Source of the DNA: Laetmonice hystrix
Lineage: Eukaryota
Reading direction: 5' to 3'
Assembly (NCBI GenBank): GCA_965235115.1
Contig: OZ249436.1
Span: 32,056,001 to 32,120,000, forward strand
Length of the DNA stretch: 64,000 nucleotides
Position numbers and translations under genes: made by a program
In this document: in pieces, positions 1 to 64,000 of the stretch
How positions within the stretch are numbered: the stretch's first letter is position 1
How the letters are laid out: the number at the start of each line of letters is the position of its first letter
The notes under the pieces: model-generated
Databases searched by the model: none
The model's input: the letters and a program-made list of their open reading frames with translations, nothing else
What the model was told of the DNA's origin: nothing

Positions 1-3000
1 GTGCTGACACTTGTGGCCCGTCTTACTAAGAATTTTGTCCCCAAGTAGCAACATCCCCGAATCGAGGATGTCTTGGGAACGTTCTCTCCCCTAGTGAAAA
101 CTAGCAGGGTGCCACACCCACCCTGCTCTTTTGAAGAGCACCCAGCCTTTTTGAAGAGCACCCTCATTCCCTGCCCCTGTCAGACAGTGCCCTGCCTCTG
201 TTAGCAGCACCTTGCCACCCGCATTGCCCCAAATTTTTCCAGGAAATGACCCAGCTGTCGTTATACACACTCCTCAAAGAAGCAGGTCAGTCATTATAAA
301 CATATACGCACAGGTTTGCACTTAAAAGACCATTGTTTGCCTAAATGAAGGGGTACCGCTTGGCGGATAAATGCGGTTGCGTAAAAGAGTGCTCACATGA
401 AAATGCTCCGAAATGGTAATACATAAAATAATATGTTTATTTAGCACTAATATGACTTTAGGCAGTACCCAGGGGCGAGCGGAGTTTTATCTAGATCTAT
501 ATTGGAAGAGTAGATACTACGGCTTTGTTTCAGCAGGCCAAAGAATAATTATTGGAGAAAATGTGAGCGCCGGGAATTACCTGTTGACAGGTCACTTAGC
601 AATGCCTATTGTTTAGACGACCATGGGGATATTGTTGCGTCGGTAGACATAATAGAAAAGCATATGGGGATATTGTGACGTCACAATGGAAGTTTTTATA
701 AACAGATCAGGTTCTAAATATACGGTCTGGCAGGCTGCATTTTTTACCTCGTCAGACTGGCTGTCATTGTCCTCAAATATTGTTACCTAGAGCCTGTCAA
801 ATTCCGCGATTGTTGCCAGGAACCTAGTTTCAAATCGCCAATCGACCTATGGGTAGTTTTAAAGCATTTATTCAGGAATGTGCACATTCTCACGTTTTTA
901 GTAGTTATGTAGCTAGGCAGTTAATGCCATAAAAAAAACTTTGATTTTTTTTGTTCAAGTGTTTTGAAGCAATAATTGTTGTGACTGTAGGCCTACATAT
1001 ATACAGTTTGAAGATGTCAGAAGATTTCATGGGTATGGTTACCAAATCAGGCAACCATTACCAATATGGTATGGCTTTTCTTTTGTATAGTGCACTGTCC
1101 TGGAGTACTTGAAGTTGTTATCCTTACTTATATTTACTTGTGTACTGAAATTAAAGTTTTTTTCAAAATTGTATTTTTAAGAACTTTTTCCCCAAACGTT
1201 GTTCAGCTTTATTATTACTCATCATTAATTGCATAGATATATTTAAAATTATCTGTCTGAGCTTCAGAAGAGGCGTTAGCATACCGAATATGTCCCTTTA
1301 GCCGAGCATGTGCGTGTGCAGAAAAGCAGTGCGCGGCAATTGATACAAAATTTACGGCTACTACATTATGACGTCACTATCAGATAGTACGCCAGTCATC
1401 GCCATGCCGGGAAGGACACAGGTTGTTTGAAAAAATGCGGGGCGGTGTGGCAAATAGGTGGTGCGCGGCTAAAGGGACATATACGGTATATGGTCGTGTC
1501 TCACGAATTTGGCCAAATTTGCGTTACGTGTGGTCAGCCGAAAATTTCACAAAAGTACATCATCTGCTTTGTCACATTGGCCAGGGAAGTAATTCCTGTT
1601 AACAATCTTATATGAATGATGATGAAGATCAAATTAGAAGAAATTGAAGATCAAATCAGATGAAGATGAGATCAGATGAAGTAGTTTTTGTGATGTTTCC
1701 TGCTGACCACACATAACGCTAATTTGGCCAAATTCATGAGACTCGACCATATATGTAAATTTGAGGGACTATTATAAAAACGTTCCCACAAAAAGATTGT
1801 ATCAGTGTACATGTATAAGATTGATGTCCAGATCTTTACCGCAATGTACATTTTGATGGTGGCTCTTTTTACCTGTCTAAACATCAGTATTCACTAGAAT
1901 TTAGTAGAAATAATATAAGTATTAAAAAATCTTTTAACAAATATAGGATACTTATGTTCAGACAAAATATGTGTTAGACATCAAACGGTTTGTTGTAAGT
2001 AGTGCACAATTCTTCAGTTAACTGCAGTGAAGTACAAACAAGTGCTGCCACCTGGTGGCTAATGGCATATTTGAGGTGTCAGGGTACTCAGACATCGTCG
2101 AAGGTAAAGCATGTCGCACGGAGGTGGTACCTGCTTATTTTTCACATCTCATTCGAAAGTTAAAGCTGATTTTCAATAAGAAATCTTATACGTCGCCTAA
2201 TGCATTTAGAGTCAGGTCAAGCAAAAAATAATACCCGGTAGTCAGAACCAATATAGAGATGATATTTATGTTATAAAAAAAAGGAAGTTCATACAATACT
2301 GGCCAACCAGTGGGCATAATTAAAAGGTATCATCAAATGTTTATCATTTCCTTTCGATCAGTTATAGAACTTTTGTCTTAGATTCAGTGTTGGTCAATGG
2401 TTACAGACTCACAATGTGGATCACTTTCTGACAGCATGTTACATGTATACCACATGCATGCTCTAGAATTAGTAACTACTATCAGTACGTGACCTCCTGG
2501 CGTAGTCCGGGCCCATTCCAGAGGACGATAGCTGTATCTAGGTTACCAATTACGCAATAGGCTACCATGCCGGAGGTTTGGAGAAAATATCATGAACAGT
2601 GCCCCCCCCCCCCCCTTTCACAACAGAGAATTTCATTGCAATGGCTCTAATGGAATGATATTCAGTGGAGGCCGTGACATTTGGAATATATTAATTTAAG
2701 GTATTCCCGTACTGTAGATATAGTAAAGCTTCCTGCCCTGTCATCCGAGTGGAGGGCACAAGTTTGGTTCAGTTCACCCAGTCGTGCGGAACGGCCAACC
2801 CTTTTAACTGACCTTCATATGTCCCTGATCTCAGTGATCTGTGAACCTGCCCTGATTAGTGTTATTTAATAAATCATCTGACAGTCGAGTTTAGACTTTG
2901 ACTCATCACGTGTACCCTAGCAGATCATCGTCGACCATGATTTTACTGTAAAAATAGGGCAACATTCTATCAGAGAGGATATAAAGAAAAATGCGGAATT

Positions 3001-3044
3001 CGTCAGCACATTTTCCCCGTCATCAAGGTATTTCTAAGCCAAGC

Positions 3045-3148
3045 CAGTGGCGGATCCAAGGGGGGGGGGGCATTAGTGGTACGTGCCCCCCGGTGCCCCC
3101 CCCCCCCACCCCCACCCCCTGGCAATGACCCCTCTGGATCCTCCCCTG
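3045..3148. mobile_element. Short GC-rich MITE, CAGTGGCGGATCCA-terminus family
   Basis: Inverted ends cagtggcggatcca ... tggatcctcccctg, flanked by a caagc direct repeat. Related copies occur at about 18945-19062, 21320-21476 and 30843-30996. Confidence 0.6.
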
Positions 3149-3849
3149 CAAGCTAACAAACAAACAAACAAACAGAAAAAGGGTATTTAAGGCAATTAAG
3201 CTACATAATAACCAGTGTCTGTTCTTATTAAGTGATGAGTAGCACTCAGCCAACTCTGTATTTCTGGGTGGAGCACGGACTAATTAATCTGAATTTTGAG
3301 ATAAAAACATTAAATTGTACACAATTCTGAACCGTTTTGATCCACGTAGAAAGGGAATCCCACCTGTTTCCGCCTCCCACAAGAGTTGAATTAGGAGTAG
3401 TTTCACGTGAATACATAAACTATGGTGTCATTGTCAGCCCGTTTCCTGGCCACAGTCAAGACTACCCCCAGCAATGGTACAGCTCCCCAAGGAGAGAAAC
3501 AATTTCTATGTCTGGCCACTTATATGTTCACTTATAACCGTTTTACTGCCTCGCCAGTATGTTACACATTCTTAGCCAATATAAAAGTTATGATTATTTC
3601 GAACTGTCACTTGCAGTCGATACCGGTGTGGGCGGTAATTTTCGGTAACGCGTTGCTGATAAAACAGGTCTGTAGAGTAAAGCCCGAATGAAAATGTCAG
3701 AAGGGCTCGCAAAATTTAACGTCACAGTCACAGAGGATTCAGTAGAAAGTGTTGCTGCAGGTAGGGGTAGTTGTCTAGATTACAGTAATTATGCGTCAAG
3801 GGAATAAATTCAATAATTAGATGTTGAATTATTTAGTGGGTTCACAGAG

Positions 3850-4290
3850 TAAGATCTGTTGTAGTTGGCTACCGCAGAATGTGTAATCTCCATGTTGTTG
3901 AGCTGCTACATGCATATTTTGAACCAAGGGTCCAAGTAATCCTGATACGGATGTACGGTCAGCTAGTTCAGTTTCAGCAGTATCAATTAATGCAAGTACT
4001 GTTATCTAATTACGTTTTAGGTTTAGTTTGAGCACAGGTCTGGACTTGCGGTTAAAGCAGAGAACAGACAATAAGTTTACGAAATTACGTAATGGCCTAT
4101 TACCCAGAGGCAGTATACGTTATAGGCTTAATAGATTAAAGGCTTAGTAACCCCAAGGTACTGGCACAGAGGTACACCGTGTACCGGTATATCCCATTAA
4201 CCGGGATGGTGAACGGACTTTGTACCACGGTTTTACATCACGCAGTGTTTAATATCAGACTTGAAAGTGCCATATTCTTCAGGTAGCGTC
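3850..4290 (-). mobile_element. Probable degenerate LTR-retrotransposon gag/aspartic-protease relic
   Basis: Minus-strand translation around 3960-4080 gives ...RKSRPVLKLNLKRN*ITVLALIDTAETEL. This resembles the retropepsin N-terminus RP.v.i.i.g....ALlDTGA with the Gly missing and an internal stop. The upstream GVPLCQY looks like a decayed Gag zinc-knuckle start. Confidence 0.4.
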
Positions 4291-7200
4291 ATGCTGACGC
4301 TTTGATCGACCACCCTGAAACCTAATATGTACAGCAGCCTACCACACGCTAGGCGAGCTCTACCTTTGTCTGATCTTGGTATGAGGTGAAAATTACATGA
4401 ATTACTTATTGGATAAAAGGATAGATGGGCGGCAAGTCCTGGCTAGAGCAAATCACTAATGGTAAAGAAATAAATAAATAAAACATGTACATGTACATGT
4501 ATACATGTACATGGGTAGATTCCCTCGGAATGAAATGTTGTGGTGAGAACTAAACAATCGATCGCTATTTCTAGGCCCTAGCCCTAGCTCCCATCTCTGG
4601 TCCCTGGACCTCCTTGAAACTCTATGTTGAAACCCCCCTCCCCCAGTTATGTGCATACATGTATACTGTCTATGGGCTTGCCTTGACACTGGGATCGCAC
4701 GAAAACAAAAACAACGATTTAAAAGAATAAAGGAATATATCATCCACATATCGCTATGTCAGAAAAATATAAAATACCATTATTTCCACGTAGCAATAAT
4801 GTCAATGTTAAGTTCAAACAATGAGGTTATGATTAAAGCAAACACTGACTATCTGTTCTTACTTCAAAATGCAGAATCCAAAATGCAGACATCGAAACCT
4901 TGTCAGGTTAGATAAGGTCTTAAACCAAGGATTATAGAGAGTATATCCTCAGGACTATAATCATTGCTTAGACCGAATAAATCAATAAATGTATACCCAC
5001 AGTAATTGAGAAATCTAATGAAATTCAACACGCCAGTTGCCTGTTGTTGCCATGAAGAGAATAGCCAATGAAATTCATCGGTTCATCGCCCTGCATTTTG
5101 GAGTCATTGAATTAGGAGATAGTCGGTGTTTGCTTTAAGTTTAAATACAATACGATTTACCAGCAATGTTTTCATTAATTTTAGTGATGGTATGATTGTC
5201 TTGTCAATTTTTGTCATCACGAAAGAAGCCCAGCTTAGCCAGGGGTGGTGGGGGTGTGGTGTTCTTTATGCTCTAATGTTATTATCTAGGTGTTAAAAAC
5301 TTCGCGTCCGACTATTGTGGGGAACAATGAGGTAGATTCTGTGAAGGCGTTTTTGATGCAGTGGCAATTGAACTCATGCTTTGAACTTAAGCTGTAGTTT
5401 AAACTTTAATCAGCTTGTAATCCCAAACCAAGTACGAGTAGTCACTGGATTATAACCAGAGAAGTCGGTCGGCTTTTTGTGAAAGCAAGCCTACATCAAA
5501 TACACACTAGAAAATCATAACATGTTGGGGCACATCACTGTTGACATGGACCCAACATAGGTCTACACATGTACATATTGTAGAGAGATTTTTATATCTC
5601 TGTGACTTCTACAACAGCCTGAGTGAGGAGCAGTAGGGGCCCACAGTAAGTATCGTGTTGGCTTGTTATATGTGTATGTGTACATGTGTATAGGCCGGAG
5701 TGCCTACCCCCCAAGTTGTGTTCAAAATTAGGTTGCCGGTGTTCGGCAGTGTTTTACGGTTTGGGTAGGTTGGGCGGGACGGCCTCGTGCCACGTCAGGC
5801 CATCGTCAGGGATCCAACGGTGGGCAGTGGGCAACAATCCAGGAGTAAGTAACCTGCCAGAAGTTCTCACGTTACAGACCGGCACTGGGCCCATCGGATC
5901 AGCTCCAGAACATAACTCACTTGATGTTTCACGGAACAATTTTGGCATTGGTGGTTCTGGCCAAATGCTTGATATGACATAATACTTTCTAATTACTATA
6001 AGTCCGGTTTCGGCCTCCAAATCAGAGAGTCGAACAACACCAGAACCTGCTGTGTGCCTGCCTTGTTGGTCCGGTATAATGGTCTGCGCCTGGCTGGTTG
6101 GTGCTGTGATGATATGTGGCTGATGATATTGGGGTGATGATATCTGATCCACAACACGGGGTCTGGATATTGTGATGGTGAGTACACAACTGTCCTCTGG
6201 CGAGTCTCTTAAAGAACTACGATATGATTATTGACGTATTATTGATTGGGCGAGTTTGCCTCCAGTTGATAAGGTATATATAAGCGGTATAAAAGTGTAT
6301 ACATTCGCCTAGTGTAGCTATAGACCAGGGTTTTCAAATGTGTCTTGCTTTTCAGAATCAGAGGTATTCTCACATACGTGCTGTCAATATATAATAATAC
6401 TGCTATAGAGTCAAAACATGCATTTTTAACGCATACTAGAATTCGTGATATCAACTGACAAATGCTCAGTCTTGTAGTCGTACAATGATATGATAGACAC
6501 TTTATATTTAAAAAGAAGAAAGGATAGAGTCCCTTTTTCTTGAGGGATAAAAATAATACCAATACAATACAAAGGTTCCATCAATGTAGAATGCTACTGC
6601 CATGTATTGGTGTAGAAACGGCAGTTGCCAGGGTTGCAGGCGGTAGCTGAATCATATTTGACTGCGACCAAATTGAATTCCAACAATCTGCCTTCTACAC
6701 GTGATCAATAGTCATTTGTAATAACACAATTGGTCCGAGGGGAGAAGGACGTCTTTGTGTGGTGTAGGGGCGGAGGGGGGAGGGCGGCCGGTGGACTGGT
6801 GGCCGGGAGCCGGGGGCGAGGGTCGGGCCAATACCCGGCACACAGGAGGCCTCGCCCCCGGGGGTGGTGGGCTTGAAGGCTCCGTGATATAAGCAGGTAA
6901 ACACCGGTTAATGGAACCCTCTGGCCGCCTCAGGTAACGGGTGTCGGCCCACCGTGAAGGTTCAACTCTTGTTGGTTTCCATGCAGGCCCCAGGTGTTAC
7001 TGTTAGGTCATTCTTTAGACATGGGTTGGCCATTGACTTATAACCAGATATTTTATGTCAGTGGAGATCAGCTTTATGGTTTGGTTATTATTTTTTAATG
7101 TTCACGAGCATTATTTATTTAAATGTTCTATTGAAGTTTCCAGCGCGAGGAGATAAAATGGCTCGAATGCAAGGGCAACAGGGACAATTTCTGTTTGCAG

Positions 7201-7600
7201 AAATAAGTTGTTTAAAATTGTCTACATGTGTTCCAACATGGCTGATTTGATCAGTTACGTATAGATTAATAGATCTCAGGACCCTGATTGTGTATTGTTA
7301 TGATCATGAACTGATAGGCTCAATTATCGAACTCATTGGCGGATCCCTAACTTCGGTTTCCAATCCAGTCGTATGCTTTGCTTTTATTTGATACTTTAAA
7401 AGGTTCCTAAGTCGATTCTATGTCGACTAGTGATGTTTTCTTGAATTCAGTCTTGGCTCAAAATATACCCAACAGTGTCCGTTCGTGTCTGGTATCTAAA
7501 CTTCTCCCTGCAACAGAAATAAAGGTAGACATACGATGACAATTAGCAACATTCTACATAAGGCCATCACTTTGTTTGACTGTATGGCGGGACGTAGCGG

Positions 7601-8053
7601 TCTTACATTAAGTTACATTGTCGTATCTTACATGAAGTTACATTGTCGTATCTTACATGAAGTTACATTGTCGTGTCATACATGAAGTTACATTGTCGTA
7701 TCTTACATGAAGTTACATTGTCGTGTCATACATGAAGTTACATTGTCGTATCATACATGAAGTTACATTGTCGTATCTTACATGAAGTTACATTGTCGTA
7801 TCATACATGAAGTTACATTGTCGTATCATACATGAAGTTACATTGTCGTGTCATACATGAAGTTACATTGTCGTGTCTTACATGAAGTTACATTGTCGTG
7901 TCATACATGAAGTTACATTGTCGTGTCTTACATGAAGTTACATTGTCGTGTCATACATGAAGTTACATTGTCGTGTCATACATGAAGTTACATTGTCGTA
8001 TCATACATGAAGTTACATTGTCGTATCATACATGAAGTTACATTGTCGTATCT
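7601..8053. repeat. Minisatellite, 25-bp unit (tacatgaagttacattgtcgtatct), about 18 copies
   Basis: agttacattg recurs at 7611, 7636, 7661 and onward. Confidence 0.95.
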
Positions 8054-8606
8054 TCTCCGGTTAGCGCTGTATGCAGCCGATAACGACGTTTGCTTTGTCA
8101 ACACCACCTCGACCCTTAGGCCGGCGTTTCGGTCTCAGGTCAGACTGGATCTGGACGATGGTCAAGTGTGTTGGGGACTCTGCTGGCGGAACTTTGTGTC
8201 GTTAATGTCAACCTAGGGAAAATCTTCGTTGGCCAGCGACATTTGATGTAAAGGTGTGCGTCAGAGTCAGAGAAGGTTTTGTTATACGTTCAGACTGGAA
8301 GTGCACTCAGCAGCTGTCATAAATAGTTGAGCTCTTGGGTGATCTACAGGTACATGTATTTGAAACTTTGGCTGCAATTGACATGCATGTACTAGGTGCT
8401 AACATATTTAAAGGACACAGCGTCGTATATATGATATATGTGTTCCTTACTTGTTTGGATTAATATAGATGCTGGTCGAGTTTTAATAATGATTGGTTTG
8501 TTTGTGTGTTTGTAGGTGAGGGTATAAAGTTATTGCCAGTGGCTGCAGAGGTAGAGTACACTCGTTGATGTTTTCTGACTACCATCTGTGTACAGCTAGG
8601 GCATCG

Positions 8607-9283
8607 CAACCGCCAGCACCAACATCACTCCAAGGCATCACCACGGCCAACACCAACATCACTCCAAGGCATTGTCTCAGCTAACACCAACATCACTCCA
8701 AGGCATCACCACGGCCAACACCAACATCACTCCAAGGCATTGCCTCAGCTAACACCAGCATCACTCCAAGGCATCACCACGGCCAACACCAACATCACTC
8801 CAAGGCATTGTCTCAGCTAACACCAACATCACTCCAAGGCATCACCACGGCCAACACCAACATCACTCCAAGGCATTGCCTCAGCTAACACCAACATCAC
8901 TCCAAGGCATCACCACGGCCAACACCAACATCACTCCAAGGCATTGCCTCAGCTAACACCAACATCACTCCAAGGCATCACCACGGCCAACACCAACATC
9001 ACTCCAAGGCATTGTCTCAGCTAACACCAACATCACTCCAAGGCATCACCACGGCCAACACCAACATCACTCCAAGGCATTGCCTCAGCTAACACCAACA
9101 TCACTCCAAGGCATTGCCTCAGCTAACACCAACATCACTCCAAGGCATCACCACGGCCAACACCAACATCACTCCAAGGCATTGCCTCGGCTAACACCAA
9201 CATCACTCCAAGGCATCACCACGGCCAACACCAACATCACTCCAAGGCATTACCACTGTCAAAAGCAGCATCACTCTAAGGCG
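8607..9283. repeat. Minisatellite, 34-bp unit with two alternating variants (68-bp higher order), about 20 copies
   Basis: aacatcactccaaggcat recurs at 8621, 8655, 8689 and onward, followed alternately by caccacggcc or tgyctcagct. Confidence 0.95.
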
Positions 9284-9484
9284 TCACATCCATCCTCCTT
9301 AGACCCTTGACTCTCTCACCACAGACTCATCATTGAGAACTGGCGGCACTGCTGAGTGTTTCTTTCTCCTTTTTGGTAGCGTTCCATTTGTGCAGTGTTG
9401 GAGACAGCGGAGAGCAAGCTGGCGTTCCGAGTGTGTATCTTGCCCTGTATCGTTGATAGATCAGCGTTGCCCCCAATCAAACCC

Positions 9485-12400
9485 ATGCCTTCCATCCAGG
9501 AAGTACACAGGTAAATATCTAGTCTGGGGTATCAGTCTTCTGGGTGCTAACGAATTTTCAAACAATCTACATCTATCTAGATGCTACTTTTAATTTGTTT
9601 TCAGTTTCAGTTCAATATAGACTACGTCAAGAAAGAACATTACAAATTTATATTGAAACTACAAATAATAGTATACGGGTCCATATACTGCTACAAATGT
9701 TTCCATTCTAGTATAAGCTGACTCTATCATGTTTCCCAGTTGAATTCAGGCCAGATATGTTAAAAACTGAAAAAAAAATCCATTGGGCTTTTTAAATGTA
9801 TCACTGCCAGAACTAGGAGAAATTGAAAGTGAGTGTATAAAATGTTGGAGTAGTCGCATCCTGCAAGCAGCTGGTTCCAGCAGTGATCAAGTGAATGTTA
9901 TTGTGTTGCAGGAGCTGGAAGATGAACGGATCCGGTTGTGTGTTTGATCACTATGGTCGCATCCCTGAGGGCATCTACAAGGTGACAAGTTTCACCTCGC
10001 CCCTGGAGGAGGCTGTCTACAACAATGATGTGGAAACGTTCAGGGTGCTGGTAAAGGTGGGTGTTATGTTATGGGTGTAAACGTTCAGGGCCTGGGTAAA
10101 GGTGGGTGTTATGTTATGGATGTAAACGTTCAGGGCCTGGGTAACGGTGAGTGTTATGTTATGGGTGGAAACATTCAGGGCCTGGGTAAAGGTGGGTGTT
10201 ATGTTATGGATGCAAACGTTCAGGGCCTGGTTAACGGTGAGTGTTATGTTATGGATGGAAACATTCAGGGCCTGGGTAACGGTGGGTGTTATGTTATGGA
10301 TGCAAACATTCAGGACCTGGGTAACGGTGGGTGTTATGTTATGGATGCAAACATTCAGGACCTGGGTAACGGTGGGTGTTATGGAGTGGATACCTTCGGG
10401 TTAAATCCCCAAATCAGAAGCAAAGTTAAAGACTCGATTCAAGATACACCTGCAAGCTGCCCAAAACGTGCAGAATATTCATGAAGTAATGGATATATGC
10501 TTGGGTTTCTCGATGTATGTAACCAGAAGTTGTTTATGAAGAAACGAGTCCTCATTCTTTGTGGACAGCCACAACTCATGGGCTTGCTAGGCCGGCTGGA
10601 CGGCTTAGAGATGCGAGATGCAGTAAACAATTAAATATTTAGAGGCCAGCCCTTGTGATCAATATTGGAAAATGGAGTGTAAGCAAGATGTCCCAATATA
10701 TCAGCAAAAGTATTTGGGATAAAGCTATCTGGGTTATCAATTAATATATTACTTACGATTACAACTTACTATTTACACAGCGAGGAACCTGAAATTTCAT
10801 ATTTGTTGTTTATCTAGGATGATGACCTAAAACTAAAGTGGCAATGCCCAGGTAGCTGTTCTAGTGAAGAACAAAGCAATTACGTCCAATTACTTAACTA
10901 CATTTATAACATGACCATGTTCCATAGTCAGGGTAATTATCGTAGGATGGTAATCTTTCTGGAATCCGTAAATCAGCGTATATTATTGATAGCTCACACC
11001 ACCTGTCCTTCAGAGATCCTAGCTCTGGTGCGCCCACTCCCCCTTAATGGTAATAATTTTCAAAAGACTCAAAGTAGGTGCCTATTACTAATTGCTATTA
11101 CTAATTGTATATTCCACACTTCTCCCGTGTGTTTTACTCAAAACTTTATGTAATTACACAAACCTAAACGAGTGCAGTGCATCATGTGTTATTTTCGTCA
11201 GTTGGCTGCCAATGGCAGGAAGAAACTTTGGCCGGACGCGTCATTGTAGCCCCCCGCCCCCCATTTCCCGTCAAATGATTTTATAGTAATAGTTGGTTAC
11301 ATCCAGTGCAACATTTTCACATGGGTTTTTGATGTACTTTACCAATGTGCACTCCATATTTTATGGATTGTAACCGTTCAGTGGTGATTGTAACTGACAC
11401 TGGGATCATTTTACCGTGGTAACTGTGTTACCTGTAACAGTCGACGTCAGCCACGTTCTGACAGAGCCCAAGTGGTTTCAGAGAATTTTCCTGTCATAAT
11501 CCATTTGTTGGGTGGCTTAACTTCTGCACCGAACCGTGTCAGAACCATCTGTGGTGCTGATATAACGACAAACAATGCATACACAGCTCTGAAAAAAAAA
11601 CCAGCTTTTAGGTGGTGGATTTATCACTTAATGCAGTCTCCAACTCCAGCGTATTGCGTTATTTTCATATGTTCTGAATATTGTGCGAGGATTGGGTGTT
11701 GTGTGAAGCGAAGTGGAAGGAAACAGGATTCAATATTGATGAAGACTGCAGCACCTCGCATGCCGGGCGGCCCATCCTATCAGATCTGGTAACCGCCATC
11801 TCCAACAATTAAACCATATCATTCAATGTCAACAACCTCAGGTTACTCGGGATAATTAATACTAGACAATTCCCACAGTGTTCAGTTCTAGTCAAGGTTG
11901 TAGGGTGTTAGGACATGATGTGCTACTACTGTGTGAGGTTCTCATTGCCTGACGACGCCAAATCCATGTACTCAGCAACCCAACTGTGAAGATGCATTTT
12001 ATTAACGACTCTCTGGAAAACTGGTTCCTACAAAAACATAACTTGCCCTAAATACGGTCTGATTGTTGCGTAATGGCTGACAAGAGATTGGCAGATTGCT
12101 CTATTAGGAGGAACTATAAATGGCCAACATCATTGATGACCAAGGAGAAAAAAAGGATTGCTGCTGATTTGTTCTGGCAGGCAGAATTTAGCAATGTGAC
12201 AGATAACATTTACGAGTTATTACAGATTGGCCGACATGATCACCCGTCATTTGGGAGTGTCGTTCATCTCAGCTAACAATGACACGTCGTTCTACATGGG
12301 TTATGGGCGCTAATAACATGGGATCTGGGGCGTTTGGTATGATAACGTAAATAATCATTAAATAATTCATTGTGAAATCCTAGGTCAGCAGGAATAGCCT

Positions 12401-14657
12401 GCTGTCTACTACAAAGATGTATTTTGGCAAAGGGAAGGGATGAAAAACAGTTATTCCATTTCTTCACAGTAATGATTACTAGTGTTAGTATTACTAATAG
12501 TGTTAGTGTATGTGAGAATCTCCCCAGCACATTTCATGGGGATTTTACCTTGGGGGATCTACCTGCCCTGATAGTGGACCGATAGTGGGACTGTGGAGGG
12601 ACCGATTGAGGGAGCGATAGTGGGATTGATGGAGGGACCCATAGTGGGACCGAGGGAGGGACCGATGGAGGGACCGATAGTGGGACTGATGGAGGAAACG
12701 ATGGAGGGACCGATAGTGGGACCGATGGAGGGACCGATAGTGGGACCGATGGAGGGACCGATGGAGGGACCGATGGAGGGACCGATAGTGGGACTGATGG
12801 AGGAAACGATGGAGGGACCGATAGTGGGACCGATGGAGGGACCGATAGTGGGACCGATGGAGGGACCGATGGAGGGACCGATGGAGGGACCGATGGAGGA
12901 ACCGATGGACCGAGATGTAATGTCGTGGTGTGTTTTGTTATAGGAAGGTCACGCGGTCAGTGTCAGGCTACGAGTCGGTCAGATGAGTTGTATCGAGTTC
13001 GCCGCCATGATGGGATACGCCGACATGCTAACTGCTATCATTGACAACTCTCCAAACGCAGACACCCTGCGCAAATACTTCGCACTTGATGGTTAGTGAC
13101 TTTTATTCACATGCACATTTGATGCACATTACAACAACGGGGATACTACAGAGTTCTGCAGATGTCATATGTCCAAACTGTTTAAGGCATGACTGATATA
13201 GAATTCTGCATCGAGTCAGTCTTTTTATGATCTACAATAGTTTAGAAAGGCCACAGCAGAATCTAAGAGAAAGTCGTACCTCAGATTATCATTCCTAGGT
13301 GATTATACATGTATCTGGAATCATTGAGGCCATATTTTTTGCTTAATAAAGGTATTATTAAACTGAAATCTATTATTATGTTATGAACAGCCTGGTGCAT
13401 ATTGTAATGTACGCAGAGAGAAGTTAGAACTTCACACCACTGTCATTCACAATTTTGCGTAACGGCCTTTGCTTACACTAACCTGAGACAAGTAGGGTTT
13501 AACATGGCGTCGTGGACAGAGATCCGCGGCAGATATGCCTTACCTGAGCATACCATACCGCGTAGTCTTATGTAACCGATACGGGACATATTATGTAACC
13601 CCTATCATGTAGACACTGCAGCTACTAGGGGGTATTTTCTAATTATCGCAGGCCTCATTTCATTTCATTCTTGGAACGCCAAGTACCAGTTACTGGTCGG
13701 CCAGTATTATACAAGCTAAGTCCGAACTTGAGAGATTACTTCTCGATTTCGACTAAGGAGTTTTCCAAAAGACTTTTAGGCCATGACGTCATACATTTTG
13801 TACAGCGCAAACAAATATTAGAGAACATTAAGTTGTTGAGATAGAAACAGACCAAGGTGCGCCTTCACCTTGAGTATCTGGTGATGTGTACGAAACTCTC
13901 CATGTAAGATTTTGTTTCTCAATTTTTAAACAAATGTGGCTCTGCCAGCCGAAGCCACAATGTAATAATGATGGAAGCTGTCTAAGCAGTATGTAAGCTG
14001 GGTGCTCTGGTTGAAGTTATGTTCTCTGTATTACATTAGAGTGAGCAACAATACAACATACAATGTATATCATGTAGCATGTAATATTGACATTTTCATT
14101 TAGATTCTTTTACGATGCTTGTTTTCTGATGTTTTCAGATGTAGTAGAGAGGGCGTACATGATCTCTCGAAACAAAGATATCTTCTTTAGTCAGGGGGCC
14201 CTGGCGGAAGCCAACCGGTACGAGGCGGCCCTCTTCACGGCCGTCGAGTACGACCGTCCCGAGTGTGTCCAGGTGATGCTTGGATACCTCGGCCGCAAGG
14301 ACCCGCCGAGACACTGCTTCATTGTGGCCGATAACCGACAGAATCTGTCGGCGTCTGAACTTGCCAAAATTCGGGGTGAGTTTATTCACTGGTTTACTCT
14401 GAACATATGAACGTGGTTTTAGAATTCTTCTTGTAGACAGGCCAATTAACCAGGCTTATTATCCAGAATAGCAGCCCCCAGAAAGAGAGTCAGTAGTTGT
14501 TCTTTCCTGCCGTATCAGGTATACATGCGTGATGAATCTACGATAATGAAACAAGCATACTTCTGATACAGTCACATAATAGAGTAATTATTTTCCAGGT
14601 TACACCAAGTGTCAAGAACTCCTAGAGAGCCACCTGAGGACGTGCGTCCAGGTCTAA
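9485..14657 (+). CDS. Spliced gene encoding a 204-aa protein with about 4 degenerate ankyrin repeats. Exons 9485-9510, 9912-10056, 12944-13091, 14139-14375, 14599-14657
   Basis: All introns are GT-AG and phase-compatible; 615 nt = 205 codons, MPSIQEVHRSWKM...SHLRTCVQV*. Ankyrin-like helix-turn-helix segments: TSPLEEAVYNNDVETFRVLVKEG, MSCIEFAAMMGYADMLTAIIDN, EAALFTAVEYDRPECVQVMLGY, LSASELAKIRGYTKCQELL. The first exon/ATG is the least certain part. Confidence 0.8.
10030..10392. repeat. Minisatellite, 45-bp unit, about 8 copies, spanning the exon-2 donor of the ankyrin gene
   Basis: Unit aaacgttcagggcctgggtaaaggtgggtgttatgttatggatgt. The first copy is the exon end plus the AAG|GTGGGT donor at 10056/10057. 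Confidence 0.95.
12568..12915. repeat. Minisatellite, 12-bp unit (gggaccgatgga / gggaccgatagt)
   Basis: Direct periodicity; the array ends about 28 nt upstream of the acceptor at 12943. Confidence 0.9.
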
Positions 14658-15845
14658 TAACCCTCTATCGGCGGCTCGATGAACCTCTCCTTCCGACTTC
14701 CGCCGCCAGGTGGTTAATATCCTGCAGAAACACCTTTTGAATCAGTGTGCAACCAGGGGGCGCGACGATCGCTCTGTCCCCCGGCGGCACCCCCCCCCCC
14801 CCCCCCCCCCCGAACCGACCGTGATGCATACTTAAAGTTTAAACAGAATTTGCATCGCTCTAAATCTCTCACAAATATATCCGGACTATGTAATAGGGGT
14901 AGAAAAGTGTAGTTCCAACTGAACTTTCCACCTGAATACAAGAAAGATACTTCCTGAAAGACGATGGCAATATTTCAGTGTATTCAGACTATTTGTCTGG
15001 CTTTCTGTGAAAGTTTGATAGCATTGCCTCCCAATAATGGAATCTTTTTGTAGTTTGAAGTTATGGTAGGAGTTCCACTCAGATGGGCTACTTTGAAACT
15101 GTTATTGACCAAGAACGGTACTACAGATAGAAAATTTCACTGCTGCAGTGGGAGATCGAGGTGGAGAAGGACATTTTCTTCCATTAGGAGGCATGTCATT
15201 ATCCTGTAGTCCCAAGTCCAGCTATACATTTATTGTGCACTGAAGGACTCGTAACGGCTGCATCCCAAACGAAAACTCCACTACATATCAAGGACTCCAT
15301 TCGGAGTGTTTGCTATATATCTTTGATATGTAATATGCAAAATATTTGACAGCCCAGAATTTAAGTGGCCATTCTTTAATGATACTGCTGATATGGTGTG
15401 ACACCCTGGCTAAGAAAGGTTGACCTAGGGATTTACAATAATGTTTTTATAAAGCCATAAAAATAGCTCTGTGGTCAAAGTCTGTTGAACATCTGTTGAG
15501 GAGAATCGTTTAATCTCCAAGACATTGTTAATTGTGTATAAAGTTATAATGAGGTAAATTTCGTTATTGAAATTTAACGTGCTGCAGATCATACAGTTTC
15601 TTTCATTCTTTTGATAAACAAGTAAATGTGAGTTAATTTTACTTTCATCAGTCGGTATTTGATCATCCACATAAATGGCTCAAACGTTGTAATATTAACA
15701 TTATTTATTACTTAGCAAATGTGTGATAATTTGCCAAGCCCTACTATTAATTGTTGACTATTGATTGTTCATTGAAACAAGGCATTTACAGGTATAAGTA
15801 CCACCAGTTTTAGAAATCTTAATAAAGTCACCCAAGTTAACATTA

Positions 15846-16115
15846 CAGTCTGTCCGCGCTAACTTGAGCCTAATGCATAGTCATGCCGGCCAATGGGTGA
15901 GCTAGGTGTTGGATACTACCCATGTGTAGGAGGGCAGAACATGGTTTGACCACAGGCAGCCAGATGCCGGCCACTGTCACTGAACCTGTACACACTGGTT
16001 TGAATGACAGGCCACTCTCGTCCCCCATTGGCCGGTATTGGGTTACGTCAGCACTGGGCCAACCCCCACCGTTAATGAGACCCCGCCCCGGGCTCAAGTT
16101 AACGCAGACAGACTG
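15846..16115. mobile_element. Tc1/mariner-type MITE (270 bp)
   Basis: TIRs cagtctgtccgcgctaacttgagcc / ggctcaagttaacgcagacagactg, with TA on both flanks. Confidence 0.8.
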
Positions 16116-18107
16116 TAAGTCTCGATAGACTGGTGTACAAATGTATATGTGACCAGCTGCAAGCTCTGTTCACAATGGTATTTGTTTTAACCTGCTGGGT
16201 TTCTATCCCACTAGGGTGAGGTTCTATTCAACAAATACAGTTTTTCAATGTTTAAACTAAACAAAATCTTATAGCAAATTGAGGATCCTTCACAGGCTGC
16301 TAACATGAATGCACACATACGCAAACCCGTATAAATACATGCACACATACACACATATTACGTCACTGGATTGCCCGTGTATTTCAAGCCCCATTAGTTT
16401 TTGTGTATTATTTGATACGGTTTTTGCATGTATTTACATGGATTGTTTTGCTTATATATGTTATATTTTAAAGTCTTTGCAGTAGAAACTGTTTTTCTAG
16501 TTGTTTTACCTTATATCACCAAAATACTGGTCGGTATTTCAAGCGTTAAGTTTGCAACATGACTGAATCAGATTCATGCTTGTTAAAAATCTCTTGTGTG
16601 ATAATTATTCACAGGTAGAACGAAGAATTCATATAAGTAATTTCTTTCATCATCTCATTCGTTGTCTGGTGCTACAAACTACGCAAGCAGCTCTCTGCGG
16701 TGATAGTGCAGTGCATGCAGCAGCACCGGTCTCAGTTGGTTGAACCCTGGACTGATGAGTCCAAGGTTAAGATATTCTATGTCAGTGACACTGACCTAAA
16801 GGAACCAAAGTCTCAGAAATCTGATCTGTGTTGTTGACATAACGATCTGGCCCTTGGACGGGTAGGAAACAAAACGGCATGTACCTTGAACAAGAAATAA
16901 CGGTACCAGAGTCTACAAAACCTCGTTTTTTGTTATTGTTTTGTTTCATTTTTAGCTTTTCCTCTTAGTGGCCAGATATTATGATCTAGTATTCTAGTTA
17001 AAGGTAATTTTGTTACCACTCTTAACTTAAACTACCTACTGGTACCTATAACTTTATATGGCCAGTTTTTAGGCCAACAATTGCGGAGTGAAAACAATTT
17101 TTGTTTCAATTTTGTGATGTTTTTCAGCTATCGGAATGTAGTAGCTTTTGTATTATGTTGCTATTTCTAAATGCTGCATGATCACCATTGTTTTATATAT
17201 TTAATATATTTTGATTAAAAAAGGCATTGGAGATGACCCACTCCGTGAGTGCATTGTAAGATTGCTGCATTAGATAATCAAATTATAACGAGTCTATTGA
17301 ATATACAGGGAATTATTTTTAAACCCAAAAACTTTGGATTCAATTGGCTAGTCATAAGTAAATCTGCTGAAATGAAACGAAAATGTATCAAATGAAGTTT
17401 TCCTGGAATTAAGGATCTGTGACCTTATTATCCAGCAAGAAAAACTTTGATGGGCTCCCTGAAAATTTCGAAAAGGATTTGTCAGATTTGACATGTTGAA
17501 ATATACAGGTGTATCTAACCACTGACACTTACACTGATAGCTAACCTGAAACGGGTGTGACTGAAAAAAGAAGTGTGTATACCTGCATACGATGTGTCTT
17601 CCGTGGGAGTGCCTTTAGTCAGTATTCATTAGAGTGAATACGCGTGGAACTCTCCACCCCACCTGCGTGATGTACAATCTAGTTTATCTCATACTTAGAA
17701 ACGGTCTAGTTCTAGTCGATTTCATTTTACTTGCCTGTTTATTCCTTGCGCCCCTTTGTATTGTAACATATTAATCTGCGGAAACGGAGCCTGTTCAGAA
17801 ATGACGTCAGTTGCATGACGTGGAGCAGGCAGGCGTAAAGGCCAGATACATGACAAAGAGTTTTTTTTCCTAGTCGTCAGTTCTTTTAGATTTAGGAATC
17901 GCATGTCGCACTCGTAGTCAGAAAGATACCCCGGTACAAATTCTTGAAGGAGTGATCTCCAAAGGCTGACATGTTGCATTGACTCGCGGTGTATAGTAAT
18001 GTACCTGCGTATATTTGTTAGTCCCTCCGCATACACGATGTGGGTTAGTTTGGTTTGACGCCAGTTTCTAGTAGAGATTGCACTGCTCGTGGCAGTTGGT
18101 GAATTAT

Positions 18108-18158
18108 GACATGGCACAGTGAATTATGACATGGCACAGTGAATTATGACATGGCACA
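18108..18158. repeat. Short tandem repeat, 20-bp unit, about 2.5 copies
   Basis: gtgaattatgacatggcaca repeated. Confidence 0.8.
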
Positions 18159-18493
18159 TTGGTATTGTCCAGTGGCTTGATCTGACCAATGGCTTCTCCG
18201 TCCGACCGTTGTTCAGGTCAGGACCTCAATTGATACAGTTGTTATCGCCTTGCCATGTAGCTCTGCTTCAAGTTTTACAAGTACCTAAACCAACTTCTGG
18301 CCCGACTTTTGTAGGATTGATAAGTCTGCCGGAAAATTTGCTTCCATTTCTTAAATGAGGTTGTACATTTTAATCATGTTGCAAAATAAATTAAATCAAA
18401 ATGAGCCTTTGGGTTTTCATAGAACTTTGTGCCTGAAGTGAAATGTTTTGAGGTTTCGTCCTGATGCAAAAGATGGCTTCTACCAACATTAAC

Positions 18494-18600
18494 CAAAGTA
18501 ATGTTCGGCGCCATAAATCCCAAAGTAATGTTCGGCGCCATAAATCCCAAAGCAATGTTCGGCGCCATAAATCCCAAAGTAATGTTCGGCGCCATAAATA
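18494..18600. repeat. Tandem repeat, 27-bp unit, about 4 copies
   Basis: aaagtaatgttcggcgccataaatccc repeated; it generates the spurious MAPNITLGF ORFs. Confidence 0.9.
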
Positions 18601-20924
18601 AAGTATCTTCTGGTTACCTTGTGTGTTATGGAAGGACTTTTTGCCCGCATCCAAATACCAATAAAATTTTAAAAGATATGTCCCAGCACCAACAAATAAC
18701 TTCCCAATATTAACACATAACTGATGTCATTACTTCACTACACTGTTTATTGAACAAGTAACGTTTTTACGACATATGCGATCTACACTCCAGAAAAATG
18801 TGCTAATGTCGGTGCCAGTTCAGGCTGAGTATGAAAGACATCAGTTGCTGCTTGGGATAACTCAAAACGATACATCATTAAGACTTGACAGAAAAAATAA
18901 ACTTTTGTGGTATGATTTGTATGTTAGCACTGGAAATCGTGTGTACAGTTCGAGGACGGATCTGCGATTTTTAAGAAAAGGGCGGAGTGGGGAGGGGGGC
19001 GGGGGGTTTACTCTAGGTTACAATGTACGTAAGATACCATCCATTTGGATCCGCCCTCTGTAGTTCTAGATGTATTACACTGAAAAAACTACTTGAGTCG
19101 AAATAATCTAGAAATTAAGGCCTCTTCCTTCATGTATAGCATAGAGCTGCGGGAGACGAAGCGCAGAGTGACTCAGTCTTGTTTATTGTAACCCTACCGC
19201 AGGCCGTAACTAAAGAACCCGCATTATGTAACGTATCTTTTATAACGTAAAAAGCTGACAAAGATGTTCACAAAGATGTTGATATAAATTACCTTCAAGC
19301 AATATTCCATCTTTGGTACCTCAGTTATAAAGAAGTTCCTCACCGAGTTATATCACCGCTATACATGAACACTAAACAAGATGTTTCAAACATAATCACA
19401 AAGACTGAATATCAATAAGTTACTCTAAGTAGGTGTGTCTTTCAGACACTTAAAAGTCAGTTTTGAATAGTACAACTTGGGTCGGACAGTCGTGGACAAC
19501 AATGAGAGTCGGAGATATAATTTATTTACGTTGTAAAATAGCGTCATGTTTTCATATAGTACCCAATAAAACAACTCTTGCCGTCAACCATACAAAATAG
19601 CGAACGACCACTTCCATTGAGTATTATAGGCTACTTGTACAAATACAATTTTCCTCTGGGTACTTATGAATGATGATCGATGGGGACGATGCCTGTGTAG
19701 TATATCTGGCCTTTTCAAATCACGACATAGCAAAACTATCTATATTTTGATTAACGTTTCCAAAAATCTTATGAACACATAGGTACAAAATTAATATAAA
19801 AGTAACTATATAATTACTATAAATATTCAAGTATAGACCTAAACGTTGCTAAGTTATCATTAAAGCCTTAAAGCCTTGGAATGGATACCTAAAATAGGTG
19901 GAAACAGTAATAATGAGGTTAAAAGAATAGCTCGTCTATGGCAGGGAGGGTCTCGTTGCTTTTTTGTTTTTGGATTTTTGATACAACATATTCCAAGGCA
20001 AAATATCAGTACTATCTGTCTACTGTCAATAATGATTACTACATGTGCAGCGAATAGATTATCACCAGTATCAACAGGGCCCAGTACACAGAATCCCTCG
20101 TATTCTTCTCTATCATCGCTCATAACCATGGCAATGCCTGCCCAGTCGGAATTAACGTTCCATAGTTTCAAATAACACCTCAATAAAACTAGGCCGACGT
20201 AAACACATATTTGTTTTACCTTCTGATGTCGTAATCCAGGAAATGCTGCTCAAACGCTTGCTCGCGATTCAAACATTTTTAGTTGAAACCGCTTCTCCGT
20301 TTTCCGCAAACAGATCTTCAGCAACATCCTCTGAACTGGTCCCTTTACTTGCGACTATACACGTTTCAATCATTACGTTATAGTTCTCTATACTAAACGT
20401 ATGTTTATGGTAAATATAACGCATATAAGGACATTTCTAGCAGACTTTGTGATTAATAAGAGTCAGCATACGACATATCCCAACTAAATTAACAAGTACA
20501 ATACCCTGTTCTATATTTAGATCTATAAAACACTTTACATGTCTCGCATGATGTAATAAAGCAGGTGAAGGCGGTGCTTGACATTACAGGGTCAAGCATA
20601 ATATACTCAGGCACACTTTAATAACAATCAGAAACTATTAAATACCCATGACCAATACCCATGACCCATGACCCATGACGGACAGATCTCGGAACATGTT
20701 CCAAAACAAAATTCTATATAATGTGCCGTCAGACATTGCAATAGCCCTTTTGTAATTATCATTATAGTAGCTACGTAGAGAGATCTATAATGCTCTGTAG
20801 TTATAATAAGCTTGTACCAATATCATTATTTGATATAATGTGTATTCTTCATACAGCTGATTCAAAGATACGGAACGTTTTCTAAGAAAATCGGTATTTA
20901 TTAGGATTCCGACGAATGACCGAT

Positions 20925-23900
20925 TTAATTTCTGCCAACTATCCCACAGAGCAGAGTGCGATAGTCTCCGCTCGTGTCGTGTTTGATGAAGTTCCACAAC
21001 GTCTGTCGGTACTTCTCCAGGAAACACTGTTTGATCTGTACCATGTCAATCTGCAGGTAAGACAAAACAAAATGTGGGTAGTACGACATTATAGAATGAA
21101 ACATGGCTCTATATATCTCAAATACAACATACCCATAGCTTGAACACTTTGATTTGGTTTAACTGGAGAAAACGAACCTAATCTATTATTATTATAAACA
21201 TGAATTAGCATAAACTTAGGCATGAGACGATCAGACCTTTGGTGGAAGTATTTCTAAACCTGGCCTATAAATGTCATTATGTTCTGACATTGTGTTGCTG
21301 TGGCCCACGTCAGGTGACCAAGGGGGTGGATTCAGGATTTTGGAAAGGGCAAAAGGTGTAAACCCGACACAGATGAGATCCAAGAGGGTCAATTCATGAA
21401 ATTCTGAACAAAATGAAAATTTTGTGCCAAATGGGCTGTCCTTGATCCCCATCGAGCACGCTTGAGATCCACCCCTATATAGGCCTATAGCAGGGTTATG
21501 TACATGTCTAATACGTACCTCTGACCGGGAGATGACCACTCGGATGAGAGTAGCGTCACTGGTTCCCAAGCCTTTCATGGCCTTGTAAAGACGCTCGGCA
21601 AAGTACATCGGGCGACACTTGATGTTCTGGGCTGCAAGTCGGCAAAAGTTAGCTTTAGTTAGTATTTACCAGTACAAGGAGGAGCCACGGGACACGTACG
21701 GGTCGGACATATTATTATATCCATTCATCTAAATGGTGCCGTTCACCACCGTGGAAATGAATACACATGATTGTAACGGATAGAATTCATACATTATAGT
21801 CAAGAAGAACCCACAGATTAATGAACTTAAAAAATTTCACAAATTTCACAATTGTTATTATTTTGTACTGGAATACATAAAAAATTATATTGGACTACTG
21901 ATGTTAACATACAGCTTACCAATAGCAAGAAGTCCTCGTTTGAAATTCCCGGATGTTTCTCTCTCGACTGAGTTCATGATGTCACGCTGGGTGAGCTGTT
22001 AAATAAAATCTATAGTAAACCACTAAGACATCATACCACTATCATACTTGGAATCTAACATATAGCCTTGCCCTATAGTATATGTGGCAGTCAGAATGAC
22101 TGAAGGTGGCTTACCTTCACATACTCGTCCCACACTGTACCATCATACCACTATCATACTTGGCATCTAACATATAGCCTTGCCCTATAGTATCTGTGGC
22201 GGTCAGAATGACTGAAGGTGGCTTACCTTCACATACTCGTCCCACACTGTACCATCATACCACTATCATACTTGGCATCTATAGCCTTGCCCTATAGTAT
22301 ATGTGGCGGTCAGAATGACTGAAGGTGGCTTACCTTCACATACTCGCCCCACACTGTACCATCATACCACTATCATACTTGGCATCTAACATATAGCCTT
22401 GCCCTATAGTATCTGTGGCAGTCAGAATGACTGAAGGTGGCTTACCTTCACATACTCGTCCCACACTGTACCATCATACCACTATCATACTTGGCATCTA
22501 TAGCCTTGTCCTATAGTATACATGTATGTGGCGGTCAGAATGACTGAAGGTGGCTTACCTTCACATACTCGTCCCACACTGTACCATCATACCACTATCA
22601 TACTTGGCATCTATAGCCTTGTCCTAGTATCTGTGGCAGTCAGAATGATTGAAGGTGGCTTACCTTCACATACTCGTCCCACACTGTACCATCATACCAC
22701 TATCATACTTGGCATCTATAGCCTTGTCCTAGTATCTGTGGCAGTCAGAATGATTGAAGGTGGCTTACCTTCACATACTCGTCCCACACTGTACCATCAT
22801 ACCACTATCATACTTGGCATCTAACATATAGCCTTGCCCTATAGTATCTGTGGCGGTCAGAATGATTGAAGGTGGCTTACCTTCACATACTCGTCCCACA
22901 CTGTACCATCATACCACTATCATACTTGGCATCTATAGCCTTGTCCTATAGTATCTGTGGCGGTCAGAATGATTGAAGGTGGCTTACCTTCACATACTCG
23001 TCCCACACTGTACCATCATACCACTATCATACTTGGCATCTATAGCCTTGTCCTATAGTATACATGTATGTGGCGGTCAGAATGATTGAAGGTGGCTTAC
23101 CTTCACATACTCGTCCCACACTGTACCATCATACCACTATCATACTTGGCATCTAACATATAGCCTTGCCCTAGTATATGTGGCGGTCAGAATGACTGAA
23201 GGTGGCTTACCTTCACATACTCGTCCCACACTGTACGCATGGTGTAGTAATCCTGAGTGGAGAAGATCCGTACAAACGTTTCTTCATCCGTGCCCCATCT
23301 CTCCTCGCCACATTCGTGAAGTTCCTGTGCCATTCTACTGGCCCGCCTCACGTTACATAACTGAAAACCTCAAACTTATGGAGATCATGCTGCATGCGTG
23401 ATTACTAAACTTGTCAATACGCCATTCTACTGGCCCACCTCACGTTACATAACTGAAAACCTCAAACTTATGGCGATCATGCTGCATGGGCGTGATTACT
23501 AAACTTGTCAATACGTCATTCTACTGGCCCACCTCACGTTACATAACTGAAAACCTCAAACTTATGGCGATCATGCTGCATGGGCGTGATTACTAAACTT
23601 GTCAATACGTCATTCTACTGGCCCGCCTCACGTTACATAACTGAAAACCTCAAACTTATGGAGATCATGCTGCATGGGTGTGATTACTAAACTTGTCAAT
23701 ACATGAACGCCATTCTACTGGCCCACCTCACGTTACATAACTGTCGAAGAAAACCTCAAACTTATGGAGATCATGCTGCATGGGTGTGATTACTAAACTT
23801 GTCAATACATGAACGCCATTCTACTGGCCCACCTCACGTTACATAACTGTCGAAGAAAACCTCAAACTTATGGAGATCATGCTGCATGGGTGTGATTACT

Positions 23901-26900
23901 AAACTTGTCAATACGTCATTCTACTGGCCCACCTCACGTTACATAACTGTTGAAGAAAACCTCAAACTTATGGAGATCATGCTGTATGGGCGTGATTACT
24001 AAACTTGTCAATACGAGAGAATGTCATCCAGAAAATAAAGCTTTTTACGGTAACAGATGATGGGAGTTGACATCCAGGAACATTCCTCTGTGGTAACAAT
24101 CTTAGTAAATGAAGAACAAAGGGCTAGAGTCCATACTGTTAGGTATTGTCGGCCAGTGGCGGGAGTTTCGTTCGCGGCGGAGTTGTCATGGTTCTGGTGT
24201 AATGTAATGCTACAGACACAGAGTGCCCTCTAGTAGATGAACTGATAGGACGATAAACTGACCTTGCTGTAGTCGATGTGGAACATGCCAGTCCATTTCC
24301 CGTCATAAACCGTCTCCACCACCGCCTCCTCCAGTTTCTCACGCTCGATCAGCCGACGATTACCCTGGAGGATTTCAATGGGATCAGGTCCTCAGATATA
24401 CTGCCTATACAGAGCATGTTACGGGCTCATCATTGCGCCAGTTTCAAACCGAGCAGGTACGTTACAGGCTCATCATTGCGCCAAGCAGTTTCAAACCGAG
24501 CAGGTTTTCTACGTAGTCTCCGAAATATCACAACGGTAAACCAATACGTATACGTTCACTCTAAATCCATCTAGTTTTTAAAAGTAACCATGCGTTATCA
24601 ATGTATAAAAGCTATGCCCTAATGACAGGCATAAAGCAGGTCGTTGCTGGAAGAACCAAGAAGTTAAACCTACCTGGGCCGCTGCGATGCAGAGCTTCTT
24701 GAAGTAGTGGCTGGTGTCGTCTTCAATGTCCTGCTCAATGGAGGACCGGTCACGGCGCTGCTTCCTGTAGACGACTGCAATGTACATGTCATGATCAAGC
24801 AAACTGTCACTGGCATAATGTGGGAACGCCAAGGGTAATGGTCACCAATACTAGGTATATCGTGTTCAACCCAATAAGTACACAAAATCATGTTAGGCCT
24901 ATCTCTCTTAATGACTTAGTTCCAGCCCGGTCCCTTCGCGGAAGTATATGTATAGTAGGCCTAGGCTTTTTAAAATGGTTCGACAAACAAATATCGTAAG
25001 GATGCTCACAACTGTTCCTTGATGAATCAATTACGGTAGACCTAGTGTCTCTATCTTTGGTATTATATTTTAAGGATGGTTACGTACTGTCATTGTACTG
25101 CACGGCCATCTCCTGTATCTGGGAGTTGGTTCTGGTCATCAGGATCTCGATCAGACATTGCTCATCCGTCCCCGCACCCTGCAGCCAACAAGGTTTAAAT
25201 GTCATTTTCCTCAATCTGTACTTTTAGGGTCTTTGCCTACTGTTACCGGGTAATACCCGGGTCAGTGCATGTTGGTGAGCCGTATGATGATACTATCGCA
25301 CCACCACTGACCCGGGTATTACCCGGGGGGAATCCCCAGTATGAACTTACCCTAAGACGCTGACTGGTATACCAGTATGCACTGATCAACATGGTACAAC
25401 TCCAAGGCATGGCAGAGCATAGGGTGAAGTAGAATTTGAAACGATCTCATTCCTACATGCACTGAACACTCACGTATATTGCCTTCTTGACGCTGTAGGC
25501 ATCGTAACGAGCTGGGGTTTCAAACAAACCCAGCACACACAGTCGGAAGTTCCCACTGAGATCTCCTTTCAGATCGTCAATCAGGTCCTAGACGGCAACA
25601 ACAACAAATACTATAATACAACAATCAATCCAATAGTAACATCAATCTCTTGGCACAAACATTTGCAGTATTCATAATCATGAACTGAGGACATGCTCAT
25701 GATTCAATAGTAATATTTGAGATTTACTCACTCGGCCATAAGATGTCTTGTAATCCAGAAGTATCCTGTTACGCTGTGAGTTACAACGTGTTGACACCAC
25801 AGCAATTATGGATTCCTCATCAGTTCCTACCGGGTGAACAAACATTGTGTTCTCATGGAAAATCTATAAATTATAAGAAAATGCTAGCCCGTTCTTTTAA
25901 GTACCGGTATTGGATATCCATTTAATGTGGTTAACAGATTCCTAGTTAAGCTCATCCGTTAAGTTCAGACCGTCGTCTGCCTCAAGAAAGAACTTAATCT
26001 TGGAAATGCAGATCGAACGTGAAGACTAGGCCTCATAGCTCCACCATATCTTGTTCTGACAAACCTATGATATTTAGAAAAATCGCTGTGGACAAGGTTG
26101 GGACACAACTATTAACGTTTATGCACGGTGCACTAACATAATTAGCACAACTAATATCTTTACAAATTTCTGTCAGCAACAAAAAATCATGGTATTGTTC
26201 AAAAATGATTCCCATTACGTTTCATCAACTTTCCAATCTTACCCCAGCCCCGGATTCCATTACGCAGGAACTCGGCGTCATAGAGTGCGTCCCACTTCTC
26301 GCCGACGATCGAGTCGCCCTTGGCGTCGCTGTACCACTTGGCGACAGGGTCCTCCTCATCATACTCATCAAACGGAAACACCGTCCCTATGGTGTTCTCG
26401 AACGTTCCATTAACCTCCTGACGGCGCATCAGTTCGTCAATGAACCGTGAACGTAGCTCAAGTTTCAGACCGTCGTCCGCCTCAAGTCTCTCCTGTAGCT
26501 CTTTACTTCTCTCTTCGGCACGGCGAGCTCGCTCCTCCATTTTCTTCTACAGAGCACAATATGATCACTGGGACAGTTGTCTTGGTGTAGTCGGCATCAT
26601 ACACCCTCTCATTGAGATCATGATAGGGTTTGGATTGGTATACTCACTGGGATTTATGGAAACCTAATTATTGTTATAATATTGAAATAACAACATAAAA
26701 AGTGGGGTTCTAGGGGGTAGGGGTCGGTTGGACTTACCCTCTCCTCTTCATAATCGACCTCTTCTTCTCCGCCATCATCGAACATTCTCTGTATCCAAAA
26801 TAATACTATCAGTTTAGTATTATGCTACAGTAAGTGTAAGTACAAGTCGAATATAGGCCTATATGGTGACAGAGTTAACAGAGTTTCCTGTACAAAATTC

Positions 26901-29900
26901 CTTACCCGTCTCGCTTGTCTCTCCTTCCGTTTAAGTCTGGCAAGATCCTCCTTGTCCTCATCCGACATATCCAGCAGACCCATCTAAACATGACATCACA
27001 ATCAGACCAATGTAAACATGACATCTCAATCAGACACATCTAAACATGCCATCACAATCAGACCAATGTAAACATGCCATCTCAATCAGACCAATGTAAA
27101 CATGACATCTCAATCAGACACATCGAAACATGCCATCACAATCAGACCAATGTAAACATGCCATCTCAATCAGACCAATGTAAACATGACATCTCAATCA
27201 GACCAATGTAAACATGCCATCACAATCAGACCAATGTAAACAAGACATCTCAATCAGACCAATGTAAACATGCCATCACAATCAGACCAATGTAAACATG
27301 ACATCTCAATCAGACCCATCTAAACATGACATTTCAATCAGACCAATGTAAACATGCCATCTCAATCAGACCCATCTAAACATGACATTTCAATCAGACC
27401 AATGTAAACATGACATCTCAATCAGACCCATCTAAACATGACATTTCAATCAGACCAATGTAAACATGCCATCTCAATCAGACCCATCTAAACATGACAT
27501 TTCAATCAGACCAATGTAAACATGCCATCTCAATCAGACCCATCTAAACATGCCATCTCAATCAGACCAATGTAAACATGACATCTCAATCAGACCAATG
27601 TAAACATGACATCACAATCAGACCCTTCTAAACACAGTCTCACAGCAGAAGACGGCTACTATACCCTGGACTACTTATGTCATATTCACTAAGACACTTT
27701 GAAAGGTCATAGTTACTATAATAGATCTAAGCAATACAGGAAAAGTAGGCATACATAATTATATTCGTTGTGAATTATACAGTGCAAGAGTAAAATGACC
27801 TTTCTAGCCAAGTCTGCTTGCATGTTCTGGTGATACTGGCTGGTCATGTAGTTTTGCATCATTCCGTACTGGTGTGACATCGGAGGCTGCATGAGTTGAG
27901 GGACCTAGAACATTGACCAGACACCCAAACATATATAATAAAGAAACTCGCATAAACCTTTTTTTTTACAGAATATAAATATCATTTATATTTGTTTTTC
28001 TACACAAAGCACGTAACGTTTAAGTGTCCTGGGATGAGGCACGGAAGGTAAAAATCAGTGAAAGTAGTAAATAAAAATACTTACCATTGTTTATACCGGA
28101 GAGTGGGTGGAAACAAGAATGAAAAAAAGGATATAGCCAGGATATAAGTCCCGCACAATGTTATATACCGAAGAACGTTAGACGTCATACGATTGTTGTC
28201 TGTGTAATCATTTTTGAGACTTTTATGGATGAATATCATCTTGCAAACCTTGACCTTCCGTTTTCGTGAAGGAAAATTATAGAAATCATTTGACATTTGC
28301 TTCCGTATACTGACAACCAGAACATAATTAAATTTATCATAGAAACATGATTTAAAGACCTGATTGTTTTGTGCTGCCTGTTTGAGATTATAGGGCCTAC
28401 ATTACCACCCACCTGGTTGGGCAGTGGCGGCGCGGTGAACCCTGGGACAGCTGGTCCCTGAGTGTAACCTGTCACAACATGAGACATTGGGTTACTGGGA
28501 ATCTTTAATTTACAACCCGTAGTACCATCCATGGGAAAACGTAGGAGGAAACAGACACAAGAAATATACCACCTAAATTACTGATTATATATTAATATAT
28601 AGTGGACTTGTATAAATATAGCACCGTATTATAAACAGAAAGTTAACAGAGTAAAATTAAATAGTAATGATAAAAACAATAAAAAAATTAAAAAGAAGAA
28701 ACCGAACCGAACCTGAGGGTAGGCGATCATTATTGTAAGAGAGTTCTTCATGCAATCATGCGTATTATATTATAGAACACAAAGTAACTGGAGTTAATAA
28801 CGCAATGCCAAACAGAGTAACATAATTACGCTCATGGAATCATTATAAATCTATTATAAATCTAGTAGTATATAACAGTAATGATTGCCGCCAAAAATCG
28901 GAGTTTTTTTTCCATGTCCGTCCATGCAATGTCCCGTTCCAGCACAAAATCGCAACTCTCAGTTGCTATTACTGACACAGCATTCATTGAGGGATCGAAA
29001 TTACATTATAGATATCCTGTCATTGCCTGTCAGGCATGGTCCCAGAGGCTGGGAAGACCAGCACATGCATAGAGGATCTATCGTTAAGTAAAGATGTAAG
29101 GCAGCACGTTAACACAATTATGAACAAGATTTTTCATACCTCCTCCATACCCTGTGTAACTCCCACCTCCTGCATAAGCTGAATAGTTCGAAATGAAGAA
29201 ATCCTTAAACGTTTAATGCTTTTACATTAATATATTGGCAACATTGTATTTTTACAGCTTTTATATATAGATAACGGCATAATACAGTGTTTTCAATTTC
29301 ATACAATATATTCCCAGTAGGCCTATTCTCAGTCATTTCTCCATAAGTTTCCTAATTTCCTACATTTCTTGGAAGAAAGAAAGCAAGACTTTTACCTGGT
29401 GCTCCATATGGATATCCATAGGCCCCTATATAGGAAGCAAGAGAATGACACCATAACATGACGTATGCATCAGTATGATACTTTCCATTCAAGATTAGAA
29501 TTATAAAATACAAACGCCGGAAAAAATGAATATCTTTAAAGCTAGGAACTGCCCATAACTTGACTATTTGGGTGGGATAACCTGCATGGGGGTTCGATCT
29601 ATAGGTCTGCCGAGGGAAATTGCAATGGTGTGACTTAGGCATGCATATGAAACCTAACATGACCATTTCGACCCAAATTAGGGCATTTCCGGTCGAGTTA
29701 TTGAGTGGGCCTTATACTTCAGCCATGGTCCAAGTCAACGGTTTCGGAATTAGCCCTATTCAAAAATAATTCCTACTAACCTAGGCCTACTAACCCGGAA
29801 GGAAAGAAAGAAAGAAAGAAAGAACATCGTAAACATACTGGGGCAAACAAAACGTCTCCCCTGGTGGGATATACGTTTTGTCTTCATGTTTATACCTAGG

Positions 29901-30288
29901 CTTTTTGGGCACTTGGACTGATTCCATTTCTTTGCGCACCGGCATGAAGGAGGGTGAGGATAAGTTCGGTGTTTACCCACCTGGTGGCGCCTGCGGCCCC
30001 ATTTGGTGGCCGCCGTACGCGGGGTACTGGTTCACATTGTAGGCGCTCCCATAACCGTAACCTCCACCAGGGGGCGGTGGTGGGCCGGAGCTGGGATAAC
30101 CGTAACCTCCGGCGCCCGCCGCGAATGGACTGCCCCCTGGCGGAGGGTAGTTGGACTGTTGGAAGACACAGGAGGGGTTTATGTGATGACACACACAGAT
30201 ATGGGTTACATACACAGCCAAGTTATTCTTACACATAAAAAACCGGGTGGCATGTTAAATATATTAGGCCTATACTTACTCCCCACAT
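20925..30288 (-). CDS. Annexin (ANXA7/ANXA11-like N-terminus, invertebrate group B type), 604 aa. Coding exons 30280-30288, 29981-30155, 29396-29425, 29140-29178, 28413-28468, 27800-27904, 26906-26983, 26738-26788, 26243-26546, 25732-25826, 25474-25587, 25088-25178, 24674-24774, 24263-24364, 23211-23360, 21920-21995, 21519-21631, 20925-21050
   Basis: Four annexin repeats with endonexin motifs [21 protein letters not shown] and GLGTSD, and downstream acidic caps KGDLSG, EDDTSH, ERETSG and KHDTSG. The C-terminus is typical ([17 protein letters not shown]). The N-terminus is G/Y/P-rich ([14 protein letters not shown]...). All junctions are GT-AG and in phase (1815 nt), with an in-frame TGA upstream of the ATG. 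Confidence 0.95.
22030..23236. repeat. Minisatellite, 105-113-bp unit, 11 copies of the annexin donor at 23210/23211
   Basis: ttaccttcacatactcgtcccacactgtac occurs at 22111, 22223, 22330, 22442, 22555, 22660, 22765, 22877, 22984, 23097 and 23207. Confidence 0.95.
23329..24015. repeat. Minisatellite, 92-106-bp unit, 7 copies of the annexin acceptor at 23360/23361
   Basis: cattctactggccc occurs at 23331, 23423, 23517, 23611, 23711, 23817 and 23917. Confidence 0.95.
25227..25352. mobile_element. Palindromic MITE-like element in an annexin intron
   Basis: Perfect 22-bp inverted arms ccgggtaatacccgggtcagtg (25246-25267) / cactgacccgggtattacccgg (25305-25326). Imperfect GGG...CCC termini with TTA/TAA flanks (PIF/Harbinger-like). 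Confidence 0.6.
26975..27633. repeat. Minisatellite, 28-bp unit, about 23 copies, spanning the annexin acceptor at 26983/26984
   Basis: atcagacc recurs at 27001, 27029, 27057 and onward; unit variants are cccatctaaac and ccaatgtaaac. Confidence 0.95.
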
Positions 30289-30842
30289 GATTCCGTCTCG
30301 TCAAACCTGTAACACCAAACATGAAGTATTTACAGTTTGATAAACCACATTTTCTGTGTATAAGGGTTCCAATATTTTCTATAAACCTAGGCCTATTATA
30401 GTCAATATTCTAACCATAATATTGAGTTAACAGATCTATTTGTCTCACGCATATAGATTTAGACATATATGTATAAGGTAGGGTTAGGCTACTTTTAAAT
30501 TCTGCCTTTGGCTAAGTCTATTAGACTAAATTGCTGGTGGAGACTGCATGCTGTATACGATATTCATCCCTGCAATATTGAATCCACATCATAGGCCGGC
30601 CTTCTGATCGCCCGACACAATTACCTTTTTATACCGCGGTATGTAGCCTATATCACAGTGATTGCATGGGCACATCGGGGTAAAATGCTATAAATCACGT
30701 CCACAAATTGGAGGGAGTAAAAAAGTAGTGAATATAACGTGGTGATCGGGGAGGCAGAAAGAGAGACTCGATCTAATATATACTAAAATGTGTAGGCCTC
30801 CTCCGAACGCTTCCAAGGCCGGCATATCATATTGAGCCCCGG

Positions 30843-30996
30843 CAGTGGCGGATTAGGAGGGGGGAGGGCAACCCCCTTTCGAAGTAATTTTATTTTTTTC
30901 TGCTTGAAACGTTCAAACCAAACATACACCACCCCCGGCACCCACAACCCCCCTCTTGGCACCCCCTCCTCAATGCGCAAACCTGGATCCGCCCTG
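30843..30996. mobile_element. Short GC-rich MITE, CAGTGGCGGAT-terminus family
   Basis: cagtggcggatt ... ggatccgccctg; flanks are cccgg / cacgg. Confidence 0.55.
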
Positions 30997-31530
30997 CACG
31001 GAATGCGTCAGAAGTAGGCCTATATCTCTTATGTTGGCCATGACCTTCTACGCGTAGGCCTCCATAGGCCTATATGCCAGCATTGTCAGTTCCAACAGCT
31101 AGATCTAGGCCAAGCCTCTTTAAAATGCTACGACTACGTCAGACACCGCAACATTAACATTCTCCAAGAAAAATATCGCAATAACTAGGGCTGTCCTAAA
31201 ACCAACTAGGAAGTACGCCCCTCTGTGCCCATTCAAGCCTCCTGAGGCATTAACCATGACATATAGCCTCATAGGCCTATATTGTTACGACAGAGCTGCC
31301 AAGGAAATGATATATTCTCCTGCCATTGGTAGCTAGCATTATAGATTGGTAGATGCAGCAGCAAAACTGTCCCAATTCTCCTGCAACCTCCTTGCCACCA
31401 GCCTCGCTGACAGCGTATATGTGTACGTTTCCCTCTGATAAGACCTCTGATGAAAACTGCCTGTCCATGCAATAACATGATCATGACAATAATATTTTGA
31501 AACTGATGCTGTACACCTTAAATTACTCAC

Positions 31531-31950
31531 TGGAGTCCGGCAGCTGATGTCCGCCTGCAGAACAGAGAGTGAAAATGCCAGCAGTGTTTACGAAGGATAC
31601 ATTATGATAATGAGCCGGGTGTCTGCCACTGGCGCCAGGGACGGTTCGCCTACTGCGACCTGCCGGTGTAGAATCTGTGATATCACATCACTGCCAAACC
31701 GAAATACCGATCTTCTATGCCGGGACATAAAAAAAGGTGCTTCAGTTATTATTATTGTGGAGTTTATCAATAATCTGGAAGGATATTATGCAGTGGTTCA
31801 TCCGAAGTAGCCAACCTCAGAGTGGAGTAGCCTGTAACTATATAATAGGCCTATAGCGGGAGATCTGGGCCTACCGTCCTTCCTCGCATGACCCAGTCCC
31901 CATGACCTAGTAATACATTGTAAAGCCTTCATACTCACTGTATATGGTTA
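31531..31950 (-). other. Candidate 5' UTR micro-exons of the annexin gene (24 nt at 31531-31554; 12 nt at 31939-31950)
   Basis: On the minus strand: ctctgttctgcag|...ctcca|gtgagt and ttcatgctacag|taaccatataca|gtgagt. The ATG-containing exon (30280-30306) starts with an acceptor, so upstream non-coding exons must exist. Confidence 0.5.
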
Positions 31951-34900
31951 CTGTAGCATGAAATAAATGGAACTACGAACTGCGATAATTTATAAACCGA
32001 ACTATTGTCCATAGGATGAGTGTTTACATATGCATCAGGTAGGGTACATGTCGTCAGGTCTTGAAGCTATACAGCCTGCTAGAAGCTTTGGTCGGCATCA
32101 GATCTTGATGTGGAACGTTAGACTCTCTAGGCTATATGGTTTGTCTCAATGCCAACGTGTTTTGGTGGGGGTGGCCATCGCAGTGAGTCATAGGGCGGAC
32201 TGGTTGTGAAGTGTATAGACCTATCATGTAAACATGTTGAACCCTGCGACAATCTGTTGCTATACTTTATTCGCGCCTCAACCGGTTTAGTTGGTACTGC
32301 AGACACCAGGGGGCGTACCGGTTAAGCATGCACAAAGAAGACACTCATCGTCTTTGGGGAGGTTTATGAATGACCCCTGATTAATATAGCAACGACATAA
32401 CTGATGTCCTATAGCATGTGAGTCTTCACCTATGTTCCGTCTGAATAATTCCATAAGAAACTGTGATTGAATGTGAAAAAATGAAGGTGGAAAGATCGAG
32501 GAACACGTGGAACAGTGAGAAACTATATGTGCCGTAATTAGATCTACGACCTTCAAGTACGAGGCACATCTGCTAGGCCTATGTCATATTACTCATCGGC
32601 GTCGAAAGATATTCCGAGTCGGAAGGACCTAACATTTACTGACTTTCTGTAACAACTGCAAATCCTTCGGAAAGGATCACCTCATGGCCCACCCATCCCT
32701 AGACGCTGTTATCTTAGAACAGATGTTTGGGACCAAATCAACGCAAACACACAGCAGGTTCAGGTCAGAATCTTGTATCATGTCAGAGGGTTGCTTTATT
32801 AAACGTTCAGTTGGAGAGACACAAATAGGCACTGCAATCCCTATAGCCGACGTCTTGGCCATACTGGTTAATTCTGACTTTGTCTTGTGTATACAGGCCA
32901 GGCAATAACACTCACAACGCTTCCAATGCTGTTTTGACCCAAACTCGTATAATAAATGTTTTAAGATATACAAAACATAACTTTGACAAAATCTACATAT
33001 GTTGTTCACATGAACATCATTCAATAAATGGCAGTGAAAAATTGGCGTCTAAGAACATTCATTTTCGATTATAAAAAACAAGGGTTTTATCTGGAAAAAA
33101 AGATAATGGAATCACCATTTTCCACTTCCAAGAACTGCTAGGACCGCGCCCTGAGGCGGCAGTATACATGTAATCAGGCAGGTGTGTATGTGTCTGCATC
33201 ATAGTAGGTAAATCACACTTCTCAGGGTGCAACAAAGCAGTGGTCTGCAGACGTTTGGCTTCCGCTAAAGCCGAATAACTGCTCAAGAATCACAAAAACG
33301 TTATCCGTTGCTAGCTGATGAGATGAAGAGCACAGACTGACGAGATAACACGACACTTTGGCAAATCATGCTCGTTTCTTTCGTTCTTTGTTTGTTCTTT
33401 CAATATGTATTATTAACTGACAGATTGCATACGTTTAACATCAGAGTCGAGCACGTGGCACACGTTTGCATGACATCCACAGAAGTATACACGTACACCT
33501 CTTGAAAAGATAAACAAACAGCAAAGTCCATTATATTTAACATTTGGTGGTTCTTGACAGGAGGATGTAACAAGGTTTGATCAACAGACAAGACGTATTG
33601 ATACGTAACATATTTAGGGTGGCTGCCACGTCACATAAAGACGATGTCACACACTGCACATCCACGTAAATCCACACACTATGACTAGCTATTACGGTGA
33701 TCGTTTTTTTTAACTTCACTGATATATGAAACACTCTTTCTTCCTCTAACTCTCAAAAATAAGCAACTTTGATAATAATAGGATTGCAGCATATTCATTT
33801 TACCATAAAAATAGTTTCTCCACGACGCTCCGCTTCCAAACTGGAATACCACACACCTGGTGCAAGAATGTACAAAAATAAGTGATATCATACGTTGATA
33901 TATGTATATGATGTCTAATACTGTTCTTATCTGAAACTTAAACAGAAAAACCCAGACACTGGTGTGAAGAATGATGAGAATGGCTCAATGAGATCGACAC
34001 CAAAGACACAGAAAAAAATACTTTCATATACCGGTATTATTCAGAAGAATTCAGGAAAACATGTTTAATTCGCGATGACGACTTCTTCTCTTTCAAACTC
34101 TTTTCATTTAAAAAAAATCCTGTATTGACCTTTCGGAAGGTTAAAAATTAAAGTGCGGGGGAAATCGGTTATTGCAAAGGCACCTAGAGTCTCAAATGAC
34201 CTGCGTGTGATTACCTGTAACATTTATTTTTAACAGTCTGGGTGGAGGTATCCGAAGCTGTACTCAGTTATATGGTATTCCAATCACCAGTGTAACCATT
34301 CTCCACATATCGGACTCACCAAGAAACATAAACCTGCATAATTATACTATACAGATTCACGCCTGAAAAACGAGTCGTGTACATTGTGTACTGGTCAAAA
34401 AATCCCATTTTCATAAGCTACTCACACAAAGCTGAACCGCACCCCTCTGTTTTAAACAGATAACCCAATACCAGGTAAATTACCAGGGTTTACCTTAATC
34501 TAGGTGTCACTTGATAACCCAGAAAATGGCAAAATACAAGGTAATATTATATATAATACATGTGAACATTCACTTCATGAAGCTACCAAAACAATGCAGA
34601 TAGTATATCATATACAGATATAATGTGTCAGAAACCTAAATCTAAATAAACGTCATGGTTTATTGTTATACATAAATATCTACATATATACCGGGTACTT
34701 TTATACTCTACAATGACACACCTTCACTAAGTCTGTGATTCATACACGTTAACACACTCCAAGATTACAAAAAAAAGTTGGTCATCATTTATTTATGTTC
34801 TCCTTTGGTAATAACAGATAATCATCGACCACAACAATTCTCGAAATTATTTCCCTCCCTTTCATGATGCACAATAACAATAAACAAATGATTCTACACA

Positions 34901-37623
34901 TCCGAAAAATCAATACAGAAAGATCCGCCATTTTGTGCTAACGAAATCCTTGAAGGTTGTCATCTGCAATTACACTTATTTAAGCGACTTTCGATCCCCA
35001 AACATTTTGTAGGGAAACCAGGGAGTCTGAAAGCCAAACTAGCACCTCCATAAATCCTCACCCTGTTTCTCTATTAGCAACTTTCACAAAACAAATCTGG
35101 TGCTTACCAAGAATGGGCGAACACTTGCCCTAAAATAGTAACATATAATTCCCCGCATACAACCGACTGTGACCGACCTCCTTGGCGTTCATTACAAACT
35201 TGGGGACTAAAAGCAAAATTACAACAAAACTTAGGTTCGATGGTTATGGCATCACAATGCAGGAGCAAGTATTACACTGAAATGAAGGCACTGAAAGACA
35301 TTCCATCTGATATGCACTGGAGACAATTATCCTCGGACCCTGACAAAGTGCAGCAAACAGAAACTGTAAAATGATAAAACAGCCCCAAAATTATGAAAAA
35401 ATAATGCCACCCTCCCCCCTGCACCCCACCGAAAAAAAACTACTTCAAAAGCAACCTTTTAAAAATCATAACACAAAAAAATTGAAATAAATCAAGTATA
35501 TCAAATGAGTATACTTTCATCAGATACAATAATCCGACGCGGAGTTGCGTATTTATCACGTCATTATGCTGTACATCAACACAAGTAACTTTCCTTTCCA
35601 AGTACTGTACTCCAAACTCCCACTACAACAACCCCTCCTAAACATTCTACCACCCGATCGCTTTCGTTCTGCTCAATAAGACCTTCGTCTCCTGAACATG
35701 TTGATGAGGCCCTTGATATTATCATAATTTATTGTTCATCAAGTAACCTGAGTTCGAACAATCTCCTCATATCCCTGATTCCATTCACCACATACGTCGG
35801 TCGCATTACTCGTTCCCTGCCTGTGCAACCATAATGTGTCTACCCCACACATCTAGACGCGGGTTACAGAAGCCACAAACAGCGTGGATATGTCGTTACA
35901 TATGGGGGATACACACCGAGACATGGCGACTTTAAGGCTGGGTAACACTGGGGAGTAGACATTATGATCATCGATATAATCGTCATTATCATTACCTACA
36001 CGACAGTTATATATACACTTGACACCCATGATTGTCTCTCAACAAAACGGTAGGTAGGGAAAATATGGCAATAGAGGAAGAGGTTTTTTTTGCACATTTA
36101 TACACAACTGCCAATTACCAGTATTACATTCCCTATCATTGTTTTTAATATAATGTGAAGCAGGTTTAAATAGGAGTACCAAAAAGAAGATCTGGCTCTG
36201 AACTATGGAAAGATGACTATAGATTTACAATATGACACACCGTGGACCTGACGTCAAATATGTTAAGGCGTGACTGAGAAGAGACTCGATGCGGTATGGT
36301 AAAAATCGGCAAGCCTAAAGACCAAGCGTTCAAAATTAACTTCACTCTCAGGCTGACCGAACTCCTGATAGAATACGTCGTAAATTATATCTACAAAAGT
36401 CCTCCTGTCTATTATCTTATCATTTAGTGTGGTTGAGATAGATATGAATTTCACCTTCACTTGATGAGAACAACTCTAAAAAGAATGGCATTTAGGTATG
36501 AGGAAGCAACACTTCCTAAACCTTGAGTAAGGCATCGAGTCATAAAAACAATGGCTATATAATATACCCATCAGGAGGGAGCATTATACATATTTACATA
36601 CAGTGTATATTTTATAATGATTGCACGAGAAATAAAGAACTTTAGCAATTGTTCTAAACGCTTCTTCCAGATCGCTGATATGGCGTCTTCCAGTCTACTC
36701 TCAATTTCGGAAGCCTCCTCTACCATTAAAAAAACATTGTTATACAAGTCTTCCCACTGAAATATGGCGCAAAAACTGTGGCAGTCAAGTAGAAATCGCT
36801 CAACAACATATTACAATACAACATGTACATGTAGACTTATTATTCGTTTGCGTAGCCTGTAGAATAAGTAGGTATTAGCATGTGCGTGTATGTCACTAAT
36901 ACACTGATGATATTGTGTAGTAGTACAAAGACATGTAGTAACCAAGAACTAACACCAAATGCCTTTAACACAGTTTCTTGTTTTGTGCATTCATGGATTA
37001 CTGGATACACCTTCTTTTGCAATGCATAAACATTTACAGAGTAACATCACAAACAACGATCTTCAATTATCGGTCTTGTGTCAATATCATCATGACAGAA
37101 TGAACGCATTTTAATGCCACTGATGGGAAACAGAAAGAACACTGGCAGCCTGTATCAAGTACAAGACAAATTCAAGGGAACGTCAGTCGTGACGAGACAG
37201 TGAAACAGAGAAAGTCAGTGTACACAAAACAGCAGTCAGAAACCTGCTTTCACACTGGGACTTTACAATTTCTACATTTGTTCAGGACATTGTTTTCCAC
37301 AATATAGATCGCACAACATCACCAGGGTGGTCGGAACAGAGAGGGGAGCCTCCCCCGTCCCCCTTTACACCACAAAAAGTCACTTTTTTTTTGTTTCTCT
37401 CAGTGCTGTCTTCGTCCTAATTTTAATGCAGAATGATGCAAGCCCTTTCCAATTTCACTAACCAACTGCACCAGATACGTGAGAGAAAAATGTGCCTAAA
37501 GCTAAGCATACAATGCATTATATTCGTTGTAAACAATATATTTGACTTACGACCGTTTAGTCGGACTGTGTGGGCTTATCTAGAATGCAACGCAATTTAC
37601 GCTTTTTAAACTTAAAGTCCGCG

Positions 37624-37683
37624 GGCTTGAAGTATCTGTATCAGGCTTGAAGTATCTGTATCAGGCTTGAAGTATCTGTATCA
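37624..37683. repeat. Tandem repeat, 20-bp unit, 3 copies
   Basis: ggcttgaagtatctgtatca x3. Confidence 0.85.
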
Positions 37684-38618
37684 CGCCCATGAATTTTGAG
37701 TCGGGACAAACACTGCTCATCACGTGACCCCACATCTCGAAAGGAAGACAAAATCACAATACTATCCAATAACGCGTAAAATCCATTTCCACTTGGAAGT
37801 TATAATTACCTGTAGGTTTACTTATGATCAATGACTCAGAAAGGAATAATTACTTATCAATACAGTATGTGATACATTTTTTACCCCACCTTGTGGTCAC
37901 TGATATGCTTTTTAACCACCTATATCTACAGCGGGAGAAAGTAAAATATCATAACTTTATCAAGCAAGTGAGAAAACGAGGGGTAATTGCTATTAAACCT
38001 AATTTCCAATCACCTCCTGGCGGATGGGGGGGGGGGGGGTTAATTACAGTGTAGACAGGATATGTCATGCTTCTGATTTTGCTGCTATATAATTTGTTTG
38101 CAACTGAAAATGACGACAGTCGACCGCCAGATCACCACAATTACTACATCCAGAAAAAAAGACGGCATTCGATTCCGTCCAGTTTGTTCTCTTTGGCTGT
38201 ACAGCTGGCCTCAGACGAGCTTCTATATCTCAAGCAGACATTGTAAGAAATCACCTAATATAATGATGACTCCAATAGTATGTGGGTTATTCGAACTGTT
38301 CTGGCTTCAGGCCTCAGTAATCTACAGTAATCTACTGGTCACAAGTCGTGCCGACATCTCCCAGTAGATGGCGCACCGATTTCTGGCGTGATTGACTGTG
38401 TCAGAGATCGTTGGAATCATTCTGAGACAAAGCGATACTATAATCTTATCTCTATACACGCATTTATGATACGTGATCGTATCCAGCCATAGTTTCTCTC
38501 ATATTATGTGGACTATTTTATCTACCTTTTTATTTTTACGTTACTCTGGAGAACGTGTAGACTTTTGTTGCTATACCTCAGACGGCGGAGGTGTCATCGA
38601 TGGGTGTGCCAGGCCCAG

Positions 38619-38794
38619 GCCCCGGTTTTTAGTTCGTCATTTTACCAATCTTAAGACTGGGATTTTATGACTGACTTGTGTTATGGTCTCTCATTGGCTG
38701 ACTTCATTTGAAGGACCAATCAGAAGCTCTGAAACAAGAGTTCAGTCTTAAGATTTGAATCTTAAGACTCGGTTTGCAAACTAAAAACCTGGGC
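38619..38794. mobile_element. PIF/Harbinger-like MITE
   Basis: TIRs gccccggtttttagtt / aactaaaaacctgggc, with a CAG direct repeat on both sides. Confidence 0.7.
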
Positions 38795-40745
38795 CAGGGG
38801 TTCTAAAGTGTTAGGTTAGTATAGTTTTACATCAGGGGCATTTCAACCTCCTTTATGTCTCTAGTGATCGTTTTTTTACATTATTTCACATCGGTACCCT
38901 AAATAACATTCACAGTGATCGTAAAAAATATTTGAAAACGATTTGGCAAGTACAGTATCTCGGTATCCACTTTTCACTTTCAGCAGTACAAATAAAGCTA
39001 AGTAGAAAAAAATCCATAATAAAAGGAACACGCCATATCTGAGATGGACATACATTGATTATAAACTACAATGTAATTACTGGACTGGTGGCTGTTACAC
39101 CGAATCACATACCATTGCTATCTCGTGTACAGATGTCCCTGATCATCACGAGTCCAAGTCATTCTATTCGGCCTAAAACCTAATAATACAATCTACCAGC
39201 TTCAATTGCAAATTTTCTGATGTTAATTGGATTTTTCTCTGTAGACCAGGTAATCCGGAAAAAGAAACTCGATGGACCTTTCTAGAACAAAGAAATTGTT
39301 AATGCTACACATGGTTTCAGACCCCTTCCTTCATGTCTTCACTGTGTGAGAATTCTACCACATTGACAAAACATAACAGGCTGGGACACTGGGACACATC
39401 TACTTTGATCATTTTGACGAAACTATTTTAGAAAGACCGTGTTATGAGCATATTTAGTGCACCACATTTTGAGGCGACATAAGATCTTACCGACAATGGA
39501 AGCAAGTACTTTAATTATCCTACACACTTCTACTCTTAGATCGGCGCCTTCCTTGTTGATACATCTCACAAAATGAAACTTTTCACTCAACTAGGCTCCC
39601 CTGAACAATAGGCAGAATAAAATCAAGCAGATTTCTTTTCTGTATAAGGAGGCACTTAGAAAATAAGCAGGGAACAGTATCATTAGAATTTTCCCTTAGA
39701 AATTATCACACCTTTCATAAAAGCAACATGAGTGAAAGATTCAATATCAGCAAGTTATCCATTTTCACATGGACATACTGTGATACGCAACATAGTAGCA
39801 TAAACAACTTCTCACAATCCCCCTGGTATATTTTTTCGATGCTAAATCTACTTTTCTGATATTTAACGTGTATCAACGAGTATCAACGGGTGTGACACTA
39901 ATACAGTACATAATGCAGGCTGGCTAATTCCTGTCACTGATTTCCTGCCAACTATGCACGTAATATTAGGACTAGAAACAATGTTCACTTCATGCAGCAA
40001 AGCTTCCAATGGTTACCACATTTCTATGGGACTGAGTTCCGCTGCAGATATCAGGTGCATGGGATGGGCAGTGCTGGACTCATCTATATATAGCACCAAC
40101 CCAGCTCCACATGGCGATGGTATCACTTAACAATAATTATTATGAGTTATAAATGCACTTGGCAAAATATCACACTTTTGTGGTACATTAAAGATCTACA
40201 TGTCCGTCTATAGGCACACGTCATGCCATGTCCACGCAGAGGTCTGTACCGACACCAACCACAACCTTACAAACAGTGCAATGGGTGCCTCAACCAATCA
40301 TCATCGGGACTAAACAAAGAACAAATTACTATAAGCACCGCCTGGCTGTACCATTACCTTCCTGGAGGGGTTGACATAAACTCACGGAGACCCTTGTGGC
40401 AAACCGAATTCGTGGGTCAAGGTTCTTAAAATCAACAGGATTAAATTACCAGCAGCCAGTTATCCACTTTCACAAACAGCACACTGCATAATCAACTTTT
40501 CAATGTGAAACTATTGTGGTTTACATATGACACTTTAGATGCCGGAGTTAACATTCTCATGGCATCTAATGTGTCTTCATCAACCAAGTTAAGACGAAGA
40601 GATAATTGATTTGAATTATCTTGGGTACTACTTGAATCCGACTGGTTGAGATTGCTGCGTGCTGGGGGTGTCGGTAGAGACTCGCGCTCTCCGTTTAAAT
40701 CTCGGCACCACTGACATCAAGCAATCATGGTGCTATGTCCATATA

Positions 40746-41259
40746 TCATTGCAGCGTGTTGGACATGTTGGGGTAGCACTCCTTAAACGATTCCTCATCC
40801 TCTTCATCCTCATCTTCATCATCGTCCTCTCCATCATCCTCGCCGTCTCCACGCCGATGTCGCTCTGCCTCCTCCCCGAGCTGGAGGACGCACGAGTTGT
40901 CGACTGGAGCCTCCCGGTAGACGACCGCCTCCCGGAGTTCGCATTCTCCGTCAATACTTGTCATGTCAATGGAAATGGCGGCAACTGGCGCCAACATGCG
41001 CACGTGTGCCGCACTGTCCGGAGTGCGGTCGTTGACGTTGTCCTCGGAGAAGGCGCGCTCCTGTTCGGCCAGGTGGGAGAGTGGGACCTCGGGTTCCGAG
41101 TTGGTGGTGGTGTGGTCGGGAGTACTGAGGTCGGGATCTGTCTCGTACAGATCCATCATGGTGGGGTCGCGGAGCTCCATGAACTGGGTGGCCTCGGCCG
41201 CTCGCAGGACCCGCTGACACCACGCGTTCTCCAGCTCCACACAGTCCTGGTCCTCCTCC
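40746..41259 (-). CDS. Distal alternative terminal exon (B) of the large membrane-protein gene, with an acidic tail
   Basis: Acceptor tgtttgattccag|G GAG GAG, phase 2. GC-rich, codon-biased ORF REEDQDCVELENAWCQRVLRAAEA...DGEDDGEDDDEDEDEEDEESFKECYPNMSNTLQ*. Confidence 0.8.
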
Positions 41260-44200
41260 CTGGAATCAAACACATCTTAATGAAGTCAACCTAACCTTAA
41301 TAAGGTCGCCACTCTCAACTCTCATTAGGTACATTAGGTCCACCAACTGTATAGTATAGCGAAGGTCCTAGTAGACAATATTTTTTACAATTATTAGTAT
41401 TCAAGGAAACGAGGTCAAGAAAGGAATATAGATTTCAAAGGCAGGGTTAAAGTTTTCATGAGTTCACTCTGCTTTTGTGTAAATCTATTGTAAGAAAAGA
41501 TTTGGATGTCAACGATACCTGTCACTATATGTCAGCTACCGTTTTGTTATGCAATCTAAGATTGCAATTAGATAACACAGAAAACGGAACACCTGTATAG
41601 CACACATAAAGCACCTGAAGAAACTGCAGGAAAGGAAGAGCACATGCTAACCAACTATCGTTCACATGTAAGGATGTTCTAGCAATAACAATACTGGAAA
41701 CAAACAAAACAAAGGCCTCTGGAGATCATCTATCATTCCAAATCTGATTCGGTTCTCGGTTTAACCATCTATTACAGAAAACAAATACGAAAATCTCTAC
41801 TGATAACCTTCTGTTACTCGTAAAAGTGTGTATTATTTTCACAATCTCCAATATCACGTGCACCAAGAGTAAATACCCAACAATGGTCTGTGTAACATAC
41901 ACCCCCGCCTAGAGGCGTCTAAGAGCACCGTATACTCTCTCTGGGATTTGGTTCTTGGGTTAAAAGAAAAAACCCGTTTGAGATACAGTCCAAACATGCA
42001 TGTTTATTTGATATCACCAGTGATATACAATAACATTTCTATAACATTTATCATTTAGTATTATCAACTTTCCACTTATCCCAATATTGGGTTTGTGTCA
42101 CATAAAGTGATCTCATCAGGTCTGAGACAGATTCAAGAGTTCTGACCTAAGGCAATGAGAAAGATTTATTCTGAGAATTAAAGTGGAGCTTGTTAAATAT
42201 TTAAATTCACAGCCAGAAATGTTTTAACCTAGTTACGATACGACATATGTTACCATGTAATTCACGAGTGTATGTTTCGATTCGTAGAGTGTATGTTTCG
42301 ATTCGTAGCTGTATGTAAATGTAGTACCTTCGTGTCACATAATGGAATATTATTCGTCCAAGGTTTTTGCACAAGACCAGCTACAGTTAACAAGCATTTT
42401 CATCCAGCATCACACAATGTAAGATGTCCTATCTATCAAACTACCTTTACGGTACTTTTTTTCGTGCCTTCATACATTATCTAACAAATACAGCCTTATA
42501 CAACACCTTTATGTGTATATACTTCTTAGTACACGCGTGTGATTCAAGAAGCAAGCAGGGCTTAAGGTATTTTCAACACTGGACTGTGTGGTAGTTTAGT
42601 GTCAAAGTTGGACCACATAATAAACGTACCAGCTTTAAATGCAAATGAGTATCTCTTTTAACGATCACTGAACTAACCGACTCATGCACTGGTATTGGAC
42701 TGGAACATTGTCACGGGTCCAATGAAGGCTCACATTTATAGCCGTTTCCACAACAAATCCAACATTAAGCCATTACAACACGACCCATCACACAAAATTT
42801 GAACCATCGTCGACGTGTCATTACGTAAATTTTTGTATGTTTGAGTGTACATACGATACGCAATTCTTTGTTTCTACATGTATATGTTTTACCTTCTGAT
42901 CCTTAAAGGTGCTATTCGTGAAAAAAGTTCAATTTTTTTATTTTTAATTTTGTTGACGTTTACGTGATCCCACCTATCATGGAAATAGATTCACAACAAA
43001 GAAAATCAAAATTTTTCATGGATAACGGCACAAATGGGGCTCTCTCACAAGGCCTGTGGAGACCCTGACACGCCCCACCATAGGAAATGGCTCTATCTCG
43101 GTGCGCACCGAGATAGGTTTCAAATGCTGCACACAAACTAATAGAAGGTTTATGAGGCCAATGGTATCGGTAGGAATTTGTTCTAGTACTATGTGCACAA
43201 TGTATGATAGGAGAAATGCCATTTTGTGCGAGACGAATAGCACCTTTAAGATAACCATATCCGTACATTAAACACTAATTTGCTATGCTAGCCAGTATGA
43301 GGGAGACAGCTAAGTTTAATGTGTTTTTTTTTAATTCTTTTATATTACGCCGATGTGATCACTCAATATTTTCTTATATTCTTTTGCTGTGACACGATTC
43401 AGTCCTCGACATATCGGTACTTAACCTCCGATTTTCTGTATTTTTTTCCAGGTAGCGAGGAACAGACAAAGCTGCTTTGTGTCTTCACTAAATTACGCCA
43501 CCTTGGCCTTAGTCATCACATTATTTCTGCATTTACTTAACGTTACTTATGTACATGTATCTAATTTAGGAGGCCCTCAACAAAAAGAAGGATACACAAA
43601 ATATGGAAATCAACCAAACAGAAACATACGGCAAACACCAAACACTTTACAAGTAGAACCTTGAAACATAGTAAACAAAAGAAAACTGAACTAAACTCGT
43701 AACTTCAACATAAACCAGTAAAATAAACTGGTATCCGAGAGGTTATTTAATAAGAAGATTTTTAGTGCTAGTACCAATAAAGGAAATAATGACTATCCGC
43801 AATGCAACATGCAATAAAGTTGCACAAACTCTTCAACGTCATGATTCCAAGACAGACTGCATACAAATAGAATTCACTTTGCTGACTTAATCAAATTAAT
43901 AAAAGTTCGCCTTTCTCAGGACCGGGTGCACAACTGCGTCAAATGGAACTTTCTTTGTCTAGGGTCATCTCTAATTATAATAAGTGCAGATGCTTAGCCT
44001 AAATAAACCAGCAACGGTACAGTTATAGAAAATACATTCCCACCAATATGAAATAGAAAAAAAAGCAGCCGGAAGAGCTCTTTCACCCACTGTGGGAATA
44101 ATGAAAGCACATGAAGCCAGCCACATGATCACAATTGTATTACAGTAACAACTACATTACTTCAAAACCATCCCAATGTTTTGTTAAAAATTACTCTGTC

Positions 44201-47200
44201 TTAAGTTTAAGCGTCACGTGACGAGAGTAAGTGGGATAGATGTCCTCCCCTGGCGACTTGTCTCGCATCATGTCTTCAGAGTCAGTTGTCAGGAAATCAC
44301 TTTCCTCCGTGTCCGTTGTCAACGACTCACGACCGATGTCGTCGTGGGACACGTAGCTGGTGCTAGGGGCATTCCTAGCGCCATCGGGGGATTTGGCCTG
44401 GAAGGCGGCACTGACGATACGTTGCAGGGTGATGTTGTCGAGCGACAAGGCTGACTGTTCGTTCTCCCTACAGAAGCAAATATCACAAGCTCCAGTGCCG
44501 ACACTTTTGTTCTGGCGTGACGCCAGAGTGGGCATGAAAAAAGGAGCCATCCATTTTGGGGGCAAATTTAATTACGTCTGGCCTTGCTCTAAGCTTTTCT
44601 ATGTCACATCTCCATCTCCTGAGAGGTGTTGGAGACGTTCCTGTAGTGTATACACAGACTTAGTCACTTATCTATATTTTAAAGACTATCAGGACCCTTC
44701 GGGTACTTTTAGTTCCTACAAACAAGAGTCTGAATAATAATATGTTCCAACTCTCTCTGAAATGTTGTTTTAATTCTACGTCTTATCCATGACCTTCATA
44801 TCTACTAGAGGTCATCAGTTAACATTTAGAACTTATGTGGGGAAGAAATGAAACTTGGAAGAAATGGGGAAGGAAAGGCAAAGAATATCTGGTGCCAATC
44901 ACTTACATCGCATTTAACTAATTAAATGTGCACTGAAAAAAGTGCAGTTTCGGCTCACCAACATTTTGTTTTATACTGCTTTTCTTTATATCATCTTTCA
45001 AAGAGTCTCTTTCGAAAGAAGTATCAAGACTGAAAAGTATTGGGTTATTTTACTTAGGTCAATAAGCATGACAATTAAAAAAAGACATCACTCAGGGAAA
45101 TGGCTGTTACAATAATATGACACAAAATCAGGGAGGCATTAAATTTTTTACATTGCACATGCATGGGTTAATAAATGAAAACATAACTCAACTAAATAAA
45201 GTGCATAATCATATTCATAATTATGTACATGTATACAAGAGGCAAGAGTTAGGGGTTGTCCATGCAGAATCCAATTTACTGAGATCCTGTGTTCTCAACG
45301 CTCCAGATTCCATTCATCCTTCATCATATAAACTTTCAATTTTCATCAGCCTTCTCTCAGCCGGCTGCATCCAGCTACACACTTTACATGAAGCACATAT
45401 TACGCATATCTCAGAATTTGTACCCAGGTGCCAAAATTATCACGGGAAAAGAATCCAGTTCCAATGGCTCCCTCCTTTGACACGCCCACCTCAGACTGAG
45501 ATACACGTTCAAGTAGGAGACCTCGATATTCTGTAATCAACCACTACCTTACCTGATACAATGCTCGTAAAGATTTTCAGGTTAGTATATGCGAGTGTTG
45601 AGAGGTGGAACTCGTAACCTCCTCATCCCCCCTGATGACGTCCACTGAGCATGGTGAAGACAACCTACCTGTTGTAGATGAGGAGAGAGATGAGAGCAGG
45701 GTGGGGGATGTGGAGAGGGATTTCCAACTTGGCGATGTCAGAATACAGTCGGATCGGCTTCTTCCACAGACGTCGCCATCTCACGTGCCTGGAGTAAAAA
45801 GAAATTTAGTTGATATTTTTTTTGCAACAATTTGTATTTAATGAACTGTAAATAATTTTCAAAAGGCATAGCCCACCTTGGCGCATAGTAGTCTGCATAC
45901 TTGATGTTCTGTTTGAACGGGTTGAAGGTGTTGATGTCCATGCTGGGGGCATCGACATCAATATCTCCTAGAGAATACAGTGACTGCATTATTAGCCCAA
46001 ACATGAACCCAGATAACATGCTCATATTATGACCTTCACAGACAATAAAAACAATAATACTTCCCCAGATACACACATACGACTTTACCTCACACTTCTG
46101 GATCTCTGAATCAATTCCTTAAAATTGGATGCATTCCGTTACCATAACACATTTTAATGTTTCCACTGCTAGGACTCCTTTCCACTCTTTATGGCATACA
46201 ATATGTACAAAACAGTCATCAACACACAAAGAAATTGTCAGTATGACGGGCTCACCTTTTGGAGTATGGACTGCACTAACCACATCTAAATCATCACGAA
46301 ATTCTGCTGACTTTAGCATTTCAAGGTACCGACTCATGTTGAGATGCTTCACCTGAAAACAACAATGTACAGAAATGTATACAAATTTTAAAAACCTTAA
46401 ACAGCAGCAGTGTATCGATTAAAAAAAAAGAAGTTTCATTTAATACAAAAGAGCAAACCTCCAGTTTGAAGCACGTGTCTGTTTCTTCTAGTGGTGAGAG
46501 GAAGGATGCGGAGAAGATTTCACAGAGTAACTGGGTGGCCAGACCCTGCCAGTCGTTGACATCTAGGTGGCGTTCCTCCCAGAAGTCCTGCTCGGGCATG
46601 CTCAGACGAGAGATGACGTGATCAGGGTAAAAACTCTCCAACATCTTGGCTGTTTGTGTAACGGTGACCTGTTGGCATGACAACCATATAACTCAACTGA
46701 ACTCAATGTACTGAGCCTTTTATAAAAATATTTCACTTGCATTACCCATTTTTAAGATGCATACATGAGTATAATGTATGATTCACTAAGTAATGGTTGT
46801 CAGTGATATTTGAAAAGTGACAGCTCTGTTTGCCCTAGGGACAACCAAAAATCCTCAAAACCTACCTGGTGTAAGTTATTGGTATTGAGTGAACTAGACG
46901 TACCTTTAGTTCTCGACTTGTTAGTTTGATTCTACTCTTCAAGTCAGATGTGAGCCCCGTTTTCAAAAGCTGTCTTCGCCTACAAAAAAAATTCATTCCA
47001 CATAATATTAGACTACCATTAAAGTCTCCAAGCTGTGTCAGGCAGTTTGTATTGGCACACAGTTAAGCAAGTTTTTGATTTATCTGAAATGTTTTTCATT
47101 TATTAGGATTTCCAGGTCTCGTTTTTCCTTACTTGTCAACATCCTTTTTCAGCCTTCGGTGAAGTTCCTCCGTCTCTTTTGTGAGGTCTTGATATATGCC

Positions 47201-50200
47201 CTCCGTGGCTAGCACAGCGGAGAATGGCTTAAAGACACGCATTATGAAGGCGCTGGAACAGGCAAGGTTATACTTCGTCAAAATGACTTTGATTCAACAT
47301 GGTACACCACTTAACATCAAAGCATTTTATTGAAATGTTTATTGAAACTCAGTTATCTATAATGCCCACACTATATACCTGTAGTCCTGCACTGGTTGGT
47401 CTATAACTTGGTTGACATTGGTCTTCCATGCCTCCATCTCGTGAAGTTCCATCTGGGCCTCGACAGCAGCCAGTGCCTGCTCTGGGTGGATCTGGAATTA
47501 CAGCAGGTGCAGATGTTACCTGGACACAGATGTTACTTGGGCACAGATGTTACAGACTGGGTAATCATTCCTTTACTTGAGTATTAGAGAGAAAAATTAT
47601 ATCTCCAAATAGTATATGGAGTGTATGTTAAGCTGTGTTATCTTCAGTCTTCAACATATTCCATATTCTTTTATTAATACCAGGTCAACCTATCACAAAC
47701 AAAAGGACTCTATTCCAAAGTCATACCCTGTTGGAAATATAGAGACAAGTTTAAGTTAGGAAGTACCTGATAGAAGTAGTTGGAGGCAAGGCCAGGACCG
47801 GCAATCCGTCTAGCGACAAAACTGTCACATGCTGGCACTCTGCCTCGCTTCTTGATGATGGCGTGAAACATAAAGGCATCCCAGACGGCTCGTCCCCCTC
47901 GTTTCAGGACTCCCACTATACAACACCACAGACATGGTAAGTGAGAGACGGCCACCGCTGACTGCCAAATACAGGCCATCAGATTTGGATTCACTTTAAT
48001 CAAGTGGTATGGACCACTCACTAAACCTTTGTTACACAAAGTGATAATGTTTTGACAAGAAGTCATTTGTTTTTGTCTTTCTACAAGAAATATGCTGAAG
48101 CAATAAGGTCTTTACCAAACCTCAAATCCTGACCTGCCTCTGTGACTTTATAAAGAATTGCTTACTGCTAACGATAAGAGACAAACTGACCGAGGAGTAT
48201 GACTAGAGCAGCGAAGGGGCATGCCACAAGTCCGGCGAGGAGAGCCCCGATGGGCTGGAGGCAGCCTTGGATGAGCAGCTGCCAGACCAGCACCTCCCAC
48301 AGATACAGGATCCGGTTACTAGCGTCTGTCAAACCCAAACCACACCATCATCTACAATCTTTACTCCCTTCACAAGAACATGGTGAAATTTTAAAATGAT
48401 TACCTTTAATTTCCAACATTAAAAATCTAAATCTGAACTCATGAAATGAAAGAGCTGCTGACTAAATGATTCTTACCTGGATGGTCAAAGTCATAGATGA
48501 GAACTTCAAAAATGTGGACCAGCAATGTGACTACAGGCATCCTGAAAGATTAGTATACATTACAATTAGTTCTCTCTTACAGATTTTAATCCTACCCTTG
48601 TCAATAACACTTAGGAAATAGTACTTTGACAAGACAGTACCTTCAATCATTAACACATATGTGATCATCTATCATTTTCACCAAACCCTCATCATGATGA
48701 GGGCGTGTGCTGTATTTAACTTACCATAAGGGGGTGGTGAGAGCAGCCACAATGGACAGAATGGATGCTGTGACACAGAGGATGGGGAAAACGAGAACGA
48801 GCAGGAAGCTGCCCAAGGCACCCTTGATGCCGTAGTTCCAGAAACGGTTCACGTGCCGAGTAAAGGCCTTCCCCAGGAAACCTTCAATCAGAAACGCCCG
48901 TCCATCAAATCTTGCTTATATGAATGACTTTTCAGAATTCTTTGAATCCTGAGAAAAACGCCCCAGAAGTATGTATCTGTGACAGCGTTTCATCTGCTAA
49001 TGACAGCTGTGCCAACGTTACCTGTGTCTGGGGTGTTCTCAAATGTTGAGCGGGAGTGACGCACGTGACGCCATAGGGCACGTAACCGCGACGCCAGGGT
49101 ATGTGTCTGTGAAGACTGTTTGGGACACAGTGTACCCTACAAAGAGATGCCCATATGTAGCTCTTCTATCAACACTAAGGCTTTTACGGGAACTTGGTTG
49201 ACCTTCTTTGTCTAATCATTAAATAATCATTATTTCTTCACAACAAGAATATTGAAAATCACAAAGGGTCTATTCAAAATCTGTTTTTCTTATCTAATTT
49301 CTAATCATAAAGGTTTTTATATGCTAGAAATGTTTAAAAAGATTTATTCCACATACATTGACTTTGTTGAGTTTCAGATCTGGCATGAATGGATGTGGGA
49401 AGAAAAGGGCTCTAAAACTGACTGGGCTGCACCATGGTACTGCAACCTGGAAAAACACAGACAGAATAATCGGATTCATTATAAAACACAGACAATGGGA
49501 AACACTTTTACAGATATTCAGCCAATAAAAATCTCAGTTCTGGATAATACTGGGCTGTAAGTTTGCACTCAACATTCTTCTATTTTCAGGTTCAGTCACC
49601 TCACTGCACAAGAATCCAGTCAAGTTCTATACAACCTTGACTGGTAATTATTATTTTGCACTTACACAATTTTAACATTCCTGGCAGGTGGCCTACACTA
49701 ACAGGTGGCCTACTTACCCCAAGCCAAAACATGGCATTCAGCATCCAAGCGAATGTGCGATGAAAGTAGCAGATCCATCGCCAAAAGGGGTAGCGAGTGC
49801 TCGTTTTCCGCAGGATGTATTTCTGAACACTAAAGGTTGCCTGGAGAATTAAAAATACCATCTTTTGCTTAACACCTTTACCGATGAGACCTGGTAACAA
49901 AATGTCATGTCTAAATCCTTACCGAACACCAAAAATATGTTTGTTTGAATCTGAATCAAATTATTATGGTAATGAAAAGCTTCCATTACATGCTGACTTA
50001 CGGTACTAAGAACTTACCACTTACCAAGTACAGGAAATCCAAAAACATATAAAATCACAAACCTCATCTGGGTCAGGCTGTGGTGTGTTCATGGAAACAG
50101 GCGAGTTAACGATAACAGTTGGGATGACTTCTTCCTCCCCATACAGGTGGCGCTTTACAATCCAACGGCTTGGGCGCCAGATGCGATTTGCCCAAGTGAA

Positions 50201-53200
50201 GACTCGTGTCGGAATGCGAACCTTTCCTAACTCTTTCCTCCAAACTGGTTCTCTCTGGAGAGCAAACAAAGACAGTATGATGAAAATTCTTCACTTTCCC
50301 CCCCGTTTCAATTCTTGATAACAAGCAAACGCAAGTACTAGTAATGAAATTGTATACTAATTACGTTATCAAATATCATATGGAAAATGAGATAAGCCTA
50401 GCTTGCTTACATCACGCATGAAGATAAGGTCCCTTTGGAGGAAGTATATTGCCTGCTCGAGGCCTTCACTGCGGCATCCCTGGACAGCCTCTTCATGAGC
50501 CCCCCACTGGTTCTGCTCGATGAATTCCCACTAACAGGCAAAACATGGAATTCAATTCAAATCAGTCCTCTATCTACGATCAAAATTAAAACATGTATGA
50601 AAAATTGTTATATTTTATATCATGGCTTCTCCACACAAATCAGCTTCATCATATTTTCACTTTTATTAAAGAACTAAAATTACTTGCTAGTACAATAGAG
50701 TAAAAAATATTATTATACTAAAGTTATGAACTATAACCTCGAAAGCTTGGAGTTTTTCATTCATCCAGGCCCGAATACGAGATCTCACTGGGTACGTCCG
50801 CACCAGATGTGAGCGCAACTGAATAAAAAATAAATAGGTCAACAACAGACATAGAAGAGAATAAAGAATTACCTAATTTTTGGGTTGGGGGTGGGGGTGG
50901 GGGTGGGGGTGGGGGTGGGGGTGGGGGTGGGGTGGGATGGGAGGATCCGTTCACAGTGTGGGCCTGTGATCAATCACTCACACTCCCCCAAAGAAGACTG
51001 CCAACTTGGGCAAATACTCTCGTCCCAAACACTGAATGTGGCCAAGTTTACCATATAATTGTAAGAGTTGATATAGTACAGGTAGTCAAGAAATAGAAAG
51101 TGACTACCCTTTTTATACTATCTAATGAATTGATCACATGACTAACCTCTTCTTTATGGCGCTGAAGTTTGTTGCGGACGTGATCCACTGCATATGTCAT
51201 GATGAGCACAGCCTTTGCCTGCTCCACGAGTACCTCACCTGCGGAACAAGGACAATGCATGATTACCTCACTGATAAAAACTCCAAATACATGCACAGGC
51301 GTTTCCAATGGCAGTATATACATTTGTATGCTGCGGAACTTGTGCCCTGTTTCCAATAAAAGTTAAAGTCAGGTTAAGTCTGCCTGAAGTCAATTTGAAC
51401 CGAACCAATCAGATACAAATAAATTTGTGAACATTCCTCTTTTGGTCCAATCTTTAAGCTATCCTGAAATTTAGAACTGGTTTTCAAATAAAGATGTTAT
51501 ACCTGTATGATGTGTACATACCTATACCAGGCTGTAAACCTTCCAGCTCATCACTGCGTATAATAGCATCATAAACACGGCGGATATATTCCTCTAGTAT
51601 GGAACTATTTACTCTCTGAAAATAATTAACATGATGAGGTAACAACACATAATGTCATAAAAAGGATGAGGACTAGACTGACCGAAGATTGCTACATGTA
51701 ATGAAAGCAGGTCCCTTACATTGTAAATAAGTTACTACAAAGTGATCTCATGTGATACCTCGATGAACCACTTTTTAAATTAAAATATTTTTAGATTCAA
51801 ATGTAAGGGCAACCCACTCTTATCATTCTTCTATTTTGCCATAGCTTAAGAGATATAACTTTCTTACCTTAACAATCTCCTCATATGTTAAGTTTTGATC
51901 TGCCAGAAAGTAAAAACCAGATTATCACATTAGGCAGGCTTTAACAGCAAACCATGAAATACTGAAAAAAAGTCTAAAATCGTGATTTGACAAATTATGT
52001 CATAAATGGTAAATTGTTAGGCTATAATAAAATATCACCTTTGAGTTCAGCGAGCATCCTGTCCTTGTACTTGATGTACCAGCCTCTTGACTCCAACTCC
52101 AGGATGGTCTTCAGTACAGCCACACACCGCTGCATCAGGTCTGTTCAAAACACCAGTAACAACACACATTATATGTAATGCTTGGGTAGCAGGTCAGTTC
52201 AACACACCAGTAACAGCACACATTATATGCATTGCTTGGGTAGCAGGTCAGTTCAACACACCAGTAACAGCACACATTATATGCATTGCTTGGGTAGCAG
52301 GTCAGTTCAACACCCCAGTAACAGCACACATTATATGCATTGCTTGGGTAGCAGGTCAGTTCAACACACCAGTAACAGCACACATTATATGCAATGCTTG
52401 GGTTGCAGGTATGTGAAACAAACCCCTATAAGCACACATGATAGCGACACTTGGCCATCAGATCTGTTCTAAACACCAGTAACAACACAGATTATATGCA
52501 ATGCATGGGTACCAGGGCCCGTTTTTTTGGTTGAGCTCGAGTCAAGTTTGAGACGAAAACCTCGTCTCAAGCTCACAGCCCTATGAGTCGACCCAAAGGG
52601 CCGTGAGCTTGAGACGAGGTTTTCGTCTCAAACTTGACTCAAGCTCAATCAAAAAACCGGGCCCTGGTCTGTCCAACACACCAATGACAGCACTCATGAC
52701 GGTAACACTTGACCATTAGGTCTGTCAAACCTGTCGCCAGTAACATAACAATTATATTGGTAACAAGATGAAAACAACTCACCATTGTTAAACAACCTGA
52801 GGTCGATCTCTGTGCCTTTGGGTGTTTGATATTTGTAGGGCACAGACGGTGGTGAAAAGTCAGAAGTCTGCAAACAGAAATAGGGAAATCCTGTCTTTAA
52901 AGGATATCATAAACAATTTTTGTTACAAAATAGAAAAAAAACTGTAATTTTCTGAGCAGCGACTTAATATTAATAATACATTGTGTTATGCCATCAATCT
53001 GCTCCTTATGCGGATTTCTAACATTTTTAATAAGTATGAGTCATGGTGGCTATTTAGACCTACATTCTCCAAAGCTATGGAATAAACCAGAAATTAAATT
53101 TTGACCTTGTGTTTTTCTACTTGTGCTTGTTTACACTTTTCCTTGACGTAATCACAGAAGTTTATCCAGTAGCACTTGTATTTAGGCTGAAATCACACAA

Positions 53201-56200
53201 GAATGAAAGAATGTTCAGATTTACAGCTTACAAAAATTGTAAATGGTATTATGTCATTCTTTTTCAATCAAATTCTTACCCAAAAGAGAGCACATTAATA
53301 AACTTATCAACAATTTATAGGCTTTGCAAGTATAGTTTGCTGAAGGAAATGTGACCTGTACTGGATTTGAATAGAGTACAAGGGTATCCAACATATACCT
53401 TAACGTTAAGTTCTGCCACAAGGAAACGTCCATGTTCCTCTCCTAACTTTTGAATTATGTCTCCTGGTGTACTGGAAGGCATCCCTATCAGTATATCTAA
53501 ACAAAAGAACATAACAATTAGCTACCAAGCCTTAAATAAGATAATCTTGACAAATGCTTTAATTTTTACCTTTTCCCTATTTACGGCATTTTTACACTCT
53601 TATGTATGGTACACAGAAAGGTTATATACACAGGAAAATATACACCTGGTCTTCAGTAACTGACACCAAATTCATTGTTTAAATTTGAGATCTTCTTCCA
53701 GAATTAAAAGCTCAGAGGCATACCAAACAAGTGCCAGACAGATCGGCCAACAGACTTCAGGGACTCGGAGAGGCTGAAGAAATGGGAGTGGAAGCGATTC
53801 CTGGCAGTGATTATGATCAGACGTAGAGCCAACGACATATCCTGTAATATTGACATGGTATCAATAACTGACAGGTCATTCAGCTATGATATGTATTTTC
53901 ATGACTCTGATACACTTCAAATAATGGTCCAATTATAATTCAAAGAATGCACCTACTGTAAAAATGCCACTTTACAGTCTACAACTATGATTTATCTGAC
54001 TTAGAAACTAGTAATGTTTATGTGGGAAGTACATGTACAACCATACATGGCCGATTTTCACATTTTTCTTTAAAGTTTATTTCTTACTATGATTTGGTAA
54101 GACATAATATGGAAAAATTATTATAAATCTTGTTAATAATATTTCTAATGATAAGGAAGAATACTACTTACATCCAGCAGTGTGTCCTGGGATCTCCGAG
54201 TGCCTTTCTGTAGAAGTTTGCTCAGTCGCCACCTGTGGGCCTGACTAGGGAAGTGAATGCTGTCGACATCAAACTCCCTGAAAAATACAAGAGGTAAAAT
54301 ATATTATAAGAAAACCTCCTTTAAACAAAGCTGTTCTGTTGTTGATGAACTGCTGCATACTTTATGTTAATGCTCCTTACAGCTTACAGCCTTTACAATA
54401 TCATTAAAAACTTGAGGTTATTAGAGAACATACCCAAGCCTTCGTATATTGTCCAATTGTTTGTCATTGAGAAACTTGGAGTTTCCATTGTTATCCCTTG
54501 CTACTTCATCCAGTTCATCAAATGTTGGGGCCTTGAAAAGATCTTTGAATGAGATGACGCCCTCCTGAAATGACATCATGACTAGTAATTAGACAAGAAC
54601 TTACAAATTACTGACACTTATAATAGAAAATATGATAAAACATCACGTTTTCCAAACTATTTCCCTTTTTTTCTTTTTTCTTTTGCAAAAGAATTGAAAT
54701 CCTGAGCAATGGCCTGTTCTGTCAGCTCCTTCCCCTCCTAATACTTCACAAAGAATTACTGTTTGCTCTCACAAGGACTAATGTTGCAATACGCACTTGT
54801 ATGTCATCACTGCCGGCATTTCGTTCTGTGATGGACGGAGGAAGGACAATAGGAAAGTGACTCCAGTGGTACAACATTGTTTCAGCCAGCTGCAAAAATA
54901 TCACTGCACAGTAAGTAACTGGGCCACAAAGACATGTCTGAAAATGTAGTTATTATTATGTTTATTAAATTATCTCTATAAGAGAAACTGTGATCCAGAA
55001 GATCCCATCATCACTAATATGTAAATAGTGAGAGCACCTTACTTGGAAAAGGGCAAAAATATTGTATTCATTTCATTGCTTTCTTAAGACATTATTAGTA
55101 AAAATTTCACATAACTGGGAATAAATGAGACAGGATCTCTATACCTAGAGGCAACTGAATATAAATGTTCCTGATGTTACCTACTTCTTTGATCTGCTGC
55201 ATGACTTCCACTTCCCCAACAGTCAAGTGCTCAGTTTTGATAGTGAAGGTCAGTGGCTCCCTCTGGTGGAGAAGAGCAGCAAAGAATCCACGTCACAGAT
55301 ACTTTACAATGACTATGGCTATGAAAATAACATTTTGCTTCACTCTTGATTTTGAATGCTTCAAGTTGATTGCCACTTTATAGTCTTACGGTTCATTTCA
55401 GTATGGTATCTGAAGTTTGCAGTTTTTTCATATATTCAACTGGCTTTGCCTTACCTCTGGTTCCACATCTAGCTCCATGCTGTCGAGAGGCCTCTGTGGG
55501 AGAGAATGTCACGTTAGTAAAAAGAACATGACAAGAGCATACTAAGTAACACGATACAGCAAACTCAATACACCTCCCTTACTCAAGTTACTGAACCAAA
55601 GTCAAAGGTTCATGTCAAAACGGAGGTAATTGGTCTAATACCGTAGTTACATGCTTTCTGTATTTTTATGAGAACCGAGCTCTCATCTCGTGTCCCAATC
55701 CCCTGCTGCAATCACTACCATTATACGTCAGGGCCCACCCATCTGGGGTGATTGACCTGAGAACTCACGCATGACTCTGGTATACTGAACCGAAATCAAT
55801 ACCTAATACCAGGTTTGCACATAAAACGGACATTGATTCTACTGTATTTGAGTAATGATTCCATGACTGTGCTACCTTTGGGTCGAGGGAACAGTCTATT
55901 CATGGCATCTATACCTCACTGACAGTTAGAGGTCATTCAATAAGAGATGGATATCAAGTCAATACCTGTACGCTGGATATTTATCTCCTCTATATTAGAT
56001 CTATGGTCTTCACTAATATATCAAATGATTCTGTCTACATTCAGCCCACCCCAAGTGCATGACATCTCAGACTATTTGTGTATGATTGGCATGCTAGGTG
56101 GACTCTCAAGATCAATGCAAGAAGCAGCAGCAGGCTCCTCATATCAAAGGACACATCAAAGACCAGCTATGATTCCCACCTGTTTCTTATTAGTAAAAAA

Positions 56201-59200
56201 GGTAGTACCGGTAGTTCCCTCCTTAATCTGAGTTGACCTTGTTTAAAAAAACAACAACAAAACATATGTAAAGTCTGGACTGGTGGGACTGGGTTCTGAT
56301 GCTATGTTACGTACAGCCCAAGGTTAGCCATTGCCTTCTGGCTGAACAAGGACAAGCCAGTCAGAGTGGTAGCGAGATAAAACCAGTATGTTTTGGCTCC
56401 ATACTCCGGCTGGTGGTGCTAGTGGCTGCTGGCCAACTGGCAAGGGCCTGGGTTGATTACCGATGCTGACTGACCAAGACAAGATGGGCAGACACACTAA
56501 TAACAGGACTTGACAGGTGCAAAAATCCACAGGTGTTGTGTAATACTGCTGCACATGCATGCATACGTTTTTTTACAATGAATAATGGTATGAAAGCAAG
56601 TCAGCTCTGCTGATCATGAGACGCTTGTTCTGTAACAAAATACTGAATAGGGTACACAGATTGATAGCAGTGTGCAGCAGAGAAGGGGAAGGAAGGAGGG
56701 AGAGAGGGATGGATGGATGGATGGATGGAGGGATGGAGGGATGGATGGATGGAGGGAGGGAGGGAGGGAGGGAGGGAGGGAGGGAGGGAGGGAGGGAGGG
56801 AGGGAGGGAGGGAGGGAGGGAGGGAGGGAGGGAGGGAGGGAGGGAGGGAGGGAGGGAGGGAGGGAGGGAGGGAGGGAGGGAGGGAGGGAGGGAGGGAGGG
56901 AGGGAGGGAGGGAGGGAGGGAGGGAGGGAGGGAGGGAGGGAGGGAGTTTAGAAATATAAACTAATAGAAAATCACTGCCAACCTTGACCTCTGTGTCGGG
57001 GTCTATTTCATCTGCATTAGAATCCCCACTTTCCTGAATCAGAGAGAAAAAAAATATATATGAACAGCCAAATCAGTGATGATAACGTAGAAATACATTA
57101 GGCAAATGAAATTATTGTACAGAAATATACAAGATCAACAATATGTGAACCAGATAAAATCACTAGTAGGCATCTTCAGTATTACTGGATTATAAGAAGA
57201 GAATTGGTAGCTGACAGGACAGATTAATATAATTGACAACATAGACGTTGTTATTCAAAATACACAACAATTAGTTGGCTGAATGGGTAGGACTTACCTC
57301 TGTCTCTGTATGCACTCTTATGTCATCTTCCATGCTCTCCGCTATTACCTTTGTAATAAAAAGCATAAACTTGCTGACAGTACACTCAACCGAAACCTAA
57401 GATGTGTTACTTATAAAAAATCATTTGGAAACATAGACGTACTTACTGTACATAATGGCAAATGTCTCTGACATCAGGATGAGGGTTTCTTGCAGAGATT
57501 TATGGTATGTCCTAGTTGTTTAAAAGATTCCATAAACTGGCACCGGGACCAGACAGAGATGATTTCAAACATTTAAAACAAGAGTTGCTTCTTCATTTCA
57601 AGGGACGGTAAAAGATGATAAACTGCAGGAAGTATTACTTGTACATCTTATATGACCATCTGGTTCTTGGCCAACATATCAGCGATAGGATATTCATCTT
57701 ATACCCTGAATTAGGTACAAATATAATCATTTTCCTGTCACTAATGACAAAGAAACTGGTAAAAGAAAACTGTCTTTTTCTACTAAATTTTAAATATCCG
57801 ATTTTGAGGAAATATCCCCAAAAAGAATTATTAGTGGCAGAATTCTATTGTTAAGGTAACCAAGTATCATACATAGTGTTTAAAGAGTGCCAGTTTACCG
57901 GTACTTTAATATGAAATTTTCAAATTTTGTATGAAAGAGGATGCATCTGTTGCAGTACGCCATTGTTCTTTAAAGACAAAGTGGTATCAATATATTATTC
58001 ACATGCTTGCAATCATAACGACTGCCCATGCTGGGAGCCCTGTCAATGGGAGCTGGTGAACAACAAGTTACCTCGTGCTCTGAGCGCAGGTCTGCCTCAG
58101 TTGCTTCCGTTTTATCCTGGAATCATTTAATTATACTTCAGGTGATGTGTAAAACAGCGACCAGAGTTCCAAGTTTCAGACAGTGCTATATCTTATAATA
58201 CATCTGAAGCTCTGCATTTTGAGGAAGGACACTGCTGGAAATACAGTATGGCTGCTGAAAAAAGCCGCATTTCAAAAATAAACAATGCCTTACAACTTTT
58301 TACAGACCAATATTTAAAATAATAGAAATAATGGTGTTGGCTTCCTACTTTATGTAGTAATGCGTATATCATGGATTGTGAAAATATCCACATTGGGAAG
58401 AATGCCACATTATACTCACCTCTGAATCTGGTGTCAGATCAGTCTCCACTGTCTCTGTCACCTCCTGCAGCACATATCAGTATAACTATAACTAACTAAT
58501 TCTAAAATCTCCTGTCACCTCCCGCAGCACATATCAGTATAACTATAACTAACTCATTCTAACATCTCCTGTCACCTCCCGCAGCACATATCAGTATAAC
58601 TATAACTAACTCATTCTAACATCTCCTGTCACCTCCCGCAGCACATATCAGTATAACTATATCTAACTCATTCTAACATCTCCTGTTACCTCCTGCAGCA
58701 CATATCAGTATAACTTTAACTAACTTATTATAACATCTCCTGTCACCTCCTGCAGCACATATCAGTATAACTATAACTAACTCATTCTAACATCTCCTGT
58801 CACCTCCTGCAGCACATATCAGTATAACTATAACTAACTCATTCTAACATCTCCTGTCACCTCCCGCAGCACATATCAGTATAACTTTAACTAACTTATT
58901 ATAACATCTCCTGTCACCTCCTGCAGCACATATCAGTATAACTATAACTAACTTATTCTAACATCTCCTGTCACCTCAGGCAGCACATATCAGTATAACT
59001 ATAACTAACTTATTATAACATCTCCTGTCACCTCCTGCAGCACATATCAGTATAACTATAACTAACTCATTCTAACATCTCCTGTCACCTCCCGCAGCAC
59101 ATATCAGTATAACTATAACTAACTCATTCTAACATCTCCTGTCACCTCAGGCAGCACATATCAGTATAACTATAACTAACTTATTATAACATCTCCTGTC

Positions 59201-62200
59201 ACCTCCCGCAGCACATATCAGTATAACTATAACTAACTCATTCTAACATTCCTGTCACCTCCCGCAGCACATATCAGTATAACTATAACTAACTTATTAT
59301 AACATCTCCTGTCACCTCCCGCAGCACATATCAGTATAACTATAACTAACTCATTCTAACATCTCCTGTCACCTCCCGCAGCACATATCAGTATAACTAT
59401 AACTAACTTATTATAACATTTCCTGTCACCTCCCGCAGCACATATCAGTATAACTATAACTAACTTATTATAACATCTCCTGTCACCTCCCACAGCACAT
59501 ATCAGTATAACTATAACTAACTTATTATAACATCTCCTGTCACCTCCTGCAGCACATATCAGTATAACTAACTAACTTATTATAACATCTCCTGTCACCT
59601 CCCGCAGCACATACCGTATATGTCCTATTTGCCGCGCACCTCCTATTTGCCGCGCACCCCAGCATTTTTTAAAACCCAATGTGTTTGTCAGGGGTGGAAA
59701 TTTGGGAAAACTCATATTGGGGACTCATATTGGGGACCTATTTGGAAAGAAAATGCCCCCTTAACGTTAAAATAATTCATTTGCCGCGCACCCCCCTTCT
59801 GCACACGCGCATGCGCGGCAAATAGGACATATACGGTATCAGTAACAATAACTAACTTATTATAACATCTCCTGTCACCACTTGCAGCACATATCAGTAT
59901 AATTAACCTATTAAGAGGGTTTCCTGCAAGCCTTTTTTTGGGGGGGGAGACTCCCCCCCCCATTATTTAGCTACTCCCCCCCAAAAATTTCCAGGGGGAA
60001 ATATTTGGCATTACTCTCCCCCCCCCCCAACTCGCACCATTCCCCCCAAAAAGTCGAAAATCTCCAGGAAACCCTGTATATTTATAATAGCTCCTGTCAC
60101 TTTCTGCAGCAAGAGTTGATATGAAAAAAAAACACCTCCTCTCCTCCTCAGCATAATAATGTTGGCACAATTTTAAATGGAGGGGGTGGTAGGGGTGCTC
60201 CAGGTGGTCTTGACCCCTTTCTTAGTACAAGTATTGTCTTTTCTCTAAAACGTTTTTCTCACCTGTTTTTGCCTGCATTTTGTCAGACTCACTGTTCCTT
60301 TTCCAAATTCCTTTACCCATCCCCATCAAATTCAATTTTAAAATTATCACAATTACTGTTGACTCCTCCAGAATTATGTTGGAGCAAGTACTGTTGCTTC
60401 ATGTCAGTGAAAATTATATAATGATCACTGCTACACAGACTACCGTTACTTCCTGCAACATATATATTCCAATACATGTGTACATCAAAAGAAACCTTGT
60501 AGCCTCTGACTGGCATACCATACAGTGTATGTCACATAATAAACAGGTCTGTAGTTACATCCTCAGCTAGTATCTTCCCCTGTTAAGACAATCTGGAGTC
60601 AACCATCACAGGCCGACTCATCCTGCAATACTCGTGCATAAAGCAAACTAATGACAGATCTACATCCTGTTTCATATGTCAACATATACGTTGCAGCAAT
60701 ATATGAACATCAAACCAATCACAGCTTTTACAGTATCAGTCAGGAATAATGCACCTCTCAGCACAATGTTACTACTGTACCAATGGCAATGCCAGGGATG
60801 CCAACTGGTAGGAAAAAAAGAAACAAAATTCTGTGATAAACCTATGTGTGTTCCACAAATATGAATTAAAAAGAAAGCCCCAACGGGACACCCTTGAAGC
60901 ACATTATCAGAAATGATCTTTTTGGGCATACAACTCCCAGTATAAATTTTAGAATAAATAAAGTTGATTTCCAGGGAAGATTGGCATCCCTGCCACTCAC
61001 ACCGAGTGAACGGTTCTGCCGCATACTGCTATTACAACCAGTGACTGACTCCAAGATAAAAAAAAAAGGCTTGGTTTAAGGGACTTTCCTTGTAGCAAAC
61101 TGACGGGGTTAGCAAGCAGCAGGATGCCTTCCATTAAGTAATTCCACATAGACCGAAAATACAGCACTCATCCATATCTCACGAACAGATTTGCACCCCT
61201 CTACACAAATCATCATACTCCAGTATATTATTGAAACAACTGGGACTAGTTTAAATTCTGGGAACAGATCAGAAGCCTTCAAACCAAGACCTCCTATATT
61301 TTGGAGCTTCTAGCTTAGATTAGTACAGAAATCTCTGGTAAATCCCTATGACACATGAAAGCATCTCAACTAACTTAACTACATACATTGTATACCTTTA
61401 GGCTTTATATTATATAGATCTACCACAGCTAATTGGCAACTTGGGGGGGGGGTTCTATCAGTTAATATAGTAGACAGTTACTGGGGGGGGTACAAGTTTA
61501 TGAGGGAACTACACGTAGTGAAGGTACAAATTTATACCACTGATATACAAACTGAAATTGCCCTCAAGATAAACAGAAATTTTCCAGATGAATTGGTGGA
61601 GGGCCTGAGTAATGAGTTTATAAATACAATTGCTACTACCGGTATTGAATTGAGCAGTTTTAACATGCCTGTCATGACATCCCTGACAATATTGAAAAAT
61701 TGAAAAATACTGCTATTACATATAGCATGCTGGAGGCACTCTATTATGATATTTAAAAAATTATAATAAAATCATCTGATGAGAGTGACTGGTTTGGCCT
61801 CATTTAGTCCTATCATGCTTTTAAGACACATGCAATTTAAAAGTTGGGTAAAGATCACTCACAAATCCAAAAATACTGGACAGTAGCTTCATAAAAATTG
61901 ATAAATTTCATAAAAATGTTTGCATGCATATGTGCATGTACATGGTCTTGCTATAGGCACATTCATTTTAGAAAAATTGAGTTTTACTACATCTCTAACT
62001 CAAGATCAAATAATTATCACTAAAGAATCCAGTACATGTACATTTATAATAAAATAATGTCTCTACTACTGGATGTCTTATTGTTGAGATTACTAAGTGG
62101 ATAGTACAAGGGGCAGGGCAGTTTGCTGAGAAAAGTGACAACGCTTTTGCCTGATTAGCCACCCTGAGAATGTATTCTATCCCAAATTGCTAATATTTGA

Positions 62201-62775
62201 ATAAATGTTTCAAAATACTGACAGGATCTATTAACGCTTTAAATTAAAGTCAACTAGCTTACACTGTATGAAACCACAGTATTGATTGTCAATTTGTCTT
62301 TAGATTATTGTATTATTGTTTATTATATCATTGCTGATGTATGTTGTATATTTGCAACATATGATGGAATATTAGTTAACAATTTTGTTACAACTAATCA
62401 TGAGAGGGGAATATCGATTACGTACCTTGAAAATCTTAGTAGTTAGATAGAATAATGCAGAGAGGTTCAAACTAAAATGGTAGGTGAAGACATCTTTTTT
62501 GGTAATCTTCCTGCCTTCGTTTCTAATACTTAACTATATCTGCATAACATCTTTCTCTACCTATGCACACTCATAATGGGCATGCCATGGAAAAACAAAC
62601 CTGGGAATCTGATTATGAGGGTCAACCAATGACTATTAACATACCGAAACAGGGAATATTATATTGGTCTGAGCTACACCACTATTATCAGGAGACACTA
62701 CTTAAAAATTGTTCTACAAAAAGGCGATGGTTATCTCACCTCAGTGTCGACCTCTATGGTCTCTGCTGTCTCCAT
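40746..62775 (-). CDS. Large uncharacterised multi-pass membrane protein (at least 1245 aa with the distal last exon; may extend past the window). Exons 62740-62775, 58420-58464, 57298-57348, 56983-57033, 55455-55493, 55185-55262, 54797-54889, 54434-54564, 54172-54277, 53724-53841, 53399-53496, 52783-52867, 52039-52140, 51868-51899, 51522-51615, 51147-51238, 50411-50530, 50063-50254, 49718-49840, 49357-49446, 49022-49136, 48725-48881, 48477-48541, 48191-48325, 47767-47915, 47379-47491, 47133-47252, 46904-46979, 46459-46668, 46256-46352, 45877-45967, 45669-45788, then 44191-44467 or 40746-41259
   Basis: 32 consecutive GT-AG exons join in phase without stops (3224 nt) before the last exon. The protein has an acidic N-terminus, a helical middle, and hydrophobic segments (FWRWICYFHRTFAWMLNAMFWLGVAVPW; GALGSFLLVLVFPILCVTASILSIVAALTTPLWMPVVTLLVHIF; LQPIGALLAGLVACPFAALVILLVG). 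It also has a conserved-looking motif, WDAFMFHAIIKKRGRVPACDSFVARRIAGPGLASNYFYQI. I do not recognise the family. The short 5' exons are less certain. Confidence 0.85.
42907..43245. mobile_element. Non-autonomous DNA transposon with TTAA target duplication (Kolobok-like, 339 bp)
   Basis: ttaa|aggtgctattcgt ... acgaatagcacct|ttaa: 13-bp perfect TIRs beginning AGG. Confidence 0.8.
44191..44467 (-). CDS. Proximal alternative terminal exon (A) of the large membrane-protein gene
   Basis: Acceptor tttgcttctgtag|G GAG AAC, in phase 2, matching the donor of exon 45669-45788. Open to the stop at 44191 (RENEQSALSLDNITLQRIVSAAFQA...LKLKTE*). A minus-strand AATAAA lies at 42003-42008. Confidence 0.7.
50886..50935. 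repeat. (GGGGGT)n microsatellite
   Basis: Seen directly; it is the source of the spurious poly-Pro ORF. Confidence 0.9.
52134..52512. repeat. Minisatellite, 54-bp unit, about 6 copies plus degenerate copies, spanning the acceptor at 52140/52141
   Basis: caggtcwgttc recurs every 54 bp (52190, 52244, 52298, 52352); degenerate units continue to about 52760. Confidence 0.9.
52516..52663. mobile_element. Near-perfect hairpin MITE (PIF/Harbinger-like, CWG flanks)
   Basis: ggcccgtttttttggttgagctcgagtcaagtttgagacgaaaacctcgtctcaagctcac ... gtgagcttgagacgaggttttcgtctcaaacttgactcaagctcaatcaaaaaaccgggcc, flanked by cag / ctg. Confidence 0.85.
56690..56946. repeat. (GGAT)n/(GGGA)n purine-rich microsatellite, about 250 bp
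   Basis: Seen directly. Confidence 0.95.
58454..59905. repeat. Minisatellite, 57-bp unit, about 21 copies, spanning the acceptor at 58464/58465 and interrupted by a MITE
   Basis: cacatatcag recurs at 58471, 58528, 58585 and onward. Confidence 0.95.
59614..59836. mobile_element. Tc1/mariner (pogo/Tigger-like) MITE, 223 bp
   Basis: ta|ccgtatatgtcctatttgccgcgca ... tgcgcggcaaataggacatatacgg|ta: 25-bp perfect TIRs and a TA duplication inside the repeat unit cacata^tcag. Confidence 0.85.
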
Positions 62776-64000
62776 CTGGTTGAAGAGAGGCAGACAATGT
62801 TCACGATGATCATGCGTCTAGCGTAGGCATGCATACCAATGGCAACACAGTAGCATGATGATAGCATGACCAATGTTTAACACATAAAGCTAGCAGCCTT
62901 GTAGGGATGTTGAGGCTCCGTATGCTGTTTTGTCTGTAAATTATTGCAATGCAGTATCTTATAATTGTGTACAATACAACACTTATGATAGATGAGCACT
63001 CATAAAAAATAGAAGAAAAAAAAAACAAATTAAATATTAAAGTATTCAATTTAAAGATGAGAATAATCATTTGAAAATGAATTATGTACAATGTAGTAGC
63101 TTTTTTCAGATAGAGTAAGTAGCTTTTTTAGATAGACTACTACAGTTAAAATTTGAAAGGGATTTCTTTCACAAAATTATCATTAGAAAACCACAGAAAG
63201 AGCAATCCAATCCTAAGCTCTAAAAAAGAACAATGTTGAGGACGTCTAAAGAGATTTTCTCATTCAGCTTATTAATATTTGAAGTAACAACCGATGAAGG
63301 TCAATTACCTTAGCCAACAAAATTTGCTGGACAATGTTTTTTTTAATAGTTAGATCCTGCTCTAGGTTCATGCATCAGATACTGGAATTTGAGCCAAATT
63401 ACCACTTTTTGCAAATTTTAATTATCATTTTAATAACATACTGTACATCCCACTTCTCAACAACGGGGTCCCTAGGAGCCTTCCAGTGTACAAAAAGTAG
63501 ACCCCGAACTTAGAAAGTTTTGTAGACAACGATTCTTAGGATTTGTGTGTGTGTGTGGGGGGGGGGGGCACTGGGGGGGGGGGGTGTGACTAAAGCCCAA
63601 CACACACACTGTGATTGCTAAGGGTGAAGAAAACCTGATGGGGGTGGAGTGGGGGATTTGAAGGGAAATTGTGATTTTTCATGCAAAAATATGGCGATAT
63701 TTGGCTCTTGGCTCCAATCACTGAAAGGAGAAGCATAATATTCTTTCAATAGGCCAGACATTTATCATGCTTCTAAATCTACCACTACCACGGCCACTAT
63801 ATGCAAGCATCAAAGATATATTCTTCCATAATCCATGCAGTGTTAACACACCTTTGCTTCTTTGATTTCGGCCAATTCAGGATTCCCTGCATCCAGCCTA
63901 TCCCACCGAAGTGACTCTCGATAGGATGTCTTTGCCACTGGCCACTGGACTGCAGCTGGGCCTAAGGCCACAGCCCTGACAAGCAAGCTATTTCCAATCC

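What the first reader, a model, noticed from the sequence alone, without database searches (positions are those of the whole stretch)
10030..59905. Systematic tandem amplification of splice junctions ('splice-site minisatellites') in all three genes
Seen: of eight arrays with unit >=25 bp and >=5 copies, six have a terminal unit that is a real exon-intron boundary. These are the ankyrin donor at 10056 (45 bp x8), the annexin donor at 23211 (about 110 bp x11), the annexin acceptors at 23360 (about 97 bp x7) and 26983 (28 bp x23), and the membrane-gene acceptors at 52140 (54 bp x6) and 58464 (57 bp x21). The units are unrelated in sequence. Each carries roughly 7-32 nt of exon plus flanking intron and grows only into the intron, and the exon-proximal copy is always the one that gives the intact protein. 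Inference: junctions are a small fraction of the window, so the coincidence suggests either a mutational process seeded at splice junctions (splicing-coupled pausing/R-loops, or rolling-type local re-replication) or a selected role as decoy/NMD-coupled splice-site arrays. It could also be a live substrate for the tandem-duplication route to intron/exon gain.
Basis: partly seen in the sequence, partly recalled or inferred. Interest (0 to 1): 0.85.

Follow-up and report, generated by a model that had tools for sequence, protein, structure and literature searches.

The report
Splice-junction "mirage" minisatellites in a worm
In three neighbouring genes of a probable annelid worm, short pieces of DNA that straddle a splice site have been copied head-to-tail into the intron; this repeat type is already known from lancelets and a human gene, and here it looks like a tolerated by-product that is somewhat more common than chance predicts.

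Summary
In detail: 6 of 8 large arrays end in an exon-intron boundary; four boundaries are homology-proven, two inferred. The structure is known: amphioxus 'mirage' minisatellites and the human F7 intron-7 VNTR. This scan has noted it before in this and other genomes. The organism is probably an annelid.

In 305 myosin and kinesin introns elsewhere in the genome, 16 of 40 arrays span a junction, against 5.7-8.9 expected. The excess is real but only about 1.5-3-fold (strictest test P = 0.09), so this window is a high draw. 'Grows only into the intron' and 'proximal copy is functional' follow from geometry alone.

The copies look filtered by selection rather than kept as decoys. The copy next to a real acceptor has lost its AG in 8 of 22 arrays (2.7 expected), donors lost GT in 0 of 12, and copies rarely carry over 35 exon bases. 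The hold-out subset (1 of 7) did not repeat the AG loss. No sign of intron gain; no RNA run was listed.

Best reading: tolerated local duplications with a modest, unexplained bias towards junctions.

The parts
10034..10383 (+). Donor mirage of an ankyrin-repeat gene: 45-bp unit (about 23 exon + 22 intron), 8 copies; real donor after 10056; all 7 extra copies keep GT
9380..14657 (+). Ankyrin-repeat gene, modelled exons 9380-9510, 9912-10056, 12944-13091, 14139-14375, 14599-14657 (5' end uncertain); named homologs from Capitella and Ridgeia
22029..23236 (-). Donor mirage of the annexin gene: 105-113-bp unit (26 exon + about 86 intron), 11 copies, filling all but about 33 bp of a 1215-bp intron; real donor after 23211; all 10 extra copies keep GT
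23329..24015 (-). Acceptor mirage of the annexin gene: 92-106-bp unit (30-32 exon), 7 copies; real acceptor before 23360; all 6 extra copies keep AG
26964..27634 (-). Acceptor mirage of the annexin gene: 28-bp unit (8 intron + 20 exon), 24 copies; real acceptor before 26983 (inferred, not homology-proven); 7 of 23 extra copies keep AG, the adjacent one does not
20925..30288 (-). Annexin gene, 17 coding exons, 591 aa, 70% identical over 327 aa to Capitella annexin and 45-46% to three other annexins, two of them named gastropod proteins
52136..52516 (-). Acceptor mirage of the Lips-family gene: 54-bp unit (5 exon; 8 in an older distal copy), 7 copies, with degenerate remnants to about 52700; real acceptor before 52140; the 4 nearest copies have TG for AG
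58455..59620 (-). Acceptor mirage of the Lips-family gene: 57-bp unit (10 exon + 47 intron), 21 copies, with degenerate copies near 59881 and 60103; real acceptor before 58464 (inferred, not homology-proven); 7 of 22 extra copies keep AG, the 3 nearest do not
40600..62775 (-). Lips-family gene (Pfam PF25228), 36 modelled exons, 1305 aa open frame, 54% identical to P0002 over aa 84-1276; the small upstream exons are inferred
7604..8052 (.). 25-bp x18 array, not at any modelled junction
8600..9287 (.). 34-bp x20 array with two alternating unit types, not at any modelled junction

Best explanation
These are 'mirage' minisatellites, by-products of a genome-wide tendency to form private 25-120-bp tandem arrays in short introns. 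(1, inferred) A short segment is duplicated head-to-tail locally, by slippage or break repair. (2, shown by geometry) Seeds wholly inside an exon are purged; a seed that straddles a junction leaves one copy joined to the rest of the exon and puts the spare copies in the intron. (3, inferred) Unequal exchange and slippage amplify and homogenise the spare copies. (4, from F7, not tested here) Spare donors lie downstream and are ignored because the first donor is used, so they keep GT. (5, supported statistically) Spare acceptors lie upstream and can compete, so variants that lost the AG next to the real site, and units with at most about 35 exon bases, are favoured. (6, measured, cause open) Junction-spanning arrays are 1.5-3 times commoner than seed-anywhere predicts; my guess is a modest mutational bias for breaks or slippage near exon edges, not selection for a function.
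For: Same anatomy as amphioxus mirages (PMC3087553; PMC3902484) and F7 IVS7, where only the most upstream donor is used (PMC1557585). Units are locus-private. Array density is ordinary for this genome: 78 arrays in 691 kb of myosin and kinesin regions, 7.2 per 64 kb, against 8 here; 24 of 40 intronic arrays elsewhere touch no junction. Adjacent acceptor copy lost AG in 8 of 22 arrays against 2.7 expected (P 0.002), while other AGs in the same units changed in 3 of 66 (Fisher P 0.0005). Donors lost GT in 0 of 12 (acceptor against donor, Fisher P 0.03); 82 of 83 donor copies keep GT. In three window arrays a distal copy keeps AG while the proximal copies lost it. Exon share exceeds 35 nt in 2 of 34 arrays against 11.2 expected (P 3e-5). 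38 of the 39 window copies that keep GT/AG would bring in a stop codon if used.
Against: The excess at junctions is not explained by this model alone (16 of 40 against 5.7-8.9; 6.0 after GC weighting). AG loss is weaker outside the window (5 of 18 against 2.1, P 0.04) and absent in the hold-out set (1 of 7 against 1.2). 14 of 22 acceptor arrays keep the adjacent AG, two of them over about 50 copies or more. AG loss is confined to units of 57 bp or less (8 of 12 against 0 of 10), but short units are also more diverged (rho -0.63), and AG depletion in ordinary introns reaches only about 22-32 nt upstream, so a simple AG-exclusion zone does not account for it. No RNA evidence on which sites are used.
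Confidence: 0.65

Rival explanations
1. Pure geometry: arrays seed anywhere; short introns plus removal of exonic seeds put many of them across junctions, and this window is a lucky draw. There is no bias towards junctions.
For: Collapsed introns are short (median 253 and 286 bp). With the strictest settings (same-intron null, at least 6 exon bases, introns up to 1 kb) the excess is 11 of 26 against 7.6, P 0.09. Non-spanning arrays are spread evenly along introns (KS P 0.7-0.9).
Against: Pooled nulls give P from 4e-5 to 0.03 and most same-intron nulls P 0.003-0.055. Limiting viable seeds to 35 exon bases lowers the expectation to 4.2 of 40 (P 1e-6).
Confidence: 0.15
2. Splicing-coupled seeding: the spliceosome, a paused polymerase or an R-loop at the junction sets where the DNA duplication starts, for example by break repair templated on a protected piece of pre-mRNA.
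For: Excess of spanning arrays. In 7 of 12 donor arrays the unit starts 21-26 nt inside the exon (P 0.006 allowing for window choice), near the exon-junction-complex position of 20-24 nt (recalled, not from a call).
Against: The cluster was noticed after the fact. Without the two window arrays P is 0.10, and with a 35-nt cap 0.04-0.28. The two donor arrays found later by a blind scan start at 9 and 14 nt. Acceptor arrays show no cluster (P 0.41). 24 of 40 arrays need no junction.
Confidence: 0.12
3. Selected decoy arrays: spare splice sites are kept to divert transcripts into NMD or to bind splicing factors and so tune expression.
For: 82 of 83 donor copies keep GT; 38 of 39 intact window copies would give a stop codon; some copies score as well as the real site on a local weight matrix.
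Against: Acceptor copies lose AG more than expected. The GT retention in adjacent copies (0 of 12 lost) is not distinguishable from neutral (1.5 expected). Arrays are private to single introns and occur in unrelated motor-protein genes. In F7 and the amphioxus genes the spare sites are reported as unused or harmless.
Confidence: 0.06
4. Intron or exon gain in progress by tandem duplication (the Rogers model; the mirage route proposed by Ebner et al.).
For: The model is proposed for mirages in PMC3087553. The Lips gene has a run of small phase-0 acidic exons that could be old exon duplicates.
Against: 0 of 24 spanning arrays cross both ends of an intron. Spanning introns are shared with paralogs as often as others (11 of 17 against 159 of 288, P 0.62). 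Two homolog fragments read through into intron-like sequence at the position of donor 23211 (P0004, P0006), so that intron is probably old. Spare sites almost always give stops.
Confidence: 0.04
5. Assembly artefacts.
For: Copy numbers were not checked against reads.
Against: Copies differ by shared, patterned substitutions and indels, distal copies are degenerate, and elements with terminal inverted repeats sit inside two arrays. All arrays are under 1.3 kb, on a 73.8-Mb contig.
Confidence: 0.02

Closest known systems
Amphioxus 'mirage' minisatellites (Adh3, globins BflGb6 and BflGb9, troponin C, PGBD5). Seen: passages of PMC3087553 and PMC3902484; the original Canestro 2002 paper was not held
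   Same: Local tandem repeats whose unit spans an exon-intron boundary, at donors or acceptors; unit 10-160 bp; homogenised inner copies and divergent edges; many but not all copies keep AG/GT; mechanism stated to be unclear; an intron-gain model was proposed.
   Different: Here a probable annelid, not a cephalochordate. Here the frequency was counted against null models (about 40% of intronic arrays, a 1.5-3-fold excess) and an acceptor/donor difference in signal loss was measured. Polymorphism, somatic instability and correct splicing were shown in amphioxus but not tested here.
Human F7 intron-7 37-bp VNTR (PMC1557585; abstract and Discussion read)
   Same: The first unit spans a donor; several identical downstream pseudo-sites stay intact, and only the most upstream one is used. 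Matches the arrays at 10056 and 23211.
   Different: One human donor-side locus, tested with minigenes; nothing on acceptor arrays or genome-wide frequency.
Intron gain by tandem duplication across AG/GT proto-splice sites (Rogers model; as described in PMC3087553, and the search listing)
   Same: Tandem duplication of sequence that holds splice signals.
   Different: That route duplicates exonic sequence and creates a new intron; here existing introns are lengthened and no array spans both ends of an intron.

Membership tests
Mirage minisatellite | Head-to-tail array whose unit spans an exon-intron boundary | tested here: met
   6 arrays; 4 junctions homology-proven, 2 inferred from frame and GT-AG
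Mirage minisatellite | Unit derived from the local gene, not a dispersed repeat family | tested here: met
   5 of the 6 junction arrays searched genome-wide; all matches local; the search skips very common words; the 28-bp array was not searched
Mirage minisatellite | Unit length about 10-160 bp, several copies, concerted evolution with divergent edges | tested here: met
   Units 28-112 bp, 7-24 copies; shared variants among inner copies, degenerate distal copies
Mirage minisatellite | Many but not all copies keep AG/GT | tested here: met
   39 of 74 extra copies in the window keep the dinucleotide
Mirage minisatellite | Normal mRNA is spliced at the exon-proximal site | not testable with these tools
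   No RNA holder listed
Mirage minisatellite | Copy number varies between haplotypes or cells | not tested
   One assembly only; no reads were laid on the arrays
Rogers-type intron gain by tandem duplication | Duplicated segment flanks a new intron on both sides; intron absent from relatives | tested here: not met
   0 of 24 spanning arrays cross both ends; intron positions shared with paralogs at the usual rate
NMD-coupled decoy splice sites | Use of the spare site gives a premature stop | tested here: met
   38 of 39 intact copies; also expected for almost any intronic sequence
NMD-coupled decoy splice sites | Spare sites are kept by selection | tested here: not met
   Adjacent acceptor copies lose AG above expectation; donor retention not above neutral
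NMD-coupled decoy splice sites | Spare sites are used in vivo and regulated | not testable with these tools
   No RNA data

The most novel reading that the evidence does not exclude
Splicing leaves a mutational footprint on germline DNA in this lineage: tandem duplications are seeded at splice junctions, with donor-side breakpoints set about 21-26 nt inside the exon, as if a spliceosome-protected piece of pre-mRNA or a junction R-loop templated the repair. Thousands of resulting arrays would also form a natural experiment in splice-site choice, in which spare donors are harmless and close spare acceptors are purged.
Probability: 0.12. Interest if true: 0.8.

Novelty: new member of a known kind. 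Interest (0 to 1): 0.38.

Why it matters
The structure is known but was described from a handful of amphioxus and human loci, with its origin called unclear. In this genome 17 of 305 sampled introns carry one, so there should be many more, enough to test two open points directly. One is whether transcription or splicing biases where tandem duplications arise. The other is how the spliceosome picks among identical sites, since the donor/acceptor difference in signal loss is a population-scale read-out of first-come donor choice against acceptor competition. In practice these arrays lengthen introns (arrays are 14% of sampled intron bases) and can mislead gene prediction.

Tried and rejected
RNA: no RNA holder listed for 20900-30200; the three runs listed are one sample of unknown kind and are not used as evidence; no reads were laid, so copy number and site use are unchecked.

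A planned replicate in aldehyde dehydrogenase and SLC6 genes gave 46 resolved introns with only 3 arrays: 1 spans an acceptor, 1 starts 8 nt after a donor, and 1 was dropped because it rested on a weak profile hit inside the array. That is too few to test enrichment. 94 arrays outside resolved introns were left out of the enrichment count; 10 of them with one known or predicted junction formed the hold-out for signal loss, which did not repeat it.

Tested and not explaining the result: GC bias for the junction excess; a simple AG-exclusion zone for AG loss at 44-57 nt; dispersed satellite or transposon origin of the units.

A minus-strand gene to make the 25-bp and 34-bp arrays donor mirages was considered; no reading frame or homolog supports it. 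A candidate ankyrin exon at 16615 was dropped for one at 14599 that resembles the homolog ends; the null still used the dropped exon. Candidate Lips exons near 57705 and 57511 were left out as uncertain.

Literature: searches listed no report of mirages in annelids, of an enrichment test, or of the donor/acceptor difference; the library lacks most subscription journals. PMC12783039 (passages) describes earthworm intronic minisatellites but no junction-spanning units in the passages shown. PMC2812944 was seen as an outline only. The supplements of PMC3087553 (alignment of the BflGb6 mirage copies) were not opened and may already show AG loss in acceptor copies.
Full report
Observation. I built gene models and checked them against homologs. 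The annexin (minus strand, 17 exons, 591 aa) is 70% identical without gaps over 327 aa to Capitella annexin. The 'membrane gene' is a Lips-family gene, Pfam PF25228, with 36 modelled exons, a 1305-aa open frame and 54% identity to P0002 over aa 84-1276. The ankyrin-repeat gene aligns without a gap across the 10056 junction to 7 homologs, of 9 found; the two with names are from Capitella and Ridgeia. The organism is therefore probably an annelid; this rests on best hits, not a tree. Six arrays hold a junction in a terminal unit at the stated coordinates. Four junctions are homology-proven (10056, 23211, 23360, 52140); two are inferred from frame and GT-AG (26983, 58464). Five of the six units were searched against the 627-Mb genome and matched only locally.

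Any tandem duplication across a junction leaves exactly one copy joined to the rest of the exon and puts the others on the intron side. 'Grows only into the intron' and 'the proximal copy gives the intact protein' follow from that.

Is it more than chance? In the window, yes: 6 of 8 against 0.75 expected, and 6 of 6 gene-body arrays against 1.3-2.0 when wholly exonic seeds are excluded. The window was chosen for looking odd, so I tested elsewhere. I fetched 691 kb of myosin and kinesin gene regions, placed 455 exon anchors with profiles, and resolved 305 introns with consistent phase. Junctions there are predicted, not RNA-confirmed, and 94 arrays outside resolved introns (a count that includes the later replicate regions) were left out. 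Of 40 arrays with unit >=20 and >=3 copies, 16 span a junction. Expected are 5.7 if seeds fall anywhere in the pooled collapsed introns (P 4e-5) and 8.9 if each is re-placed in its own intron (P 0.003). Requiring 6 exon bases gives 13 of 40 against 5.2 and 8.0 (P 9e-4 and 0.027); adding a 1-kb intron cap gives 11 of 26 against 6.3 and 7.6 (P 0.028 and 0.09). Weighting seeds by GC raises the pooled expectation only to 6.0. The excess is real on most nulls but modest, about 1.5-3-fold, and 60% of arrays touch no junction. Array density in the window is ordinary: 7.2 per 64 kb elsewhere against 8 here. A further replicate in 46 introns held only 3 arrays and decides nothing.

What happens to the spare sites? 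Donor copies keep GT: 82 of 83 copies in 9 arrays, and 0 of 12 adjacent copies lost it against 1.5 expected. Acceptor copies differ. The copy next to the real site has lost AG in 8 of 22 arrays against 2.7 expected from each unit's own divergence (P 0.002), while other AGs in the same units changed in 3 of 66. Outside the window it is 5 of 18 against 2.1 (P 0.04), but in the 7 hold-out arrays it is 1 against 1.2, so my prediction fixed was not repeated there. Loss is confined to units of 57 bp or less (8 of 12 against 0 of 10), a cut chosen after seeing the first 15, and short units are also more diverged. In three window arrays a distal copy keeps AG while the proximal copies lost it, by different substitutions. 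AG depletion in ordinary introns here reaches only about 22-32 nt upstream, so an AG-exclusion zone (PMC1431707, abstract) is not enough; competition between complete acceptors is my inference. Units seldom carry much exon: over 35 nt in 2 of 34 against 11.2 expected. Of the 74 spare copies in the window, 39 keep the dinucleotide and 38 of those would bring in a stop, which is expected of most intronic sequence.

Intron gain. No spanning array crosses both ends of an intron (0 of 24). Introns with a spanning array share their position with a paralog as often as others (11 of 17 against 159 of 288, P 0.62). Two homolog fragments read through at the position of donor 23211, which suggests that intron is old.

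One lead for a mechanism. In 7 of 12 donor arrays the unit begins 21-26 nt inside the exon (P 0.006 after allowing for window choice; 0.10 without the window arrays). The two donor arrays found afterwards by a blind scan begin at 9 and 14 nt. This is a post-hoc lead only.

How it most likely works. A general slippage or repair process makes private minisatellites in short introns (inferred). Seeds inside exons are purged; seeds across junctions survive because one copy stays joined to the exon (geometry). Spare donors are ignored because the first donor is used, as shown for F7 (PMC1557585, abstract and Discussion; assumed here). Spare acceptors are more often inactivated (statistical support, mixed replication). 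A remaining excess at junctions is measured but its cause is open; a mutational bias near exon edges is my guess. No RNA holder was listed, so site use is untested, and copy numbers were not checked against reads. Patterned variants, degenerate distal copies and inserted inverted-repeat elements argue against assembly error.

Comparison with what is known. The structure was named 'mirage' in amphioxus Adh3 and also reported in globins, troponin C and PGBD5, with normal splicing, unstable copy number, partial loss of AG/GT, an unclear origin and a proposed route to intron gain (passages of PMC3087553, and PMC3902484; the original paper was not held; supplements not opened). My searches listed no annelid case, enrichment test or donor/acceptor contrast. 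This scan has noted the same structure before in this genome and in other annelids, sea urchins and a shark; those notes are unchecked, and one argues that random placement suffices, which I tested and found too low on most nulls.

Verdict. A real, correctly described feature and a new member of a known kind. The additions are a measured, modest excess at junctions and signs of purifying selection on spare acceptors. Interest 0.38.

Noticed in passing
window 55455-62775 (minus): The Lips-family gene seems to begin with a run of small (36-51 nt) phase-0 acidic exons not covered by the homolog found, possibly old tandem exon duplicates.
   Followed up: partly
window 54818 (minus): The Lips model needs a GC donor here; the exon end is not RNA-confirmed.
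   Followed up: no
window 59608-59842, 52515-52665 and 1281-1489: Short elements with terminal inverted repeats sit inside both Lips arrays; the first has ends resembling an element at 1281-1489.
   Followed up: partly
window 7604-8052 and 8600-9287: The two non-junction arrays each hold a GT on the minus strand next to a divergent terminal copy, and the 34-bp array starts right after an AG on the plus strand; they could be mirages of an unrecognised non-coding exon.
   Followed up: partly
window 12576-12909 and 56686-56946: A 12-bp array and a GGGA run each end 35-37 nt from an exon edge without crossing it; many arrays elsewhere also stop 15-36 nt short of a junction.
   Followed up: partly
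window 9380-30288: The Capitella homologs of the annexin (P0005) and the ankyrin gene (P0170) list the same longest-contig length, which hints at conserved linkage.
   Followed up: no
L077-L079 (myosin gene on G000:C18, 2812001-2842000): A 42-bp x23 array begins exactly at the GT of a donor, with no exon bases in the unit.
   Followed up: no
L111 (kinesin gene on G000:C7): One intron carries a donor mirage at one end and a 67-copy acceptor array at the other; a later intron has a 51-copy acceptor mirage; all copies aligned keep AG.
   Followed up: partly
L086/L106 (G000:C3) and L087/L107 (G000:C4): Two near-matching myosin N-terminal fragments with only two exon hits each and a stop in the first-pass match, possibly duplicated gene fragments.
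   Followed up: no
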